A stretch of 61,726 bases of DNA, counting the filler. It is 6 parts of 6 records of this genome, joined end to end, with 100 filler letters (N's around TTAATTAATTAA, not from the genome) between each part and the next. Parts side by side here need not be neighbours in the genome. Positions count along the whole stretch, not along the records: positions 22,439 to 37,324 come from DRR723986_11797; 5 more parts are not named here. One strand, given 5' to 3'. Below are positions 1 to 61,726 of this stretch, in pieces. Every line of letters starts with the position of its first letter. Within the stretch, counting starts at the first letter, position 1. The notes beneath the pieces were generated by a model, which was not told the origin of the DNA, searched no databases, and saw nothing but the letters and a program-made list of their open reading frames with translations. Made by a program: the position numbers and the translations under genes.

Positions 1-1
1 C

Positions 2-232
2 TACACCGACACCGCCGATGCGCCCTGGACGATCATCAAGTCGAACGACAAGAAGCGCGCGCGCCTGAACACGATGCGCCACTTCCTGGCAACGCTGGAT
101 TATCCCGGCAAGGATCATGAAATCGCCAAGGCACCCGATCCGCTGATCGTGGGTCATGCCAGCCATGTGGTGCACGCGTCCGACCATATTCTGGGGTCGT
201 CCCTGCATCCCGAGCAACGCCGGGGCCGCTGA
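2..232 (+). CDS. ppk2: polyphosphate kinase 2, C-terminal fragment
   Basis: Frame from nt 2 reads YTDTADAPWTIIKSNDKKRARLNTMRHFLATLDYPGKD, the PPK2 C-terminal signature; TGA at 230-232. Confidence 0.9.
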   Translation, partial: YTDTADAPWTIIKSNDKKRARLNTMRHFLATLDYPGKDHEIAKAPDPLIVGHASHVVHASDHILGSSLHPEQRRGR

Positions 233-237
233 AAAGA

Positions 238-267
238 AAGAACGGCGCCCAATCGGGCGCCGTTCTT
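238..267. terminator. intrinsic terminator hairpin between convergent genes
   Basis: AAGAACGGCGCCC-AATC-GGGCGCCGTTCTT perfect 13-bp stem. Confidence 0.75.
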
Positions 268-310
268 CCAGGCCAAACCTATCCGGGGCAGACAACCGGG
301 CGCAGGGGGC

Positions 311-757
311 CTAATAGGTCGAGATCAGGTTCACATCGTCTTCGCTGATGATATTGCGCTGCACGCCAACGCTGGCCATTGCGACGAGAAGGGCGACTTC
401 CTGATCCGACAAGTTGCCGTCGTTATAGGCAAGGATTCCATCCTCGATCCCGTTCAGGATATCCGCATTGGTCATTGCATTGGCCATGACGAACATGCTT
501 TCCGCACCATCTTCATCAATCATGCCCGCATCATATAGTGCGTTGAAATGCGATGAGTTGAAGACCACGAACGCGTCGCTGACCTGCTGAGTCCGCAACT
601 GCGCTTCGAGGTTCGACGCAAGCGTTGAAATTCCGTCTTCGATCACGGCAGTCGCTGCAAGCGCCATGCCCGCGACTGCGGCGGTCAGGACCGTCCAGTC
701 AACAGACACTGCGCCACTTTCGGATCGCAGGAAATTATGCCAACGTGTTTCTTGCAT
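311..757 (-). CDS. Flp/Tad pilin-like protein with C-terminal extension
   Basis: N-terminus FLRSESGAVSVDWTVLTAAVAGMALAA is a roseobacter-type Flp prepilin motif followed by a hydrophobic helix; ATG at 757 preferred over TTG at 787. Confidence 0.7.
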   Translation of the reverse strand: MQETRWHNFLRSESGAVSVDWTVLTAAVAGMALAATAVIEDGISTLASNLEAQLRTQQVSDAFVVFNSSHFNALYDAGMIDEDGAESMFVMANAMTNADILNGIEDGILAYNDGNLSDQEVALLVAMASVGVQRNIISEDDVNLISTY

Positions 758-949
758 TCTTGCTACTACTGCTCGCTGTTTACGCAATCGTATGTCTCGT
801 CAAAAAATGTGGCGCGAATGTGGCATTCAGGGGGGTTGGTGGCGCAACAATGCGGTTCCAATCTGGAAACACATACGCAATTAAGATAAGCTTTTCAAGG
901 TATTGCAAAGCCGCTTGTTCTACGCCGTCGCCAAAGAAGTGTACCACCC

Positions 950-2317
950 ATGACACCTTTCCGCCATCATTTGCAGGCTGTGTTTCTGCTCGGTCTGCCT
1001 TTGGCGGGCAGCTTTCTTGCACAATTATCCATCGGTATCACCGATACGGTCATGGTGGGCTGGTACGGGGTCGAGGAACTGGCGGCGCTGTCTCTGGCCA
1101 CATCCTATTACTTCGTTCTCTATCTTCTGGGCTCGGGCTTTGCCATAGCGGTGATGCCGATGGTGGCGGCGGCCATCGCCAATGATGACCGCGTTCAGGT
1201 GCGCCGGGTGACACGCATGGGGCTCTGGATCTCGACCCTTGCGGGTCTGGCCGCCATCCCGTTCTTCTGGTTCAGCGAGCCCCTGTTCCTGATGCTGGGT
1301 CAATCGCCGGATCTGTCGCAGGACATGCAGATCTACTTGCGGATTGCAGGCTGGTCGATGCCGTTCTTCCTGATCGCCATGGTGTTCAAGAGCCACCTGT
1401 CCGCCTTGGAATACACGCAGATCGTCCTTTGGTCGACACTGGCGGCGGCTCTGCTGAATGTCGGGGTCAACTGGGTGCTTATCTTCGGCAATCTCGGCGC
1501 GCCCGAACTAGGACTGCGCGGCGCGGCGATTGCCTCGCTTGGCACCAATATCGTCTTGTTCCTGTTCCTTGCGGCCTATGCAGCGATGGCGCGCCCGTTG
1601 CGAAGCTACACCATTCTGGCGCGGCTTTGGAGACCGGATTGGGAAGCCTTCGGGCAGGTGTTCCGCCTGGGGTTGCCGATTGGGCTTACGATGTTGGCGG
1701 AAAGCGGCCTGTTCACCGCAAGCGCCTTCATGATGGGCTGGATCAGCGAAGAGGCTCTGGCCGTTCACGGCATCGCCCTGCAAATCACCGCCGCGACCTT
1801 CATGATCCATCTTGGGCTCAGCTCTGCCGCGACAGTGCGCGCGGGCAATGCGTTCGGGCAGGGGGACACCGCCAATCTGCGGCAGGGGGCGAAGGCCGCG
1901 CTTATCCTGTCTCTGGTCACGGTTGGCATGACCGTTGCCCTGTTCCTTGGCGCGCCCGATTTGCTGATCGGCCTGTTCCTCGATCCGAACGAGCCCGACA
2001 GGGATCGGCTGATTGCAATGGGGGTTGCCCTGCTGGCGATGGCGGCGCTGTTCCAGCTGGCTGATGCCATGCAGGTCATGGCGCTCGGGTTTCTGCGCGG
2101 CGTGCAGGATACGAAGCGGCCCATGGTCTATGCGGTGTTCAGCTATTGGGTGATCGGTGTGCCTGCCAGCTATGTGCTTGGTTTCACGTTCGGGCTTGGC
2201 GGCGTGGGCATCTGGCTTGGCATGGCCATTGGTCTGTCGATTGCCGCGATCACCATGATGGCCCGGTTCTGGCGGGGCGTGGCTGGCGATGCGCCACGCC
2301 CCCTTGCGGCGGGTTAA
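950..2317 (+). CDS. MATE family efflux transporter
   Basis: 455 aa, about 12 TM; DTVMVGWYG, NWVLIFGNLGAPELGLRGAAIA and LRGVQDTKRPM motifs. Confidence 0.93.
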   Translation: MTPFRHHLQAVFLLGLPLAGSFLAQLSIGITDTVMVGWYGVEELAALSLATSYYFVLYLLGSGFAIAVMPMVAAAIANDDRVQVRRVTRMGLWISTLAGLAAIPFFWFSEPLFLMLGQSPDLSQDMQIYLRIAGWSMPFFLIAMVFKSHLSALEYTQIVLWSTLAAALLNVGVNWVLIFGNLGAPELGLRGAAIASLGTNIVLFLFLAAYAAMARPLRSYTILARLWRPDWEAFGQVFRLGLPIGLTMLAESGLFTASAFMMGWISEEALAVHGIALQITAATFMIHLGLSSAATVRAGNAFGQGDTANLRQGAKAALILSLVTVGMTVALFLGAPDLLIGLFLDPNEPDRDRLIAMGVALLAMAALFQLADAMQVMALGFLRGVQDTKRPMVYAVFSYWVIGVPASYVLGFTFGLGGVGIWLGMAIGLSIAAITMMARFWRGVAGDAPRPLAAG

Positions 2318-3699
2318 CGCATCAGCGCATCCAGAATCCGCGTCCAGGACCGGATGCCTTTGTGAAAGCTGTCCAGATCGTATTTCTCGTTCGGGGAATG
2401 GATGGCGTCGTCGTCATTGGCAAAGCCGGTCAGCAGCGCATCCATCCCGAGCACCTGCTTGAAGAATCCCGCAATCGGGATCGAGCCGCCCATGCCGATG
2501 AACACCGCCTCGCGGCCCCATTCGTCGGACAGCGCCTGACGGGCCTTTTCAAACTCGGGCCGGTTCACGTTCATGACCGGCGCGGGCGAGCCTTCCAGAT
2601 CCTGGTCCCATTCCACTGTCAGATCGGCCCCCAAGCGGTCGGCCACATGATTGCGGATCTTATGGCGCAACGCGTCGGGGTCCATGTCGCCGACCAGTCG
2701 GCAGGTGATCTTGCAATGTGCCTTGGACGGAATCACCGTCTTGGACCCGGCCCCCTGATAGCCGCCCCACAGCCCGTTCACCTCCAGCGTCGGGCGCGCC
2801 CATTGCTTTTCGAGCGTGGAAAAGCCCTGTTCATAGTGGGACACGCTATAGCCAGCCTCACCCAGATAATCGGTCTCGTTGAAACCGGACATGTTCCACT
2901 GCCGCAGGATGTCCTCGGGCACCTCGTGAACGCCCTCATAGAAGCCGTCAACCGCCACGGCCCCTGTCTCGGAGTCATAGAAACTGTCCACGATCCGCGC
3001 CAATTCGCGCAGCGGGTTCAGGCCCGGGCCGCCGTAATGGCCTGAATGCAGGTCGATGCGCGGGCCGGTCAGGGTGAATTCATCCTTCAGCATCCCGCGC
3101 AACTGGGTGGGGATAGAGGGCACGCCGGGGGCCACCATGGACGTATCGCAAATGAGCGCAATATCGGCGGTCAGCTCGGCGGCGTTTTCCTGCATGAACG
3201 GCACCAGCGACGGCGAGCCTGATTCTTCCTCGCCCTCGAAAAACAGCGTGATCCTGCCCGGCAGGCTGCCATGAACGGCCTTCCACGCGCGGCACGCCTC
3301 GACAAAGGTCATTAGTTGCCCCTTGTCATCGGACGCGCCGCGCCCGCGGATGACCTTACCCTTGGGCGTGTCTTCGATGGCCGGTTCAAAAGGCGGCGTG
3401 TGCCACAGGTTCAGCGGATCGACCGGCTGCACATCATAGTGACCATAGAACAGCAGGTGCGGCCCGTCGGCATCGGCATTGGCGTGGGCCACGACCATCG
3501 GGCGTCCCGGAGTGGGGCGCTTGGTTGCGTCAAAGCCAAGCGTGGTCAGTTCCTCGACCAGCCAATCGGCGGCCCGGTCGCAATCGTCGTTGAAGGCCGG
3601 GTCGGTCGAGATGGAGGGGATTCGCAGCAGGTCCATCAGCCGGTCGGTGGCTTCCTCCAGATTTTCGTCGATACGGGCGAGGATGGCGTCAAGCGACAT
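2314..3699 (-). CDS. M20/M25/M40 family metallo-dipeptidase
   Basis: YGHYDVQP, GRGASDDKGQ, EGEEESGS and IHSPNEK motifs. Confidence 0.92.
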   Translation of the reverse strand: MSLDAILARIDENLEEATDRLMDLLRIPSISTDPAFNDDCDRAADWLVEELTTLGFDATKRPTPGRPMVVAHANADADGPHLLFYGHYDVQPVDPLNLWHTPPFEPAIEDTPKGKVIRGRGASDDKGQLMTFVEACRAWKAVHGSLPGRITLFFEGEEESGSPSLVPFMQENAAELTADIALICDTSMVAPGVPSIPTQLRGMLKDEFTLTGPRIDLHSGHYGGPGLNPLRELARIVDSFYDSETGAVAVDGFYEGVHEVPEDILRQWNMSGFNETDYLGEAGYSVSHYEQGFSTLEKQWARPTLEVNGLWGGYQGAGSKTVIPSKAHCKITCRLVGDMDPDALRHKIRNHVADRLGADLTVEWDQDLEGSPAPVMNVNRPEFEKARQALSDEWGREAVFIGMGGSIPIAGFFKQVLGMDALLTGFANDDDAIHSPNEKYDLDSFHKGIRSWTRILDALMR

Positions 3700-3838
3700 G
3701 GGAGATCCTTTCACATTTGCGTGTTGCCGCGGACCCTAACAGCCCGCCCGCCACTGTCCAGATATTGCCGACGGGCAGGGGACACGATATCCCTGTTATC
3801 GTTTCAGACTTCCGGCCAAATGTGAGCGGAGATATTTC

Positions 3839-4423
3839 ATGCGCGTCCAATCCATCCTTCGTCCCGCCGTTCTGGCCCTCGCGATGTCAGCCATCGCCCT
3901 GCCTGCCCTGGCCCAGGAATTGCCCAACCTGCGCGAAGCCCGCCGTCTGGTTTTTGCCGAACGCGGGGCCGTCGAGGTGGAGTTGATCGAGCATGACAGC
4001 CTGTCGGATACCGACCGCGCCATTCTGCAATCTCCTCAACTGTCGGGCGCGATCAGCTACTATGGGGCAATTGCCATTGCACCCGGCATGGGGCTGGCAT
4101 CCGAGGCGACGGTGGCCGCCGCCAATTACCATGACGAAGACAACGCCCGCCGCGTGGCCCTGGAAGGCTGTGAAGAAGCGCGAAGCTCTGGCCCATCCTG
4201 CATCGTTGTGCTGGTCGTCCGCCCGGAAGGCTGGGAACCGGGGCGCAGCCTGCAACTGAATACCGAGGCGTCAGCAGCCCTGCGGGGCGACTACCGACGG
4301 CTTGGCCGCGACCGCGCAATGGCGATTTCCGTGGCAACCGGACAATGGGGAATAGGCGAAGACGAGGAAACAGCCGTCGCCAATTGTGGACAGGAAGACT
4401 GCCGCGTGGTGGTTTTGAACTGA
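3839..4423 (+). CDS. secreted hypothetical protein with DUF4189-like Cys-containing repeats
   Basis: Signal peptide (ALA-Q); YYGAIAIA...ARRVALEGC...C motif repeated in degenerate form. Confidence 0.65.
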   Translation: MRVQSILRPAVLALAMSAIALPALAQELPNLREARRLVFAERGAVEVELIEHDSLSDTDRAILQSPQLSGAISYYGAIAIAPGMGLASEATVAAANYHDEDNARRVALEGCEEARSSGPSCIVVLVVRPEGWEPGRSLQLNTEASAALRGDYRRLGRDRAMAISVATGQWGIGEDEETAVANCGQEDCRVVVLN

Positions 4424-4439
4424 TCTAACGGCTGGTCCG

Positions 4440-4453
4440 TTGATCCATGTCAA
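4440..4453. promoter_or_regulatory. FNR/FnrL-type binding site upstream of hemA
   Basis: TTGATCCATGTCAA matches TTGAT-N4-ATCAA with one mismatch; FnrL control of hemA is established in Rhodobacter. Confidence 0.75.
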
Positions 4454-4607
4454 AGTAACCTGCGCGTCAATTTGTAACTTGCAGGGTGTGGGCCCCACGG
4501 CCTAGATCACCCAAACTTCGGGCATTCAAGGAAACGCATCCGTCCGAAGCCTTGCCAGCCGCGTCTTTCGGACCCCCGCGAACGGGTCCGGGAAAAGGAG
4601 ACCGCCA

Positions 4608-5590
4608 GTGAACTACGATGCCGCGCTTGATGCCGCCCTGAACCGCCTGCACGAAGAAGGCCGTTACCGCACTTTCATTGATATCGAGCGTCGTCGCGGC
4701 CAGTTCCCTCATGCGGTATGGAAGAAACCCGATGGCACGGAACAGGATATCACCGTCTGGTGTGGCAACGATTACCTTGGCATGGGCCAGCACCCGGTTG
4801 TTCTGGAAGCGATGCACAATGCACTGGAAGATACCGGTGCTGGGTCCGGCGGCACCCGCAATATTTCCGGCACCACGGTCTATCACAAGCAGTTGGAAGC
4901 AGAGCTTTCCGACCTGCACCGGAAAGAATCGGCGCTGCTGTTTACGTCGGCCTATATCGCCAATGACGCCACGTTAAGCACTCTGCCGAAACTTTTTCCG
5001 GGTCTGATCATCTATTCCGACGCGCTGAACCATGCCTCGATGATCGAAGGCGTGCGTCGCAATGGCGGGGCCAAGCGCATCTTCCGTCACAATGACGTGG
5101 CGCATCTGCGTGAGTTGCTGGAAGCCGACGATCCCGCCGCGCCGAAGCTGATCGCGTTTGAATCGATCTACTCCATGGATGGTGACTTTGGCCCCATCGA
5201 AGAGATTTGCGATCTGGCCGATGAGTTTGGCGCGCTGACCTACCTCGATGAGGTCCATGCCGTCGGCATGTACGGCCCCCGTGGCGCCGGCGTCGCCGAA
5301 CGCGACAACCTGATGCACCGCATCGACATCATCAACGGCACCCTTGGTAAGGCCTTTGGTGTGCATGGCGGCTATATCGCGGCCAGCGCGAAAATGTGTG
5401 ACGCCGTAAGGTCTTATGCACCGGGCTTCATCTTCACCACCTCGATCCCGCCGGCCGTGGCGGCAGGGGCTGCGGCCTCTGTGCGGCATCTGAAAACCGA
5501 CCAGGCGCTGCGCGATCTGCACCAGGAACGCGCCAATGTGCTGAAACTGCGCCTGAAGGGCATGGGCCTGCCGATCATCGACCACGGCAG
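4608..5590 (+). CDS. hemA: 5-aminolevulinate synthase (3' truncated by contig end)
   Basis: [28 protein letters not shown] and GTLGKAFG (PLP lysine) motifs. Confidence 0.96.
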
Positions 5591-5690
5591 NNNNNNNNNN
5601 NNNNNNNNNNNNNNNNNNNNNNNNNNNNNNNNNNTTAATTAATTAANNNNNNNNNNNNNNNNNNNNNNNNNNNNNNNNNNNNNNNNNNNN
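5591..5690. other. artificial contig linker
   Basis: N44-TTAATTAATTAA-N44, stops in all six frames. Confidence 0.99.
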
Positions 5691-6163
5691 ATGTCTGCTC
5701 GCTCGCGCGCCGGATCTCTTGGTCTGATGAAATCGAGGGCCTGTATGAAACCTGCGTGGTTTTTATTGTTTGGGGTCGTTTGGTGCCCCGTGTCCCGTTC
5801 TCATCCGATGAACAAGGGATGCCACGGGAAATCATGGGTGTCTACATTTTTTATGGCCCATCCGCACAAGATATGGTTCTACACAAGGCTCAAAACTATG
5901 ATTTAGAGAGATTTAGTATCAAAAAATTGGCTCAATTTGCAGGAGGTGACGCTCAGAATACTATATATAGTAGCGTGCGAGCAAATTGAAAAAGGTGGGG
6001 TAATTTCCCAAAAATTTTCACCCACAAACTTATCCACATGTAATGTTCACATCTTGTTCTCATGAATATCTGCAAACCAAGCCAATTTTCAACCTCATTC
6101 CCGTGAAATTGATTCGGTTTCAGCAGGTTTCGGGCAAATTCCGCGCCGCTGTTCCGCGAATGG

Positions 6164-6219
6164 CCCATCCATTCCCATAGGCAATCCCATCAGATCCCAT
6201 CTGTGCCATCTGATCCCAG
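6164..6219 (-). promoter_or_regulatory. array of TGGG-containing pentamers at about 10-bp period, MraZ-box-like
   Basis: CCCAT at 6164, 6174, 6186 and 6196, GCCAT at 6205, CCCAG at 6215. Confidence 0.5.
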
Positions 6220-6331
6220 TGCAGCCCTTCCAAACGTTGGGAAATCCTGCCTTACCTTGCGTCCACCGCGCCAAACCGCCAAAACAGGCGGGCCGACCCG
6301 CATTACGGGATTTTTGGCTAAGGAGTTTGAG

Positions 6332-7123
6332 ATGACCACCGCACTGGCGCTGATTTCACATGCCATTCGCATGTTGGTGTTCGAAACCGGCACAACGTTG
6401 AAAGTTGTGATGCCCGCCATCCTGCTGGTGCTTGGCAGCACATTGGCGTCCGTGGTCTTGTTGCCCGACGCCATCGCCGCGTTGCAAGCCCACCCGGAAG
6501 ATATGGTTCTGCCCTCGGGTGGGGAACTTGGCTTGCTGGCGCTTTTCGGGCTTTGTGCGCTGATGGGCTATGTGCTGATGGCGATCCTGTGGCACCGGCA
6601 TGTCTTGCTGAGTGGGACCGACCATGCCGACGATCTGCGCCCTTCTGCATCGATTGTATTGTCTTACGTCTGGCGGGCGATCCTTGTCGGCCTCATGCAA
6701 TTGCTCGCCACCATCCCGATTGTCATTGGCACCGCCGCCATCGGCGCCGTGATTGGGATGACTGCAGGATTGGGCGGCAGCGCATTTTTGGGACTGGTCA
6801 TCGGGCTGCTGGCCAGTGTGGTCTTTGTCTGGATCGCGCTGCGGCTCTCCGTTGTGTTGCCCGCCGCCGCTTTGGGGCACTCTATGCGGATCTTTGAAAG
6901 CTGGCGCGAAACCGCACCCATTGCCGGCCCGCTTTGGGGCGTTGCGGCCCTGTTGGCGGCGATCAATATCGGCATCAACGGTCTGGCCGCGATGATCTTG
7001 CCAGAGGCCGCCGTGGCCTCGGCACTGATCGCAGCTTGCGTTTACCTGATCGAAGGCCTGGTCTTTGTCTCGGTGCTGACAACGCTCTATGGCCACCTGA
7101 TCGAAAGGCGCACATTGGGGTAA
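6332..7123 (+). CDS. integral membrane hypothetical protein
   Basis: AGGAG RBS before ATG 6332; about 6 TM helices; AILWHRHVLL and RLSVVLPAAALG motifs typical of a roseobacter membrane family. Confidence 0.8.
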   Translation: MTTALALISHAIRMLVFETGTTLKVVMPAILLVLGSTLASVVLLPDAIAALQAHPEDMVLPSGGELGLLALFGLCALMGYVLMAILWHRHVLLSGTDHADDLRPSASIVLSYVWRAILVGLMQLLATIPIVIGTAAIGAVIGMTAGLGGSAFLGLVIGLLASVVFVWIALRLSVVLPAAALGHSMRIFESWRETAPIAGPLWGVAALLAAINIGINGLAAMILPEAAVASALIAACVYLIEGLVFVSVLTTLYGHLIERRTLG

Positions 7124-7139
7124 TATGGGCCGACTGCGC

Positions 7140-8213
7140 TTAGGCCATGCCCCCTTTGATCAAGCCTTCGGCGATCTGTCCGTAAGCCTTGGCCATCGCA
7201 CTGTCCCCCGCCGCGACCGGCGTGCCGCCATCGCCTGCAAGCCGGGTCTCAAGGTCAATCGGCAAAGTGCCCAACAATGGCACGCCGATCTTTTCCGCCT
7301 CATCCGCCACGCCGCCGCGGCCAAAGATCTGATGCTCTGACCCGCAATCAGGGCAAACGAACATCGACATATTCTCGATCAGCCCCAGCACCGGTGTCTT
7401 GAGCGTGCCGAACATGTCCAGCGCCTTGCGGGCATCAATCAACGCCACATCCTGCGGTGTGCTGACCACAATCGCGCCGGTCAGTTCGGACTTGGTGCAG
7501 AGGGTCAGTTGCACATCGCCTGTGCCCGGCGGCAGATCGACCAGCAGCACGTCAAGCTCGCCCCATTCCACCTGGCCCAGCATCTGCTGCAAGGCGCCCA
7601 TCAGCATTGGTCCGCGCCATACCACGGCCTTGCCCTCCTCCATCATAAAGCCGATGGACATCAATGTGACCCCATGGGCCTGCAATGGAATGATTGTCTT
7701 GCCATCCGGGCTGGCGGGCTTTTTGTTGATCCCCATCATGCGCGGCACGCTGGGCCCATAGATGTCGGCATCCAAAAGGCCAACCTTGCGCCCGGCCTTG
7801 GCCAGCGCCACAGCCAGATTGGTGCTGACGGTGGATTTGCCAACGCCGCCTTTGCCCGATCCGATGGCCAAAATGCGTTTCACGCCGGAAGGTTTGGTTG
7901 GACCGTCCTGCGGCTTGGGATGGCCGCCGACCTTAAGCGATGGCGGTGCCGCCGGTTTGGCCGCCGGACCATGCGCCGTCAGGGCAACGCTGGCCTGAGA
8001 CACACCGGGCAATTCCGCCACGACTTTCTCTGCCGCATCGCGCAGCGGCGCCATGGAACGGGCCACATCCGCATTTGGCGCCTCAATCACAAAGCGCACC
8101 ACATCCCCGTCGATCGTCAATGCACGGATCAAATCATGATCCAGAATGCTTTTGCCATCCGGCAGGGCCACACGGGCCAGCGCGGCCTCTACCTCGGCTT
8201 TGGTGATGGACAT
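7140..8213 (-). CDS. mrp: Mrp/NBP35 (ApbC) Fe-S cluster carrier ATPase
   Basis: SGKGGVGKST, DADIYGPS, WRGPM, DLPPGTGD and CPDC motifs. Confidence 0.95.
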   Translation of the reverse strand: MSITKAEVEAALARVALPDGKSILDHDLIRALTIDGDVVRFVIEAPNADVARSMAPLRDAAEKVVAELPGVSQASVALTAHGPAAKPAAPPSLKVGGHPKPQDGPTKPSGVKRILAIGSGKGGVGKSTVSTNLAVALAKAGRKVGLLDADIYGPSVPRMMGINKKPASPDGKTIIPLQAHGVTLMSIGFMMEEGKAVVWRGPMLMGALQQMLGQVEWGELDVLLVDLPPGTGDVQLTLCTKSELTGAIVVSTPQDVALIDARKALDMFGTLKTPVLGLIENMSMFVCPDCGSEHQIFGRGGVADEAEKIGVPLLGTLPIDLETRLAGDGGTPVAAGDSAMAKAYGQIAEGLIKGGMA

Positions 8214-8446
8214 GGCGAACTCTCCTCTTGTTTGACCCTGAAATGGCAGGTTCTGCCCAAATCACAAGAGGGGCGCGGCGTTTTGCGCGATGGCTCTGCG
8301 CGATGGTTCTGCCCGCCGTGCAAGTGGTCCGTTGCAATCCATGCGATTGCTGCATGGCAGCATTGCAAATTTAATTATTGTGCAGACGCAGCATTTGCCC
8401 CATTTTGATTGCATCGGGACGCCGCAAGGTGCCTTGAGAAAGTTAC

Positions 8447-8528
8447 CAAACAAGCCTACCTCCTCCCGGGCTTGTTTGAATTTGGCGGCGACATTTTCCT
8501 CCTCCCTAATGTCGTCGCCCTTTCTTTC
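8447..8528 (+). ncRNA. two-hairpin cuckoo-type sRNA
   Basis: Hairpins 8447-8478 and 8484-8519, each with CCTCCTCCC in the loop, followed by a T-rich tail. Confidence 0.75.
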
Positions 8529-8747
8529 TCCTCTCTCCCTTTCAACATCAGCTTCGCCCTAGGCCGATGCCCAGCGCCAAATCGCAGCGCCTTTTGTTTC
8601 CGTTTTATTAACAATAGGTTGCCCCTGCGTCGCCCATGCAAAAACTGCATATCGGGTTTGCCCTTACAACCGTTGTAAGGCTCTGGGAAAGGCGTATGTA
8701 CCCCTCATCAGACAAGACGATAACGTCAAACAATACGAGGTGCCCCG

Positions 8748-8960
8748 ATGGCATACATGAACACAACAACCGCCGCTCACCCTTCCGTATTTGCACAAAT
8801 CGGTGCATTTTTCGAAGGCGCAGCAACACGTTACAAGCAATACCGTCTTTACCGCGCAACCTTTGATGAACTCAGCGCCCTGAGCAACCGTGAACTGGCC
8901 GATCTGGGCCTGAACCGCTCTGACCTGCGCCGCGTTTCGATCGAAGCCTCCCGCGTTTAA
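8748..8960 (+). CDS. DUF1127 small RNA-binding protein (CcaF1-like)
   Basis: 70 aa, YRATFDELSALSNRELADLGLNRSDL DUF1127 signature. Confidence 0.92.
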   Translation: MAYMNTTTAAHPSVFAQIGAFFEGAATRYKQYRLYRATFDELSALSNRELADLGLNRSDLRRVSIEASRV

Positions 8961-8970
8961 GACACCCAGA

Positions 8971-9139
8971 TTGGACGCAGCGCACCTCCCTGCCCTTGCG
9001 TCCAAAGCAGAGGTCCGCATCACCTTCCTCCTCCCTGATGCTGCGTGACCCTGCGCATAGACCCGAAGCCGACCCTCCCTCGACGCTTCGGGCCGACATA
9101 GAAACAGCGACACCTTCCTCCCAAGGTGTCGCTGTTTTT
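8971..9139 (+). ncRNA. tandem cuckoo/CcsR-like sRNA hairpins in the 3' region of the DUF1127 gene
   Basis: Four hairpins (8971-9005, 9007-9054, 9062-9092, 9100-9139) with CCTCCC/CCTCCTCCC loops; the last one ends in a T run. Confidence 0.8.
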
Positions 9140-9161
9140 CGTTTCGGGGGCTGACGTGACC

Positions 9162-9365
9162 TCAGGGCGCCGCTTCAAGCAGGTCTCCGGGCTGGCATTC
9201 CAACACCTCACAAATCTTGGCCAGCGTTTCAAACCGCACCCCTTTGACCTTGCCGGACTTGAGCAAGCTCATGTTTTGCACGGTGATCCCCACCGCTTCG
9301 GCCAGATCTTTGGACTTCATCTTGCGTTTGGCCAACATCACATCAAGCCGGACGATGATCTGCAT
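9162..9365 (-). CDS. Cro/C1-type HTH transcriptional regulator (YozG-like)
   Basis: MQIIVRLDVMLAKRKMKSKDLAEAVGIT...KGVRFETLAKICEVLECQPGDLL; start overlaps the upstream stop (TGATG). Confidence 0.92.
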   Translation of the reverse strand: MQIIVRLDVMLAKRKMKSKDLAEAVGITVQNMSLLKSGKVKGVRFETLAKICEVLECQPGDLLEAAP

Positions 9366-9895
9366 CAGACAAACTCCTCGTTCTCGCGGGCGATCCGAAT
9401 GGCTTCGCGCATCACCAACCCAAGAAAAAAGAACGCCAATCCACTGAAGGCCAACCCGATATTGCCGCTGTCGTACCAGAACCGCAGGGGCAAATGACCA
9501 CCCGCATTGTGCCAGGAGCGTATCATCGGGCTGACCGCACCTGCCACAAGCGACGTGGTCGCAGAGCCAAAGATCAAAAGCCCCACCCAAACCAACCGGT
9601 TAGCGATACGAAAATCAAAAACCGTACCCCCGCGAAGCAGCCAAAGCATTGACGCACCCGTTGCATAGGCCAGCCAACCCAAGACAGTCGGCACAAGCCA
9701 GACACAAAAGAAAACAATCCGAGTGCTCAACGCGATCTCCGCACTGGGGTCAACCCAGCGATCATTCCGAGTCCAACGCCCCCAGTCCAGAAAGGACAGA
9801 TCCAGATTCCAACTGAGCGCCTCATAGGGATAGTAGATCAGCATCGGCAGGATGCAGACCAGTGCGACGGTGGACAATCGACGTATCTTGTTCAT
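9365..9895 (-). CDS. DUF2975-like membrane protein
   Basis: 4 TM helices, C-terminal VMREAIRIARENEEFV; this family is typically coupled to a YozG-like HTH. Confidence 0.8.
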   Translation of the reverse strand: MNKIRRLSTVALVCILPMLIYYPYEALSWNLDLSFLDWGRWTRNDRWVDPSAEIALSTRIVFFCVWLVPTVLGWLAYATGASMLWLLRGGTVFDFRIANRLVWVGLLIFGSATTSLVAGAVSPMIRSWHNAGGHLPLRFWYDSGNIGLAFSGLAFFFLGLVMREAIRIARENEEFV

Positions 9896-9994
9896 ATAAG
9901 GCACCTAATATTTATTGTATTACGATAATTTTGTATTGCCTTTCGGGTATTGTCCAGCTTTTATTGGATGCAATTCTTAACGAGGAATCATCAC

Positions 9995-10624
9995 ATGCGA
10001 AAAACCAAGTTTTCCATTGCCGCCCTATGCGTTGCCCTGCTTGCCTCGCCTGCTGTCTCAGAGGTCAAAACCTTTGGCAACGCCGTAAGCATGGCAAAAG
10101 TACCCGGTGTTGAATTGACCACCGGTCAGCGCAAGGCGCTCAAGAATTACAGCAGGAAGAAAGCCTATTTTGGCGCGTTTTTTGTGGTCCCCGGCACCGA
10201 CAATTTTTTCTGGACCCGTAATTTTCACAACCTAAACACGGCCAAAGCGGCCGCCAGAAAGGGCTGCGAGATCGTATCAGAGGGAAAAACCTGCAAACTT
10301 TATGCGCTGCTTTACCCCAAAGGCACCGATCCAAACGCAACAAAGCTGGGCGGGCTCAGCCAACGCACAGCCAAGGAATTCAATACCCGATACAAAAAAC
10401 GCCAAAAGAACGGAAAGTTCGGCGCTTTCGCGATCAACGGGGCAAACGGCTATGGCGTGTCTTTTGGCTGGCCCAACGCGGCCGAAGCAAACGAAGCTGC
10501 CAAAGCCTATTGCAACGCTCAAAGCGCAAGGGATCTGGCATCACTTGGCATTGAGGGCCGCAAATGGGCGCAATCCAAGGGGCTGGACAAATGCCGCGTG
10601 ATCGACACCCACGCCCCCGATTGA
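9995..10624 (+). CDS. secreted protein with two DUF4189-like repeats
   Basis: GAGG RBS, signal peptide; YFGAFF...AARKGC...C and FGAFAI...AKAYC...C repeats. Confidence 0.65.
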   Translation: MRKTKFSIAALCVALLASPAVSEVKTFGNAVSMAKVPGVELTTGQRKALKNYSRKKAYFGAFFVVPGTDNFFWTRNFHNLNTAKAAARKGCEIVSEGKTCKLYALLYPKGTDPNATKLGGLSQRTAKEFNTRYKKRQKNGKFGAFAINGANGYGVSFGWPNAAEANEAAKAYCNAQSARDLASLGIEGRKWAQSKGLDKCRVIDTHAPD

Positions 10625-10631
10625 TCAGGCT

Positions 10632-12147
10632 CTAGAACGGCACATCATCGCAACCTGACAAAAAGCGGGACACAACTTTCTTTGTGCCCGCTTTTTCAAA
10701 TTCGACCTCCAGCTTGTCGCCCTCGATCCCGATCACCGCGCCATAGCCGAATTTCTGGTGAAACACCCGTTCGCCCATCGTGAAACTGCTGACCGCGTTC
10801 ATGTCGATCGTAACATTGCGGGTTTCTTTGGGCTGGCTCATGCCCCGTTCCCCGGCCCGCGCCTGCAACCGCCGCCATCCCGGCGAGTTATAGACATTCG
10901 CCTCGGCCGCCTGATCGTGCAGATTGCTGGTCGGCATCGCCGCGCCAAAGCCTCCACCGTAAAGACCCGGAGGCGTCAGCACCTCAACGTGGTCCTCCGG
11001 CAATTCGTCGATAAACCGCGACGGCATGGAACTTTGCCATTGCCCAAACACCCGCCGGTTCGCCGCAAAGGAAATTGTACAAATCGCCTCGGCCCGTGTG
11101 ATGCCCACATAGGCCAGCCGCCGCTCTTCTTCCAATCCCTTGATCCCGCTTTCATCCATCGACCGCTGCGAGGGGAACAAACCATCCTCCCAGCCGGGCA
11201 GGAACACCGCAGGGAACTCCAGCCCCTTGGCCGCATGCAGGGTCATGATCGACACCTTCGCACCGCCGTCATCGCTTTCATTGTCCATGATCAGACTGAC
11301 ATGTTCGAGAAACCCTTGCAGATTCTCGAATTGCTCAAGTGCCTTGACCAGCTCCTTGAGGTTTTCCAGCCGCCCCGGCGCTTCGGGCGTTTTGTCGTTC
11401 TGCCACATGCCGGTATAGCCGCTTTCGTCGAGAATGATCTCGGCCAATTCCACGTGAGACATCGCCTCATCGCCAACCATCCGGCCCCAGCGGTCAATGC
11501 CATCCACCAAAAGACGCAGCTGCGCACCGCCCTTGCCGCCCAGCCCGTCATGGGCCAGCAAGATACGCGCCCCTTCCACAAGGTTGGTGCCATGTTCACG
11601 GGCCGTCACCTGAATCTTCTGCTGCGCCTTGTCACCAAGCCCGCGCTTGGGCGTGTTCACAATCCGCTCAAAGGCCAGATCGTCGTCAGGGCTGGTCACA
11701 ACGCGGAAATAGGCCATCGCGTCGCGAATTTCCAAACGTTCATAAAATCGCGGCCCGCCAATCACCCGATAGGGCAATCCAATGGTCAAAAACCGGTCCT
11801 CAAAGGCGCGCATCTGATGGCTGGCCCGCACCAGAATCGCCATATGATCCAGGCTGATCGCGTCCTGCCCGCGGGTGCCGCGCTGCATCGCTTCGATCTC
11901 CTCCCCGATCCAGCGGGCCTCTTCCTCACCGTCCCAATGACCAATCAGGCGCACCTTCTCGCCGTCCTCGGCCTCGGTCCATAAGGTCTTGCCCAGACGC
12001 CCCTCATTGCCCGCAATCACGCCAGAGGCAGCGGCAAGGATATGCGGGGTGGAGCGATAATTCTGCTCCAGCTTGACCACATGCGCACCGGGAAAATCCG
12101 TCTCAAACCGCAGGATATTGCCCACCTCGGCCCCGCGCCAGCCATAG
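10632..12147 (-). CDS. uvrD: UvrD/PcrA helicase (5' truncated)
   Basis: LEQNYRST, MTLHAAKGLEF, EEERRLAYVGITRA and C-terminal Tudor-like RVFHQKFGYG. Confidence 0.95.
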
Positions 12148-12247
12148 NNNNNNNNNNNNNNNNNNNNNNNNNNNNNNNNNNNNNNNNNNNNTTAATTAAT
12201 TAANNNNNNNNNNNNNNNNNNNNNNNNNNNNNNNNNNNNNNNNNNNN
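12148..12247. other. artificial contig linker
   Basis: N-TTAATTAATTAA-N. Confidence 0.99.
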
Positions 12248-12694
12248 CATCTTGTTGCAGAAGGTCAGGATCGGCAGATCGCGCAGGCGGCAGACCTCAA
12301 AGAGTTTCTGTGTCTGGCTTTCCACCCCCTTGGCCCCGTCGATCACCATGATCGCGGCGTCAACGGCTGTCAGCGTCCGGTACGTGTCTTCGGAAAAGTC
12401 CGAGTGGCCTGGCGTGTCCACCAGATTGAAGCGGTATTTGCCGAAGTCGAAGGACATGGCAGAGGCCGAGACGGAAATGCCCCGATCCTTTTCCATCTGC
12501 ATGAAGTCCGACCGCGTGCGCCGTGCCTCACCCTTGGCGCGCACTTGCCCTGCCATCTGGATGGCACCGCCATACAACAGGAACTTTTCCGTCAGCGTCG
12601 TCTTGCCAGCGTCGGGATGCGAGATGATCGCAAAGGTCCGGCGGCGGGCGATTTCGGGCGGAAGCTCGGGGCGGTTGGTGGGCGTGTCCAGCAT
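12248..12694 (-). CDS. prfC: peptide chain release factor 3 (3' truncated)
   Basis: [21 protein letters not shown] and [16 protein letters not shown]. Confidence 0.96.
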
Positions 12695-12743
12695 GGCCGC
12701 GCGTATAGGCGCAGCCATGCGGATTGGCAAGGAAATCCGGGGG

Positions 12744-13580
12744 TCAGGCCGGTCGCGCGATCAGCACGTCGCATAGCGGCTGGCGCAAGAGATCGGTGGC
12801 CACGCTGCCCAACAGGGCACGGCCCTGACCCACCCGGCCATGCGCCCCTGCAGTGATCAGGCTGGCCCCGGTGCCAGCCAGTTGTTCGGACAGCACTTGT
12901 GTGACGCTGCCCGGCGCGATGACGGTCGGACCACAGGCATCGGGCAAGGTGGTTGCATCGCGCCAGCGGGTATCATCCTCGGTCGCCTCCAGACGGAAAC
13001 TGGCAGTCACGTCGTCGATGCCTTGACCGCTATAGGTCATCAGGCCCGAATACGGCACGTGGAAGGCGTGAACCGGGGTGATCGGCGCGCTCGGGGCCAG
13101 GTGATGGGCCAGCGAAATCGCGGCGGTGGATGCGGGCGAGAAATCGGTTGCGGCCAGCACGTGGTCATAGGCGTGGTCCACCCGATCCGCGACCATCAGA
13201 ACCGGGCAGCCGGACAGGCGGACGATCCGCTGCGCCGTGGTTTCGCGCAACGCGTCCAGAAAGGGCCGTGCCCGGTGTGCGCCAAGGATCAGCAGGGCAG
13301 GCGATTGCTTGGCCACAAGCGCCAGAATGTCCGCCGTCGGATCCCCCACCTCCACGCGAATATCGAAGGACACCTTGTCCGAAAGGCTGGCGGTGAACCG
13401 ATCCAGCGCGGTTCGCGCCGCGTCACGTGCGGTTTCGACAATTTCCAGCGGCGCGGCATCATCGACCACATGGCTGACAATAACGCGTGCATCATGTCGC
13501 TCTGCCAGCCAGACGGCCCGGCGAATGGCCAGATCGCTGCGCGGGGACAGGTCGGTTGCAACGACATAGGTTTCGGTCAT
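12744..13580 (-). CDS. universal stress protein with two USP domains
   Basis: [10 protein letters not shown] and [10 protein letters not shown] repeats; [16 protein letters not shown]. Confidence 0.92.
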
Positions 13581-13712
13581 GGACACTCTCCTCATCCTCT
13601 CCTTAAATTTATGTGGGTGTCGATCGTGACGCTTGCAATATTGCCGGGACGCAATGACGCGCTATTTCCAATACTACCGATCAAAGAACACATGCAGCGG
13701 GATATGGGCGAT

Positions 13713-14450
13713 ATGAAGGTACTTGTTCTGGGCAGTGGCCCCGATGCGATTGAGGTCAAGAACTGGGATATCAGCCGGTTCGACGCAGTCGTCGCGATCA
13801 ACAACGCATGGCGCCTGCACCCGGACTGGACGCATCTTATCCACCCCGAGGATTTCCCCGCCGATCGCCGCCCCGCCCAGGTTTCACCCGGACAGCAGGT
13901 GATCACCGCCGAAGACTATGTGCCCTGTCAGAACCGGTTCGGCGGCTTCGTCTATGCCGGGGGTACGATGGCCTTTACGGCAGGTTACTGGGCGCTTGCG
14001 GCGCTCAAGCCCGATTCAATCGCCTTTCTGGGCTGCGACATGGAGTACCCGGCTACAGGCCAGACGCATTTCTACGGTCAGGGTACGGCAGATCCCTTGC
14101 GTGCGGATGTGACCTTGCAAAGCCTCGAAGCCAAATCGGCCCGGCTGATGCTGATGGCGGCGCAGATGGGATGCCGGTGTGTCAACCTGTCCTCCGCGCC
14201 CCGATCACGGCTTGTGTTGCCGCGCGTGACGCTGGAGGCGCTCGATCACTTGCCGCCGGCCAGTTCGCCGGCCAACCTTGCGGATTTCCAAGAAGCCAGG
14301 ATGCGCGAGGATGAACTGGCATATTTCGTTCCATCGGGCGCCTACTGGAAAGAACAGGACCGGTTCGATCCTCATGCCCTGGCGGCGCTGGACCAGCTGT
14401 GGCTGGCAGCCCTGGCCGAGCACGCAGGCCCGAGGATTCGCGCAGCCTAG
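13713..14450 (+). CDS. hypothetical protein, glycosyltransferase-like Rossmann fold (Maf/GT29-like)
   Basis: VLVLGSGP...INNAW...IAFLGCDM...HFYG; the 536-aa ORF in the track is over-extended across the USP gene; start could be 13692. Confidence 0.6.
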   Translation: MKVLVLGSGPDAIEVKNWDISRFDAVVAINNAWRLHPDWTHLIHPEDFPADRRPAQVSPGQQVITAEDYVPCQNRFGGFVYAGGTMAFTAGYWALAALKPDSIAFLGCDMEYPATGQTHFYGQGTADPLRADVTLQSLEAKSARLMLMAAQMGCRCVNLSSAPRSRLVLPRVTLEALDHLPPASSPANLADFQEARMREDELAYFVPSGAYWKEQDRFDPHALAALDQLWLAALAEHAGPRIRAA

Positions 14451-15445
14451 TCGGGTTTGCCCCGGCTGGCGCGGGTCAGGCGCTCGGCGGGGTCTTCGGC
14501 CGATTGCAGCGCCTCTTTATCCACCTCGATGTCGGATGCCAGCAGCCGGTCCGCGTTGTTTTGCTCGGTTTCCACCTCGTCCGGCAAGGCGGCGCGTGTC
14601 TGCGGCGTGACCAGCAGGCTTTCAACCGCCACACCTTCGGCATAGATGATTTCATGGGCGCCGAAGAGGATCTGATAGCTTTCGATAAAGCCGCCCTCTT
14701 CCCGCCGCACCGTATCGTCATTGACCAGATGCGCAGCCTTGACCAGAACCTCGGCCCGGCCTGTTCCCAGTTCGTCGCTGCGTTGCCAGATGAACATCCG
14801 GTGATGCGGAAACAGCCTCAGGTCGTTGGCCACGTTGAGCGTACCCTGCCGGATGCGGATCGGGGCCAGCGCCCCGGTGGCCCGCTGCACCTGTTGACCG
14901 ATCCAACGCACCTCTTGCGGGCCGTGATCGCGGGTGAGCAAGCGATCACCGGCGTGAAGTTCCTCTACCGGCACCTGACGGCCATTGGCCATGGTCAGCC
15001 GCGTCCCGGCGATGAAACTGACGCTGGCAATATCAGCCAGCCTTTGCGCGGCAAGTGCCGGTTCCGACGCGACGATTTCATATTCGCCGCGCGTGGCCAT
15101 CGGCGCCAGTGGCAGGAAAAAGCGCGCGGTGTCTTCGTCGCCCGAGATCGTCAGCACCAGCAGTTCCACGAAGGTGCCATCAGGGGCCATCATGCTGTGG
15201 CACACCTCCAGCAAGACCCTGTCGCCGGGACGGCCGACCTCCGATCCATCCGCGACTTCGGTGCCCGCAGGCCCGTCCCAGATCGACAGCGCCCGAGTTT
15301 GGGCGTCGCGGGACAACCGATAGCTGTCACCCGCCACGACGTCCTGAGCCCCGCCAATCGGGTCACCCTCATTCGCGCCCCAATGCACGATCAGTTCGCT
15401 GGCGGTATAGGTCGGGAAACTGAACTGAGCGGTACGACGGGGCAT
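14447..15445 (-). CDS. Hint_2 (bacterial intein-like) domain protein
   Basis: SFIAGTRLTMANGRQVPVEELHAGDRLLTRDHGPQEVRWIG ... HEIIYAEGVAVESL. Confidence 0.88.
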   Translation of the reverse strand: MPRRTAQFSFPTYTASELIVHWGANEGDPIGGAQDVVAGDSYRLSRDAQTRALSIWDGPAGTEVADGSEVGRPGDRVLLEVCHSMMAPDGTFVELLVLTISGDEDTARFFLPLAPMATRGEYEIVASEPALAAQRLADIASVSFIAGTRLTMANGRQVPVEELHAGDRLLTRDHGPQEVRWIGQQVQRATGALAPIRIRQGTLNVANDLRLFPHHRMFIWQRSDELGTGRAEVLVKAAHLVNDDTVRREEGGFIESYQILFGAHEIIYAEGVAVESLLVTPQTRAALPDEVETEQNNADRLLASDIEVDKEALQSAEDPAERLTRASRGKPD

Positions 15446-15571
15446 GGGCACTCCTTTGCATAATGGCTAGTGCCGGTTGGGTCGAAGCGTCAAGCGGACA
15501 GAAGGTGGCAGGGCCTGCATCAGCATGGTAAGGCACTGGTTAACGAAACATGAACAGCGGGGAACAGGATC

Positions 15572-16351
15572 ATGGATCTGGGAATTTCAGGTAAACGGGC
15601 CTTGGTCTGCGCTTCATCCAAGGGGCTTGGGCGCGGTTGCGCCGAGATGCTTGCGGCCAATGGCGTCGATCTGATCATGAACGCGCGCGGAGCCGAGGCG
15701 CTGGAACAGGCAGCCACAGACATTCGCACCGCCCATGGCGTCGAGGTTGTGACCGTTGCCGCCGACATCACCACCGAGGCGGGTCGCACCGAGGTTCTGA
15801 AGGCTGCTGGCGATGTCGATATCCTCATCAATAACGCAGGTGGCCCGCCGCCGGGCAGCTGGCAGGATTGGGAGAGGGAAGATTTCATCAAGGCGCTCGA
15901 TGGCAATATGCTGACCCCGATCGCGCTGATGAAGGCACTGATGCCCGGCATGATGGACCGTGGATGGGGCAGGGTGGTTAACATCACCTCGCAATCCGTG
16001 AAAGCGCCGATTGCGGTTCTGGGACTGTCGAACTCGGCCCGGGCCGGGTTGACGGGCTACGTAGCGGGCACCTCGCGGCAGGTCGCTGGCAAAGGGGTGA
16101 TCATCAACAATCTTTTGCCGGGCATCCATGCCACGGACCGGGCGGTATCCCTTGATACGGCCGCAGCCGCACAGTCTGGCATCTCTCTGGAGGAGGCCAT
16201 GGATCGCCGCGCCGCCACCATTCCAGCAGGGCGCTACGGCACGGCCGAGGAATTCGGCGCAACCTGCGCGTTCCTGTGCTCTCAATATGCGGGCTATATG
16301 GTCGGGCAGAACATCCTTCTGGACGGCGGCGCGATGAATTCGACGCTGTAG
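15572..16351 (+). CDS. SDR family oxidoreductase
   Basis: ASSKGLG, INNAGGPPPG and SNSARAGL motifs. Confidence 0.92.
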   Translation: MDLGISGKRALVCASSKGLGRGCAEMLAANGVDLIMNARGAEALEQAATDIRTAHGVEVVTVAADITTEAGRTEVLKAAGDVDILINNAGGPPPGSWQDWEREDFIKALDGNMLTPIALMKALMPGMMDRGWGRVVNITSQSVKAPIAVLGLSNSARAGLTGYVAGTSRQVAGKGVIINNLLPGIHATDRAVSLDTAAAAQSGISLEEAMDRRAATIPAGRYGTAEEFGATCAFLCSQYAGYMVGQNILLDGGAMNSTL

Positions 16352-16894
16352 CACCCGCCATTTTGCACCACCTGGGGGGTAGGAGGCGTCAGACTCGCCC
16401 CCCAACACACTGATTTTCTGAAACTTTACTCCGAAAGAACAGGGCAATTGCCCTGCTTTTTCCGTTGAAAACAAGGGCTGTGTTTCTGAATGCGGCCGGG
16501 CGCATCTGGTCGGCATTTCGCACGTGGTCAGAATTGACTCAAAAACCTGCGTATCAGGAAGGTAGGGACGCGGATCACCGGTTGAATCCGTCGCGTTTCG
16601 AGTGAATTTGTTGGTTTCTCGATTCTAGATTCTCAGACTCCTGAGAACATGGAGAATGAGTTGTTCCATGATTGATTCCAGAAACACAATTTCTATCCCC
16701 AGATAGGACAAAAACAACGCCCTGACGTGCAGTACATGACACAGGAGGAAAAGATATTTGATCATATCTTACGTTTCAGCAGCAAACCCCTTGGCTAGCA
16801 GCTGTTTTACCGTCAGTTCCGGCATTTGCGCGTTGAAACCATGGCCCAAAGCAAGCTGGGCGCCGCGTCGGCGCATATCCGAGTATCGTTAGCT

Positions 16895-16903
16895 TGTGGA
16901 TAA
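16895..16903 (-). promoter_or_regulatory. consensus DnaA box within a GANTC-rich intergenic region
   Basis: TGTGGATAA, the reverse complement of TTATCCACA. Confidence 0.5.
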
Positions 16904-17090
16904 CCCTGTGAATTGAATTGATTCAAAGCATTATTCCAGATGGATATCACCGAATGCTGAGAACTTACCTTAACCACTCTGCCAGCCCAAATGATGGATC
17001 AGGCATGACCAGGCGCGTCAGACGAGTGCTTGAAACATGAATGCGGGGCTGATAGCTGCAAAGCCCGAGACAATTGATCGGAATTGCCCC

Positions 17091-18167
17091 GTGCAGCAGC
17101 CCCCCAGACTTGCCGTTCAGAACCTGACCTGCGCCTTCGCGGGTCGGCAGGTTCTGCGCGATGTTTCCCTCAGCGTCGCACCGGGCGAAGTGATGTGCCT
17201 GCTCGGGCCATCGGGATGTGGCAAGACGACGACGCTTCGTGTGATCGCAGGTATCGAACGCCAAAGTGCGGGCACCGTGTCGGTTGATGGCCGGGTCTTG
17301 GCCGATGGCAATCTGCAATTGCCCCCCGAAGCGCGTGGAGTGGGGCTGATCTTCCAGGATTTCGCGCTTTTTCCCCATCTCAGCGTGTCGCAGAACATCG
17401 CTTTTGGCCTGACCGGCACCAAGGCCGATAAGGCCAAGCGCGTGGACGAGTTGCTGACGCGCGTCGATCTGAAAGGCTACGGCGACAAGGCCCCGCATAT
17501 GCTGTCAGGCGGTGAACAGCAGCGCGTGGCGCTGGCCCGCGCCCTGGCCCCGCGTCCCGGTGTGATGCTGATGGACGAACCGTTCTCGGGCCTCGACAAT
17601 CGCTTGCGCGACGGCATCCGTGACGAAACGCTGGAATTGCTCAAGGAAGAAGGCACCGCTGTCGTTCTGGTCACCCATGAACCGGAAGAGGCGATGCGCA
17701 TGGCCGATCAGATCGCGTTGATGCGGGGGGGGCGGATCGTTCAGCAAGGTGCGCCGTACAACATCTACAACGCGCCCGCAGACCGGGATGCAGCGGCGTT
17801 CTTCTCGGATATCAATGTGATAACCGGCACCGTTCAGGGCGCGCTGACCGACAGCGCCTTCGGTCAGTTTCTTGCACCGGGCCATCCCGATGGAACAGAG
17901 GTGGAAATCATTTTCCGTCCGCAGCACGTGAAAATCGACTTCGATCGGGGCGGGCGGGGTCCGAACCCGACGCCTCTGGATGGCGCGCCTGCGCGCGGTG
18001 TTGTCGAACGGGCCCGCTTCATGGGCCATGAGTCGCTTGTGGAATTCCGTATGGATTTCAACAACCAGATCCTCAAGGCCACGGTCCCCGCGGTCTTCTT
18101 GCCCAAACCCGGAATGGCGCTTTGGTTGACGATCCGGCGCGACCGCTGCTTCGTTTTTGCCAGATGA
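17091..18167 (+). CDS. ABC transporter ATP-binding protein (Fe3+/polyamine type, TOBE domain)
   Basis: GPSGCGKTT, LSGGEQQRVALARAL, MDEPFSGLD; GTG 17091 or ATG 17037 start. Confidence 0.92.
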   Translation: MQQPPRLAVQNLTCAFAGRQVLRDVSLSVAPGEVMCLLGPSGCGKTTTLRVIAGIERQSAGTVSVDGRVLADGNLQLPPEARGVGLIFQDFALFPHLSVSQNIAFGLTGTKADKAKRVDELLTRVDLKGYGDKAPHMLSGGEQQRVALARALAPRPGVMLMDEPFSGLDNRLRDGIRDETLELLKEEGTAVVLVTHEPEEAMRMADQIALMRGGRIVQQGAPYNIYNAPADRDAAAFFSDINVITGTVQGALTDSAFGQFLAPGHPDGTEVEIIFRPQHVKIDFDRGGRGPNPTPLDGAPARGVVERARFMGHESLVEFRMDFNNQILKATVPAVFLPKPGMALWLTIRRDRCFVFAR

Positions 18168-18310
18168 TCTGTAACCGCACTGCGGATTTTGACCGTTTTT
18201 CGCCTGCCTGTGACAGATTGGGGCTTTGATCCCGCCCACAGAATCCATAGGTATATGCGGTGACACTCACGGAGGCGGGCCACAATCCGCCCCGGACAAG
18301 GGAGACTGAC

Positions 18311-18535
18311 ATGCTCAACAATATTGGCCTGCCGGGCCTTCTGCTTATCGCGGTTGTTGTCCTCGTGCTGTTTGGCCGGGGCAAGATCGCGGGCCTTATG
18401 GGCGAAGTGGGCAAAGGCATCACCGCGTTCAAGCGTGGCGTCCGCGACGGCACCGAGGAAATCGAGAACGCGGCCAATGACGCTGGCGACGAAGCCCGCG
18501 ACGTGACCCCCGAACGCGATCGTGAAAACGCCTGA
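18311..18535 (+). CDS. tatA: twin-arginine translocase TatA
   Basis: [21 protein letters not shown]...GKGITAFK. Confidence 0.95.
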
Positions 18536-18576
18536 TCCCTCGCATGGGGTCGGCAAAGTCGGGCTGAGGGGCTGCC

Positions 18577-19083
18577 ATGTTTGACATCGGCATGTGGGAA
18601 CTGATGGTTGTGGGCATCGTGGCGTTGATCGTCGTGGGCCCCAAGGATCTTCCCAAGATGTTCAGAACGCTCGGTCAGGTGACCGGGCGCATTCGGGGGA
18701 TGGCACGAGAGTTCCAGACCACGATGAACGCTGCGGCCAGCGAAACGGGCCTCGACGAGCTTTCGAAGGATCTCAAGAAGGCGACCGACATTACCCGTGA
18801 TCTGCGCAAGGTGACCAGCCCCCGCAAGATGGGGATGGAAGCAGTCAAGCGGGCTGCCGGCTCGGCGCTCGACGGGGATGACAAGGAAGAGGCCGACCGG
18901 CCTTTGACCGAAACCGAGAAGCTGGCGCAGCAGCGCCACAAGGATGCGGAAGAGCGCGTCGCAGCCGCCAAGACCCGGGCCGCCGCCCGTAACAACGCGG
19001 CAGAGGCTGCGCAAGACGTGGCAGCCGTTGCCGAAGACGATCTGCCGCCGCCAGAGCCCCGTACCGGAACCGCCGACACATGA
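18577..19083 (+). CDS. tatB: TatB
   Basis: MFDIGMWELMVVGIVALIVVGPKDLP. Confidence 0.96.
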   Translation: MFDIGMWELMVVGIVALIVVGPKDLPKMFRTLGQVTGRIRGMAREFQTTMNAAASETGLDELSKDLKKATDITRDLRKVTSPRKMGMEAVKRAAGSALDGDDKEEADRPLTETEKLAQQRHKDAEERVAAAKTRAAARNNAAEAAQDVAAVAEDDLPPPEPRTGTADT

Positions 19084-19985
19084 AAAAAGACGAGATCGAA
19101 GACAGCTCCGCGCCGCTGATCGAGCATCTGGCAGAGCTTCGGACCCGCCTGATCTGGTCAGTGCTGGCCTTCGTCATCGGCATGGTGGCCTGTTTCACCG
19201 TGGCCGAGACGATTCTGGAGTTCCTGTTCCAGCCCATCAGAACCATCCTGCTGGAACGGGGCGAAGACCCCCGGCTGATCTTCACCGCTCCGCAGGAAAA
19301 ATTCTTCACCCTCATCCGCGTATCGGTGGTGGTGGGCTTCGGTCTGGCGTTCCCGGTGATTGCCTACCAGATGTGGCGCTTCGTGGCTCCGGGGCTATAC
19401 AAGACGGAAAAGAACGCCTTCCTGCCTTTTCTGGTCGCCTCGCCGCTGCTGTTCCTTGCAGGCGCGGCTTTCGCTCATTTCGTGGTGACGCCGCTGGCGA
19501 TGCGCTTTTTCATTGGCTTTTCCGACGTGATCCCGGCACTGACCTCGCTGATCACCGGCATGGAATCCGGGGTTGAACCCGGCTCGAACGAAGAGTTGCA
19601 GACCATCTTCCTGGGCTCGGTCAAGGAATCGCTGGATCTGGAATTGAAGTTCATCTTCGCCTTCGGAATCTGCTTCCAACTGCCCGTCCTTCTGACCCTG
19701 ATGGGCAAGGCGGGACTGGTGTCGGCCGAGGGGCTCGGCAACGTTCGCAAATACGCGGTTGTGGGCATTCTGGTGCTGGCCGCACTGGTGACGCCACCCG
19801 ATGTGATCACCCAGTTGATCCTGTTTGTGGTGGTCTATGGCCTGTACGAGATTTCGATCCAACTGGTCAGACTGGTGGAACGCAAGCGCGAGAAAGAACT
19901 GCGCGCGGAAGGCTACTATGACGACGAAGATGACGCCGCCGCAGAAGACGCGCCCGAGGCCGAGGCCGAGGACAGCGCGAAATGA
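19080..19985 (+). CDS. tatC: TatC
   Basis: PLIEHLAELRTRL, WRFVAPGLY and TPPDVITQ. Confidence 0.96.
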   Translation: MKKDEIEDSSAPLIEHLAELRTRLIWSVLAFVIGMVACFTVAETILEFLFQPIRTILLERGEDPRLIFTAPQEKFFTLIRVSVVVGFGLAFPVIAYQMWRFVAPGLYKTEKNAFLPFLVASPLLFLAGAAFAHFVVTPLAMRFFIGFSDVIPALTSLITGMESGVEPGSNEELQTIFLGSVKESLDLELKFIFAFGICFQLPVLLTLMGKAGLVSAEGLGNVRKYAVVGILVLAALVTPPDVITQLILFVVVYGLYEISIQLVRLVERKREKELRAEGYYDDEDDAAAEDAPEAEAEDSAK

Positions 19986-20824
19986 CAGGTGACGGCGACC
20001 TGAAACGGATCGCCGAGGCGCTGGAACGATTGCGCCCGGCCCCCGCTGCGGCACCTGAATGGGATGCGGCCACGGCGTTTGTCTGGCACGTGGATCCTGA
20101 CCGGCTGGACCCGGTCGAAAGGATCAACCGGGTGGACCTGTCCTTGCTTCTGGGCATCAACCGGTCACGCGATACGTTGATGGAAAACACCCGCCAGTTC
20201 GCCAAGGGTCTGCCCGCGAACAACGCCCTTTTGTGGGGATCGCGCGGGATGGGAAAATCCTCTCTCGTCAAGGCGGTGCATGGCGCGGTTGAAGCGGATT
20301 GCCCGGATCTGAAACTGGTCGAAGTGCAGCGCGAAGATCTGCCCTCGATCGGGCGGCTGCTGAGCATTCTTCGCAAGGCACCTGTGCGGATCATCCTCTT
20401 TTGCGATGACCTCAGCTTCAGCCATGATGACCAGCACTACAAATCTCTGAAGGCTGTGCTGGATGGCGGCGTCGAAGGGCGGCCCGACAATGTGATTTTC
20501 TACGCCACGTCGAACCGTCGCCACCTCATGCCGCGAGACATGATTGAGAATGAACGCTCCAGCGCCATCAACCCGTCCGAAGCGGTGGAGGAAAAGGTTT
20601 CGCTGTCGGATCGCTTCGGTCTCTGGCTTGGGTTCCACCCTTGCGATCAGGATGCTTATCTGGCGATGATCCGGGGCTATTGCGACGCCTATGGCGTGCA
20701 GATCGACGATCCCACAATGCGGGCAGAGGCCATCGAATGGCAGGCAACGCGCGGTGCGCGGTCAGGCCGGGTGGCGTGGCAGTTTTTTACCGATCTGGCC
20801 GGACGTCAGGGTGTGAAGATCTGA
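19982..20824 (+). CDS. DUF815 family AAA ATPase
   Basis: ANNALLWGSRGMGKSS, FCDDLSF, YATSNRRHL, EEKVSLSDRFGL, RSGRVAWQF. Confidence 0.9.
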   Translation: MTGDGDLKRIAEALERLRPAPAAAPEWDAATAFVWHVDPDRLDPVERINRVDLSLLLGINRSRDTLMENTRQFAKGLPANNALLWGSRGMGKSSLVKAVHGAVEADCPDLKLVEVQREDLPSIGRLLSILRKAPVRIILFCDDLSFSHDDQHYKSLKAVLDGGVEGRPDNVIFYATSNRRHLMPRDMIENERSSAINPSEAVEEKVSLSDRFGLWLGFHPCDQDAYLAMIRGYCDAYGVQIDDPTMRAEAIEWQATRGARSGRVAWQFFTDLAGRQGVKI

Positions 20825-20878
20825 CGCCAAATCCTTGTACGAGAAAGGAAAAGGGCGCTCGGCGGGCGCCCGTTTTCA

Positions 20879-22009
20879 CTATTCGATATAGGGGGTTGGG
20901 TCGACCGACTCAAAGCCCTGCCGCACCTCGAAATGCAGGAAGGCCGGGTCGCCTGCGCCGACGTCGGCGATGGTCTGCCCGCGCGCCACGGTGTCGCCCC
21001 GCGCCACCCGGATGTTGTCGATATTGGCATAAACCGTCAGCAGGTTGCCGGGATGGCGCAGGACCAGGATCGGCACCTGATCGGTGTCACGGGTGATGGC
21101 CGCAACTTCACCAGCCGCAGCGGCGCGAACCGGTGTTCCCGCCGTGGCCGACAGGTCGATGCCTTCGTTACGGGTGCTGTAGGGGCGCAGAATCTGGCCG
21201 GGAACCGGGCGCTGCATCTGCGGCTCCGAATTGGCCGCTGCGGTCTCGGAAGGCGTCGGGGTCGGGTCGTCCAGCGCCGGGGCTTCGGGCAGTTCTGCCG
21301 TGGCGATCGCCTCTGGCAACGGATCCGACGCAGAGGGCGGAACCGGTGTCACGGAATCGCCCGGCGCGTTCCCGTCAGGTGCCGAGGAGGCTTCTTCCAG
21401 CACAATCGGGATTATCAGGAATTGCCCCTCACGCACGGTCAATTCCGGCCCCAGCCCGTTCCATTCGGCAAGCGCCCGCACTGACACGCCATAGAGCCGC
21501 GACACGGAATAGGCGGTTTCGCCCCGCGCGACACGATGGCGAACCGGCTCCGCCCCGCCCTGAACTTGCAGGGCCGGCGCGGCAGGTGTTGTCGGTGCAT
21601 CCGCATCCGCCCGGTCAATTGCCGCGGAGGCGATCGACGTGATGTCGGTCGTGCTGCTTGCTGCCCCCGGAGGCGTGATCCTGCGAGGCAGGGCCAAAAC
21701 TTCGCCATCATGCAGAAGATCCGTTTCGTTCCGGCCGTTGAAGCGCGCCAGTTCCCCCGCATCCATTCCGATCCGAGCTGCAACGGCGCTGAGACTGTCA
21801 CCGCGATTGGCGACCACGACCTGATATGTGGGATAGGTGATCAGCCCGAACTGATCGGGCTCGGGTCGGGCTGCGGTTGCAGCTTCGGTTCCGGGGGTTG
21901 TGGCGGTGATACCGTTGTTGCGAAGGTCGAAGTCGAAACCGCCGGGCGTGTTACATGCCGCCAGCAGTGGCAGGGTCAGACCAAGGGCGATCTGCGAAAA
22001 TCTGTTCAT
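20879..22009 (-). CDS. LysM/M23 peptidase lipoprotein (NlpD-like)
   Basis: Lipobox LAAC, two LysM repeats, M23 domain ending LHFEVR; lies downstream of pcm. Confidence 0.9.
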   Translation of the reverse strand: MNRFSQIALGLTLPLLAACNTPGGFDFDLRNNGITATTPGTEAATAARPEPDQFGLITYPTYQVVVANRGDSLSAVAARIGMDAGELARFNGRNETDLLHDGEVLALPRRITPPGAASSTTDITSIASAAIDRADADAPTTPAAPALQVQGGAEPVRHRVARGETAYSVSRLYGVSVRALAEWNGLGPELTVREGQFLIIPIVLEEASSAPDGNAPGDSVTPVPPSASDPLPEAIATAELPEAPALDDPTPTPSETAAANSEPQMQRPVPGQILRPYSTRNEGIDLSATAGTPVRAAAAGEVAAITRDTDQVPILVLRHPGNLLTVYANIDNIRVARGDTVARGQTIADVGAGDPAFLHFEVRQGFESVDPTPYIE

Positions 22010-22136
22010 CGGCTCTGCAACCTCAATTCTGTATGAAACAATGGCCCACTTATCTTGGGACGCGGCGCGGCACCGGTCATGCGGGTTTCAGGGGTTTTAC
22101 ACGCGAATCGCCTTCGGTTTCCAGCCCCGAGGCCCC

Positions 22137-22338
22137 TCAGTCCTGCGCCATGCCTTCTATCAGCGGAACAAAGCGCACCGGGCAAAGCTCGTCATAATGC
22201 AAACCTTGCGCTGTCTTGGTAACCTTGATCAGGCTTTGCACCGCATCCGACTGCCCGACAGGCAGCACCATGATGCCACCCTCCTTCAGTTGCGCCAGCA
22301 GCGGTCCCGGCGGGTCTTCGGCGGCGGCGGTCACAATG
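22137..22338 (-). CDS. pcm: protein-L-isoaspartate O-methyltransferase (5' truncated)
   Basis: [28 protein letters not shown]...VRFVPLIEG. Confidence 0.9.
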
Positions 22339-22438
22339 NNNNNNNNNNNNNNNNNNNNNNNNNNNNNNNNNNNNNNNNNNNNTTAATTAATTAANNNNNN
22401 NNNNNNNNNNNNNNNNNNNNNNNNNNNNNNNNNNNNNN
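22339..22438. other. artificial contig linker
   Basis: N-TTAATTAATTAA-N. Confidence 0.99.
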
Positions 22439-22468
22439 TCAGAGGTTCAAATCCTCTTGGGTGCGCCA
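22439..22468 (+). tRNA. 3' part of a tRNA (T-arm, acceptor strand, CCA), probably tRNA-Arg; likely att core
   Basis: AGAGG-TTCAAAT-CCTCT T-arm followed by TGGGTGCG-CCA; anticodon not present, so the isotype is inferred from the acceptor stem. Confidence 0.8.
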
Positions 22469-22516
22469 ATAAAATCAAGTCTTTAGCCGACTTCACCCAG
22501 CCCCTCGAAAAGTTTT

Positions 22517-22535
22517 TGTAAGCATTGTGTAAGCA
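22517..22535. repeat. TGTAAGCA direct repeat pair, putative integrase arm-type sites
   Basis: Copies at 22517 and 22528 (11-bp period), about 50 bp from the tRNA end. Confidence 0.5.
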
Positions 22536-22615
22536 GCGGCACGGCATCGGGCCTCAGTGCGCAAGGTGCTTCTTCAAGCTTAACAGCATAACCCTCCCTC
22601 TATTTTGCGAAATAG

Positions 22616-22732
22616 GTGGGGAAGCGGGGAACGTCCCGAAATTTCATAATTTTATTATTAAAAACAGCGCATTATGAAGCGCAAGCGCTCCCCACCCGCC
22701 GGGGATTGCCCGGGGAATGGGGATGGGGAACG
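22616..22732. repeat. iteron-like putative replication origin downstream of the primase
   Basis: Six GGGGA(A) copies plus an inverted TCCCC flanking an AT-rich core (22640-22665). Confidence 0.6.
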
Positions 22733-22747
22733 CTTTCTGTCCCGCGT

Positions 22748-25459
22748 TTAGTTGTCGAAAATCGCCGACGAAATCACGTAACAGCGGGGATGACCGATAC
22801 CGGCCACTTTTCGCTTCTTGGTCAGGCGGCCATCCCGGCCGGTTTCAATCGCCCCGGCATCCCGCAGCGCCCTTGCCGCCGCTTCCGGATCAAGCCCGCC
22901 CTGGCGACAGACCTGCTTCCAGGCTTCGGCGAAAAACGCCCATTCCCGGCCTCCGTCCTCGCGCTCGACAACCACGCCAACACGGTCGCGAAGCGATGCC
23001 GCCGGCTCGATCGCATCATCCGCCTGGAACCGGCTGGCGCCATGGGCTTCGATGAAAGCCCGGACATAGTCGACGGCGTTCCGGTCCTCGGCTGAATGGC
23101 AGCCCCCACGGGCTTCCAGCCAGTCCGCAAAGGACCTCTCAGCCGCCCGCGTAGGCTCGCCAGCCGGCCATGGCGCGACGCCCGCCTCGATCGCCGCCTC
23201 GCCCGCAGCCGCGATCATGGCGAACCGCCCGGCCGCCCGCCGAACCTGACCATCCGCCCCCTCGGGCGTGTTCTGGTCTTCGAACATGCGACAGCGCACC
23301 AGGAAGATTTCGACGGCAACATCGATCCGCGGGACAAGCCATTCGAGGAAAGCGGGGCCGGCATGCCCGTAGTGAGCGCCAGCCGCTTGCCTGATATGAT
23401 CGGCAAGCGCCGCCGCCCCGGGCTTACCGTGAAGAGATTCAAAGAGCCCGCAGCCCGCCCCGGCATCCGCCGGCAGGTCCAAAACTCGAACCTCTTGGCC
23501 CGCCGCCTGCCGGCCGCGCCCATCTTCGGCGATCTTGTCGGCAAGCGACAGTTCGCCGGTAGACAGGAAAATCACCCGCCAGGTCTTCGACCGCCGGGCA
23601 TCCCCCTCCCGGCTCGCCCTCGCCTTTCCCTGCCCATTGGCCAGCATGTAAGCCGCGGCGCCTGCATCTCGGCCGCTGACCTGCCCCATTTCGTCGAGGC
23701 ACAACAGCGTGTCCGTATGGGCTTCGGCTACCCCTTCCAAGCCGTTCGCCGTCGCGCGCCAGGTGCGCAGGAAATCCCTCCCACCCCAAACACTCGCCGC
23801 CGCATGCAGCGCCGTTGTCTTCCCCGTCGAAGATCCGCCGCGAAGATGGACACCGCCGCCCTCCCGCATGGCCGGCATCAGGAAAGGCCCGCAGAAGGCG
23901 GCCGACATCGCCAGCATCAGGCGGCTATTCCCGACAGCGAACCGCGCGACGCCATCGCGCCACCCGTCAAGCGTGCCATTCTGGAAATAGCCGTGTTCGG
24001 CGCCTTCGAGACAGATAAGCGCCTCGCCGGCGAGGTTCCCCGCCGAGAAGGCCCGATCGGGAAGCGCGAAGACGTGATCGCTGACCCAACCCGTCCGGGT
24101 GTAGTGCCGTGCATGATCAAGGCGCCCGGCATTGATCCAGGCGCGCAGGCGAGCGGTCGAATTCTTGTCGGCCGCGATGAATAACCCCGCCTCGGCAAGC
24201 CGCGGGATGAAATCTTCCTTCCTCCCCGCCCATGAGGCCGAAGGCAGGATGACGCGCCGAGTGCAGCCCTTGCGGGTCACGATCTCGAACAGCCTTTCGG
24301 AGCGGCCGTCAGCGTCTTCCATCTCGTAGAGCGGCCTAATGTAACCGGCGAGGCGAACATAGGCCCCGCCGTCCGCTTCCTTATCGTCGAAATACCAGAG
24401 GCAGGACTCTTCAGCATCGAGAATAAAGGGATCGGGTGCAGCGTCCTCGTTGTTCTCCCAGCACCGCGACCATGCCCGGTTCCGGGTGTCGAAGTCGCGG
24501 GTGTCGGCTGGGCCATAGCCGAAACCCTTAGCGCTCCATTCGGCGACGGCTTCCCGGAATTGCGATTCCGACAAACCGGCCAGACGGCAGAAACGGGCGA
24601 AGGCGAATTCGGCGCCGCTTCGTGATTGGTCATTCTGGAAGTCGCACTCGCCGCGCTCGATCAGCTTAAGGGCTTGGCGACAGTGCGGCGCGCGGGAACT
24701 TTTAGCCCAGCGCGCCAGCGCCGCCAGGCCCGGCATTTCCCTGCCCCCTTCAATCACCGCGAATTGCACCCGCGCCTTCGCCAACGCCTCGGCCTGGGCG
24801 GGCTTAGACACCCTCGCCGGTCTTTTGGGCTTCTTCGCCCGTTTGCCCGAAAGAGCCTGGCCGACGTCATCTATCAGCCGCCGCAATTGCGCGACGTCGA
24901 CATGGGCGAGATGTTCCGGAGTGCCTTCAAGATGCCAGCCCGTCACCGTGAAATAGCGCCCAGCCGTATACAGATCGATGCAAGGCGGATGCTCGCCGGT
25001 TCCGCCTTTCCACGTCTTCGCGCCGCCCTTTGTCAGGTCCTCGCGCACCGCCTCGATGGCCTCTGCCGATGCCAGCGCGAACGTCTTGAGCCCGGTCTTT
25101 GATGGGCTGATCTCGGTATAGCTGCCGAAGCAATCAACCGCCGCCCGCGCCCAGTCTAGGAGCGCGCCGGTCTCGGGATCTCGACATGAGTCGAGATCGA
25201 GACCGATCAGGAAATCGCCGGAGTCGAGTTCGCCCAGGACGATACCGACGCCAGCATGCCCCCGGGCTTCGGCCAGCGCTTCGGCTTCGGCGCGCGTCGC
25301 CCAGGTTGCCGGGTCAGTCGACGATGCCGGGCCGCTCGCGCAGAACGGCATCTTTGTTGCCTTGCCCTTGCGATCTATCGAAGCCCAGGACACCCAGCGG
25401 CGCGTATGGGCCAGCGCGGCGAATGGGTCAGGTTTTGTTGAAGCCTCTTGCGTCATCAT
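22748..25459 (-). CDS. prim-pol (NrS-1-like) / DUF927 primase-helicase
   Basis: ASSTDPATW, GLDLD and YTEISPSKTG N-terminal domain; GGSSTGKTT Walker A, WRATANGLEG, LDEMG; ATGA overlap with the upstream gene. Confidence 0.88.
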   Translation of the reverse strand: MMTQEASTKPDPFAALAHTRRWVSWASIDRKGKATKMPFCASGPASSTDPATWATRAEAEALAEARGHAGVGIVLGELDSGDFLIGLDLDSCRDPETGALLDWARAAVDCFGSYTEISPSKTGLKTFALASAEAIEAVREDLTKGGAKTWKGGTGEHPPCIDLYTAGRYFTVTGWHLEGTPEHLAHVDVAQLRRLIDDVGQALSGKRAKKPKRPARVSKPAQAEALAKARVQFAVIEGGREMPGLAALARWAKSSRAPHCRQALKLIERGECDFQNDQSRSGAEFAFARFCRLAGLSESQFREAVAEWSAKGFGYGPADTRDFDTRNRAWSRCWENNEDAAPDPFILDAEESCLWYFDDKEADGGAYVRLAGYIRPLYEMEDADGRSERLFEIVTRKGCTRRVILPSASWAGRKEDFIPRLAEAGLFIAADKNSTARLRAWINAGRLDHARHYTRTGWVSDHVFALPDRAFSAGNLAGEALICLEGAEHGYFQNGTLDGWRDGVARFAVGNSRLMLAMSAAFCGPFLMPAMREGGGVHLRGGSSTGKTTALHAAASVWGGRDFLRTWRATANGLEGVAEAHTDTLLCLDEMGQVSGRDAGAAAYMLANGQGKARASREGDARRSKTWRVIFLSTGELSLADKIAEDGRGRQAAGQEVRVLDLPADAGAGCGLFESLHGKPGAAALADHIRQAAGAHYGHAGPAFLEWLVPRIDVAVEIFLVRCRMFEDQNTPEGADGQVRRAAGRFAMIAAAGEAAIEAGVAPWPAGEPTRAAERSFADWLEARGGCHSAEDRNAVDYVRAFIEAHGASRFQADDAIEPAASLRDRVGVVVEREDGGREWAFFAEAWKQVCRQGGLDPEAAARALRDAGAIETGRDGRLTKKRKVAGIGHPRCYVISSAIFDN

Positions 25460-25926
25460 TTCAGCGCCGCCCAATTCGGTTCGAGCCCGGCGAAATCGTC
25501 GCAATAGATTTCTGCATCGGTGTAACTGAGCCCCATCAGGTCGGCGATGAATTCAACCGGGTCATGGCTCTTGCTTGAACACCACGACTTGAAAAATTGT
25601 CCGCGGCCGAATTCGACTTGCAGCACCCGGCTGCCGAAGCTTGTGAAGATATAGGTCAAATTCACGGTGCAAATATAGCTTCCCGCAAAGGCACCCCGGC
25701 TGTGTGCGGCGGCGAGGCCCTCCCAGCGTTGCCGGGTGAGATCCGGATCGAGGCGTGCCGCTCCGCATACGGAATCCCATTTGCGCTCCGAAACGCACCA
25801 TTGCGGCACGTCCGGGCGATCATTTTCCAGCATCGCCGAAATCCCCTTCGCCCCTTCGCGATACTGGATTCGGATGTCGCCCGATTCCGGCTTCAGGCCT
25901 TCCGGCAAGTAGATCGTCAACGACAT
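25456..25926 (-). CDS. hypothetical protein, C-terminus resembling a degenerate primase CHC2 domain
   Basis: Translationally coupled on both sides; ...SKSHDPVEFIADLMGLSYTDA. Confidence 0.6.
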   Translation of the reverse strand: MSLTIYLPEGLKPESGDIRIQYREGAKGISAMLENDRPDVPQWCVSERKWDSVCGAARLDPDLTRQRWEGLAAAHSRGAFAGSYICTVNLTYIFTSFGSRVLQVEFGRGQFFKSWCSSKSHDPVEFIADLMGLSYTDAEIYCDDFAGLEPNWAALK

Positions 25927-26222
25927 TAGTTTTCTCCGGTGTCAGAGGTGGAAGATTGAAGACGGCCCAGCTTGGCTTTGGCCCAGGCGCGTAGTTCTAT
26001 GACTGGATAAAGGACGCTGTTATTGAACTTCTGAAACTTTGGGCCGCCGCCTACACTTGCCAGCTTGGCCAGAGTTCTTGGCGCATACTGAATGCCGTAC
26101 TCGATAAGCAGGAATTCGCTCGCCTCGGCCCGGCGTAGCCTTGTCTTGTTGCGAAGGTGGGCCGGCAGCAGGCAAGCCGCCGGGGTTCCCACCTCTTCGG
26201 CGGGCTTTTTCGTCTTAACCAT
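25926..26222 (-). CDS. AlpA/excisionase-like DNA-binding protein
   Basis: LRRAEASEFL...TLAKLASVGGGPKF...VLYPVIELRAWA; AAAGGA RBS. Confidence 0.8.
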   Translation of the reverse strand: MVKTKKPAEEVGTPAACLLPAHLRNKTRLRRAEASEFLLIEYGIQYAPRTLAKLASVGGGPKFQKFNNSVLYPVIELRAWAKAKLGRLQSSTSDTGEN

Positions 26223-26240
26223 TTTGGTGTTCCTTTCTGC

Positions 26241-26570
26241 TTACGCGGCTAAGCGCGCCTTTTGTGCAGCCCCAATTAGATTCTCTACCCGTCGAATTCC
26301 GTCCTTGAGCGAACAGTCTTCGATAAAGGCAATCGCCTTGATAATATCTCGAAGCACCACGGCGCCGGTCATCATGGCGCAGTGGCCCGAGCGGAGATCG
26401 ATCAGGTACGAACCCGGAAAGCGGGCGGCGCCCGGGAGGATTACGCCAGACCAGAAAGCGCCGTGACGACTGCCTTTCGGGATCAGGCGCGCCGCGATTT
26501 CGGGCAAGTAGTCGAGCGCATCGTCGCGGACGCGGTTATAGTGGCGGATGTCGAAAGTTGCGCGGGTCAT
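26241..26570 (-). CDS. hypothetical protein, degenerate CHC2-like primase accessory domain
   Basis: LIPKGSRHGAFW...PGSYLIDLRSG...DIIKAIAFI pattern; ATGA coupling. Confidence 0.55.
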   Translation of the reverse strand: MTRATFDIRHYNRVRDDALDYLPEIAARLIPKGSRHGAFWSGVILPGAARFPGSYLIDLRSGHCAMMTGAVVLRDIIKAIAFIEDCSLKDGIRRVENLIGAAQKARLAA

Positions 26571-27244
26571 TGCGGTTTCTCCGCTTCAACATACAATCGG
26601 CCTACCGGTGCCAAGTCGTGAACCCAAAGGGATCGCACGTTTGCGACACCCTTTTGACGTTCACGCAAGTCTTCGCCGTATTCTATCCCCAATCCAGGCG
26701 GGCCATAGATCACAACAAGCCCCCGCCCTTTCGGGTCCTGATCGCCCGCCTGATCGAGAAAAACGATTTCACAAATCCTTGCAGGGTTTCGGGTCATTGA
26801 AATGCGAACAGTGCCGAATGTGGCGAAATCCTTGTGCGCAGACGCTGAGATCAGCGCTGTAATCATATCGCCAAGATTCGACGGCGCACCTTTCGAAAGC
26901 CCCAGACCGGGAACGTCTTTGAGGAATTCCTTGATGTAGTCCTGCCCCTGATATTCCCTTGGATCGACGATCGCCCGGCGCGGCCCCAATTCAACATAGG
27001 ATGATCTGGGCGATTTCAGAACGAACGGCACAACAGCACTAACTTCGGCAGCCATGTCACAGCCAAGAATCGCCGCTACAAAGTTAGTCGCATCATCTGG
27101 CGTCGTGAATGACCTTGGGCGCCCCATTCCATCAGTATGACGTAACCCGGCAAGTACAAGGTTTCGGTCAAAATTTCGCACGGTCTTTTCGGGCCATCCA
27201 GTGGCCTCGACCATCGCTGTAATCAATTCACTTGTGCGAGCCAA
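26567..27244 (-). CDS. putative winged-helix regulator, first gene of the replication operon
   Basis: GGAG RBS, TTG start; SELITAMVEATGWPEKTVRNFDRNLVLAGL helix pattern. Confidence 0.6.
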   Translation of the reverse strand: MARTSELITAMVEATGWPEKTVRNFDRNLVLAGLRHTDGMGRPRSFTTPDDATNFVAAILGCDMAAEVSAVVPFVLKSPRSSYVELGPRRAIVDPREYQGQDYIKEFLKDVPGLGLSKGAPSNLGDMITALISASAHKDFATFGTVRISMTRNPARICEIVFLDQAGDQDPKGRGLVVIYGPPGLGIEYGEDLRERQKGVANVRSLWVHDLAPVGRLYVEAEKPQ

Positions 27245-27261
27245 AACGAATCTCCAATGCC

Positions 27262-27304
27262 TGAGTCTGACTCAACCATACAGCATGCCCTAAAGGACCG
27301 TCAA
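27262..27304 (-). promoter_or_regulatory. sigma70-like promoter with a palindromic operator
   Basis: Minus strand TTGACG (27304-27299), N18, TATGGT (27280-27275); palindrome TGAGTC-T-GACTCA at 27262-27274. Confidence 0.55.
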
Positions 27305-27491
27305 TGATTTAGTTGAGTTCGCCTTATTTTAACGCTGGACAGGTGCCGGGCCTCGCTGCATCGCCACTCAAGCACGTTCCGAAAGGCACTTTCAAAGAAG
27401 CAAAATGACCCGAGTGGACATGCTGTTATTCAAGGTTTATCGACAAGCTAATCCGCCCACAGATATTATTCTGCCAGAAACTTATATGCGT

Positions 27492-28073
27492 TCAACTATC
27501 TCGGCGAAGTCTATCAGCCAATTCGACCGCTTCGAGCGCAGCACCTTGGTCTGAGTTGACGACTTTTAGCGCGACGGCATGTGAAGACATAGCGCTGGAA
27601 GAAACCGCTCTTGCTATTTCTGGCAATGCATTCAAGGCTTGCTCTAGCAACAGTTCGCGGTGCGCTAAGCCCTTCGCCGTGTATTGATCAATTTCTTCGG
27701 CCGTCAGCTGACCGTACCCAAGGGCCCTAAGAAGCTCATTGATCAGCAAACCTTCGCGACGAGTGGACTCCTGATTTACCGCGTCCGCGTTCTCCGGGGT
27801 CGGTTCCAATCTCACACTATCCATATAATTCCTGTAAGCTGAGAGTACTCTCGAATTCCCAGGAAAATGCATTGGGAGAGTGCGGATGGCCCAGCTATAT
27901 CCTGGATCGGCGTATCGACCACGAGTCGCCAGAAGCGTCTGAAGGATCGTTTCTTTCTGTTCCCGTTTTCTCCGCCTATGTTCCCACCACAGTGTGATGG
28001 TGACGGCTGACGCCGGTCCTAAGAATGCCGCCAATATGGCTCCTATCCCTAACCACGTTGTCAATTTGCGCAC
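27492..28073 (-). CDS. membrane-anchored DUF6680-like protein (cargo)
   Basis: N-terminal TM helix, ILQTLLATRG motif; lower GC than flanks. Confidence 0.6.
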   Translation of the reverse strand: MRKLTTWLGIGAILAAFLGPASAVTITLWWEHRRRKREQKETILQTLLATRGRYADPGYSWAIRTLPMHFPGNSRVLSAYRNYMDSVRLEPTPENADAVNQESTRREGLLINELLRALGYGQLTAEEIDQYTAKGLAHRELLLEQALNALPEIARAVSSSAMSSHAVALKVVNSDQGAALEAVELADRLRRDS

Positions 28074-28253
28074 CCCCGCTGACTAGGTTTGGTTGAGACA
28101 CAATCAACATACAGTGAAATACCATAGCTTCAAGAAGCCGCCTCTAGCGCAGATTATGCAAGATGAGTTGAAGTCTCCTTCTTTGATCACCTCAAAAGTA
28201 AAGCACGCTTTGCCCGATGGCAGCTTCGGACTACTTTTGGTGGTTCAGTATAG

Positions 28254-29864
28254 TCATACGAAGCAGAATCCACGCGATTCATACGGGCTCGGCGCGGCGT
28301 CCGTTGCGATCAGCCTGCCGATTGCCATAGCCGCGGCGACCGCGCCATCGATCCGGCCGCGGGCCTTCGCTTTCGTGAATTTCTCATTTTCCGTCGGGTC
28401 GACCTCCGCGACAACGTTGGCGAAGTTCATCCGCAGGATCGGGTTGCCGCCATGCCGGAAGCGCTTCGCCAGGATCGCCTTCTTTATCTCCTTCACCGGC
28501 GCCGCCATGCTGGCGAAGCCCTGGCCGAAGGCCGCCACCTCGAAACCCTCGGCCTGAAGCGCGACCGTGACGGCCGTTGAGTTCCAGCGGTCGATGGCGA
28601 CTTCACGAACGCCATAGCGCTGGCCGAGTTCGACCACATGCTCGATAAGCGCGGCATGGTCGATGACGGTCCCGGGTGTCAGCGTCAGGAACCCCTCTTC
28701 GGCCCATTGAAGGTAGTTTGCGGCGTCGGCGTCGCCCTTGCGGGCGATCGAGTCCTCGGGAAGGAAAAAATGCGCCAGCAAGTTATAGGAGCGCGCCTCC
28801 CCTTCCCCATCCGGAAAGACAGCGACAACGGCGCTAAGGTCCTCGACAGATGACAGGTCGACGCCCACCCAGCACGGCCGCCCGATCAGGTCTTCTTCCG
28901 GCGTTATCGGCTCGGCCTGGTCATAGAGGCCGAGATCCACCCACGGCTCGGCGGCGCCTTCGGTCCAGATATTGAGGTGATAGCGCTTGAAGTCGGCGAT
29001 CTCTGCCGGGAAGTGCTGAATCCGCCGCGCCTTCGTCCGCAATTCTTCGAGCGACAGGAAGCCGGCATCGATCGCGGGATTGGCCGCGCGCCAGGCGCTT
29101 TCATCGCGCCAGTCGGCGTCCGGCGGCGCGGCAAAAATGATCGGTGCGAATGAGGGGTCCTCAATCTCGCCTGACGCCACCTTTTGTGAATAATCCCACA
29201 GGTCATGCGCCAAGCCGCCCATGCCTTCGCCAGCCGTCGAAATGATGACCGTGAGCGGATGGGCGCGCTTCACCATGGAGTCCGTGACCGTCTTGAACAG
29301 CTTGCGCGCTTCGCTCGGCTGCCAGGCGTGGATCTCATCGGCGAGGAAAAACGACACGTTAAGCCCGTGCTTCGAATAGGCTTCGCTCGAAATCGCCTTT
29401 AGCGTCGAACGGGATTTCGGATGCATCAGCGTTTTGCGGCTTTCGATGGCGCGGACACGGGCGGCGAGCGCCTGATCCTGCTGAACAAAAGCGTGCGAGG
29501 AATTGAATGCGATCCCGGCATTCTCCCGATCGGCTGCCGCCATCACGATCTGGCCGCCGGCCTCATTCTCCGGCCCCAGGAAGTGGGCGAGGCTCAGCGC
29601 CGAGGCGAGCGTCGTTTTCGCATTTCCGCGCGGCACCCAGATTGCGGCCATGCGCACAAGCGGGCGCCCGGCTTCATCGACCGGGCCATATATGCGCCGG
29701 ATGATCGCGCGCTGGAAATCATGCAGCGTAAACGGCTGGCCGGCGAAGTCGCCTTCCCACAATTTCAGCCGCGAGACGAACCGCTCGATCCGGTCGGCGC
29801 GGCCGGTCGGGTCGGGATAGAGCGCCGGATCAGGCGAGAAGAGAGGAGTCGTCGTTCCAGCCAT
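28254..29864 (-). CDS. terL: terminase large subunit (Terminase_1/HK97 type)
   Basis: VPRGNAKTT Walker A, LADEIH Walker B, IISTAG, GVDLS, IDGAVAAAMA nuclease motifs. Confidence 0.95.
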   Translation of the reverse strand: MAGTTTPLFSPDPALYPDPTGRADRIERFVSRLKLWEGDFAGQPFTLHDFQRAIIRRIYGPVDEAGRPLVRMAAIWVPRGNAKTTLASALSLAHFLGPENEAGGQIVMAAADRENAGIAFNSSHAFVQQDQALAARVRAIESRKTLMHPKSRSTLKAISSEAYSKHGLNVSFFLADEIHAWQPSEARKLFKTVTDSMVKRAHPLTVIISTAGEGMGGLAHDLWDYSQKVASGEIEDPSFAPIIFAAPPDADWRDESAWRAANPAIDAGFLSLEELRTKARRIQHFPAEIADFKRYHLNIWTEGAAEPWVDLGLYDQAEPITPEEDLIGRPCWVGVDLSSVEDLSAVVAVFPDGEGEARSYNLLAHFFLPEDSIARKGDADAANYLQWAEEGFLTLTPGTVIDHAALIEHVVELGQRYGVREVAIDRWNSTAVTVALQAEGFEVAAFGQGFASMAAPVKEIKKAILAKRFRHGGNPILRMNFANVVAEVDPTENEKFTKAKARGRIDGAVAAAMAIGRLIATDAAPSPYESRGFCFV

Positions 29865-30243
29865 CGTCGGCAGGGTCCTTCCGTACCGTCTTCGCCTGGG
29901 CTTTCGGCGTCAGTTCAAGCAGCGCCGCCACACGGCACACCGTCGACATGGCCTGGTTTTGAAGGCGCGCCAGCGGGTGCAGCGCCACATTCCCCTTCTG
30001 GCCGGCGACCGTGCGGCCTTCCTCGGACATTACCTTTTCGGCCTCGATCACCTGGCCAGCGGCAATGCAGTAGGTTTCGAGCAGCGCCAGCACGTCAGGG
30101 GTCAGAACAATGCGCGCGGCGAGTTGCGCGCCGGTGCGCTTCCATTCGGCTTGCGCCTCGGCCGCCATCCAGCGCGGCGCGGGCGGAAGCTTGCCCTTGC
30201 CGCCGGCGATCGGAATCAGTTTGGGCTTGTTACCTCGGGTCAT
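29830..30243 (-). CDS. terS: terminase small subunit, P27 family
   Basis: PPAPRWM..EAQAEW...LLETYC...HPL...LELTP; overlaps the terL start. Confidence 0.9.
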   Translation of the reverse strand: MTRGNKPKLIPIAGGKGKLPPAPRWMAAEAQAEWKRTGAQLAARIVLTPDVLALLETYCIAAGQVIEAEKVMSEEGRTVAGQKGNVALHPLARLQNQAMSTVCRVAALLELTPKAQAKTVRKDPADDGWNDDSSLLA

Positions 30244-30249
30244 GGTTTT

Positions 30250-30335
30250 TCACTCCCTGAATTGCGCAATATTGCGTGCGAGACCCCCCCGCCGGTTCCC
30301 GGCCTTCCTATTGGAAATTCGGAAGCCCCCCCGGG
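30250..30335 (-). promoter_or_regulatory. putative cos packaging region between HNH and terS
   Basis: Minus strand G-run (CCCGGGGGG) ... GGAACCGGCGGGGGGTC; this position and G-run pattern are typical of HK97-like cos phages. Confidence 0.6.
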
Positions 30336-30692
30336 TCACAGGATCGGCCGGCCGAAGCCGCCTTCGCTTTCGATCGCTTTCCGGGTGTTGCAGGCCTTCG
30401 CCATCGGTTGCCAGTTGTTCCGATCCCAGAACAGGAACATGTCGCCCTTGTGAGCGATGATATGATCGACCACGTTGGCGCGCCGCCCGCAGCCGCAGGC
30501 ACACAGTTGATTGCCAGGCTCGGCGAGGAAGGCGCGCGAAGCGATCTCCCACTCCTTGCTATAGCCGCGCTTCCTGGCGCTCAGCCGCCTTGCATCGGCA
30601 GCCTTGCGACGCGCTTTATGGCACTCCGGACAGTTGCGCCCCGTATAGGGCGCATGACCATAAGCGCAGTGCTTGGGCGGGGCGTAGGGCAT
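30336..30692 (-). CDS. HNH endonuclease (packaging cofactor, gp74-like)
   Basis: SARKRGYSKEW...CACGC...VVDHIIAHKGD...FWDRNNWQPM..CN. Confidence 0.92.
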   Translation of the reverse strand: MPYAPPKHCAYGHAPYTGRNCPECHKARRKAADARRLSARKRGYSKEWEIASRAFLAEPGNQLCACGCGRRANVVDHIIAHKGDMFLFWDRNNWQPMAKACNTRKAIESEGGFGRPIL

Positions 30693-30761
30693 CGGCGGAC
30701 TAACTCCCTAAACGGGCGGGCGCATGGCGGAAAAGGAGACACCACGCGCCCGCCACACGCA

Positions 30762-31151
30762 TCACGCAGCAGGCCGGACAGTTGCGCGTGATTTGATCAC
30801 CGTGACGCTGGCCAGCATGCTGGTGCCGGCCGTCTTGGTCAGGATAACGCGGACATAGCGCTTGGTGCCCAGATAGCCGACTTCTGCAATGCTTTGAGCC
30901 GGCAGGCTATCGAATGGCGACTTGTATTGCAGGTCGGCATCATCGACGCTGGCGAAGTCTGCCGGCGTATCGGTATCGGAATGCTGCACATCAGCCGTGA
31001 ACGCCGCGCCGCCAGTTTCCGCCCCGGTGTGGAACAGAAAGCAAGCGCTGCCGAAGCCTTCCAGGTCGACGAATTCCGACGTCCGGTTGGCAGTAAGGGA
31101 TTCCGGCGGTATCGCCTCGACCACCTCGATATTGTTGTAAAGGTCACGCAT
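30762..31151 (-). CDS. putative capsid decoration/cement protein
   Basis: 129 aa, beta-rich, directly after the capsid gene with AGGAG RBS; YLGTKRYVRV motif. Confidence 0.55.
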   Translation of the reverse strand: MRDLYNNIEVVEAIPPESLTANRTSEFVDLEGFGSACFLFHTGAETGGAAFTADVQHSDTDTPADFASVDDADLQYKSPFDSLPAQSIAEVGYLGTKRYVRVILTKTAGTSMLASVTVIKSRATVRPAA

Positions 31152-31166
31152 GGGGCTGATCTCCTA

Positions 31167-32807
31167 TCAGGTCGCGCATTTCAGTTTGCGGAAGGCTTCG
31201 GACAGCACCACATCGCCGCCGACGCGCCGGCGGGCGTGGTAACGAACCAGGCCCTTGTTCGCGACAGTGTATGGATCTCGCAGCACAGACAGGGCGAGGC
31301 GGTCATAGACACGGTAGCCGCGCTGGAAGTTACCGAAGATCACCGGCACTTTGTTCGAGCCGATGTCTTCCATGTCCGGCGCCTCGATCACCGGGCGGCC
31401 CAGCAGAAGATCGGGCTGGCCATCCTGAAGCGAATTCTGCCACAGGAAGCGGCCATTTGAATCCTTCAGCAGGCGAACCACCGCAATCGTTGAGGCGTTC
31501 ATCATCCAGACGCCGGTTGCGCGATAGAAGGCCGGCAGGGCGTACATCAGGTTGATCAGCGTCTCATCCGGCGCCGTTCCCAGCGACGTGGTTGAGCCGG
31601 TCTTCGAGAAGGCGATATTCTTGTTGGTGAGAAAGCCGGTCGGCTTCTTCACGCCATCGCCCAGGACAAAAGCACCGCCTTCGAGCCGGCCGAATTCCTC
31701 GGCAAGATCCGCGGCGACTTCGGCCTCGACATTGACGGCCGAGTCTTCGAGCAGCCGGCGGGACACGTCGACATAGCAGGACGCCTCATGCGTCGGAATC
31801 TCGATCTGGCCATAGGCGGCTTCGGTTTCGGTTCGGGTTTCCGTCTCACCCACCCATTGCGCCGTCGGCTGGCCGGTGCGGCGCGGCAGGATCACCGAAC
31901 CGGCGGCCGTTGCCCCGACGCGGGCAGCCTGGCGAACCGGCGAGATTTCAACGATGCCCTTGATCACTTCGGCAACGAATTGCGGCGGGGCGAGATAACC
32001 GCCCGTCGTATCGTCGGCGACTTTCAGGCTTTTGACTTCATCCGGGCCCATATGCTCGGCGCCGCGGCGAAGGAAATTGCCGAATGCACGCTTTTCGATC
32101 GCGGCGGCATCCTCGCCTTCACCGGCCGGGCGCGCGATGGCGCCGGGACGTGAAAGCCGGGTTTCGATGGACTCCGCGGTTTGGCGGATCTCGTCCAGGA
32201 CCGTTTCGACGGCGCCGAGGCGTTCATCGACACGATCAGCCCGCGACTCCAGTTCGGAGGCACGGGTTTCGAGCGCGGCACCATCGCCGCCCCCTTCCTT
32301 GATTACAGGTTTCGGCATGTTGCCCTCTTCCCTTTGCTTGACATTAGCGACCCTCGCCCCGTGAGCCGCAGGAATTGAAACGATAGAAATTTCCACAAGT
32401 TCGATTTCGAGCAGCCGGCGGCCGCCCCCGTCGACATTCTCCCAGCGCCGGGTTCGGAACCCGATCGAAAGCCCATCGAGCGCGCCTGCCTTCAGCAGCG
32501 CATAGGCTTCGGCGCCGCGCCGTGTGCTGAGAATGATCCGGCCGGAAACGGAAAGCCCGTTCGCGTCTTCCTTGATCTCGGTCCAGACACCGATCGGCTC
32601 GGCAATGTCATGCTGCCACAGCATCAGCGGCATCGTGCCGGCTGCCTTGTGCTCGGCGAGGCTCGCCGCAAAGGCACCGGGCGCGATCGTGTCGCCATAA
32701 TCGTCGGCCTCGGCATCGAACAGCGACGCATAGCCGGCGATCTCGCCAGCCCCGCCGCTGCCACCGGCCAGCTTGATTTCCAAGTCTATGGTGCCGTCAA
32801 GCCGCAT
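31167..32807 (-). CDS. fused HK97 prohead protease + major capsid protein
   Basis: N-terminal GYASLF, LWQHD, GLSIGF, EISIVSIPA protease; coiled-coil delta domain; GGYLAP, WVGE, GDGVKKPTG, LLGRPV, FGNF capsid motifs. Confidence 0.95.
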   Translation of the reverse strand: MRLDGTIDLEIKLAGGSGGAGEIAGYASLFDAEADDYGDTIAPGAFAASLAEHKAAGTMPLMLWQHDIAEPIGVWTEIKEDANGLSVSGRIILSTRRGAEAYALLKAGALDGLSIGFRTRRWENVDGGGRRLLEIELVEISIVSIPAAHGARVANVKQREEGNMPKPVIKEGGGDGAALETRASELESRADRVDERLGAVETVLDEIRQTAESIETRLSRPGAIARPAGEGEDAAAIEKRAFGNFLRRGAEHMGPDEVKSLKVADDTTGGYLAPPQFVAEVIKGIVEISPVRQAARVGATAAGSVILPRRTGQPTAQWVGETETRTETEAAYGQIEIPTHEASCYVDVSRRLLEDSAVNVEAEVAADLAEEFGRLEGGAFVLGDGVKKPTGFLTNKNIAFSKTGSTTSLGTAPDETLINLMYALPAFYRATGVWMMNASTIAVVRLLKDSNGRFLWQNSLQDGQPDLLLGRPVIEAPDMEDIGSNKVPVIFGNFQRGYRVYDRLALSVLRDPYTVANKGLVRYHARRRVGGDVVLSEAFRKLKCAT

Positions 32808-33996
32808 TGCTGCCTCCCGAGGCGTCTTCTGTGTTCATCGGCAGGCGGAACTGATCGCCGCCTTGATAGGGCGCCCGGTTCTCGGCAGCGCGCACTTCAT
32901 TCGGCGACAGAAGCCCATTCGTCACCGCCTTGGCATAGGCTTCGAAGCGCGAGGCGAGGTCGGCCCGGGCGAGATCATCTGTCAGGAACTCGGCGTAATA
33001 GGTTGGCCGTTCGCGGGCCGTCAGCAGCGCCCGGCGGATGCCGCCCTCCCAGGCCTTCAGCCATGGCATCAGGGTGAAGGAAACGAATTGCCGCCCGAGG
33101 CTTTCAGCGTTCGCATGCGTGGTCCGTTCGAGGTCTTGCAGCATGTGCAAGGGTACGCGGAAGCCGCGCGCGATCTCAGCCACCTGATGGCGGCGCAGTT
33201 CGAGGAATTGAAGGTCGACCGAATTGAACTGAAGCGGGGTGAAATCCATCCCGTCTTCCAGCACAAGCGTCTTCCCGGAATTGGCGCCGCCGGCATAGGC
33301 CTGGGCGAATTCACCGCGAAGGCGTCGCATGGCGTCGGGCGTCAGCGCCTTGGCGTATTTAAACACGCCAGACGGGCGAGCCCCCTCCCCGAACAGGCGA
33401 GCGCCATGCTCTTCCATCGCCAGGGCGAGCCCGATCGCCTCGCGCATCTGGTGGATCGGCGACAGGCCGCCCAGGGCGTGCAGGTGGAAGATTTCCCGGC
33501 GGGAATAGCGCCGGGTCTGCCCGTCGCCGATCGCCACTTCATAGGACGGTTCCATCGTCACCGGATCGGTCTTGATCGTGACAGACGTAGAAGGGATCTG
33601 GATAAGTTCCCGCACCTCGCCCCTAGGATTCCGGCTGATATAGGCGAAGGCATGCCCGTGCTTGCAAAGCGCTTCCTGCATGTCGAGGCGGAATTCGAAG
33701 CCCGATGTCCAGTCATTCGGCTGATCATGCAGCAGGGTGTAGAGCGGGTGATCCGTCGCCCGGGCTTTCGTGCCATTGGGAAGGCGCTGGTAGAGTTGCA
33801 GCGGCAGTTGCGCGACGCTTTCGGAGATCACCTTCACGCAGGCATAGACTGCGGGGCAACGCATGGCGATTTCCGGCGAGACCGCGACGCCAGACGCGAC
33901 AGGCACGGCGCCGAACAAGGCGAGCATGTCCGGCGATGCATCACGCAAAGCCGATTTGGCCTTCAGGCCAACAAGTCGCTGGAATCGTTCGAGCAT
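32797..33996 (-). CDS. HK97 family portal protein
   Basis: PAVYACVKVISESVAQLPL, QFLELRRHQVAEIARGFRVP, LSPNEVRAAEN. Confidence 0.95.
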   Translation of the reverse strand: MLERFQRLVGLKAKSALRDASPDMLALFGAVPVASGVAVSPEIAMRCPAVYACVKVISESVAQLPLQLYQRLPNGTKARATDHPLYTLLHDQPNDWTSGFEFRLDMQEALCKHGHAFAYISRNPRGEVRELIQIPSTSVTIKTDPVTMEPSYEVAIGDGQTRRYSRREIFHLHALGGLSPIHQMREAIGLALAMEEHGARLFGEGARPSGVFKYAKALTPDAMRRLRGEFAQAYAGGANSGKTLVLEDGMDFTPLQFNSVDLQFLELRRHQVAEIARGFRVPLHMLQDLERTTHANAESLGRQFVSFTLMPWLKAWEGGIRRALLTARERPTYYAEFLTDDLARADLASRFEAYAKAVTNGLLSPNEVRAAENRAPYQGGDQFRLPMNTEDASGGSNAA

Positions 33997-34080
33997 GTGC
34001 CCTTACCTGCCGTTGCAGGTCGCACATTCCAGGGAAATCAGGGCGTTACAATCTCAAACGTCACAGGACGGATGATTTAA

Positions 34081-34154
34081 CTTTACTCGCCTTTACTGGG
34101 ACTTACGAGAGTTTTCTAGAGTTGTCCGAAATTTGAGATTCATTGTTCGGACAA
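34081..34154. promoter_or_regulatory. putative control region of the packaging operon
   Basis: CTTTACT at 34081 and 34091 plus ACTTAC at 34101; inverted repeat TTGTCCGAA-N15-TTCGGACAA at 34122-34154. Confidence 0.5.
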
Positions 34155-34263
34155 AGGGTGGAGCAAACCCATAGTGGTGTTCGATTTTTTTGTGTTGAGC
34201 GACCAATCCATTTTCTAGCCAGTATCGTGTAAAAAAACGAGGTAAAATAGACGGTGGGAATCG

Positions 34264-34629
34264 ATGCTTTCAGCGCTCAGAAAAGCCAAACTAGCCTTAA
34301 GTAAGCGATACCGAAATTCGGAGGTCCGAGTCCGCAAGTTCTTCCAACTACGGAGTGCAGAGCACCGAAATAATGATGACAGAAGATCTGTCGACCGAAA
34401 AAGAAAATTCAGTGCCGCTCGCATCATTTTGACTGATAAGGAGCTATCGATCTACGCAACTGTGCTAAACAGGAGCTCCAATGGCGCGCAACTGAAGCTC
34501 AAATATTTTATTACGCTCCCTGAAAACTTTGAAATTGAAGTGCGCGAGGAAAACGCTCTATTGCCTTTACGCTTCAGATGTACGCTACGATGGCAAAATA
34601 AACGCAAAATCGGTGTTTCAATTGCTTGA
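34264..34629 (+). CDS. PilZ domain protein
   Basis: RSVDR (RxxxR) and NRSSNG (D/NxSxxG) motifs; C-terminal CTLRW...IGV. Confidence 0.8.
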   Translation: MLSALRKAKLALSKRYRNSEVRVRKFFQLRSAEHRNNDDRRSVDRKRKFSAARIILTDKELSIYATVLNRSSNGAQLKLKYFITLPENFEIEVREENALLPLRFRCTLRWQNKRKIGVSIA

Positions 34630-34674
34630 GTATGACAGGACATTTCTCAGTAGGCAAATCAATTATCGTTCTAA

Positions 34675-34944
34675 CTACGCAACATTTTTGACTAAATACC
34701 GAACTCTTATGTCGTATCCCCGCTGCCAAACTAGTTGGCAATGGTGCTTAACTGACTGACCAGAAATGGGATTGTCAATTTCCAGATCGAAAAAGGGTGG
34801 GCATGGCCAGACAACACCAACAAGTAGCCTAGCGCCAACGTTCGACATGCTGACAATACTTACACTCATCGCAGAGCGTCCAAGGTTGTGCACAATACGG
34901 GCGGTCTTCAGGGCCTTTCTCCGGAACTGCGACCTGTCTTCCAT
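34675..34944 (-). CDS. PilZ domain protein (second motif degenerate)
   Basis: RSQFR, SMSNVGARL, CQLVWQRG. Confidence 0.78.
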   Translation of the reverse strand: MEDRSQFRRKALKTARIVHNLGRSAMSVSIVSMSNVGARLLVGVVWPCPPFFDLEIDNPISGQSVKHHCQLVWQRGYDIRVRYLVKNVA

Positions 34945-35094
34945 GTAACCAAATTCCCTAGCCGCTCAGCTCTCAATCCGATTTTCTGCCGCTCGCATAG
35001 CAAGTAATCTCGACTTAGATCTGACCATTGATACATCTTTGATTGATCAAACTGATGATTAAGGGTGTAGCATTTCAACCTACCCGAGCGGGTT

Positions 35095-35328
35095 ATGCAG
35101 GCAGCATTAGTCGCCTATGGCACGAAGCTTGCTTCTCGAGCCCGTATGACCCAGAGTGACAAAATCATATTGTTTCCGGTTCTAAGAACCGATGGACCGG
35201 CGAAAAGAGACGCTATCAAAGCCGAGTATCGCAAGCGCGCTGCGGCACTTCCGCAATGGCTTCGCGATTTGGATACAGACTGGATTTACAACGAACTCGC
35301 GCAGCGAAAGATCGATGGACAGTTTTAG
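35095..35328 (+). CDS. small hypothetical protein
   Basis: 60-77 aa ORF filling the gap; no recognisable motif. Confidence 0.35.
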   Translation: MQAALVAYGTKLASRARMTQSDKIILFPVLRTDGPAKRDAIKAEYRKRAAALPQWLRDLDTDWIYNELAQRKIDGQF

Positions 35329-35398
35329 TATCGGAAAACGTCAGGATTGATCGCGTCCGCAAATCAAAAGGTGGTCGCAATTTCAGCGTACCGGCAGA

Positions 35399-35815
35399 TT
35401 ACCGCACCTTACAGGCAAGCAGCCATTGCGAAGGAAACATCTCGCCGGCGAGAACCGGGTGCCGAGAGTGCACGCCCGTCAGCGCTGATGGATTATCGTT
35501 CAGCATGATCTGTGTGACGTTTATGGTTCCAAACGGCGTGCTTTCGAGAAAATGAATCACGCCTGGGCCGTCCATTGCGACAACAGGAACCGATCCCGCA
35601 TTCCCGGTCATGATCCAATTCTCATCATCGAGCCTTGAGAAGGTGATATTGAACACCTTGTCCTTTTCGACGATATAGCTCGTCAGCGCATCATTGGCCT
35701 GGGCGTGAGCAACCTCCTCGCAGTCGATTGCCCAAGGCAGAGGCTTTTCAGCCCCCGCCGGCATCGACGCCGCCACCGCCAGGCCGCCCAGGATCGCCGC
35801 TTTGATTGCCCGCAT
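35399..35815 (-). CDS. secreted hypothetical protein
   Basis: Signal peptide (AGA-E), two cysteines, GGAG/GGGA upstream. Confidence 0.7.
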   Translation of the reverse strand: MRAIKAAILGGLAVAASMPAGAEKPLPWAIDCEEVAHAQANDALTSYIVEKDKVFNITFSRLDDENWIMTGNAGSVPVVAMDGPGVIHFLESTPFGTINVTQIMLNDNPSALTGVHSRHPVLAGEMFPSQWLLACKVR

Positions 35816-35924
35816 GGTCCCGCTCCGATTTATTCGGATTCAATCAATACGTTTTCACGGCATCGGGCAAGGCGCGGGTGGGGCAGGCCAATCCCAACAG
35901 CCAACTAGTTCATATTCGCACGAC

Positions 35925-36287
35925 TCACTCACACCCTATCCCATCACCGTCGCGATCCAGGTGCGCACCATAACCTGGCTCACCGCGCCGGACAGGCGCA
36001 GCGCCGGCAGCACGAGCCTCAGCACAATTACGGAAACTTCGGATCATTGGCTGCCTAACTGGACTACCAGAAGACGCCGACGAACCGCCATTGGAGGAAA
36101 AATAGGAAGGCGGTGGCGCAGGTGGCGGCGGAGGCGAATAGCTTGACCGATGACAGTGATAGTCACCTGTCTTCCGATTGTGGTGACACCCTTTAGAGTC
36201 GAGTCCACCGCCATGCGCTAAAGCAGGCGCCGAAATGATGCCCGACGCGATCACAAGAAAAGCCCCACGCAGTATTAGACCAAACAT
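35925..36287 (-). CDS. secreted YHYH + Excalibur calcium-binding domain protein
   Basis: HGGGLDSKGCHHNRKTGDYHCH, Pro-rich linker, FRNCAEARAAG...YGAHLDRDGDGIGCE. Confidence 0.9.
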   Translation of the reverse strand: MFGLILRGAFLVIASGIISAPALAHGGGLDSKGCHHNRKTGDYHCHRSSYSPPPPPAPPPSYFSSNGGSSASSGSPVRQPMIRSFRNCAEARAAGAAPVRRGEPGYGAHLDRDGDGIGCE

Positions 36288-36328
36288 TTATCACCCTCCG
36301 CATTTCAGTCGGAATCTAGAAGGCAGGA

Positions 36329-37105
36329 TTACTTGATTGCAGCAGCATCAAACGTGAACTGGTGCGTATCACCGGCAAAATTGACCGCGACCTGCACTGT
36401 TGTTTGACCCTTGCTAAGCCGAATTGGGCCAACCACCACTTTGCCACCAAATGTCTGCCCAGGATAAACCGTGGTTGCCTGTAGAATGTGGTTTGACACC
36501 TCGTTCAGCGTGGCTTGCAAGCTGGACTGTATGCTTTTCATTTGGTCTGCGGTGCGCGCACGATTTTCAGCCTCAAGCGCCTGGGTTATTGCCGGGTTGT
36601 AGGTGGTTGTGGTCGAAGCTCCGTATCCGGATGAATTGTATGTCGCCGTTCCATACGGCGAATAAACATTGCCGTAGGTATTAGTTCGAGCAGTGGTATA
36701 GGATGAACTATAAGCAGCCTGAGAATTGGCGTAGCTATTCGACGCCGAAGACATCGCTACAGCAAATGCCTGCCACGCGGCAGCATTCCGCGCTTCTTTC
36801 TCAAGTTCGGCAGCGCTAAAAACCTTAACCTGCCCGTTGGTATCCACAATTTCGAGATTGGTGGTGTCTAGAACCTCAGGTTCTGCCCCGTCATTCAGTA
36901 CCGAAATGTAAAACCCTGCGCGCTCTTCAAATGACTTACTTGAGGGCGATAGCGACACTACAGACTTCTCACCGTAATTGGTGACAGTCGGAATTCCCTT
37001 GTAAAAGTCTAACTCCTGCCCGTCTGTCGGTACCGGGGTTAGGTTGTAAGTGGTTGTGCAAGCAGAAATGACTGCGATAGCCAAAATCGAAGCAAGAAAT
37101 CTCAT
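36329..37105 (-). CDS. lipoprotein of unknown function
   Basis: GGAGG RBS, lipobox ISAC, Ser/Thr/Tyr-rich central segment. Confidence 0.8.
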   Translation of the reverse strand: MRFLASILAIAVISACTTTYNLTPVPTDGQELDFYKGIPTVTNYGEKSVVSLSPSSKSFEERAGFYISVLNDGAEPEVLDTTNLEIVDTNGQVKVFSAAELEKEARNAAAWQAFAVAMSSASNSYANSQAAYSSSYTTARTNTYGNVYSPYGTATYNSSGYGASTTTTYNPAITQALEAENRARTADQMKSIQSSLQATLNEVSNHILQATTVYPGQTFGGKVVVGPIRLSKGQTTVQVAVNFAGDTHQFTFDAAAIK

Positions 37106-37222
37106 TAGCCCCTCCAAAGCCGCTTTTAGAAATTACTACTTTTGCGCAACAACAAAGCAACCAGATATCGAGCGCATACCCCAAAAGAATTGATCCAGCC
37201 CGGAATTCAGCAAGCCTCCACC

Positions 37223-37324
37223 GGGGAAGGCGGGGAACGATTTGGCCCAGATGGGGAGAGATATAATCAATAAATACATAGCATTATGTATGTGTTCCCC
37301 ACCTTCCCCACCTTCCCCACCTTC
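37223..37324. repeat. second iteron-like putative origin, truncated at the contig end
   Basis: GGGGAAGGCGGGGAACG, AT-rich core, palindrome ATACATA-GCAT-TATGTAT, then TTCCCCACC x3. Confidence 0.6.
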
Positions 37325-37424
37325 NNNNNNNNNNNNNNNNNNNNNNNNNNNNNNNNNNNNNNNNNNNNTTAATTAATTAANNNNNNNNNNNNNNNNNNNN
37401 NNNNNNNNNNNNNNNNNNNNNNNN
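37325..37424. other. artificial contig linker
   Basis: N-TTAATTAATTAA-N. Confidence 0.99.
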
Positions 37425-37962
37425 AAAGATCGTCGCTGATGCCGAGCCCGATCAGGTCGGTGTAGAAGCTGATTGTTTCCTCGGTGGCCGGTGCCGGCAG
37501 TACGGCGTGGCCGAAACCCATATCCCCGGTGTCTTCATCGCCGGTAATGAACTCGCGGATGCCGACCGGGGAAATCAGCGGCGCGTAGTCGAGCAGGCGG
37601 CCGTAATAGAGCTCCAGCGTATTCCCTGAGGGATCCTGCACAGTGGCAAAGTCGCTGACGCAGCGGCGGGTGGCCTCACCGGCGCTGCCGGGGGATACCG
37701 TGTGGCCGGCGTCAGCCAGGGTGTCGCAGATCGCCTGCCAGGTCGACTTGTCGCGGAATTCCAGGCCACAGGCCAGCAGGCGGTCTTGTTCGCCGGGCTC
37801 GATCATGAAGCGGAACGGGTGGTCGTCCATGCGCAGGAAACTGGCGCCGGCGGCATCCTCACGCGGCGCCCGCATCAGGCCGAGGATATCCGTGCCGAAG
37901 GTCATCCACGCGGCCGTATCGGTGGATTCGATTCTTACGTAGCCAATGCTTGCAACGCCCAT
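37425..37962 (-). CDS. hsaC: extradiol ring-cleavage dioxygenase, HsaC/BphC family (3' truncated)
   Basis: SIGYVRIE...FLRMDDHPFR...QDPSGNTLELYYG...MGFGHAVL; sterol gene context. Confidence 0.8.
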
Positions 37963-38122
37963 GCTGTGTCTCCTGGTGGCTTAATCGGTGGCCCCGTCCT
38001 GCGGGATCAGAGCCAGTCATTATCGGTGAAATCCCCGCTGGCGACAGGCCACTCGTGGATTTGCGCGCAGCTGGTATAAGTAAGCCAACCTCTGCGCGCC
38101 GGGCCGTACCCGGTGCCGCGCG

Positions 38123-39772
38123 TTACGGCAGCAACACCGCGCTACCGCGGCCGCGATTATCCGACGCTGCCCGGATCACATCGCCCTCCACCTGGATTAC
38201 CTGGACGTCGCCCAGGTCACCCCAGCTGTTGGGCTGCACCTCGTAACCGAGCTTTTCCAGGGCACTACGTGTTTCCGCGGGAATTTCCCGCTGGTCGTGG
38301 CGGATCAGGGTCGCTGCCGGTAACTGGTGATGGAACCGGGTGGCGTTGACCGCATCCTGCGGTGCCATGCCGTAGTCGTAAATGTTGAGGATGGTCTGGA
38401 ACACGCTGGTGAAGATGGTGCTCCCTCCCGGGGTCCCGACGACCAATGCGGGCTTGCCCGCCTGCAGCAGGATGGTCGGGGTCATTGAGGACAGCATGCG
38501 CTTGCCGGGGGCGATAGCGTTGTTCGCATTACCGACCACGCCAAACTTGTTGGGTGCGCCGACCTTGGCGCTGAAGTCGTCCATCTCGTTGTTGAGCAGG
38601 AAACCTGCACCTTCCACGACCACCCCGGAGCCGAAATCCCAGTTCAGGGTGTAGGTCAGCGATACCGCATTGCCGTCCTTGTCGAGAATCGAGAAGTGGG
38701 TGGTCTCGGTGGCTTCCAGGCCGGGCAGGACAGACTCTGCGGGCGAGATGGCCGTGGGATTCACCTGTTCGGCCCGGGACCGGACGTAGGCCGGGTCGAT
38801 CAGTGCCTGGATCGGGTTATCGATGAAGTCCGGGTCGCCCAGGTACTCCGCACGATCGGCAAACACACGCTTTTCAATCTCCGCCAGCAGGTGGATATAA
38901 CGTGGTGAGTTGTGCCACAGGTCGCGAAAATGTTGGTCCGCATAGTCTCGCATCAGCAGCAGTTGGATCAGGGCGAAGCCGCCGGAGCTGGGCGGCGGTG
39001 CCGAAACCACCGTGTAATCACGCCAGCGCTGGGTTAAAGGCGTGCGCCAAACGGCCTGGTAAGCGGCCAGGTCGGCTGCGCTGATCAGACCTTTGCTGCG
39101 CGCCATCTGGGCCACGATCTGGCGCGCGATGTGACCTTGGTAAAAATCCTCCGGATCCTCTGCCAGGCGCTCGAGTGTCCGGGCCAGCTGTGCCTGGCGG
39201 AATAAGCCTCCGCTGACCAGCGCCCCAAAATGGGCTTCAAAATTGGTGTCGCCATCAATCTCCGCCAAGGTCTCGACCGCTGCCCCGGCAAGATCCGGAT
39301 GGACCTCGAAGCCATCGCGGGCCAGCGTGATCGCCGGTTGCAGCAAGCGCGCCCAGGGCAGGGAGCCGAAGCGCTCGTGGGCTGCAATCATGCCCTCCAC
39401 CGTGCCGGGTACCCCGGAGGCCCGGCCACCGATAATGGCGTCGCGCTGCACGAAATTGCCGCCCTCGTCGAGGTACATGTCGCGTTCGGCCAGGGCCGGC
39501 GCTCGCTCCCGGAAATCAAGGAAGGCCGGCTCACCGTCCATCAGGGCCAGCATGAAACCGCCGCCTCCGATATTGCCCGCCTCGGGGTAGGTGACCGCGA
39601 GGGTGAAGGTGGCGGCGATTGCGGCATCTACCGCGTTGCCACCGGCCTGCAGTATTTCGCTGGCCGTGGCGGCGCCATAGCGGTCGGGCATGGCGACGGC
39701 TGCGGCGGCCAGAAGCTGGCGCGGGCTGAGCAGGGTGATGAGGATAAGCAGCGGGGCGATGCGCCGGACCAT
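38123..39772 (-). CDS. ggt: gamma-glutamyltransferase
   Basis: GGNAVDAAIA, NIGGGGF, ETTHFS (catalytic Thr), LNNEMDDFS, RMLSSMTP, GTPGGSTI. Confidence 0.95.
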   Translation of the reverse strand: MVRRIAPLLILITLLSPRQLLAAAAVAMPDRYGAATASEILQAGGNAVDAAIAATFTLAVTYPEAGNIGGGGFMLALMDGEPAFLDFRERAPALAERDMYLDEGGNFVQRDAIIGGRASGVPGTVEGMIAAHERFGSLPWARLLQPAITLARDGFEVHPDLAGAAVETLAEIDGDTNFEAHFGALVSGGLFRQAQLARTLERLAEDPEDFYQGHIARQIVAQMARSKGLISAADLAAYQAVWRTPLTQRWRDYTVVSAPPPSSGGFALIQLLLMRDYADQHFRDLWHNSPRYIHLLAEIEKRVFADRAEYLGDPDFIDNPIQALIDPAYVRSRAEQVNPTAISPAESVLPGLEATETTHFSILDKDGNAVSLTYTLNWDFGSGVVVEGAGFLLNNEMDDFSAKVGAPNKFGVVGNANNAIAPGKRMLSSMTPTILLQAGKPALVVGTPGGSTIFTSVFQTILNIYDYGMAPQDAVNATRFHHQLPAATLIRHDQREIPAETRSALEKLGYEVQPNSWGDLGDVQVIQVEGDVIRAASDNRGRGSAVLLP

Positions 39773-39950
39773 CGGGAGTCTCCTGGGCGGTGGCTGACTG
39801 GCTGGCAAGGTAGCAGAAGCGCTGCGCCGGTGGAACCGGGGCTCGCTGAGCGCAAAAGTCATAGCCGCATGATGGTTTGTGTCATTGAGTGCCCGGTGTG
39901 CCTCGGGAATACTCCGGTTTCTTCTTTGAGCCTGATTGGGAGGCACCCCT

Positions 39951-40403
39951 GTGGCGGAACTCGATGTTCTCAGCCAGCCCTTCGAGCTGGGATTTACCTA
40001 CACCCGGTCTACCGGCCCCGTGGTCGGCCGGTTTCTTACCGGACTGAAAAACCGCCAGATAGTGGGCAACCGGGCCAGTGACGGGCGGGTGATCGTCCCG
40101 CCCATGGAGTATGACCCGGTCACGGCGCAAGCACTGGATGAATTTGTCGACGTCGGGGAGGAGGGCAGCATAGTCAGCTGGTGCTGGGTTGCCGAACCCC
40201 GTGATGCGCACCCGCTGGATGAGCCCTTTGCCTGGGCGATGATCCGCCTCGACGGCGCCGATGTCCCGATGGTCCATTGTGTGCGGGCCGCAAGCGAGGC
40301 CGCGGTTGCCACTGGCGCGCGGGTGCGGGCGCACTGGGCGGAGGAGACCATCGGTTTCATCAGCGACATCCGGTACTTCGAACTGGTGGAGGCGCAGTCA
40401 TGA
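39951..40403 (+). CDS. DUF35 OB-fold protein, like the N-terminal half of Rv3521
   Basis: YTRSTGPVVGRFLTGL...SDGRVIVPPMEYDPVT; Zn-ribbon cysteines absent. Confidence 0.85.
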   Translation: MAELDVLSQPFELGFTYTRSTGPVVGRFLTGLKNRQIVGNRASDGRVIVPPMEYDPVTAQALDEFVDVGEEGSIVSWCWVAEPRDAHPLDEPFAWAMIRLDGADVPMVHCVRAASEAAVATGARVRAHWAEETIGFISDIRYFELVEAQS

Positions 40404-40915
40404 GCGATGAGCAGGAAATGATCACCGGCATCGAAGCGCCGATCTACCTGAAGTACAACTTCACCGCCGGCCGCGCGCCGACGCGATTCCTTACCCGGCT
40501 GAAAGGTGGCGAGCTGACCGGGCAGCGTTGCCCCAGCTGTGCCAACGTGTATATCCCGCCTCGGGGCTCCTGCCCTGCCTGCGGTATCGCCACCGAGGAA
40601 GAGGTGACCCTGTCCAATAAGGCCACCGTCCAGTCGTTCACGATTGTGGCCCTGCCGATCCCCGGTAACCCGATCAAACCCCCTTACATCGTCGCCAACC
40701 TGGTCGCTGATGGGGCCAATATCTCCTTCATCCACCTGATGAGCGAGTGTGTCAACGAAGAGGTTCACATCGGCCAGCGGGTGCAGGCGGTGTGGAAGCC
40801 CGAGGAGGAATGGGACTACGCGATGGACAACATCCGCTACTTCAAGCCGCTGGACGAACCCGATGTGCCGGTAGAGATGATCGGCAAGATACCTGTAGAA
40901 GGCTGGGAGGGCTGA
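40400..40915 (+). CDS. DUF35 Zn-ribbon/OB-fold protein, like the C-terminal half of Rv3521
   Basis: CPSC...YIPPRGSCPAC; ATGA overlap. Confidence 0.88.
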   Translation: MSDEQEMITGIEAPIYLKYNFTAGRAPTRFLTRLKGGELTGQRCPSCANVYIPPRGSCPACGIATEEEVTLSNKATVQSFTIVALPIPGNPIKPPYIVANLVADGANISFIHLMSECVNEEVHIGQRVQAVWKPEEEWDYAMDNIRYFKPLDEPDVPVEMIGKIPVEGWEG

Positions 40916-40919
40916 TGCC

Positions 40920-41978
40920 ATGAAAGATATCTGTATCGTGGCCTATAGCCAGTCCGACTGCATGGCGCAGGCGGGGATGGCCAATGAGGTCGAACTCATC
41001 ATGCCGCAGCTGCAGGCGGTGTATAGCCAGGTCGGTATTCGCAATGCCCAGGATGTGGACTTCGTCTGCTCCGGCAGCTGTGACTACCTGCAGGGTGCGG
41101 CGTTTGCCTTTGTTGCCGGGGTCGATGCCCTGGGCGCGGTGCCGCCGATCAAGGAATCGCACGTCGAGATGGATGCGGCCTGGGCGCTGTACGAATCGAT
41201 TCTCAAGATTCGCATGGGCCATGCCGACTCGGCGCTGATCTACGGCTTCAGCAAGTCGTCGCCAGGGGAGCTGCCTATCGTGCTGTCCCAGCAGCTGGAT
41301 CCCTATTATCTCGCCCCCCTGTGGGTCGATACGGTGTCACTTGCGGCAATGCAGGCCCGCCTGATGCTCGAGCAGGGCCTGATCGAAGAGGCGGATATGG
41401 CCGAGGTAGTGGTGCAGTCACGCCGTTCGGCGATGAACAATCCACACGCCCAGTTGCGCGGGGAAACCAGTGCAGCCGAACTGCTGGCTGAGGCCCACTT
41501 CGTGTCACCGCTGCGCCGCTCGGACTGCTGTCCCATCTCCGATGGCGCGTCGGCCATGATCATCTGTACCGTGGAGAAGGCCAGGGAATGGGGTGTGCCC
41601 TATGCCCGGATCACCGGAATTGACCACCGCATCGAGACTCACAACCTGGGCATGCGGGACCTCACCGACTCCGCCTCGACCCGGATCGCGGCTGCGGCTG
41701 CCGGCGCGCACGATGGCCCGCTGGATGTGGCCGAACTCTACGCGCCCTTTAGTCACCAGCAGATTATCCTGACTCGCGCCCTGGCCCTGGGTGACGCCAC
41801 GGTGGTCAATCCCAGTGGCGGGGTGCTGGCGGGCAACCTGATGATGGCGTCGGGCCTGTCGCGCATTGGCGAGGTGTTCAAGCGCATCATCGCCGGAGAG
41901 GCACAGCGGGGGCTGGCGCATGCCACCTCGGGTCCCTGCCTGCAGCACAACATGATCACCGTACTGGAGGCCGCGTAA
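40920..41978 (+). CDS. ltp4: thiolase-fold (SCP2-type) protein Ltp4
   Basis: CSGSCDYLQGAAFAFV...GAVPPIKESHVEMDAAWALYE closely follows actinobacterial Ltp4. Confidence 0.85.
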   Translation: MKDICIVAYSQSDCMAQAGMANEVELIMPQLQAVYSQVGIRNAQDVDFVCSGSCDYLQGAAFAFVAGVDALGAVPPIKESHVEMDAAWALYESILKIRMGHADSALIYGFSKSSPGELPIVLSQQLDPYYLAPLWVDTVSLAAMQARLMLEQGLIEEADMAEVVVQSRRSAMNNPHAQLRGETSAAELLAEAHFVSPLRRSDCCPISDGASAMIICTVEKAREWGVPYARITGIDHRIETHNLGMRDLTDSASTRIAAAAAGAHDGPLDVAELYAPFSHQQIILTRALALGDATVVNPSGGVLAGNLMMASGLSRIGEVFKRIIAGEAQRGLAHATSGPCLQHNMITVLEAA

Positions 41979-43141
41979 TGGCAGAACTGGCAGCAGTGGT
42001 CGGCATCGGCCAGACGCACTACAAAACACGGCGCGGAGATGTTTCCATCGCCGGCCTCCTGCGGGAAGCGGCGCAGAAAGCGCTCGATGACGCCGGGCTC
42101 GGCTTCGACGACATCGACGCGGTGATTATCGGCAAGGCACCGGATATGTTCGAGGGTGTGATCATGCCGGAGATCTACCTGGCGGATGCCCTGGGCGCCA
42201 ATGGCAAGCCGATGATGCGCGTTCATACCGCGGGATCGGTGGGCGGTTCTACCGCGCTGGTGGCCGCGTCCCATGTGCAGAGCGGCACCTTTCGACGCGT
42301 GCTCACCGTCACTTACGAGAAACAGTCGGAGTCCAACGCGATGTGGGCCCTGTCCACCCCGCAGCCTTTTTCGGTGCACCTTAACGCCGGGGCCGGGGGC
42401 TACTTTGCCCCGATTATCCGCGAGTACATGCGCCGCTCCGGTGCGCCCTACGATGTGGGTATCCGGGTCGCGGTGAAGGACCGTCGGCACGGCGCACGCA
42501 ATCCGCTGGCGCATCTGCAGTTGCCGGATATCACGATGAAGGAAGTGGAGGAGTCCATGATGTTGTGGGACCCGATCCGCTTCCTCGAGGCCTGTCCGTC
42601 CTCTGACGGCGCCTGTGCCATGGTCATTGCCTGCGAGGAGCTGGCGGAGAAGTCACCCAAGCCGCCGGCCTGGATCCGCGGCGGGGCGATGCGTTCGGAG
42701 CCGACCATGTACGCCGGCCGGGAAGAGGTGAGCCCGCAGGCGGGTCGCGACTGCGCCGCCGATGTGTATCGCCAGGCCGGTATCACCAACCCGCGCAAGG
42801 ACCTGGACTGCGCCGAGGTTTACGTGCCGTTCAGCTGGTACGAGCCGATGTGGCTGGAAAATCTCGGCTTTGCCGAGGAAGGCCAGGGCTGGCGCCTGAC
42901 GGTTGAAGGCGCCACCTCCCTGGACGAGGGCGGCGACATTCCCTGGAACTGCTCGGGCGGCGTACTGTCCTCCAACCCCATTGGCGCCTCGGGCATGATC
43001 CGCTTCGCCGAGGCCGCCCGCCAGGTGCGCGGCGATGCCGGCGATCACCAGGTGCCGGGGGCCAAGCTTGCCCTTGGGCATGCTTATGGCGGCGGTGCCC
43101 AGTTCTTCTCCATGTGGGTGGTCGGAGCCGAGAAGTCCTGA
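41978..43141 (+). CDS. ltp3: thiolase-fold aldolase Ltp3
   Basis: GKAPDMFEGVIMPE...RVHTAGSVGGST...GHAYGGGAQFF closely follows Ltp3. Confidence 0.88.
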   Translation: MAELAAVVGIGQTHYKTRRGDVSIAGLLREAAQKALDDAGLGFDDIDAVIIGKAPDMFEGVIMPEIYLADALGANGKPMMRVHTAGSVGGSTALVAASHVQSGTFRRVLTVTYEKQSESNAMWALSTPQPFSVHLNAGAGGYFAPIIREYMRRSGAPYDVGIRVAVKDRRHGARNPLAHLQLPDITMKEVEESMMLWDPIRFLEACPSSDGACAMVIACEELAEKSPKPPAWIRGGAMRSEPTMYAGREEVSPQAGRDCAADVYRQAGITNPRKDLDCAEVYVPFSWYEPMWLENLGFAEEGQGWRLTVEGATSLDEGGDIPWNCSGGVLSSNPIGASGMIRFAEAARQVRGDAGDHQVPGAKLALGHAYGGGAQFFSMWVVGAEKS

Positions 43142-43170
43142 CCCCAACGACGTAGCGAAGGAGTACAGTC

Positions 43171-43908
43171 ATGGCTAAACACTTCAACCTGGCGGACATG
43201 TTTGAAATGGTCGCCGACAAGGTGCCCGGGCGCGATGCGCTGGTCTGCGGGACCCAGCGGGCGACCTTCGCAGAGTTGGAACAGCGGGCCAACCGGCTCG
43301 CCCACTTCCTGCAGCAGCGGGGTGTCGGCGCCGGGGACCATGTGGGCCTGTACCTGTACAACTGCAACGAATACCTGGAAGGCATGCTGGCCTGTTTCAA
43401 GATTCGCGCGGTGCCGATCAACGTGAATTACCGCTACGTTGAGGAGGAATTGCTGTACATCTTTGATAATGCCGACATGGTGGCCTGCATCCATCATCAG
43501 GAGTTCAGCCCACATATCGCCCAGGTCAGCGACTCGGCGCCGGACCTGTCGCTGTATATCCATGTGAGCGACGATTCCGGTGCTGATCCCGGTGCCATCG
43601 GCTCCGTCGAGTACGAGTCCGCGCTGGCGGACCAGGATTCTGGGCGGGACTTTGGCGAGCGCGCGGACGACGACCTGTTCATCCTGTACACCGGTGGTAC
43701 CACCGGTATGCCCAAGGGGGTGATGTGGCCCCACAAGTCAGTGTTCTTCGCTGCGATGGGCGGTGGCGGCTGGTTTCATCCCGATGGCGCGATTACCGAA
43801 CCCGAGCAGATCGCCGAGCGTGTTGCCGATTTCGCGATTGTCGGCATGGCGCTGGCCCCGCTGATGCACGGCGCCTGCTGGTGGTATGCCTGTATCCAGC
43901 TGCTGGCG
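43171..43908 (+). CDS. fadD19: steroid acyl-CoA synthetase, FadD19-like (3' truncated)
   Basis: NVNYRYVEEEL.YIFDNAD, RDFGER, LYTGGTTGMPKGVMW. Confidence 0.78.
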
Positions 43909-44008
43909 NNNNNNNNNNNNNNNNNNNNNNNNNNNNNNNNNNNNNNNNNNNNTTAATTAATTAANNNNNNNNNNNNNNNNNNNNNNNNNNNNNNNNNNNN
44001 NNNNNNNN
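43909..44008. other. artificial contig linker
   Basis: N-TTAATTAATTAA-N. Confidence 0.99.
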
Positions 44009-44084
44009 CGGCTGATGTGCAAACCGCAAGCTTGCGCTCGGCGGCTGATGTTGTCACTGCGGGTGTGGCGTTAAGATGGCGCGC

Positions 44085-44128
44085 AAAAAAAGACGGGCGT
44101 GAACCACAAGGTGAAATCCACGCCCGTC
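44085..44128 (-). terminator. intrinsic terminator on the minus strand
   Basis: GACGGGCGTG/CACGCCCGTC stem with A7 on the plus strand (U7 tail on minus). Confidence 0.8.
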
Positions 44129-44246
44129 CTGGTTATTACTCGTGTGATAATATTTGTGTGATGGCTAGACTGAATCGAAACTCAGCTTCATCAACACACT
44201 GGTGATCTCACGAGGGGATGACTGCCACTGGCAGCCCGCCGGCTGC

Positions 44247-44305
44247 CTATGAGGTATCACCCCAATGGCTGGTACAGCAACTACTCACGCGATCACCTCC
44301 TTTCT
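44247..44305 (-). other. extended Shine-Dalgarno followed by a 13-aa sORF (MSSCCTSHWGDTS) in a structured transcript
   Basis: Minus strand AGAAAGGAGGTGATC, GTG at 44288, TAG at 44249-44247, then hairpin GGCAGCC-GGCG-GGCTGCC. Confidence 0.45.
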
Positions 44306-44565
44306 CAACTGTGTCCACTTGTCATTCAACCACCTATCAGCCGAGAGGGTTTGAATGCCAAGTCTTAAACTTGTTCCTCGCGATGCGTAAACCGCGAAAC
44401 AGGAAGGATGTTGCAGGCCGCGTCCGACTCACAACAGAATCCAGTCTGCCTACTTTGAGCGGCAATTGCAAGAGAAGGTTCGCCTTTTTTGTGATCACTA
44501 AATAAAAAATATTTGCCGTCAAAACCCACTTGCCACCTCTCTACTACTTTCGTTATTCGTCTGGA

Positions 44566-45120
44566 ATGGCTACTCCAAAACCTCCCCCCGCAGCTCTCTT
44601 CTTCGCGGCAATCTTTAGCCAAAGCGATGGTGTCATTGCAGAGGCGTCCGCGCAATGTGAAGCTCAATGGGGCAAGATCGCCTTAACAAGTCCAAGCTTC
44701 GATCATAGCGAAACAACGTATTACGAGCGGGAGATGGGGGCAGGGCTGCGAAAGCAGTTCGTCGTTTTCGAAGGCGTTTTTGACCCAGCGCTGTTGGCAG
44801 ACCGGAAGCTTCAAAGCAATGCGATTGAAAAGCAGGCGACTTGTAGCGTTGATCAAGGTGTGAACTTAAATGTGTCCCGTCCCGTAAATATCGATCCCGG
44901 CTACATCACGCTGACGAAAATGGTGTTGGCCAGCGCTAAGGATCGGGCGCATCGCATATATCTGAACCACGGCATTTACGCTGAGGAATGTCTGTACTAC
45001 TTGGCTGGTCGGTGGAATTCCCGTCCTTGGACATATCCAGATTATCAGCGAGCAGACTTCCAAGCGTTCTTTTCTCGGGCTCGAGACATGTTAAAGTCCC
45101 AAATCAGGGCGACGCAGTAA
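44566..45120 (+). CDS. DUF4416 family protein
   Basis: TTYYEREMG, RPVNIDPGY, K..AHRIYL..GIYAE, PWTYPDY. Confidence 0.88.
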   Translation: MATPKPPPAALFFAAIFSQSDGVIAEASAQCEAQWGKIALTSPSFDHSETTYYEREMGAGLRKQFVVFEGVFDPALLADRKLQSNAIEKQATCSVDQGVNLNVSRPVNIDPGYITLTKMVLASAKDRAHRIYLNHGIYAEECLYYLAGRWNSRPWTYPDYQRADFQAFFSRARDMLKSQIRATQ

Positions 45121-45147
45121 CGAAACGATCCAAAAGGAATCTTTGCT

Positions 45148-46383
45148 TTGACGGGGCTGGCTTTAGTTCTTCTTTTCCTGGCGACCATGTTGCCCAGTGC
45201 GATCGTATCGTGGTTGGTGGTTGGATGGGTGCGAACCGCAGCAGTGCGACTGGGGTTAATGGATGCTCCCGGTGAGCGGAAGGTGCACACGACTCCAATT
45301 CCTCTAGGCGGAGGGCTCGGAATTTGGGCAGGGGTCGTGGCCACTATGGCAAGCGGAACGGCCATGGTGATGTTGGCGATGCAGAGTGAAGCAGTCGCTG
45401 GACTGCTGCCCGTTCAGTTCCGTGAGCATCTAGGTGGCATGGGAGATAAGATCCTTGAAATTTGGGTCATCATCGGCTGCGGAACAGTGCTTGCCCTGCT
45501 TGGGTTGATGGATGATCGTCGAGGCATACCGTGGTGGTTGCGCTTGGGCGTGGAGTTTGGCGTAGCATCGTTTTGTGTTTATTGGCAAGGTCTGCAGTTA
45601 ACGGCGTTTATCGACTTGCCTTGGTTGACCAGCGTTCTCAGTGTGCTGTGGATTGTAGCGCTGATTAACTCGTTCAATATGCTCGACAACATGGATGGAC
45701 TAAGTGGTGGAGTTGCCGCGATTTCGACTTTCTTGCTGGCCATCATGCTTCTGACCAGTCCGGATCAGAGCAACGGTCAACCTCAGTTTTTCGTCGCTGC
45801 CATGTTGTTGGTTCTGGTCGGCGCGTTGCTTGGATTCTTGGGGCACAATTGGCCGCCCGCGCGGATCTTCATGGGAGATGCGGGAAGTTACTTTATCGGT
45901 TTCTGGATCGCCGTCGCAACGTTGCTTGCAACTTACGCTGGCTACCAAGGCAAATCGCCTCATGCGGTGGTTGCACCGTTGATCGTAATGGCAATTCCGT
46001 TGTACGACATGATCAGCGTCATCATCATCCGGCTAAGCGAGGGGAGGAGTCCCTTCGAAGGCGACAAGCGGCACTTTTCGCATCGTTTGGTTGATCTTGG
46101 GATGACGAAGAAGCAAGCCGTGTTGACGATCTACTTGGCTACAGCAACTTGTTCACTAAGTGCACTTCTACTTCCGCGAGTCGATTTTATCGGCGCGGTG
46201 ATCATCGTTCTTGGGACGATGCTGATTCTTGCTCTTGTTCAGACCCTTGAGTCGGTTGGGAGAAATCCTGCCGCGAATCTGTCGTCTCAGGCGACCAGCG
46301 GTGCATCAGCCCGAAGTGGTGAAGAAGGGCAGGGCGTGCGGGCCGGCGATGAAGCGGATCCCGGGAAGGCTGAAGATGTCTAA
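45148..46383 (+). CDS. MraY/WecA family polyprenyl-phosphate sugar-1-P transferase
   Basis: RKVHTTPIPLGGGL, GLMDD, NSFNMLDNMDGL, IFMGDAGS, DKRHFSHRL. Confidence 0.92.
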   Translation: MTGLALVLLFLATMLPSAIVSWLVVGWVRTAAVRLGLMDAPGERKVHTTPIPLGGGLGIWAGVVATMASGTAMVMLAMQSEAVAGLLPVQFREHLGGMGDKILEIWVIIGCGTVLALLGLMDDRRGIPWWLRLGVEFGVASFCVYWQGLQLTAFIDLPWLTSVLSVLWIVALINSFNMLDNMDGLSGGVAAISTFLLAIMLLTSPDQSNGQPQFFVAAMLLVLVGALLGFLGHNWPPARIFMGDAGSYFIGFWIAVATLLATYAGYQGKSPHAVVAPLIVMAIPLYDMISVIIIRLSEGRSPFEGDKRHFSHRLVDLGMTKKQAVLTIYLATATCSLSALLLPRVDFIGAVIIVLGTMLILALVQTLESVGRNPAANLSSQATSGASARSGEEGQGVRAGDEADPGKAEDV

Positions 46384-48736
46384 GGGGCGAGCACCCAAGG
46401 GGAATCGGCGCAAGACTCGGGACACGCGCAGCAAACCGCAAACCGAACCTGCCGTAAGCCCCGGGAGAACAAGCCGTGAGTCGCTGCAGTGGGGTAAGTA
46501 TGCGGTCTCGGCAACGGCGCTGTTGCTGGCGACGCAAGTCGTTTGGGCTCTGGTGCAGCCGCATGACGCCGTCGGCGTGTTTCGCGGAAATGCGCTGCCG
46601 CAAAATCTGCTTTGGCTTGTGACTGGTTGTGCAGCGGCTCTTGCTGGGCTGGCTGGAGGACTGCGTTTGAAGCTCGCTGTTTGGCAGTGGGCTTTTTTGC
46701 TTGGGCTGCTTGTGTCGTTTGTCGTTACAACGGTTTGCGCTGGCAGTGAGAATAATCCGAGAACGGCCTGGTTCGGATTCTGGCAGGTGATTTCGATACT
46801 AGCTGCGTTTGCGATTACGCGCGCCTTTGCGACATGCACTGCGCATCGCACGTTGTTGATCGGGCTGCTGCTCACTGGCGGTGTTGGACTTAGTTGCCAC
46901 GGTCTGTTCCAGGCGTTTGTCACGATGCCTGCCGCCCGCGCGGAATATCTGCAAGATCCAGACGCCTTCCTGGCTGGCAATCCTGAGGTGGATGCCCCAG
47001 CCGGCTCTCCAGCGAGAAAGCGGTTTGAAGATAGGTTCCTCAGCAGCAAAGAACCGCTGGCGACGTTTGCCCTGACGAACTCTCTGGCGGTAGTGTTGAC
47101 CGTCGTGCTTGTTTTGGCCGTTGGCTGTCTATTTGTGCAGCCGGACGACGGCGCTGGCGCGGGTCGCGGCTACATGGAGCTTGGTTGCGTATTTTTGATA
47201 GTCGCGTTGGTCGGATGCACTTGGTTTCTAACCCGCAGCCGGACCGCCTATATCGCCCTCGCCGCGGCCTTGGTCTACCTGTGGGCAATGAGCCGGCTAT
47301 CTCGGCGCAAGTGGTCGTTTGGAGCTCATGGAAAGTGGGCCGTTGTTGCAGTCGTGCTCCTGTTTGCTTTCGGCGTGATTTGGTTGGTCGGAAATGACCG
47401 CCTTGTTCTGAGTGAGTCACTGTACAGTCTAAGATTTCGACTGGACTACTGGTACGGAAGTGTTGCACTCCTCCAGGAGCAGTGGTTGTGCGGAGTTGGG
47501 CTCGGGAATTTTCAAGCTTACTATCCCCAGTATATGTTGGAGACGGCCAGCGAGACGATCGCTGATCCTCACAATTGGTTTTTCGATATAGCGACAGCGC
47601 TCGGATTGCCAGCGGCCTTTGCGCTTGGAGCGTTTCTTCTATTTGTGTTGTTGCCGCGAGCAGAAGCAGTCAGTGCTTCGGCCGCAAGTACGAGTGGTGA
47701 TCAGCTAGATGCATCGAATTCTATGTTGGCCGGCGCTATCGGTGGCGGTGGGCTGGTTGTCGGGGTGTTAAGTTCGATCGGTGGCCTGGAAGCAGGTCCG
47801 CTGGTCTTCGGGTTTGCTGTGGGTGGCGTGATCGCATTTGCACTGCGTCGCCGCTTGCGGAGTGTCGTGTCGAATCATCCGGTCGTGCTTCAGGCAATGG
47901 CGTTTTCGATCGTCGTCTGCTTGCTGGCAACTGGCTCGTGGCAGGCCAGTGGTCTTGCAGTTCCTGCGGTGGTAGTTATTGCGCTGAGCGTTTCAATGGG
48001 AAGGCCCGCCAGTGACCAGCTCGGTGAAGGAACGCCCAGGTCGTCAGGAGTGTATGGGGTTGCACCGGTGTTGTTGGCCTTCGTTGGGTTGGGTGTTTTT
48101 GCGCTGCAGACCTGGACGCCTGTCACAAAGGGTTGGTTGCTGAGTCAGCAGATCAGTTACTCCACTTCAACAACGCGGCAGCTTGATTTGTCGCGACAGT
48201 GGCAAGATGCTGATTCACTGGATAGTTCGGCTGATTCGATCGAGGCGCAAATTTTGGTTGGGCAGGCGATGAGTGATCGAGCTGCGTTTGAGCAATCTCA
48301 CTCAGCCGCAGTCGATGCGGTCGCGTCCTGGTTGACGCGCGATTCCAGGCCGTTTGGAAACTGGCAGTTGGCTTCGAGTTTGATGTTGGATCTTGCGTCC
48401 GCGGCGCAGCAGTCTGGCAAGGAACCAGAGCTAGACGAGCTGCTTGGTCGAGCTGCTGAGTATTCGGGGGAAGCAGTCACGCGTTATCCCAGTAGTGCAG
48501 GGCTGAATCTGCAGGCGGCACTGTGTCACAGAATGCTTGGGGATGGTCCTGCCGCTGAAGCGTTTCTTGCCGAAGCTGAGCGGCTGAGCGAGCAAACACC
48601 TCACGAGGACAAGAAGCTGTCCGCCCAGCAGGTCTATCTACCGCCGGTGCTCGGGGCACTCGTCGGACAGAATGCTTTGGGGGGCGATGGGCGGTGGAAC
48701 GCTGAACTGGTTCAGGCATGGCTGCGTAAACAATAG
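46376..48736 (+). CDS. O-antigen ligase family membrane protein with helical C-terminal domain
   Basis: ATFALTNSLA, LTRSRTA, RLDYW, GVGLGNF, DPHNWF. Confidence 0.85.
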   Translation: MSKGRAPKGNRRKTRDTRSKPQTEPAVSPGRTSRESLQWGKYAVSATALLLATQVVWALVQPHDAVGVFRGNALPQNLLWLVTGCAAALAGLAGGLRLKLAVWQWAFLLGLLVSFVVTTVCAGSENNPRTAWFGFWQVISILAAFAITRAFATCTAHRTLLIGLLLTGGVGLSCHGLFQAFVTMPAARAEYLQDPDAFLAGNPEVDAPAGSPARKRFEDRFLSSKEPLATFALTNSLAVVLTVVLVLAVGCLFVQPDDGAGAGRGYMELGCVFLIVALVGCTWFLTRSRTAYIALAAALVYLWAMSRLSRRKWSFGAHGKWAVVAVVLLFAFGVIWLVGNDRLVLSESLYSLRFRLDYWYGSVALLQEQWLCGVGLGNFQAYYPQYMLETASETIADPHNWFFDIATALGLPAAFALGAFLLFVLLPRAEAVSASAASTSGDQLDASNSMLAGAIGGGGLVVGVLSSIGGLEAGPLVFGFAVGGVIAFALRRRLRSVVSNHPVVLQAMAFSIVVCLLATGSWQASGLAVPAVVVIALSVSMGRPASDQLGEGTPRSSGVYGVAPVLLAFVGLGVFALQTWTPVTKGWLLSQQISYSTSTTRQLDLSRQWQDADSLDSSADSIEAQILVGQAMSDRAAFEQSHSAAVDAVASWLTRDSRPFGNWQLASSLMLDLASAAQQSGKEPELDELLGRAAEYSGEAVTRYPSSAGLNLQAALCHRMLGDGPAAEAFLAEAERLSEQTPHEDKKLSAQQVYLPPVLGALVGQNALGGDGRWNAELVQAWLRKQ

Positions 48737-48781
48737 AGGCTCCGACTGGCCTTGTTTTGAATGTTTCGAGGAAATTGATCG

Positions 48782-49984
48782 ATGATACGAATGCTGCTCG
48801 TGATGGTTGTCGCTGGCGTTGTTGGCTGGCTTGGGGCGAAATTCGAGGCTGGGAACGCGTTTGCGGGTGCCAAGGAGCGGTTTTCGTCGTCGCGAGAGAC
48901 CTATGCTGAGCGGACCGGACGGATTACGAAGGAAGAGATCCTCAAGGCCGAGGGGGATCCGAAAGTGGAAGTCGAGGGCGGCACAAACTTCAACTTCGGC
49001 ACGATGAAGCACGGTGAGACGCGAAGCCATGAATTTGTTATTCGCAATATTGGCACCGGCCCCCTGCACCTGGAAATGGGGCAGACAACCTGCAAATGCA
49101 CCATCGGCGATCTCGAAGAATCCGTGCTTGAGCCTGGTGAAGAGACTCAGATTCGGCTCACTTGGACGGCGCAGACGCTGATTCGGGATTTCGGTCAAAC
49201 GGCGAAGATCATCACTACTGACCCCGAGGCTACTGAGGTCAAGCTGACCGTTCGAGGGCAAGTCGTTGATAGTTTTGTGCTCGAACCCGGTGAGCTCAAC
49301 TTCGGTGACTTCCTCGGTACCGACGGCGTCTCGAAAACGCTTTACGTCGTGAACTACTTCGAAGACGACGTAGATTTGGAGGATCTGCACTGGACCGACA
49401 AGAAGACAGTTCCGTTGCTTGACATCAAGAAAGAGAAACTGCCGATGGATTTCGAGCGGTTTCCGCAGCACACCGAGGCTAAGGGGATGTTCAAGATCGA
49501 CGTCAGTGTTGCTCCAGGAATGCCGCTCGGGCGTCTCAAGGGGCGACTTCGATTCTCAACGACTCTTGGCGAAGACATTGGGATGATCGACGTCCCTACT
49601 CAAGGGCGTGCCACCGGAGATTTTTCACTGATCGGTGGCTCTAGCTTCAATCCCATGCTCAACATGGTCAAGTTCGGTACCGTCGAGGCGAAGGAAGGTA
49701 GCAGCATCACCATCTTTGCACGCATCAGTGAGAAATTGGCCAGTCGAGGTAAACCAGAAATCGCCAAAGTGACTCCGGAAGGATCCTTAAAAGCTAGCAT
49801 TGGCGAGGGCAAAAAGACCGGCGCCAGTGTGATGTTCCCTATTCACTTGGAAATTCCCAAGGGAGCTGATCCAGTCAGCTTGGCGGGTCCCAAGGCGGAT
49901 CAATATGGGCAAGTCGTTCTGAAGATCGAAGGCGAATCAGGCGGTGAATTGCCGGTATACTGTCGCATGATCATTGTCGAGTAA
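48782..49984 (+). CDS. DUF1573 domain protein
   Basis: FNFGTM...HEFVIRNIGTGPL...TTCKCT...LEPGEET. Confidence 0.85.
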   Translation: MIRMLLVMVVAGVVGWLGAKFEAGNAFAGAKERFSSSRETYAERTGRITKEEILKAEGDPKVEVEGGTNFNFGTMKHGETRSHEFVIRNIGTGPLHLEMGQTTCKCTIGDLEESVLEPGEETQIRLTWTAQTLIRDFGQTAKIITTDPEATEVKLTVRGQVVDSFVLEPGELNFGDFLGTDGVSKTLYVVNYFEDDVDLEDLHWTDKKTVPLLDIKKEKLPMDFERFPQHTEAKGMFKIDVSVAPGMPLGRLKGRLRFSTTLGEDIGMIDVPTQGRATGDFSLIGGSSFNPMLNMVKFGTVEAKEGSSITIFARISEKLASRGKPEIAKVTPEGSLKASIGEGKKTGASVMFPIHLEIPKGADPVSLAGPKADQYGQVVLKIEGESGGELPVYCRMIIVE

Positions 49985-50227
49985 CACGCCGCGTTTTCGT
50001 AGCAGCGGTTGTTCATGAATTAAGCGGGGGATCGCCAACACCTACCGGCATTTTCGAACTTTGGTGCGTCCCGACGCGTTTATCTCTAGACACCGATCGC
50101 CAGACGTTTTACCAAGAAGGTTTACGGGGCAGCGTTTCGCTGGCTCGTGAACCATTGCGCCCTGCCAGATCTGGTGAACTGGTCCGGCGAAGTCCATCGA
50201 TAGCAACAATCAGGATGAGGTCTTTCT

Positions 50228-52228
50228 GTGGTCGGGACTAACAAACCAAACGCGTCTGCAGACTCAATATCCAATCATGACGGCCAGCGGTCGGTTCGAG
50301 GAACTGGAGTAGCAACTCGGATGTTGCTGCTTGCTGCGTTTGCTGGAACTATGCAGCTTGTGGGCTGCATTGCGGCCGATGAAGAGTCCCGGCAAGCGGC
50401 AAAGCGAATCCAGAAACAGGCTGAGCAGCGAAGAAACGGTGACGACGCAATCGATAGCGATCCAGCTCCCGTCGTCGATCCAGCAGCACTCAACGAAAAC
50501 GGTGAAATCGTACTCGACGGACCAGTTGCGGATAGCGATACAACCGAAGACGACACAGCCAAGGGCGATACGCCCGAGAGTGTGACCGATGATGCCGCTT
50601 CGCAGGAAACGATTTCGCAGGGTGTCAGTTCACAGGGCGATTCCGCTACCGACGACGCCACAAAGGGTGACGCCCCGCCGATGCAGCTAACTGACAGCGG
50701 CGATGGTGCAGACGCTGGTTCGAAGGGTACAGACCAAGAAGTGAAGCCACAATTGGCCTCTGGTGCGAACAAGCTTCCTGGAGCATCGGCAGGCGACCGA
50801 GAGGAATTGCCTGACGCGGCAAACGTGGCCACCTTCGATCAAAAGAATCAGAAGATCGCGACCGACTGGCCCGATCCTCAAGCCGTAATCTTTGTCTCCG
50901 GTCAGCAGCATGGCTACATCGAGCCGTGTGGATGTACAGGACTGGAAAATCAGAAGGGTGGTTTGATTCGTCGCGACACGTTGTTAACCGAACTTCGCGG
51001 CCGAGGCTGGGAGTTGGTGCCAATCGATGTAGGAAACCAAGTTCGGCGTTCCGGTCGCCAGCCGACATTGAAATTTCAGAGCACCGTCAACGCGTTCAAA
51101 ATGATGGATTACAAAGCCGTCACACTCGGGGCCGATGATGTTCTCCTGAATGATGTTGACCTGATTGCAATCGCTGGCACCGATGGACCAAATGTTCTGC
51201 CTTTTATTTCAGCAAATGTAGTGATCTACGACGAGATGTTCTTCCCCAGTTACAAAGTCGTCGAAGCTGGCGGGCGGAAGATCGGAATCACCGGCTATCT
51301 CGGGAAAGAGCACGAAGACAAGATTCGTGGAACGGATATTATCTTTCACGATCCCGTTGAGAGGTTGCAGCCAATTGTTAAGGAGCTGAAGGACCAGGGT
51401 TGCGACTATTTGGTGCTGCTGGCACATTCTTCCCTGGAAGGATCAGCAGAAGTTGCACGCCAAGTTGACGGTTTTGACCTTGTCGTTACGGCTGGAGGAT
51501 TCGGTGAACCGACACTGAATCCAGAGCCGATTGACGGTACCGAAGCGGTCATGGTTCAGGTTGGCACCAAGGGTATGTGGGGTGGCATCGTTGGGCTGTT
51601 CGATGATCCTGATATGCCAGTTCGCTATCAGAAGATCGCCATTTCGTCGCAGTTCAAGGATTCTGAGCGAATGTTGGCCGAGTTTGAGAACTACCAAGAG
51701 AAGCTCAAGGATGCGGGTTTCGAAGAGCTCGATGCTGTCGAAATGGCCCACAGTTCCGGCAACAAATTTGTCGGCTCTGAAGTCTGCGGGGACTGCCACA
51801 CGACAGCCTACGAGATCTGGGAGGATTCACCGCACGTGCATGCCACAGATTCAATTGTTGCCGCCAACAATGATCGTGGTGGGATCGCTCGTCACTTTGA
51901 TCCCGAGTGTGTTAGCTGCCACGTTACCGGTTGGGAGCCGCAGAAGTTCTATCCGTTTGAAAGTGGTTTTGCGAGCTTGGAGAAGTCCGAAAAGCTGGTC
52001 GGTAGTGGCTGTGAAAATTGTCATGGGCCCGGCAGTGCGCATGTGGCCGCAGAAATGGGCGACATCGATGTTTCCAACGAGCGGCTTATCGAACTGCAGC
52101 AACAGATGGTTCTGACGCTCGAAGACGCTCGCGAGAGCCACTGCCTCCAGTGTCATGATTTGGACAATAGTCCAGACTTCAAATTTGACGAGTACTGGGA
52201 CGTCGTTAAGCACTACGGCAAAGACTAG
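50228..52228 (+). CDS. lipoprotein with metallophosphoesterase-like domain and tetraheme c554-like cytochrome
   Basis: LVGC lipobox-like, acidic linker, GYIEPCGC, DVGN; CGDCH, CVSCH, CENCH and CLQCH heme motifs. Confidence 0.85.
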   Translation: MVGTNKPNASADSISNHDGQRSVRGTGVATRMLLLAAFAGTMQLVGCIAADEESRQAAKRIQKQAEQRRNGDDAIDSDPAPVVDPAALNENGEIVLDGPVADSDTTEDDTAKGDTPESVTDDAASQETISQGVSSQGDSATDDATKGDAPPMQLTDSGDGADAGSKGTDQEVKPQLASGANKLPGASAGDREELPDAANVATFDQKNQKIATDWPDPQAVIFVSGQQHGYIEPCGCTGLENQKGGLIRRDTLLTELRGRGWELVPIDVGNQVRRSGRQPTLKFQSTVNAFKMMDYKAVTLGADDVLLNDVDLIAIAGTDGPNVLPFISANVVIYDEMFFPSYKVVEAGGRKIGITGYLGKEHEDKIRGTDIIFHDPVERLQPIVKELKDQGCDYLVLLAHSSLEGSAEVARQVDGFDLVVTAGGFGEPTLNPEPIDGTEAVMVQVGTKGMWGGIVGLFDDPDMPVRYQKIAISSQFKDSERMLAEFENYQEKLKDAGFEELDAVEMAHSSGNKFVGSEVCGDCHTTAYEIWEDSPHVHATDSIVAANNDRGGIARHFDPECVSCHVTGWEPQKFYPFESGFASLEKSEKLVGSGCENCHGPGSAHVAAEMGDIDVSNERLIELQQQMVLTLEDARESHCLQCHDLDNSPDFKFDEYWDVVKHYGKD

Positions 52229-52284
52229 TGCTCGGCCCACGCGGCTGTTTCAACGTCCTTTTCAGCACGCTATTTGTGGCCGGG

Positions 52285-54156
52285 CTATTTGTGGCTGAAC
52301 TGCCACAGTGGTTCCGGTGCTTCGGTTAGATCGGAAGTCTTCCCGCGCTCGCAAAGCATTTGCGTGGCCTTGTCTTGTGGAAACGCCCGAGCAGTTTCGC
52401 TGAGCGCAGCGTTAAAGCCCTTGTCTCGGCTGTAAATCATCTCGATCAGTTGCTGCCACTGTTGGGCTAGTGCTCTGTTCTCATCCGTGGGCGAAAGTGG
52501 CTGCGCGATGCTGGTAGGTGTAGAAAGTCCTGCGAGCAAAGCGGTTCCGAGCGGCCTAAATAGCATGCCGCGAGTGCTTGTTTCGAACTGGGTGGTCGCT
52601 TGGCTGACAAGTGTGTGAATCCCGAAAAACTTGCTCGCACCCTGCAATCGACTTGCCAGGTTTACGGTGTCGCCCAGTGGCCCGTATTTGAACTTCTTGG
52701 TCGATCCCGTGTTTCCAACGCTAGCCAGTCCCGAAGCAATGCCGATGCGGATATCGGTCGGGCTGCCGATCTTCTGCAGCCATTGTGCGTCGATGTCTCG
52801 ACGGCAGTCGAGCAGCTCTTGGCTCGCCAAGCAGGCTAGTTCGTTGTGATTTGGCTGCGACTTTGGAGCACCCCACATCGCCATCAGCTCATCGCCGATA
52901 TAATCCACAAGAACACCGTTGTGCTTCAGGATGACATCACTCAGGCGATCCATGACGGCTTGAATCCACTGCATGGTTAGCTGTGGTGAAATTCTCGCTG
53001 CGATCGAGCTAAAGCCGGCGATGTCGCAGAACATCACCGAAACGTCGGCTTCCTGCGTGTCCAGCAGTTGCGGATTGATCTCAAGTTCGCGTGCGAGTTG
53101 TGGTGTAAAAAATTGTTCGAAGCGGACCTGAGCCGCAATTGCCTTCTGCCTCTCGTCTTGGCGTGCCAGCCCGGCGGCCGCACCGCATGCAAGCACTTCA
53201 ACCATCGTGGCTTCTATCTCGCTGATGTCCGGGCCAGAACTTGAATGAGCCCGTCGAACACCGTAGAGAGCACCAATGACTTCACCGGATAGGTCCAAGA
53301 TGGGCGCAATGACGAGAGCGTCGATTCCTTGAAGGCTCTGCGCGGCGCTATGCTGCGGAACGCGACGAACGGTGCTCTTCAATGTCAGTACGCGGTCAAG
53401 CATGGTCTTGCTGGGCGATGAATGTGTTTGGCCCCCAGCTCGCGAGCGTGAAGCGACAACGGACCACTGACCATCTGCAAAAGATAGGGCTAGCACTTCA
53501 TCAAGTCGGACGATTCGCTCCGCAGACTCGGCGGCCTGTTGCATGAAATCCGAGCTGCCCGATGCGCTTTGTAAGACCTCCATTGCCGCTCCCAGCCAAC
53601 CAAGGAGTTTGTGACGATCCAAGCCATCGGAATCTTGGGCTGCAAGAGATTGGTCTGCAAGCTGTGTGATGCTCCGTGAGAAATACTGGTCGTCTTGACC
53701 CGCTCGAGCGCCTGGGGCCAAGGTCCGATGGTCGAGACTGAGCAATTCCCAATTGCTTTCTTCGAAGGAGCGCTCAACGCGTATGGCGAAATTCTCAAGC
53801 GTGACCAAAACAGGCAGCCTGCGATCGCAAGATTCTCCCGGCGCGAGACGCTGGTCATTGTCGATCCACAGCGATCGCTTTTTCGAAAGATTCCAAAGAC
53901 GAACGGTTGAGTCGTCCGCATCCTGCGTAGCCTTGCTCAGGCGGAGATGCTCCCTGGAGACAAGCTTGCCGTGCATTGGCGCGATGATGAGACGCCCTTT
54001 GCCAGGATCGAACGATACCGGTGGCTCTTCGTCAGGGCGTTGCCTGCCCAGCTCTATGGTGTCGACCAGGGGCGAAGAATGGCACAGCTTCGAACCTTGG
54101 TAGACTTTGACCCAGATAACGTCTGACTGACTCGACACGCAACTTCGACCTTTCAT
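52285..54156 (-). CDS. class III nucleotide cyclase with FHA-like and GAF-like N-terminal domains
   Basis: FCDIAGFS, DYIGDELMAMWGAP, GDTVNLASRLQG. Confidence 0.9.
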   Translation of the reverse strand: MKGRSCVSSQSDVIWVKVYQGSKLCHSSPLVDTIELGRQRPDEEPPVSFDPGKGRLIIAPMHGKLVSREHLRLSKATQDADDSTVRLWNLSKKRSLWIDNDQRLAPGESCDRRLPVLVTLENFAIRVERSFEESNWELLSLDHRTLAPGARAGQDDQYFSRSITQLADQSLAAQDSDGLDRHKLLGWLGAAMEVLQSASGSSDFMQQAAESAERIVRLDEVLALSFADGQWSVVASRSRAGGQTHSSPSKTMLDRVLTLKSTVRRVPQHSAAQSLQGIDALVIAPILDLSGEVIGALYGVRRAHSSSGPDISEIEATMVEVLACGAAAGLARQDERQKAIAAQVRFEQFFTPQLARELEINPQLLDTQEADVSVMFCDIAGFSSIAARISPQLTMQWIQAVMDRLSDVILKHNGVLVDYIGDELMAMWGAPKSQPNHNELACLASQELLDCRRDIDAQWLQKIGSPTDIRIGIASGLASVGNTGSTKKFKYGPLGDTVNLASRLQGASKFFGIHTLVSQATTQFETSTRGMLFRPLGTALLAGLSTPTSIAQPLSPTDENRALAQQWQQLIEMIYSRDKGFNAALSETARAFPQDKATQMLCERGKTSDLTEAPEPLWQFSHK

Positions 54157-54394
54157 GTGGAGTGGGAGGAGCCGTTCGGCCAGCGGCCCGAAATGTCTCA
54201 GGTTGAGACGAGAATCTCATTCTAAGGGGCCGTGCGATGAGTTGGATCGTGGAGCTGGGAAAATTCCCATTTCGTTACGCGGCGGTAATCCCGCGAATTC
54301 CCAGGGTAAACGCAGGTTCGTTGGTCATTTTTGGGGAAAGTCGATCAGTTTGGCCCTTTTGGCACGCAAGTCGCTTAACTAGTTACGCACTGAA

Positions 54395-54582
54395 GGGCAT
54401 TCGTGATGCCCATCGAGCCACTTTGGGAGAGACGCACCGGCTGAAACACTGAACTTTGGGGGGCATGGCGATTCTTTAACTTTCCCTCACCGCAATTTTA
54501 GATCCGTCATGTTCCCCGCCAATACACGCGCGTCTCCCCACCACGGGGCGTCCTTCCTTTCAGGAGGGGCGCCTTGTTTTTT
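54395..54582 (+). ncRNA. candidate structured sRNA with intrinsic terminator
   Basis: Nested stems 54424-54435/54530-54540 and 54458-54474/54500-54517; terminator hairpin 54545-54575 followed by T6. Confidence 0.5.
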
Positions 54583-54628
54583 GCGCGAGCACCGATGTTC
54601 TTGCTCGTCAGGTATCGACACTGGCCAC

Positions 54629-54668
54629 AAAAAAACCGCTGAAGCTTAAGGCAGCTACAGCGGTCTTG
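54629..54668 (-). terminator. terminator of the PVC signature protein gene
   Basis: A-run then CCGCTG...CAGCGG stem. Confidence 0.65.
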
Positions 54669-54723
54669 GTGTGTCCAGGTTTTCAATTCCCCGCGGTTGA
54701 GACTAGGGAATCGGCAGCGACGA

Positions 54724-54930
54724 CTACTTCTTGTCGTCGTCTTCCTTCTTGACCTTCTTCTTCTTCTTCAGCGAGACTTTGACGACTCGCGTCTTGGGGA
54801 TGCCAATGACTGAGTCACCCTCTGACCAACGATCCAGCTCAGCGAGCCGTTTCAGCCGCTCTACTCGCGTCAAAACGTTGCGGTTCTTGATCAAACCGCC
54901 GCTAACCTTGAGGCTCTTGTCGAGCGTCAT
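54724..54930 (-). CDS. small basic protein, PVC superphylum signature protein
   Basis: MTLDKSLK...RNVLTRVERLKRL...W..GDSVIGIPKTRV with Lys-rich tail. Confidence 0.9.
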   Translation of the reverse strand: MTLDKSLKVSGGLIKNRNVLTRVERLKRLAELDRWSEGDSVIGIPKTRVVKVSLKKKKKVKKEDDDKK

Positions 54931-55220
54931 TGTTCTACTCCAAGACAGCAAACTATCGAATTCGGTAAATAAACACCAAGCAACCGGCTGGGCGTTTTCA
55001 TGTTCTCATTTCAGCATGCGACCGCCGACAACTCACGGATGAAGGCCCGGCGCAGGGGATGAGTTTAGACGTTCGCCCGGTTGTCAGCAATGCCTAATGG
55101 CGCTGACCATTTGCTGTAAGTGCCTTTTTAGCTAGCAACTTGTGGCGATCCTCCGCGGCTCTCTAGCTCTTCGTTGTGGATAACATGTCAGTTGAATGTT
55201 CGCAGTCGGTCGGTAGGCGG

Positions 55221-56708
55221 TCAGTCTGCGGTCGGCCGATTGTCAGATGGTGTCAGTTCCATCTTTCGCCGCTGGCACCCGAGGCCGACAGCGGCAATCG
55301 CGTAAATGCTTGGCAGAACGGGAGCTCGCATCCGCATGTTGCTCCAATAGATCGAATGAACAGCCGTCAGGCTAACCGCAATGGCGATTGGCAGGATCCA
55401 GTGCGAGAGTCGGCCCCGACCAACATGAGCCGATGATTTGAACAAGCGAAAAGCACCCATCGCGGCAGCCGCGAAAAGGGCCAGGTACCAGGCTCCAATC
55501 GCGATCCTTACGATCAAGGAACCTTGGTTGGGCCAAGGAGCCCATAGCCAAAGTGTTCGGTATCCGCAGCTCATGAGAAATGCTGTCGGCCGAGAGCGTA
55601 TGTTCTGTTTCGCAATCGTCGAGGCGAGCTGGTCGTCGTTGAGTTCTTGGGGCTCGGTGTCTGCGGCGGTCAACGCCGATCGCACCAGCTCAGGCTCTTG
55701 AGTGAGCGAGTCAATATCGCGGGCGGCCCAAGCGGCATGAAAGGGCTCAGCGTCCCAGTTGCGGCTGGGCCCGTTTTCAATCATGTGGTCATAGAGAAAG
55801 TTGTTGTTAGCCAGCAGTAGTGTGTATCCTCCATGAGTGGTAGCCCAGATTGGCTTTCCAAGTTGTTGGCGATTACGAGCAATCCAAGGTATCAGGACCA
55901 ACGCAACCATCGCACACAACGCTGCACTCTCAGTCAAGCGAACGGGCCACTTCTTTGGGCGAAGAATTACGCTCGCCACGATGCAAAGTGCCACCACCGG
56001 TGCAGCGGTGGGTCGTGCAAGAATGGAGATTCCAAAGACGCAACCCAACAGCAATATCAAAATCGCGTGCTTGACGCGTTGCGGGGTTTGAGTAGGCGGC
56101 TTGTTGCCACCGCACAGTTGCTTGCTCGCAAGCTCGACTTGAATCCATAGCCACCAGGCCAGTGCAAAGAGAAAGGTTGCGAGGGTTTCCGTCATCGCTG
56201 ACTGTCCCGCCCTCAGCAAAATCGGGTCAACGGCCACCAGCAATCCAACAACGGTGGCTGCGAGCTGGTTTTGAGCAAGTCGCATCACCACCAGGGCTGA
56301 AAAAACACACGTGAGAATCCCGAGTAGTACGTTCACTATCGCGACACCGCTGGCTGGAATCGTCCAAGTTCCGCTGTGCTGCGTGGGAGCATCCGGGGCA
56401 GGCACCGAGACAGGCACTGCGAACCAACTGTATAACCACGGTAGAAGAGGCGGGCGGAAGGCCGTTGGCGTCACGGAGTCGGATGGTGATTGGGCGCTGG
56501 GATCTTCAAAACCGTAGATGCCCGTCTGTGCCCAGTTGCTGGCGAGTCTCAGGTACGAGTCAGTGTCTTCGACCAACGAAGAGCGAAGGCGTACGCCTGA
56601 GTCGCTGCTTTCAAAGCAGATCGTGGTTCGTACGCAGGCGACGACAACGACCAACGCGACAATGCTAAGAATGTGCAAAGATCGGTGTGAGTCATTGGCG
56701 TCGCTCAT
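55221..56708 (-). CDS. GT-C fold (ArnT/PMT-like) membrane glycosyltransferase
   Basis: DTDSY, TAFRPPL, MTETLATFL, LARP, PWIARN; multiple TM helices. Confidence 0.78.
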   Translation of the reverse strand: MSDANDSHRSLHILSIVALVVVVACVRTTICFESSDSGVRLRSSLVEDTDSYLRLASNWAQTGIYGFEDPSAQSPSDSVTPTAFRPPLLPWLYSWFAVPVSVPAPDAPTQHSGTWTIPASGVAIVNVLLGILTCVFSALVVMRLAQNQLAATVVGLLVAVDPILLRAGQSAMTETLATFLFALAWWLWIQVELASKQLCGGNKPPTQTPQRVKHAILILLLGCVFGISILARPTAAPVVALCIVASVILRPKKWPVRLTESAALCAMVALVLIPWIARNRQQLGKPIWATTHGGYTLLLANNNFLYDHMIENGPSRNWDAEPFHAAWAARDIDSLTQEPELVRSALTAADTEPQELNDDQLASTIAKQNIRSRPTAFLMSCGYRTLWLWAPWPNQGSLIVRIAIGAWYLALFAAAAMGAFRLFKSSAHVGRGRLSHWILPIAIAVSLTAVHSIYWSNMRMRAPVLPSIYAIAAVGLGCQRRKMELTPSDNRPTAD

Positions 56709-56840
56709 TGGAAGGCATCCTATGTATCCAGAATCTGGTGGGAAATAGCTAGAGTTCTGGTCGATTGCAGCGATTCGAGCGAGCTTTTTCGCTGCTGTGA
56801 GCAACGGCGCATGACGCAGTGAAGTGAATGTTGCGGATCT

Positions 56841-57869
56841 CTAGCGACTGAGCGACTCGATCGCTTCACACGCTCGCGCGATGTAGCGGCTGGCGTCTAA
56901 GTGGGTGACAAAGCGGATTTTCTGCTCCGCGATTGGAAGAGCCAGAACCGATTGAGCCTCCAGTTTTTCGCATACGGTTTTGGCGTTTCCGATGGCTGGG
57001 TCAACTTCACAAATAACGATATTGGTTTGCGGCCGAGCCGGGAGCGAGAATCCTTTGGCAAGTTCGATAGCGCTGCCCAGTTGCTTCGCGGCGGTGTGAT
57101 CATCGCTCAGGCGTTGCGTGTTGTGTTCTAGTGCGTAAAGTGCAGCAGCACTGAGCACGCCCGACTGACGCATTCCTCCACCCAGCATCTTTCGGGCCCG
57201 CCGGGCCCGGCGAATGGTTTCGCGAGGACCAATGAGTGCAGAGCCAACTGGTGCGCCGAGCCCCTTGGAAAAGCAAACACTGATCGTATCGAACGGGGCG
57301 GCTAGTTCCGCGGGTGTTGAGTCACCACCAACGACCGCGTTAAAGAATCTTGCCCCGTCTAGGTGCATCGAAATGCTGTTTCGCTTCGCGGCTGCGCTAA
57401 TCGCCTGGACGGTTTCTGGTGGTTGAATCACACCACCGGCCATGTTGTGCGTATTTTCCAGTGCCCACATGCTGGTTCGCGAGTAGTGGTCGTCTTCCGG
57501 CTGCAAGCTACTTTCGAATTGTTCCGCAGATAGGATGCCTCCTTGCCCGTTGAGCGTCAGGCACGGGACTCCGCTGAGTTGTGCGTAGCCTCCCTGTTCG
57601 TAGTTGAAGAGGTGGCATTTTGATTCGCATACAAATCGTTCGTCGCGGCCACAGTGCAGGCGAATCGCAATTTGATTCGCCATCGTGCCACTGGCCACAA
57701 ATACAGCGGCCTCTTTTCCAAGTAGCTTGGCAATGCACTCTTCGAGGGCACGCGTAGTTGGATCACCGTCGAGCACGTCGTCTCCGACCGGCGCGGTCGC
57801 CATCGCCTCGATCATTTCTGGGGATGGTCGCGTCACGGTGTCGCTGCGGAGATCGACTGGTCGGTCCAT
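56841..57869 (-). CDS. ltaE: low-specificity L-threonine aldolase
   Basis: [45 protein letters not shown]. Confidence 0.95.
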
Positions 57870-57983
57870 GTTCCTGGTCTTCGATTTTGGGTTATGCGTC
57901 TAGCGGACCGCCGCGCGACAACCGGCCGGGAGCTATTTTGAGTGGGTGGTGAATCTATGCATTGTGTGTCTCTACACAGCGAC

Positions 57984-58062
57984 CCTCTGCAGATCCTCTG
58001 CGTGGGTGACAAATCCTCTGCGCGGTGACTCGACGAGAGACGCAGAGATTCTCAGGCAGAGG
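57984..58062. repeat. REP-like CCTCTGC/GCAGAG cluster
   Basis: CCTCTGC at 57984, 57995 and 58015; inverted GCAGAG at about 58042 and 58056. Confidence 0.5.
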
Positions 58063-58395
58063 CAGATTCTACTCCAACGATCTTCGATTCAACACCTCGC
58101 CAATCGCCCAGCGCAACAGTAACCTTGGCCAACCCAGACCTGGATTCGCTGTGAATGCCCTGACGCAGCGAAGTACCGGCGAACGAGTCGAATGCGGCGT
58201 GGCTGGGCCTTTTCGATCTTGCCAGCAACAGATAGGTTGAACCATCCAGTAGCAATCATGTCGTAACTCTCGAATGCCCGCCCGGCTGGGTGAAAAGGAT
58301 GGCCGCTGGTTGGCATGATCTGTGAAGTGGCCACTGGCCGCTCGGTTATCCAGGACCAGTACCAAAATTGATTCAAACCTCCAAACGAACTTGAT

Positions 58396-59754
58396 ATGAG
58401 TCTCCAGATCCCGCGAATTGACGCCTCCCAAGGGGATTTTCAGCAGCAATTTGAAGCTCTCCGCCAACGACTCAGCCCAAGCGGTAATGTTGTGAGCGCG
58501 AAGGGGCGCGAGCTGACCATGCGCGTCTTCGGTGAAGAGCTGCTGCCGGAACAGGTGGTTAAGCGGATTTGTGAAGACGTTCAGCGGGATGGTCGATCGG
58601 CGCTCAACCACTACTCTGAACAGCTTGATGGAAGTGCACCGTCGGGCGAACTGAAGATCGAGAGTTCGCGTCTGGAAGAGGCTCACCAATCGGCCGAGCC
58701 TGAGCTGTTGGAAGCCGTTCGTCGAGTTCGCGACAATGTGCATCAATTCCAGACAGCCATTCTGCACCAAGACGTTTGTCACGCTCCCTCCGATGGTATC
58801 GTGCTTGAGCAACGGTATAGGCCGCTCAGACGAATCGGTGTGTGCGTTCCCGGTGGCGCTGCAGCTTATCCGTCGACCGTGCTCATGACCGTCGTGCCTG
58901 CGCAGGCAGCCGGAGTGAAGGAGATTGCCGTCGTCGCGCCGCCAACGCCCTTCGGTGCTTACAATCAAGATGTGCTCGCCACCTGCCATGAACTTGGTAT
59001 ACGAGAGGTCTATCCAGTCGGCGGGGCTCAGGCAGTCGCTGCAATGGCGTACGGAGTTGACGGACTACCAGCGGTCGACAAAATTGTTGGCCCAGGCAGT
59101 TCGTTCGTTGCTTTGGCGAAACGGCATGTTTATGGACAGGTTGACATTGATTCCATCGCCGGTCCCAGTGAAGTTGTGGTGATCGCCGACGGGACAACCA
59201 ATGCGGCCTACACCGCTGCAGACATGCTGGCTCAAGCGGAGCATTCGCCCGGAGCGAGCATTCTAGTCACTTGGGACAAAGCCCTGGTTGACCGCGTCGA
59301 AGCAGAGTTAGAATTGCAACTGACGTCTCTCAGTCGCAGCGACCTCACCCGCGACAGCTTGAATTCATTCGGTGCCTACATCTTGGTTGAAGATGTTGAT
59401 CAGGCGATCGAGGTAACCAATGCGATCGCACCCGAGCACTTGCATATCGCCTGTGACCGCCCGCGATACGCCGCCGATCGTATCACGACCTCTGGCGCGA
59501 CCTTCGTTGGCCCCTTTAGCCCGGTTGCGTTGGGTGATTATGCGGCAGGACCATCTCACGTACTTCCTACTGGTGGAACGGCTCGCTGGGCTGCGGGCCT
59601 AAACGCGAATTCGTTTCTCAGAAGCAGTAGTTTGATCGAGTATTCGCAGCAAGCTCTAGCGGATATCGGCAAGACAATTGCGACCATCGCCGACAAAGAG
59701 GGCTTAACGGCTCACAAAGAGAGTGTAGAGATCCGCACTCGTGGCGATTCTTGA
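58396..59754 (+). CDS. hisD: histidinol dehydrogenase
   Basis: VPGGAAAYPSTVLM, GGAQAVAAMAYG, AGPSEV, QAEH, APEHL, GDYAAGPSHVLPT. Confidence 0.97.
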   Translation: MSLQIPRIDASQGDFQQQFEALRQRLSPSGNVVSAKGRELTMRVFGEELLPEQVVKRICEDVQRDGRSALNHYSEQLDGSAPSGELKIESSRLEEAHQSAEPELLEAVRRVRDNVHQFQTAILHQDVCHAPSDGIVLEQRYRPLRRIGVCVPGGAAAYPSTVLMTVVPAQAAGVKEIAVVAPPTPFGAYNQDVLATCHELGIREVYPVGGAQAVAAMAYGVDGLPAVDKIVGPGSSFVALAKRHVYGQVDIDSIAGPSEVVVIADGTTNAAYTAADMLAQAEHSPGASILVTWDKALVDRVEAELELQLTSLSRSDLTRDSLNSFGAYILVEDVDQAIEVTNAIAPEHLHIACDRPRYAADRITTSGATFVGPFSPVALGDYAAGPSHVLPTGGTARWAAGLNANSFLRSSSLIEYSQQALADIGKTIATIADKEGLTAHKESVEIRTRGDS

Positions 59755-59779
59755 AAATTTGGTTCTTGTAAGGAACAAA

Positions 59780-60856
59780 ATGTCACACGGCAATCTAGAT
59801 CGTGTCCTTAGCGGGTTGCGTGATCCAATTCAGAAGCTGCTTCCGTACGTGCCTGGTGAACAACCGCGGGGCGGCAAAGCAATCAAGCTGAACACCAATG
59901 AGAATCCGTATCCACCGCCGGCTGCCGCTGTAGCAGCCATTCAGCAAGCCGCGAGCACTTCGCTGCAGCGGTACCCGGATCCTGTTGGAACCGCATTCTG
60001 CATTCAGGCTGCCGAAACGTTCGGCGTCGAACCGGATTGGATTTTATGTGGCAACGGAAGTGACGACATACTGACGGTTCTGACGCGCAGCTTCGTTGGC
60101 GAAGGCGAGAAGCTGCGGTTGCCGTTTCCGAGTTACATCCTCTACCGAACACTTGCCGATCTGCAGGGGGCTGAGTTTGAGGAAGTGAAGTTTAACTCCG
60201 ATTTTTCACTGCCGAGTGAGTTCGCAGCCAAGTCATCGAAGCTGAAGTTCGCATTCCTGCCGAATCCGAACAGCCCCAGCGGTACCGTGATCCCACCTTC
60301 CCAAGTGGCAGAGTTGGCCGATCAACTGAGTTGCCCGCTGTTGGTTGATGAGGCTTATGCTGATTTTGCCGACGAAAATTGCATAGATCTTGTCAAGCAG
60401 AATCCGAATATCATGGTGTCACGCACGATGAGCAAGGCGTATGGGCTGGCGGGATTGCGATTTGGTTTTCTCGTCGCCCAGCCGCAGATCATAGCAAAGC
60501 TACGGCAGGTTAAAGACAGCTACAACTGCGACGCACTCAGTATTGCTGGGGCCGCCGCGGCGCTGGCCGATACCAAGTGGTTGGCAGAAAACACAAAGAA
60601 AGTCATTGCGACCCGAGAGCGAATGACTGACCGACTGCGAGGTTTGGGCTTTGATTGCCCAGATAGCCAGGCCAATTTTGTATGGTGTACCCGTCAAGAT
60701 CGGCCCGTTCAGCCACTTTATGATTCTCTCAAGAGCGACGGCGTTCTTGTCCGCTATATGGACTATGCCGGTTGGGGAGATGGCATTCGCATCAGCGTTG
60801 GCACGGACGAGCAGATTGATGCGTGCCTTTCGTTGCTCAAAGGCTATTTGGCCTAG
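59780..60856 (+). CDS. hisC: histidinol-phosphate aminotransferase
   Basis: KLNTNENPY, GNGSDD, NPNSPSG, DEAYADF, RTMSKAYGLAGLRFG. Confidence 0.96.
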   Translation: MSHGNLDRVLSGLRDPIQKLLPYVPGEQPRGGKAIKLNTNENPYPPPAAAVAAIQQAASTSLQRYPDPVGTAFCIQAAETFGVEPDWILCGNGSDDILTVLTRSFVGEGEKLRLPFPSYILYRTLADLQGAEFEEVKFNSDFSLPSEFAAKSSKLKFAFLPNPNSPSGTVIPPSQVAELADQLSCPLLVDEAYADFADENCIDLVKQNPNIMVSRTMSKAYGLAGLRFGFLVAQPQIIAKLRQVKDSYNCDALSIAGAAAALADTKWLAENTKKVIATRERMTDRLRGLGFDCPDSQANFVWCTRQDRPVQPLYDSLKSDGVLVRYMDYAGWGDGIRISVGTDEQIDACLSLLKGYLA

Positions 60857-60947
60857 GCTTCGGTTCCATGCGGAAGCCATGCTGCTTCCTTAAACCCGCT
60901 TCCGAGCCCGTTTTGACGTCTTGAAAGTTCCTTCGTAAGTCAACTCA

Positions 60948-61538
60948 ATGACCACACGCACCGCCAAAATTCAACGTAGTACGGCCGAAACGCAGATCGA
61001 GCTGGAAATCAATTTAGATGGTTCCGGTGAGAGTTCCATCGATACAGGTGTCGGGTTTCTTGACCACATGCTCACCCTGTTTGCAAAGCACGGACAATTC
61101 GACCTGACAGTCAAGTGCGTCGGTGATACGCAGGTCGACGCGCACCATACAACCGAAGACATCGGAATCTGCCTGGGAAAGACGTTCGCAGAAGCTCTTG
61201 GCGACAAGTCGGGTATTGTTCGATACGGCCACATGGTCCTTCCGATGGAAGAAACCCTGGTTACTGTTGCTGTTGATTTGAGTGGTCGGAACTACGTCGT
61301 ATTCAACGCACCCATTCCGGCAGCCAAGATTGGTGATTTCGACTCAGAGCTTGTCGAAGATTTCTGGTACTCCTTCGCCAGCAACACGCTCTGCAATTTT
61401 CATGTCATGTTGCACTATGGTCGCAACAGTCACCACATTGCTGAGGCTATCTTCAAGGCCTCCGCACGTGCTCTGCGTGCAGCAATTAGCAATGACCCTC
61501 GGCAGAAGGGCGTGCCAAGCTCTAAGGGTGTCCTTTAG
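60948..61538 (+). CDS. hisB: imidazoleglycerol-phosphate dehydratase
   Basis: [35 protein letters not shown]. Confidence 0.97.
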
Positions 61539-61685
61539 GAACGAATCGCAGTCTTGTGTTCGCCCAAAAACTTCGCATCTCCGTGAGAGATACTTTGCCT
61601 CGACAACTTCAGGTACGAGGGGTAGATGCGAGGGTGGTAGCGATGCTGGTTAGTGATAGGCTTTGGGGGTAGAGGAAGAAGCGCT

Positions 61686-61708
61686 CACGGAGGCACGGGG
61701 GCACAGAG
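61686..61708 (+). repeat. 8-bp tandem repeat CAC(G/A)G(A/G)GG
   Basis: CACGGAGG-CACGGGGG-CACAGAG. Confidence 0.5.
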
Positions 61709-61726
61709 TTTCTTCGGGCAGAACGA

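Follow-up and report, generated by a model that had tools for sequence, protein, structure and literature searches.

A candidate capsid-forming satellite without recognizable neck genes, from a family of alphaproteobacterial islands

Introduction

Satellite phage P4 integrates at a tRNA gene and combines a primase-helicase replicon and iteron origin with a further iteron cluster and a small AlpA-type regulator. It has no capsid, portal or terminase, and the helper capsid is reshaped. A Psu-Delta-Sid operon is present (PMC10085698). The Streptomyces satellites MulchRoom and MiniFlayer carry their own capsid and packaging genes and use helper tails, and are described as having no obvious replicase, direct terminal repeats and virulent phage helpers (PMC10690885).

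Satellites of the cf-PICI type are recognized by a primase-replicase together with a regulator and by a gene block that opens with head genes and closes with the terminase, with no tail or lysis genes, over 10-18 kb, as outlined in parts of two accounts (10.1101/2025.02.11.637232; PMC10085698). Their prototype, EcCIEDL933 of E. coli, is a small integrated island in which capsid, protease and portal genes precede those for HNH, TerS and TerL, and its capsid is described as lacking a decoration protein. A head-tail adaptor and connector are distinguishing core components in the same parts of these accounts (10.1101/2025.02.11.637232; PMC10085698). In the cf-PICIs studied so far, these two proteins set tail specificity, and hence which bacteria can be reached; for the E. 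coli and Klebsiella elements, an adaptor-connector mutant is reported to regain tail-dependent transfer with such genes in trans (sections of preprint 10.1101/2025.02.11.637232). The SatelliteFinder cf-PICI model asks for at least 9 of 11 core components.

Here we analyse a 61,726-nt window composed of six contigs joined by N44-TTAATTAATTAA-N44 linkers, in which positions 22439-37324 are exactly one contig of 14,886 bp. A first-pass annotation had described on this contig a head and packaging operon, a primase and a tRNA 3' end, with no tail or lysis gene 'anywhere in 15 kb', and had proposed a new satellite type; as the window holds six contigs, that phrase means anywhere on contig 22439-37324. 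Profile searches and sequence comparison bear out the observation. The interpretation survives in part. The head and packaging genes do occur without a connector or adaptor; the element, however, is derived within a family in which the remaining members carry the complete cf-PICI gene set. By eye, the larger ORFs of the other contigs look ordinarily cellular, and phage genes were not noticed among them.

Results and discussion

We profiled 21 ORFs of the contig, 20 of them against Pfam and PHROGs (E <= 0.01) and one more against Pfam only. The genes for head formation and packaging lie in a single tight operon on the minus strand, in the order portal, protease-capsid fusion, 129-aa protein, HNH, TerS and TerL:

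32797-33996, minus strand: portal protein (PF04860, 1.8e-104; phrog_12)
31167-32807, minus strand: prohead protease and HK97-fold major capsid protein fusion, 546 aa (PF04586, residues 17-161; PF05065, residues 269-544)
30762-31151, minus strand: 129-aa jellyroll capsid cement (decoration) protein (phrog_5707, 6.3e-28; predicted fold)
30693-30761, no strand: cement-HNH junction of 69 bp with a GC-rich inverted repeat, the position in relatives of the Ad1 gene, with or without Hc1
30336-30692, minus strand: HNH endonuclease of the HK97-type packaging set (phrog_144, 2.4e-19; no Pfam match)
29830-30243, minus strand: small terminase TerS (PF05119, 6.1e-18; phrog_83)
28254-29864, minus strand: large terminase TerL (PF03354 and PF20441; phrog_9, 5.4e-133)

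From the coordinates, the spacing from portal to TerL runs as an 11-nt overlap, 15 bp, 69 bp, 92 bp and a 35-nt overlap, so that the gaps of at most about 90 bp reported earlier are correct (largest, 92 bp). All six genes align full-length to homologues; in a decayed family member, L003, portal and capsid are truncated. TerL matches over its full length in 11 distinct relatives (71-76% identity), and the HNH protein is 50-67% identical to those of relatives. The contig thus has the portal, protease and major capsid protein of a cf-PICI (PF04860, PF04586, PF05065) as well as the HNH, TerS and TerL (phrog_144, PF05119, PF03354 with PF20441), and can be likened by layout to EcCIEDL933. A protease-capsid fusion is reported in Firmicutes cf-PICIs too (PMC10085698).

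The 129-aa protein is the ORF of the operon for which a connector identity had been raised. Its AlphaFold2 model (pLDDT 85.7) matched PDB entries 8cjz_A, 3j4u_H and 7eel_H in Foldseek, all chains of phage capsid entries, and reached TM values of up to 0.86 to phage proteins in BFVD, with no connectors among the matches. By tblastn, it matched a gene of Streptomyces phage Chymera annotated 'capsid cementing protein'. Because the fold is the jellyroll of phage cement proteins, and because relatives carry the cement gene besides their own connector, this protein is not a connector but a jellyroll capsid cement protein, which sets the contig apart from EcCIEDL933.

No match to a neck, tail, tape-measure or lysis family was found among the 21 ORFs in Pfam or PHROGs, in agreement with the first-pass annotation. 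The relatives' Ad1 and Hc1, used as tblastn queries against the whole window, gave a best E of only 0.35. Only 69 bp separate the cement and HNH genes, and 92 bp HNH and terS; the head-tail adaptor and connector of cf-PICIs are missing here. In relatives, the cement-HNH junction measures 0.55-1.0 kb. Two further ORFs singled out as possible neck proteins, 35095-35328 and 35399-35815, have no Pfam or PHROGs family match and lie in cargo that is replaced in relatives. The 225-aa and 156-aa ORFs were also considered as hidden neck proteins; in Atlas, their only hits were clusters without a name or weak leads to primases. As in cf-PICIs (no tail or holin genes; ~10-18 kb), no tail or holin gene was matched in the 14.9 kb seen, of a probable total of about 16.3 kb. 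Neck, tail, tape-measure and lysis genes, as a complete tailed prophage would have, are lacking on the contig, whose left end is an att site. The P4-type Psu-Delta-Sid capsid-size operon had no family match among the contig ORFs, and P4 in turn lacks the capsid, portal and terminase found here.

The relatives are ~15-16 kb tRNA-integrated islands of Alphaproteobacteria with the cf-PICI layout; close ones with defined ends measure 14.5-17.6 kb and have no tail genes. The close relatives are thus satellites and not full prophages of which this contig could be a deletion remnant, the outcome that had been named as fatal to the earlier proposal. One complete relative, L094 (Paracoccus MAG), measures 15,898 bp and is bounded by 47-bp tRNA-Arg repeats; its order is int, alpA-position ORF, primase, iterons, portal, protease-capsid, cement, Ad1, HNH, TerS, TerL. 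L094 and two other neck-bearing relatives (L004, Stappia MAG; L005, Lutibaculum baratangense) are 74-76% identical to the contig in TerL, 68-72% in portal and 54-62% in the capsid fusion. They share with it the cement gene, the HNH-TerS-TerL block, the C-terminal half of the primase, the iteron origin type and the tRNA att end, and differ in carrying Ad1, with or without Hc1, between cement and HNH genes and a conserved 123-aa ORF after terL. The tRNA adjoins terL in these relatives and the primase on the contig, where the module order differs from that of all 24 relatives. The main texts of 10.1101/2025.02.11.637232 and PMC10085698 do not contain the word 'Alphaproteobacteria', and we found no description in the literature searched of such a cf-PICI-like family in this class; the original cf-PICI description or its supplements may list such elements.

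Neck genes are not consistently absent from this family. Of the 24 distinct relatives, 21 carry Ad1 (a gp6-like adaptor; PF05135, phrog_442, phrog_40), Hc1 (head closure; phrog_25) or both in the interval from the cement gene to terS, and Ad1 is present in all 13 of those closest by TerL (identity >= 70%). Given these counts, the contig does not represent a new satellite type; its copy derives by deletion from an ancestral type that had a neck. The neck genes lie after HNH, not before it, in nine of the 24 relatives, and upstream of the portal in none. Neck content changes fast within the family: the almost identical capsids of L004 and L027 go with Ad1 only and with both Ad1 and Hc1, respectively, and the capsid tree mixes the gene layouts. 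A neck-less-like junction recurs in three other lineages on that tree, L017, L036 and L037. The first two are both on short contigs, and L037 makes a weaker case, as a tape-measure-like gene of 857 aa lies 5 kb upstream of the replication genes. In L018/L030, a tape-measure-like ORF, by reading, comes after terL. L039 was considered as a second case of swapped modules and rejected: its terL is followed by a host-type gene (Met-zincin), and the alpA-like ORF further downstream is thus part of something else. In L004, the tRNA-Arg gene beside the integrase is oriented wrongly for a target, and the ends of that element were therefore left unassigned.

Near-relatives without neck genes occur in other metagenomes, at ~91% identity, in at least two other runs and with the same junction. 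A 4,665-nt metagenome contig (X7 record 25) covers 28304-32116 at ~91% identity (349 mismatches, 7 small gaps). It crosses the junction 30693-30761 with only two 1-nt gaps (30720, 30749), which recur in an X3 contig, so that the neck-less junction is common to both the contig analysed here and the X7 contig. As a contig from another metagenome spans the same junction, the loss of the neck genes is not an assembly accident. Among the best-supported 40 of 1,229 differences to metagenome relatives, 33 fall at third codon positions; for TerL, 20 of the 21 listed differences do. On the strength of the 33 of 40, the head and packaging genes, which are intact, appear to be under purifying selection. 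None of the sequencing runs contains more than 21% of the sampled words, and no RNA run is listed among those that match; stretches of the contig without cover carry no weight in these comparisons.

The replication side of the contig comprises the following features:

22616-22735, no strand: iteron cluster 1, putative origin, with GGGGAA-type repeats flanking an AT-rich core, directly downstream of the primase gene
22748-25504, minus strand: P4 alpha-type primase-helicase, 918 aa (PF06048 DUF927, 1.4e-60; phrog_1139 'DNA primase', 1.7e-77)
25456-25926, minus strand: 156-aa ORF between AlpA-like gene and primase, no Pfam or PHROG match
25926-26222, minus strand: 98-aa AlpA-like helix-turn-helix ORF (motif; positional homologue in relatives)
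26241-27244, minus strand: 109-aa and 225-aa ORFs, upstream of the AlpA-like gene, no family match (Atlas, unnamed clusters only)
37210-37324, no strand: iteron cluster 2, with three CCCCACCTT units, an AT-rich core and then GGGGAA-type repeats, at the cut right end

The DUF927 and phrog_1139 matches confirm the primase replicon noted earlier, and the C-terminal half of the primase is 50-53% identical to primases of relatives. Relatives have TGTAGCACC or TGTTCCACC iterons, an AT-rich core and further iterons directly after the primase, the layout of cluster 1, which is probably the replication origin; the AT-rich core of cluster 2 is 75% identical to that of cluster 1. The 98-aa ORF labelled 'AlpA-like' is 50-55% identical to the alpA-position ORF of L001, L002, L004 and L006; it matched nothing in Pfam or PHROGs, even with the threshold relaxed to E 0.5. 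The cf-PICI pairing of regulator (AlpA, MerR or Stl type) and primase-replicase is thus represented by a DUF927 match for the primase and only a positional homologue for the regulator. The 98-aa protein, named from its helix-turn-helix motif, is a probable regulator or excision factor. With P4, the contig shares the primase-helicase, two iteron clusters, a candidate AlpA-type small regulator and a tRNA site, and its replicon is of P4 type with iterons, unlike that of cf-PICIs. For the 156-aa ORF, the Atlas hits to small clusters named 'DNA primase' were weak (score 0.90); the 225-aa ORF, folded from its sequence alone, gave a model too poor to use (pLDDT 40.7).

The left limit of the element lies at the start of the contig:

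22439-22468, plus strand: 3'-terminal 30 nt of a tRNA, with T-arm, acceptor strand and CCA, putative att core and left limit, from comparison with relatives
22469-22536, no strand: element end beside the tRNA, with a AAAATCAAG motif and a TGTAAGCA direct repeat (repeat at 22517-22536), from comparison

The first 30 nt are identical at 26 of 30 positions to the tRNA-Arg(CCG) 3' ends beside L005, L025 and L033, with one compensatory T-stem change, in support of the tRNA 3' end first recognized by inspection. ARAGORN and Rfam detected no tRNA at 22439-22468, and Rfam gave no match on the contig at E <= 0.1. One metagenome contig (X2) diverges directly after 22468 and another (X3) begins exactly at 22439; these 30 nt would accordingly be the att core and left limit, and the tRNA probably one for arginine. 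The first 30 nt after the CCA are 25/30 identical to the terL-side end of L005 and 22/30 to that of L002. Relatives carry a GCTTCCT-type repeat at the position of the TGTAAGCA repeat, and 22517-22536 is a possible integrase arm site.

At the other end, the contig is cut at 37324, and no integrase was found on 22439-37324. Two metagenome contigs from different studies (X3 record 22, X7 record 30) both end ~1,443 nt past 37324; attL and the integrase stop codon of L094 lie 1,440 nt apart. The ~1.44 kb beyond the cut has room for an integrase and not for tails, and we infer that it holds the integrase and the second att copy. Of the integrase and att sites of a cf-PICI, one att/tRNA end is seen on the contig. 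Counted manually, eight cf-PICI components are seen, or nine if the integrase lies off the contig, corresponding to the published 'Type C' (PMC10085698). MulchRoom and MiniFlayer can be likened to the contig, by description, in their own capsid and packaging genes and helper tails; unlike the contig, they have no obvious replicase, and they have direct terminal repeats and virulent phage helpers (PMC10690885, in part).

We propose that the contig is about nine-tenths of a ~16-kb, tRNA-integrated satellite of cf-PICI layout that has lost its neck and leaves head closure and tails to a helper, a reading that we judge evenly poised. By homology, replication proceeds from the iteron origin with the P4-type primase-helicase, the portal, the protease-capsid fusion and the cement protein form the element's own HK97-fold head, and HNH, TerS and TerL package its own DNA. 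By comparison with relatives, the lineage has lost the Ad1 adaptor gene together with the Hc1 head-closure gene that many relatives carry. Filled heads would be closed and joined to tails through the neck proteins and tails of a helper phage. Such a satellite would depend on its helper one step beyond known cf-PICIs. More tentatively, the family may show a graded surrender of the neck (Ad1 and Hc1; Ad1 alone; neither), in which the neck-less lineage is a working satellite whose portal is capped and tail-joined by helper neck proteins, from a phage or perhaps a gene transfer agent; we lean slightly against this broader reading.

It is unlikely, though with a real chance, that the neck deletion made the element non-transmissible, leaving it to vertical descent or its head genes to another use. 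The retention of Ad1 in all 13 close relatives argues for a gene that is ordinarily required; given the role of adaptor and connector in cf-PICI transfer, loss of both could simply disable it, the Klebsiella mutant having been assayed for tail-dependent transfer with the genes in trans (10.1101/2025.02.11.637232, in part). The family also has a decayed member, L003, and no integrase is seen on the contig. However, all six head and packaging genes are full-length, the junction recurs in the ~91% identical relatives of at least two other runs and, in similar form, in three other capsid-tree lineages, and 33 of the 40 listed differences fall at third codon positions.

We think it quite unlikely that neck genes, or a neck-and-tail module, lie beyond 37324, in which case the element would have a neck after all or be a prophage. 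The contig is cut within an iteron array; nine of 24 relatives place neck genes after HNH; L018/L030 has the tape-measure-like ORF after terL and L037 one upstream; and Ad1 with Hc1 would need ~0.95 kb, which fits into 1.44 kb. Set against this are the genuine att/tRNA left end, the two contigs of different studies that stop where attL and integrase would end by the measure of L094, the absence of tail genes from close relatives with defined ends and the fact that no relative has neck genes upstream of the portal. It is very unlikely that two neighbouring or tandem islands (one for packaging, one with a P4-like primase beside the tRNA), or a chimeric assembly, were taken for one element. The two iteron clusters, one per contig end, the module order swapped relative to all 24 relatives and the lack after terL of anything like the relatives' conserved small ORF and arm site would suit such a composite. 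However, there is no second att core between terL and the primase module, a 36-nt pattern (<=3 mismatches) matching only at 22444; X7 record 25 extends from terL to within the capsid gene, the primase side is covered by other contigs, and no joint between the modules was reported; and a packaging island would remain without neck genes anyway.

If the proposed helper-completed satellite is correct, helper range would be set by the fit of portal to adaptor and not by the satellite's own adaptor, and a neck-less lineage with selected head genes would show that control of tail choice can pass to the helper. The natural series of two neck genes, one and none would test how far a capsid-forming satellite can be reduced. 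Independently of this proposal, the relatives show that marine and soil Alphaproteobacteria host a cf-PICI-like family that combines a P4-type replicon with a cement protein.

Further searches returned little. In IMG/VR, an exact 25-nt iteron pattern found two unrelated loci, a 29-nt pattern had no match and the primase as query found no relative; promoter and terminator counts over 27200-34400 were not above those of shuffled sequence. Beside the operon lie an accessory gene and variable cargo:

27492-28073, minus strand: 193-aa DUF6680 protein with hydrophobic N-terminus, accessory gene after terL (PF20385, 7.1e-21)
34000-37209, no strand: low-GC variable cargo, with two PilZ-like ORFs and 77-aa, 138-aa, 120-aa (Excalibur-domain) and 262-aa ORFs

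The DUF6680 gene was not found in any relative compared. Within the cargo, 34367-35360 has no cover in any of four runs compared, and the X2 and X3 contigs skip ~35853-37215. The cargo has a GC of 0.46-0.54, against ~0.63 in the operon, and its domain matches are to PilZ (5.4e-05 and 0.0075) and Excalibur (1.1e-17).

Gene content of the contig

The window joins six contigs through N44-TTAATTAATTAA-N44 linkers at 5591–5690, 12148–12247, 22339–22438, 37325–37424 and 43909–44008, and stretches that adjoin across a linker are not genome neighbours. The element occupies 22439–37324, which coincides with a single contig of 14,886 bp, and all statements of absence refer to this contig. The GC content of the last contig (44009–61726) is 0.51–0.58, below that of the contigs at 12248–22338 and 37425–43908.

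Features of the contig at 22439–37324
34000–37209: low-GC cargo of 3.2 kb, 5′ of portal; two PilZ-like ORFs, an Excalibur-domain ORF, 138-aa and 262-aa ORFs, others
32797–33996, minus: portal
31167–32807, minus: prohead protease and HK97-fold capsid protein fusion, 546 aa
30762–31151, minus: 129-aa ORF
30336–30692, minus: HNH endonuclease
29830–30243, minus: TerS
28254–29864, minus: TerL
27492–28073, minus: DUF6680 protein with hydrophobic N-terminus, 3′ of terL
minus: 225-aa and 109-aa ORFs, after the DUF6680 gene
minus: 98-aa helix-turn-helix ORF, then a 156-aa ORF
22748–25504, minus: DUF927 primase-helicase, 918 aa

No intergenic gap inside the head and packaging operon exceeds 92 bp, and none of the 21 contig ORFs scanned matched a family of neck, tail, tape-measure or lysis proteins; the first-pass annotation was therefore correct in describing an element without neck, tail or lysis genes. 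Its 'AlpA-like' ORF lacks HMM support, but relatives carry a conserved homologue in the corresponding place. The DUF6680 gene is present in none of the relatives and may have an accessory or defence role. Judged by their sequences, the 138-aa and 262-aa cargo ORFs look exported. The cargo is swappable, because relatives in two public sequencing runs (X2 and X3) lack 35853–37215.

The 129-aa protein

The 129-aa protein is a member of phrog_5707, and its sole named phage match is a Streptomyces phage Chymera gene annotated 'capsid cementing protein'. An AlphaFold2 model built with 24 homologues (pLDDT 85.7) is an all-beta sandwich. In a Foldseek search of the PDB, the top match was 8cjz_A from the capsid of phage Carin1 (129 residues, TM 0.56), followed by 3j4u_H (TM 0.57; Bordetella phage entry 'non-covalent chainmail secured by jellyroll'), with 7eel_H (cyanophage Pam1 capsid chain H) also among the matches; we read all three chains as the cement proteins of their entries. 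Matches in BFVD were uncharacterised phage proteins (TM up to 0.86), with no connector among them. The gene is also found in every connector-bearing relative, in addition to the connector, and therefore encodes a cement or decoration protein that cannot replace a neck, in agreement with the earlier view that it is not a connector.

Relatives and their neck genes

Relatives were sought by scanning one genome per species for TerL, IMG/VR for the capsid fusion and TerL, and JGI metagenomes for matches to a capsid alignment, yielding 24 distinct relatives (97% clustering) in which the cement-to-terS interval is fully readable. The best-defined relative, L094 from a Paracoccus MAG, is 15,898 bp long and is bounded by 47-bp direct repeats of the tRNA-Arg(CCT) 3′ part. 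In order, it carries an integrase (phrog_1, 1e-49), several small ORFs, an ORF at the alpA position, the primase and iterons; portal, protease-capsid, cement, a 182-aa ORF, HNH, TerS, TerL, a small conserved ORF and the tRNA follow. The 182–215-aa ORF of relatives is Ad1, a gp6-like head-tail adaptor (PF05135; phrog_442 at 2e-29; phrog_40), and some members have, next after it, a 104–111-aa ORF for the head-closure protein Hc1 (phrog_25).

Cement-to-terS layouts in the tally of 24 relatives
Ad1 and Hc1 before HNH: 6 relatives
Ad1 before HNH, Hc1 not detected: 9 relatives (in L057, a 111-aa ORF without assignment follows Ad1)
HNH first, then Ad1, Hc1 or both before terS: 9 relatives
Nothing between cement and terS: 3 relatives (L017, L036, L037)

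Ad1 is present in each of the 13 relatives whose TerL is at least 70% identical. The cement–HNH interval of the element measures 69 bp, and tblastn of the relatives' Ad1 and Hc1 proteins against the whole window found no homologue (best E 0.35). These results make the element a neck-less member of a family that carries neck genes. A conserved ORF of some 123 aa immediately behind terL (L005 8471–8842; same place in L002, L006, L025, L033 and L055) has no PHROG match, and is absent from the window and present in neck-bearing relatives.

Neck layouts are intermixed on the capsid tree. Capsids of L004 (Ad1 only; 8513–9163) and L027 (Ad1 and Hc1; 6245–7220) are almost identical, and the two loci differ by a single neck gene, Hc1, gained or lost very recently; neck genes are gained and lost quickly within the family. 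Besides the window, at least three positions on the tree have neck-less junctions; two of these cases (L017 and L036) are short contigs. The other, L037, terminates as expected at a tRNA-Val past terL, and carries at 275–2848 an 857-aa tape-measure-like gene (phrog_8892, 6.1e-17), 5 kb upstream of replication genes; it may be a prophage.

Two loci have additional genes. In L017, an extra 109-aa ORF between capsid and cement (3630–3959) is assigned to phrog_12296 (3.1e-25), whose annotation is 'tail fiber protein', and given its position may encode a head fibre or decoration protein rather than a tail fiber. L018 (3634–8596; equal to L030) carries cement, HNH, a gp6-like ORF, small structural-looking ORFs, Hc1 and terS, with a tape-measure-like ORF after terL, and may be a whole phage with terminase-last gene order.

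Ends and module order

The tRNA 3′ end reported by the first-pass annotation is detected at the left contig end by neither ARAGORN nor Rfam, but contig nucleotides 1–30 are identical at 26 of 30 positions to tRNA-Arg(CCG) 3′ ends beside three relatives, with one compensatory T-stem change. The 30 nt past CCA match the terL-side end of L005 at 25 of 30 positions, and a short direct repeat lies near this end, where relatives carry a repeated GCTTCCT motif. A contig from X2 diverges right after 22468, and one from X3 starts exactly at 22439, like the contig of the element. This pattern is consistent with assemblies breaking at a repeated att core of about 30 nt.

The right end (37324) falls inside an iteron array. 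Contigs from different studies (X3 record 22 and X7 record 30) both extend past it and stop about 1,443 nt beyond. In L094, the attL repeat and the stop codon of the integrase are 1,440 nt apart; on this indirect basis, the sequence beyond 37324 probably holds an integrase and the other copy of att, for a total of about 16.3 kb.

The tRNA adjoins terL in 24 of 24 relatives; in the window element it adjoins the primase, with the packaging block first. Relatives have a P4-like origin directly after the primase gene, in which short repeats flank an AT-rich core (iterons, inverted copy, AT-rich core, iterons). The window has one iteron cluster after the primase (22616–22735) and another where the contig is cut on the right (37210–37324), a pair comparable to P4 ori and crr. 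Repeat types differ: GGGGAA in the window, TGTAGCACC in L004 (4850–4960) and TGTTCCACC in L055 (3750–3880). Movement of the att–integrase module into the origin region would explain the module order; alternatively, two islands may form a composite. No second att core was found between terL and the primase module.

Proposed working and persistence of the neck-less state

By homology, the island, integrated in a tRNA gene, would excise and replicate from its iteron origin with the primase-helicase. Portal and protease-capsid fusion would assemble into small HK97-type heads stabilised by the cement protein, with the element's own DNA cut and packaged by HNH, TerS and TerL. Because Ad1 and Hc1 are lacking, helper-phage neck proteins would be needed to close the filled head and join it to a tail; the helper would presumably also supply lysis.

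We give a working neck-less satellite of this kind an even chance. A disabled satellite is unlikely. Decay does occur in the family: in L003 (Sphingosinicella xenopeptidilytica, 8400–11602), a decayed member, the portal gene is reduced to one half and the capsid gene to a fragment, and these remnants adjoin a terL that looks intact and lies beside tRNA-Gly. In the window, the six genes for head and packaging align over their full length with homologues. Among contigs from four public runs compared with the contig of the element, a 4,665-nt contig from X7, a seawater metagenome, covers 28304–32116 with 349 mismatches and seven small gaps (~91% identity), passing terL, terS, HNH and an equally neck-less junction into the capsid gene; a contig from X3 shares two of its 1-nt gaps, at 30720 and 30749. 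Among the differences listed (out of 1,229), 33 of 40 fall at third codon positions, as do 20 of the 21 in terL. The shared junction, third-position bias and full-length genes together show that the neck-less state has persisted across about 9% divergence, with the head genes under purifying selection meanwhile.

Neck or tail genes off the contig are also unlikely. The ~1.44 kb past 37324 would leave no room for a tail module, although Ad1 and Hc1 together (~0.95 kb) could be accommodated. The unusual module order could speak for a composite or chimeric contig, which we consider improbable; the neck-less junction itself recurs in the X7 assembly.

Comparison with cf-PICIs

The first-pass annotation had proposed a candidate new satellite type. 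As far as the main texts describe them, capsid-forming PICIs (cf-PICIs) are head-first and terminase-last, with integrase, regulator and primase (PMC10085698; 10.1101/2025.02.11.637232), the same layout as in L094-type relatives, and the element is better placed as a neck-less variant. An adaptor and connector of their own are the distinguishing feature of cf-PICIs in both papers, whereas the element, though otherwise working like one, has neither. By manual count it holds 8 of 11 SatelliteFinder components, or 9 of 11 if the integrase lies off the contig, which would place it in the published 'Type C' (PMC10085698). The main text does not specify which components are lacking in the 333 'Type C' elements, and neck-less variants may already be among those listed (PMC10085698). 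'Alphaproteobacteria' and the genus names tried are absent from both main texts (PMC10085698; 10.1101/2025.02.11.637232), and the literature searched, whose coverage excluded the original cf-PICI paper, yielded no paper on such an alphaproteobacterial family. Compared with the E. coli prototype EcCIEDL933, whose capsid reportedly lacks a decoration protein, the element has a cement protein and a P4-type replicon, and its relatives come from Alphaproteobacteria.
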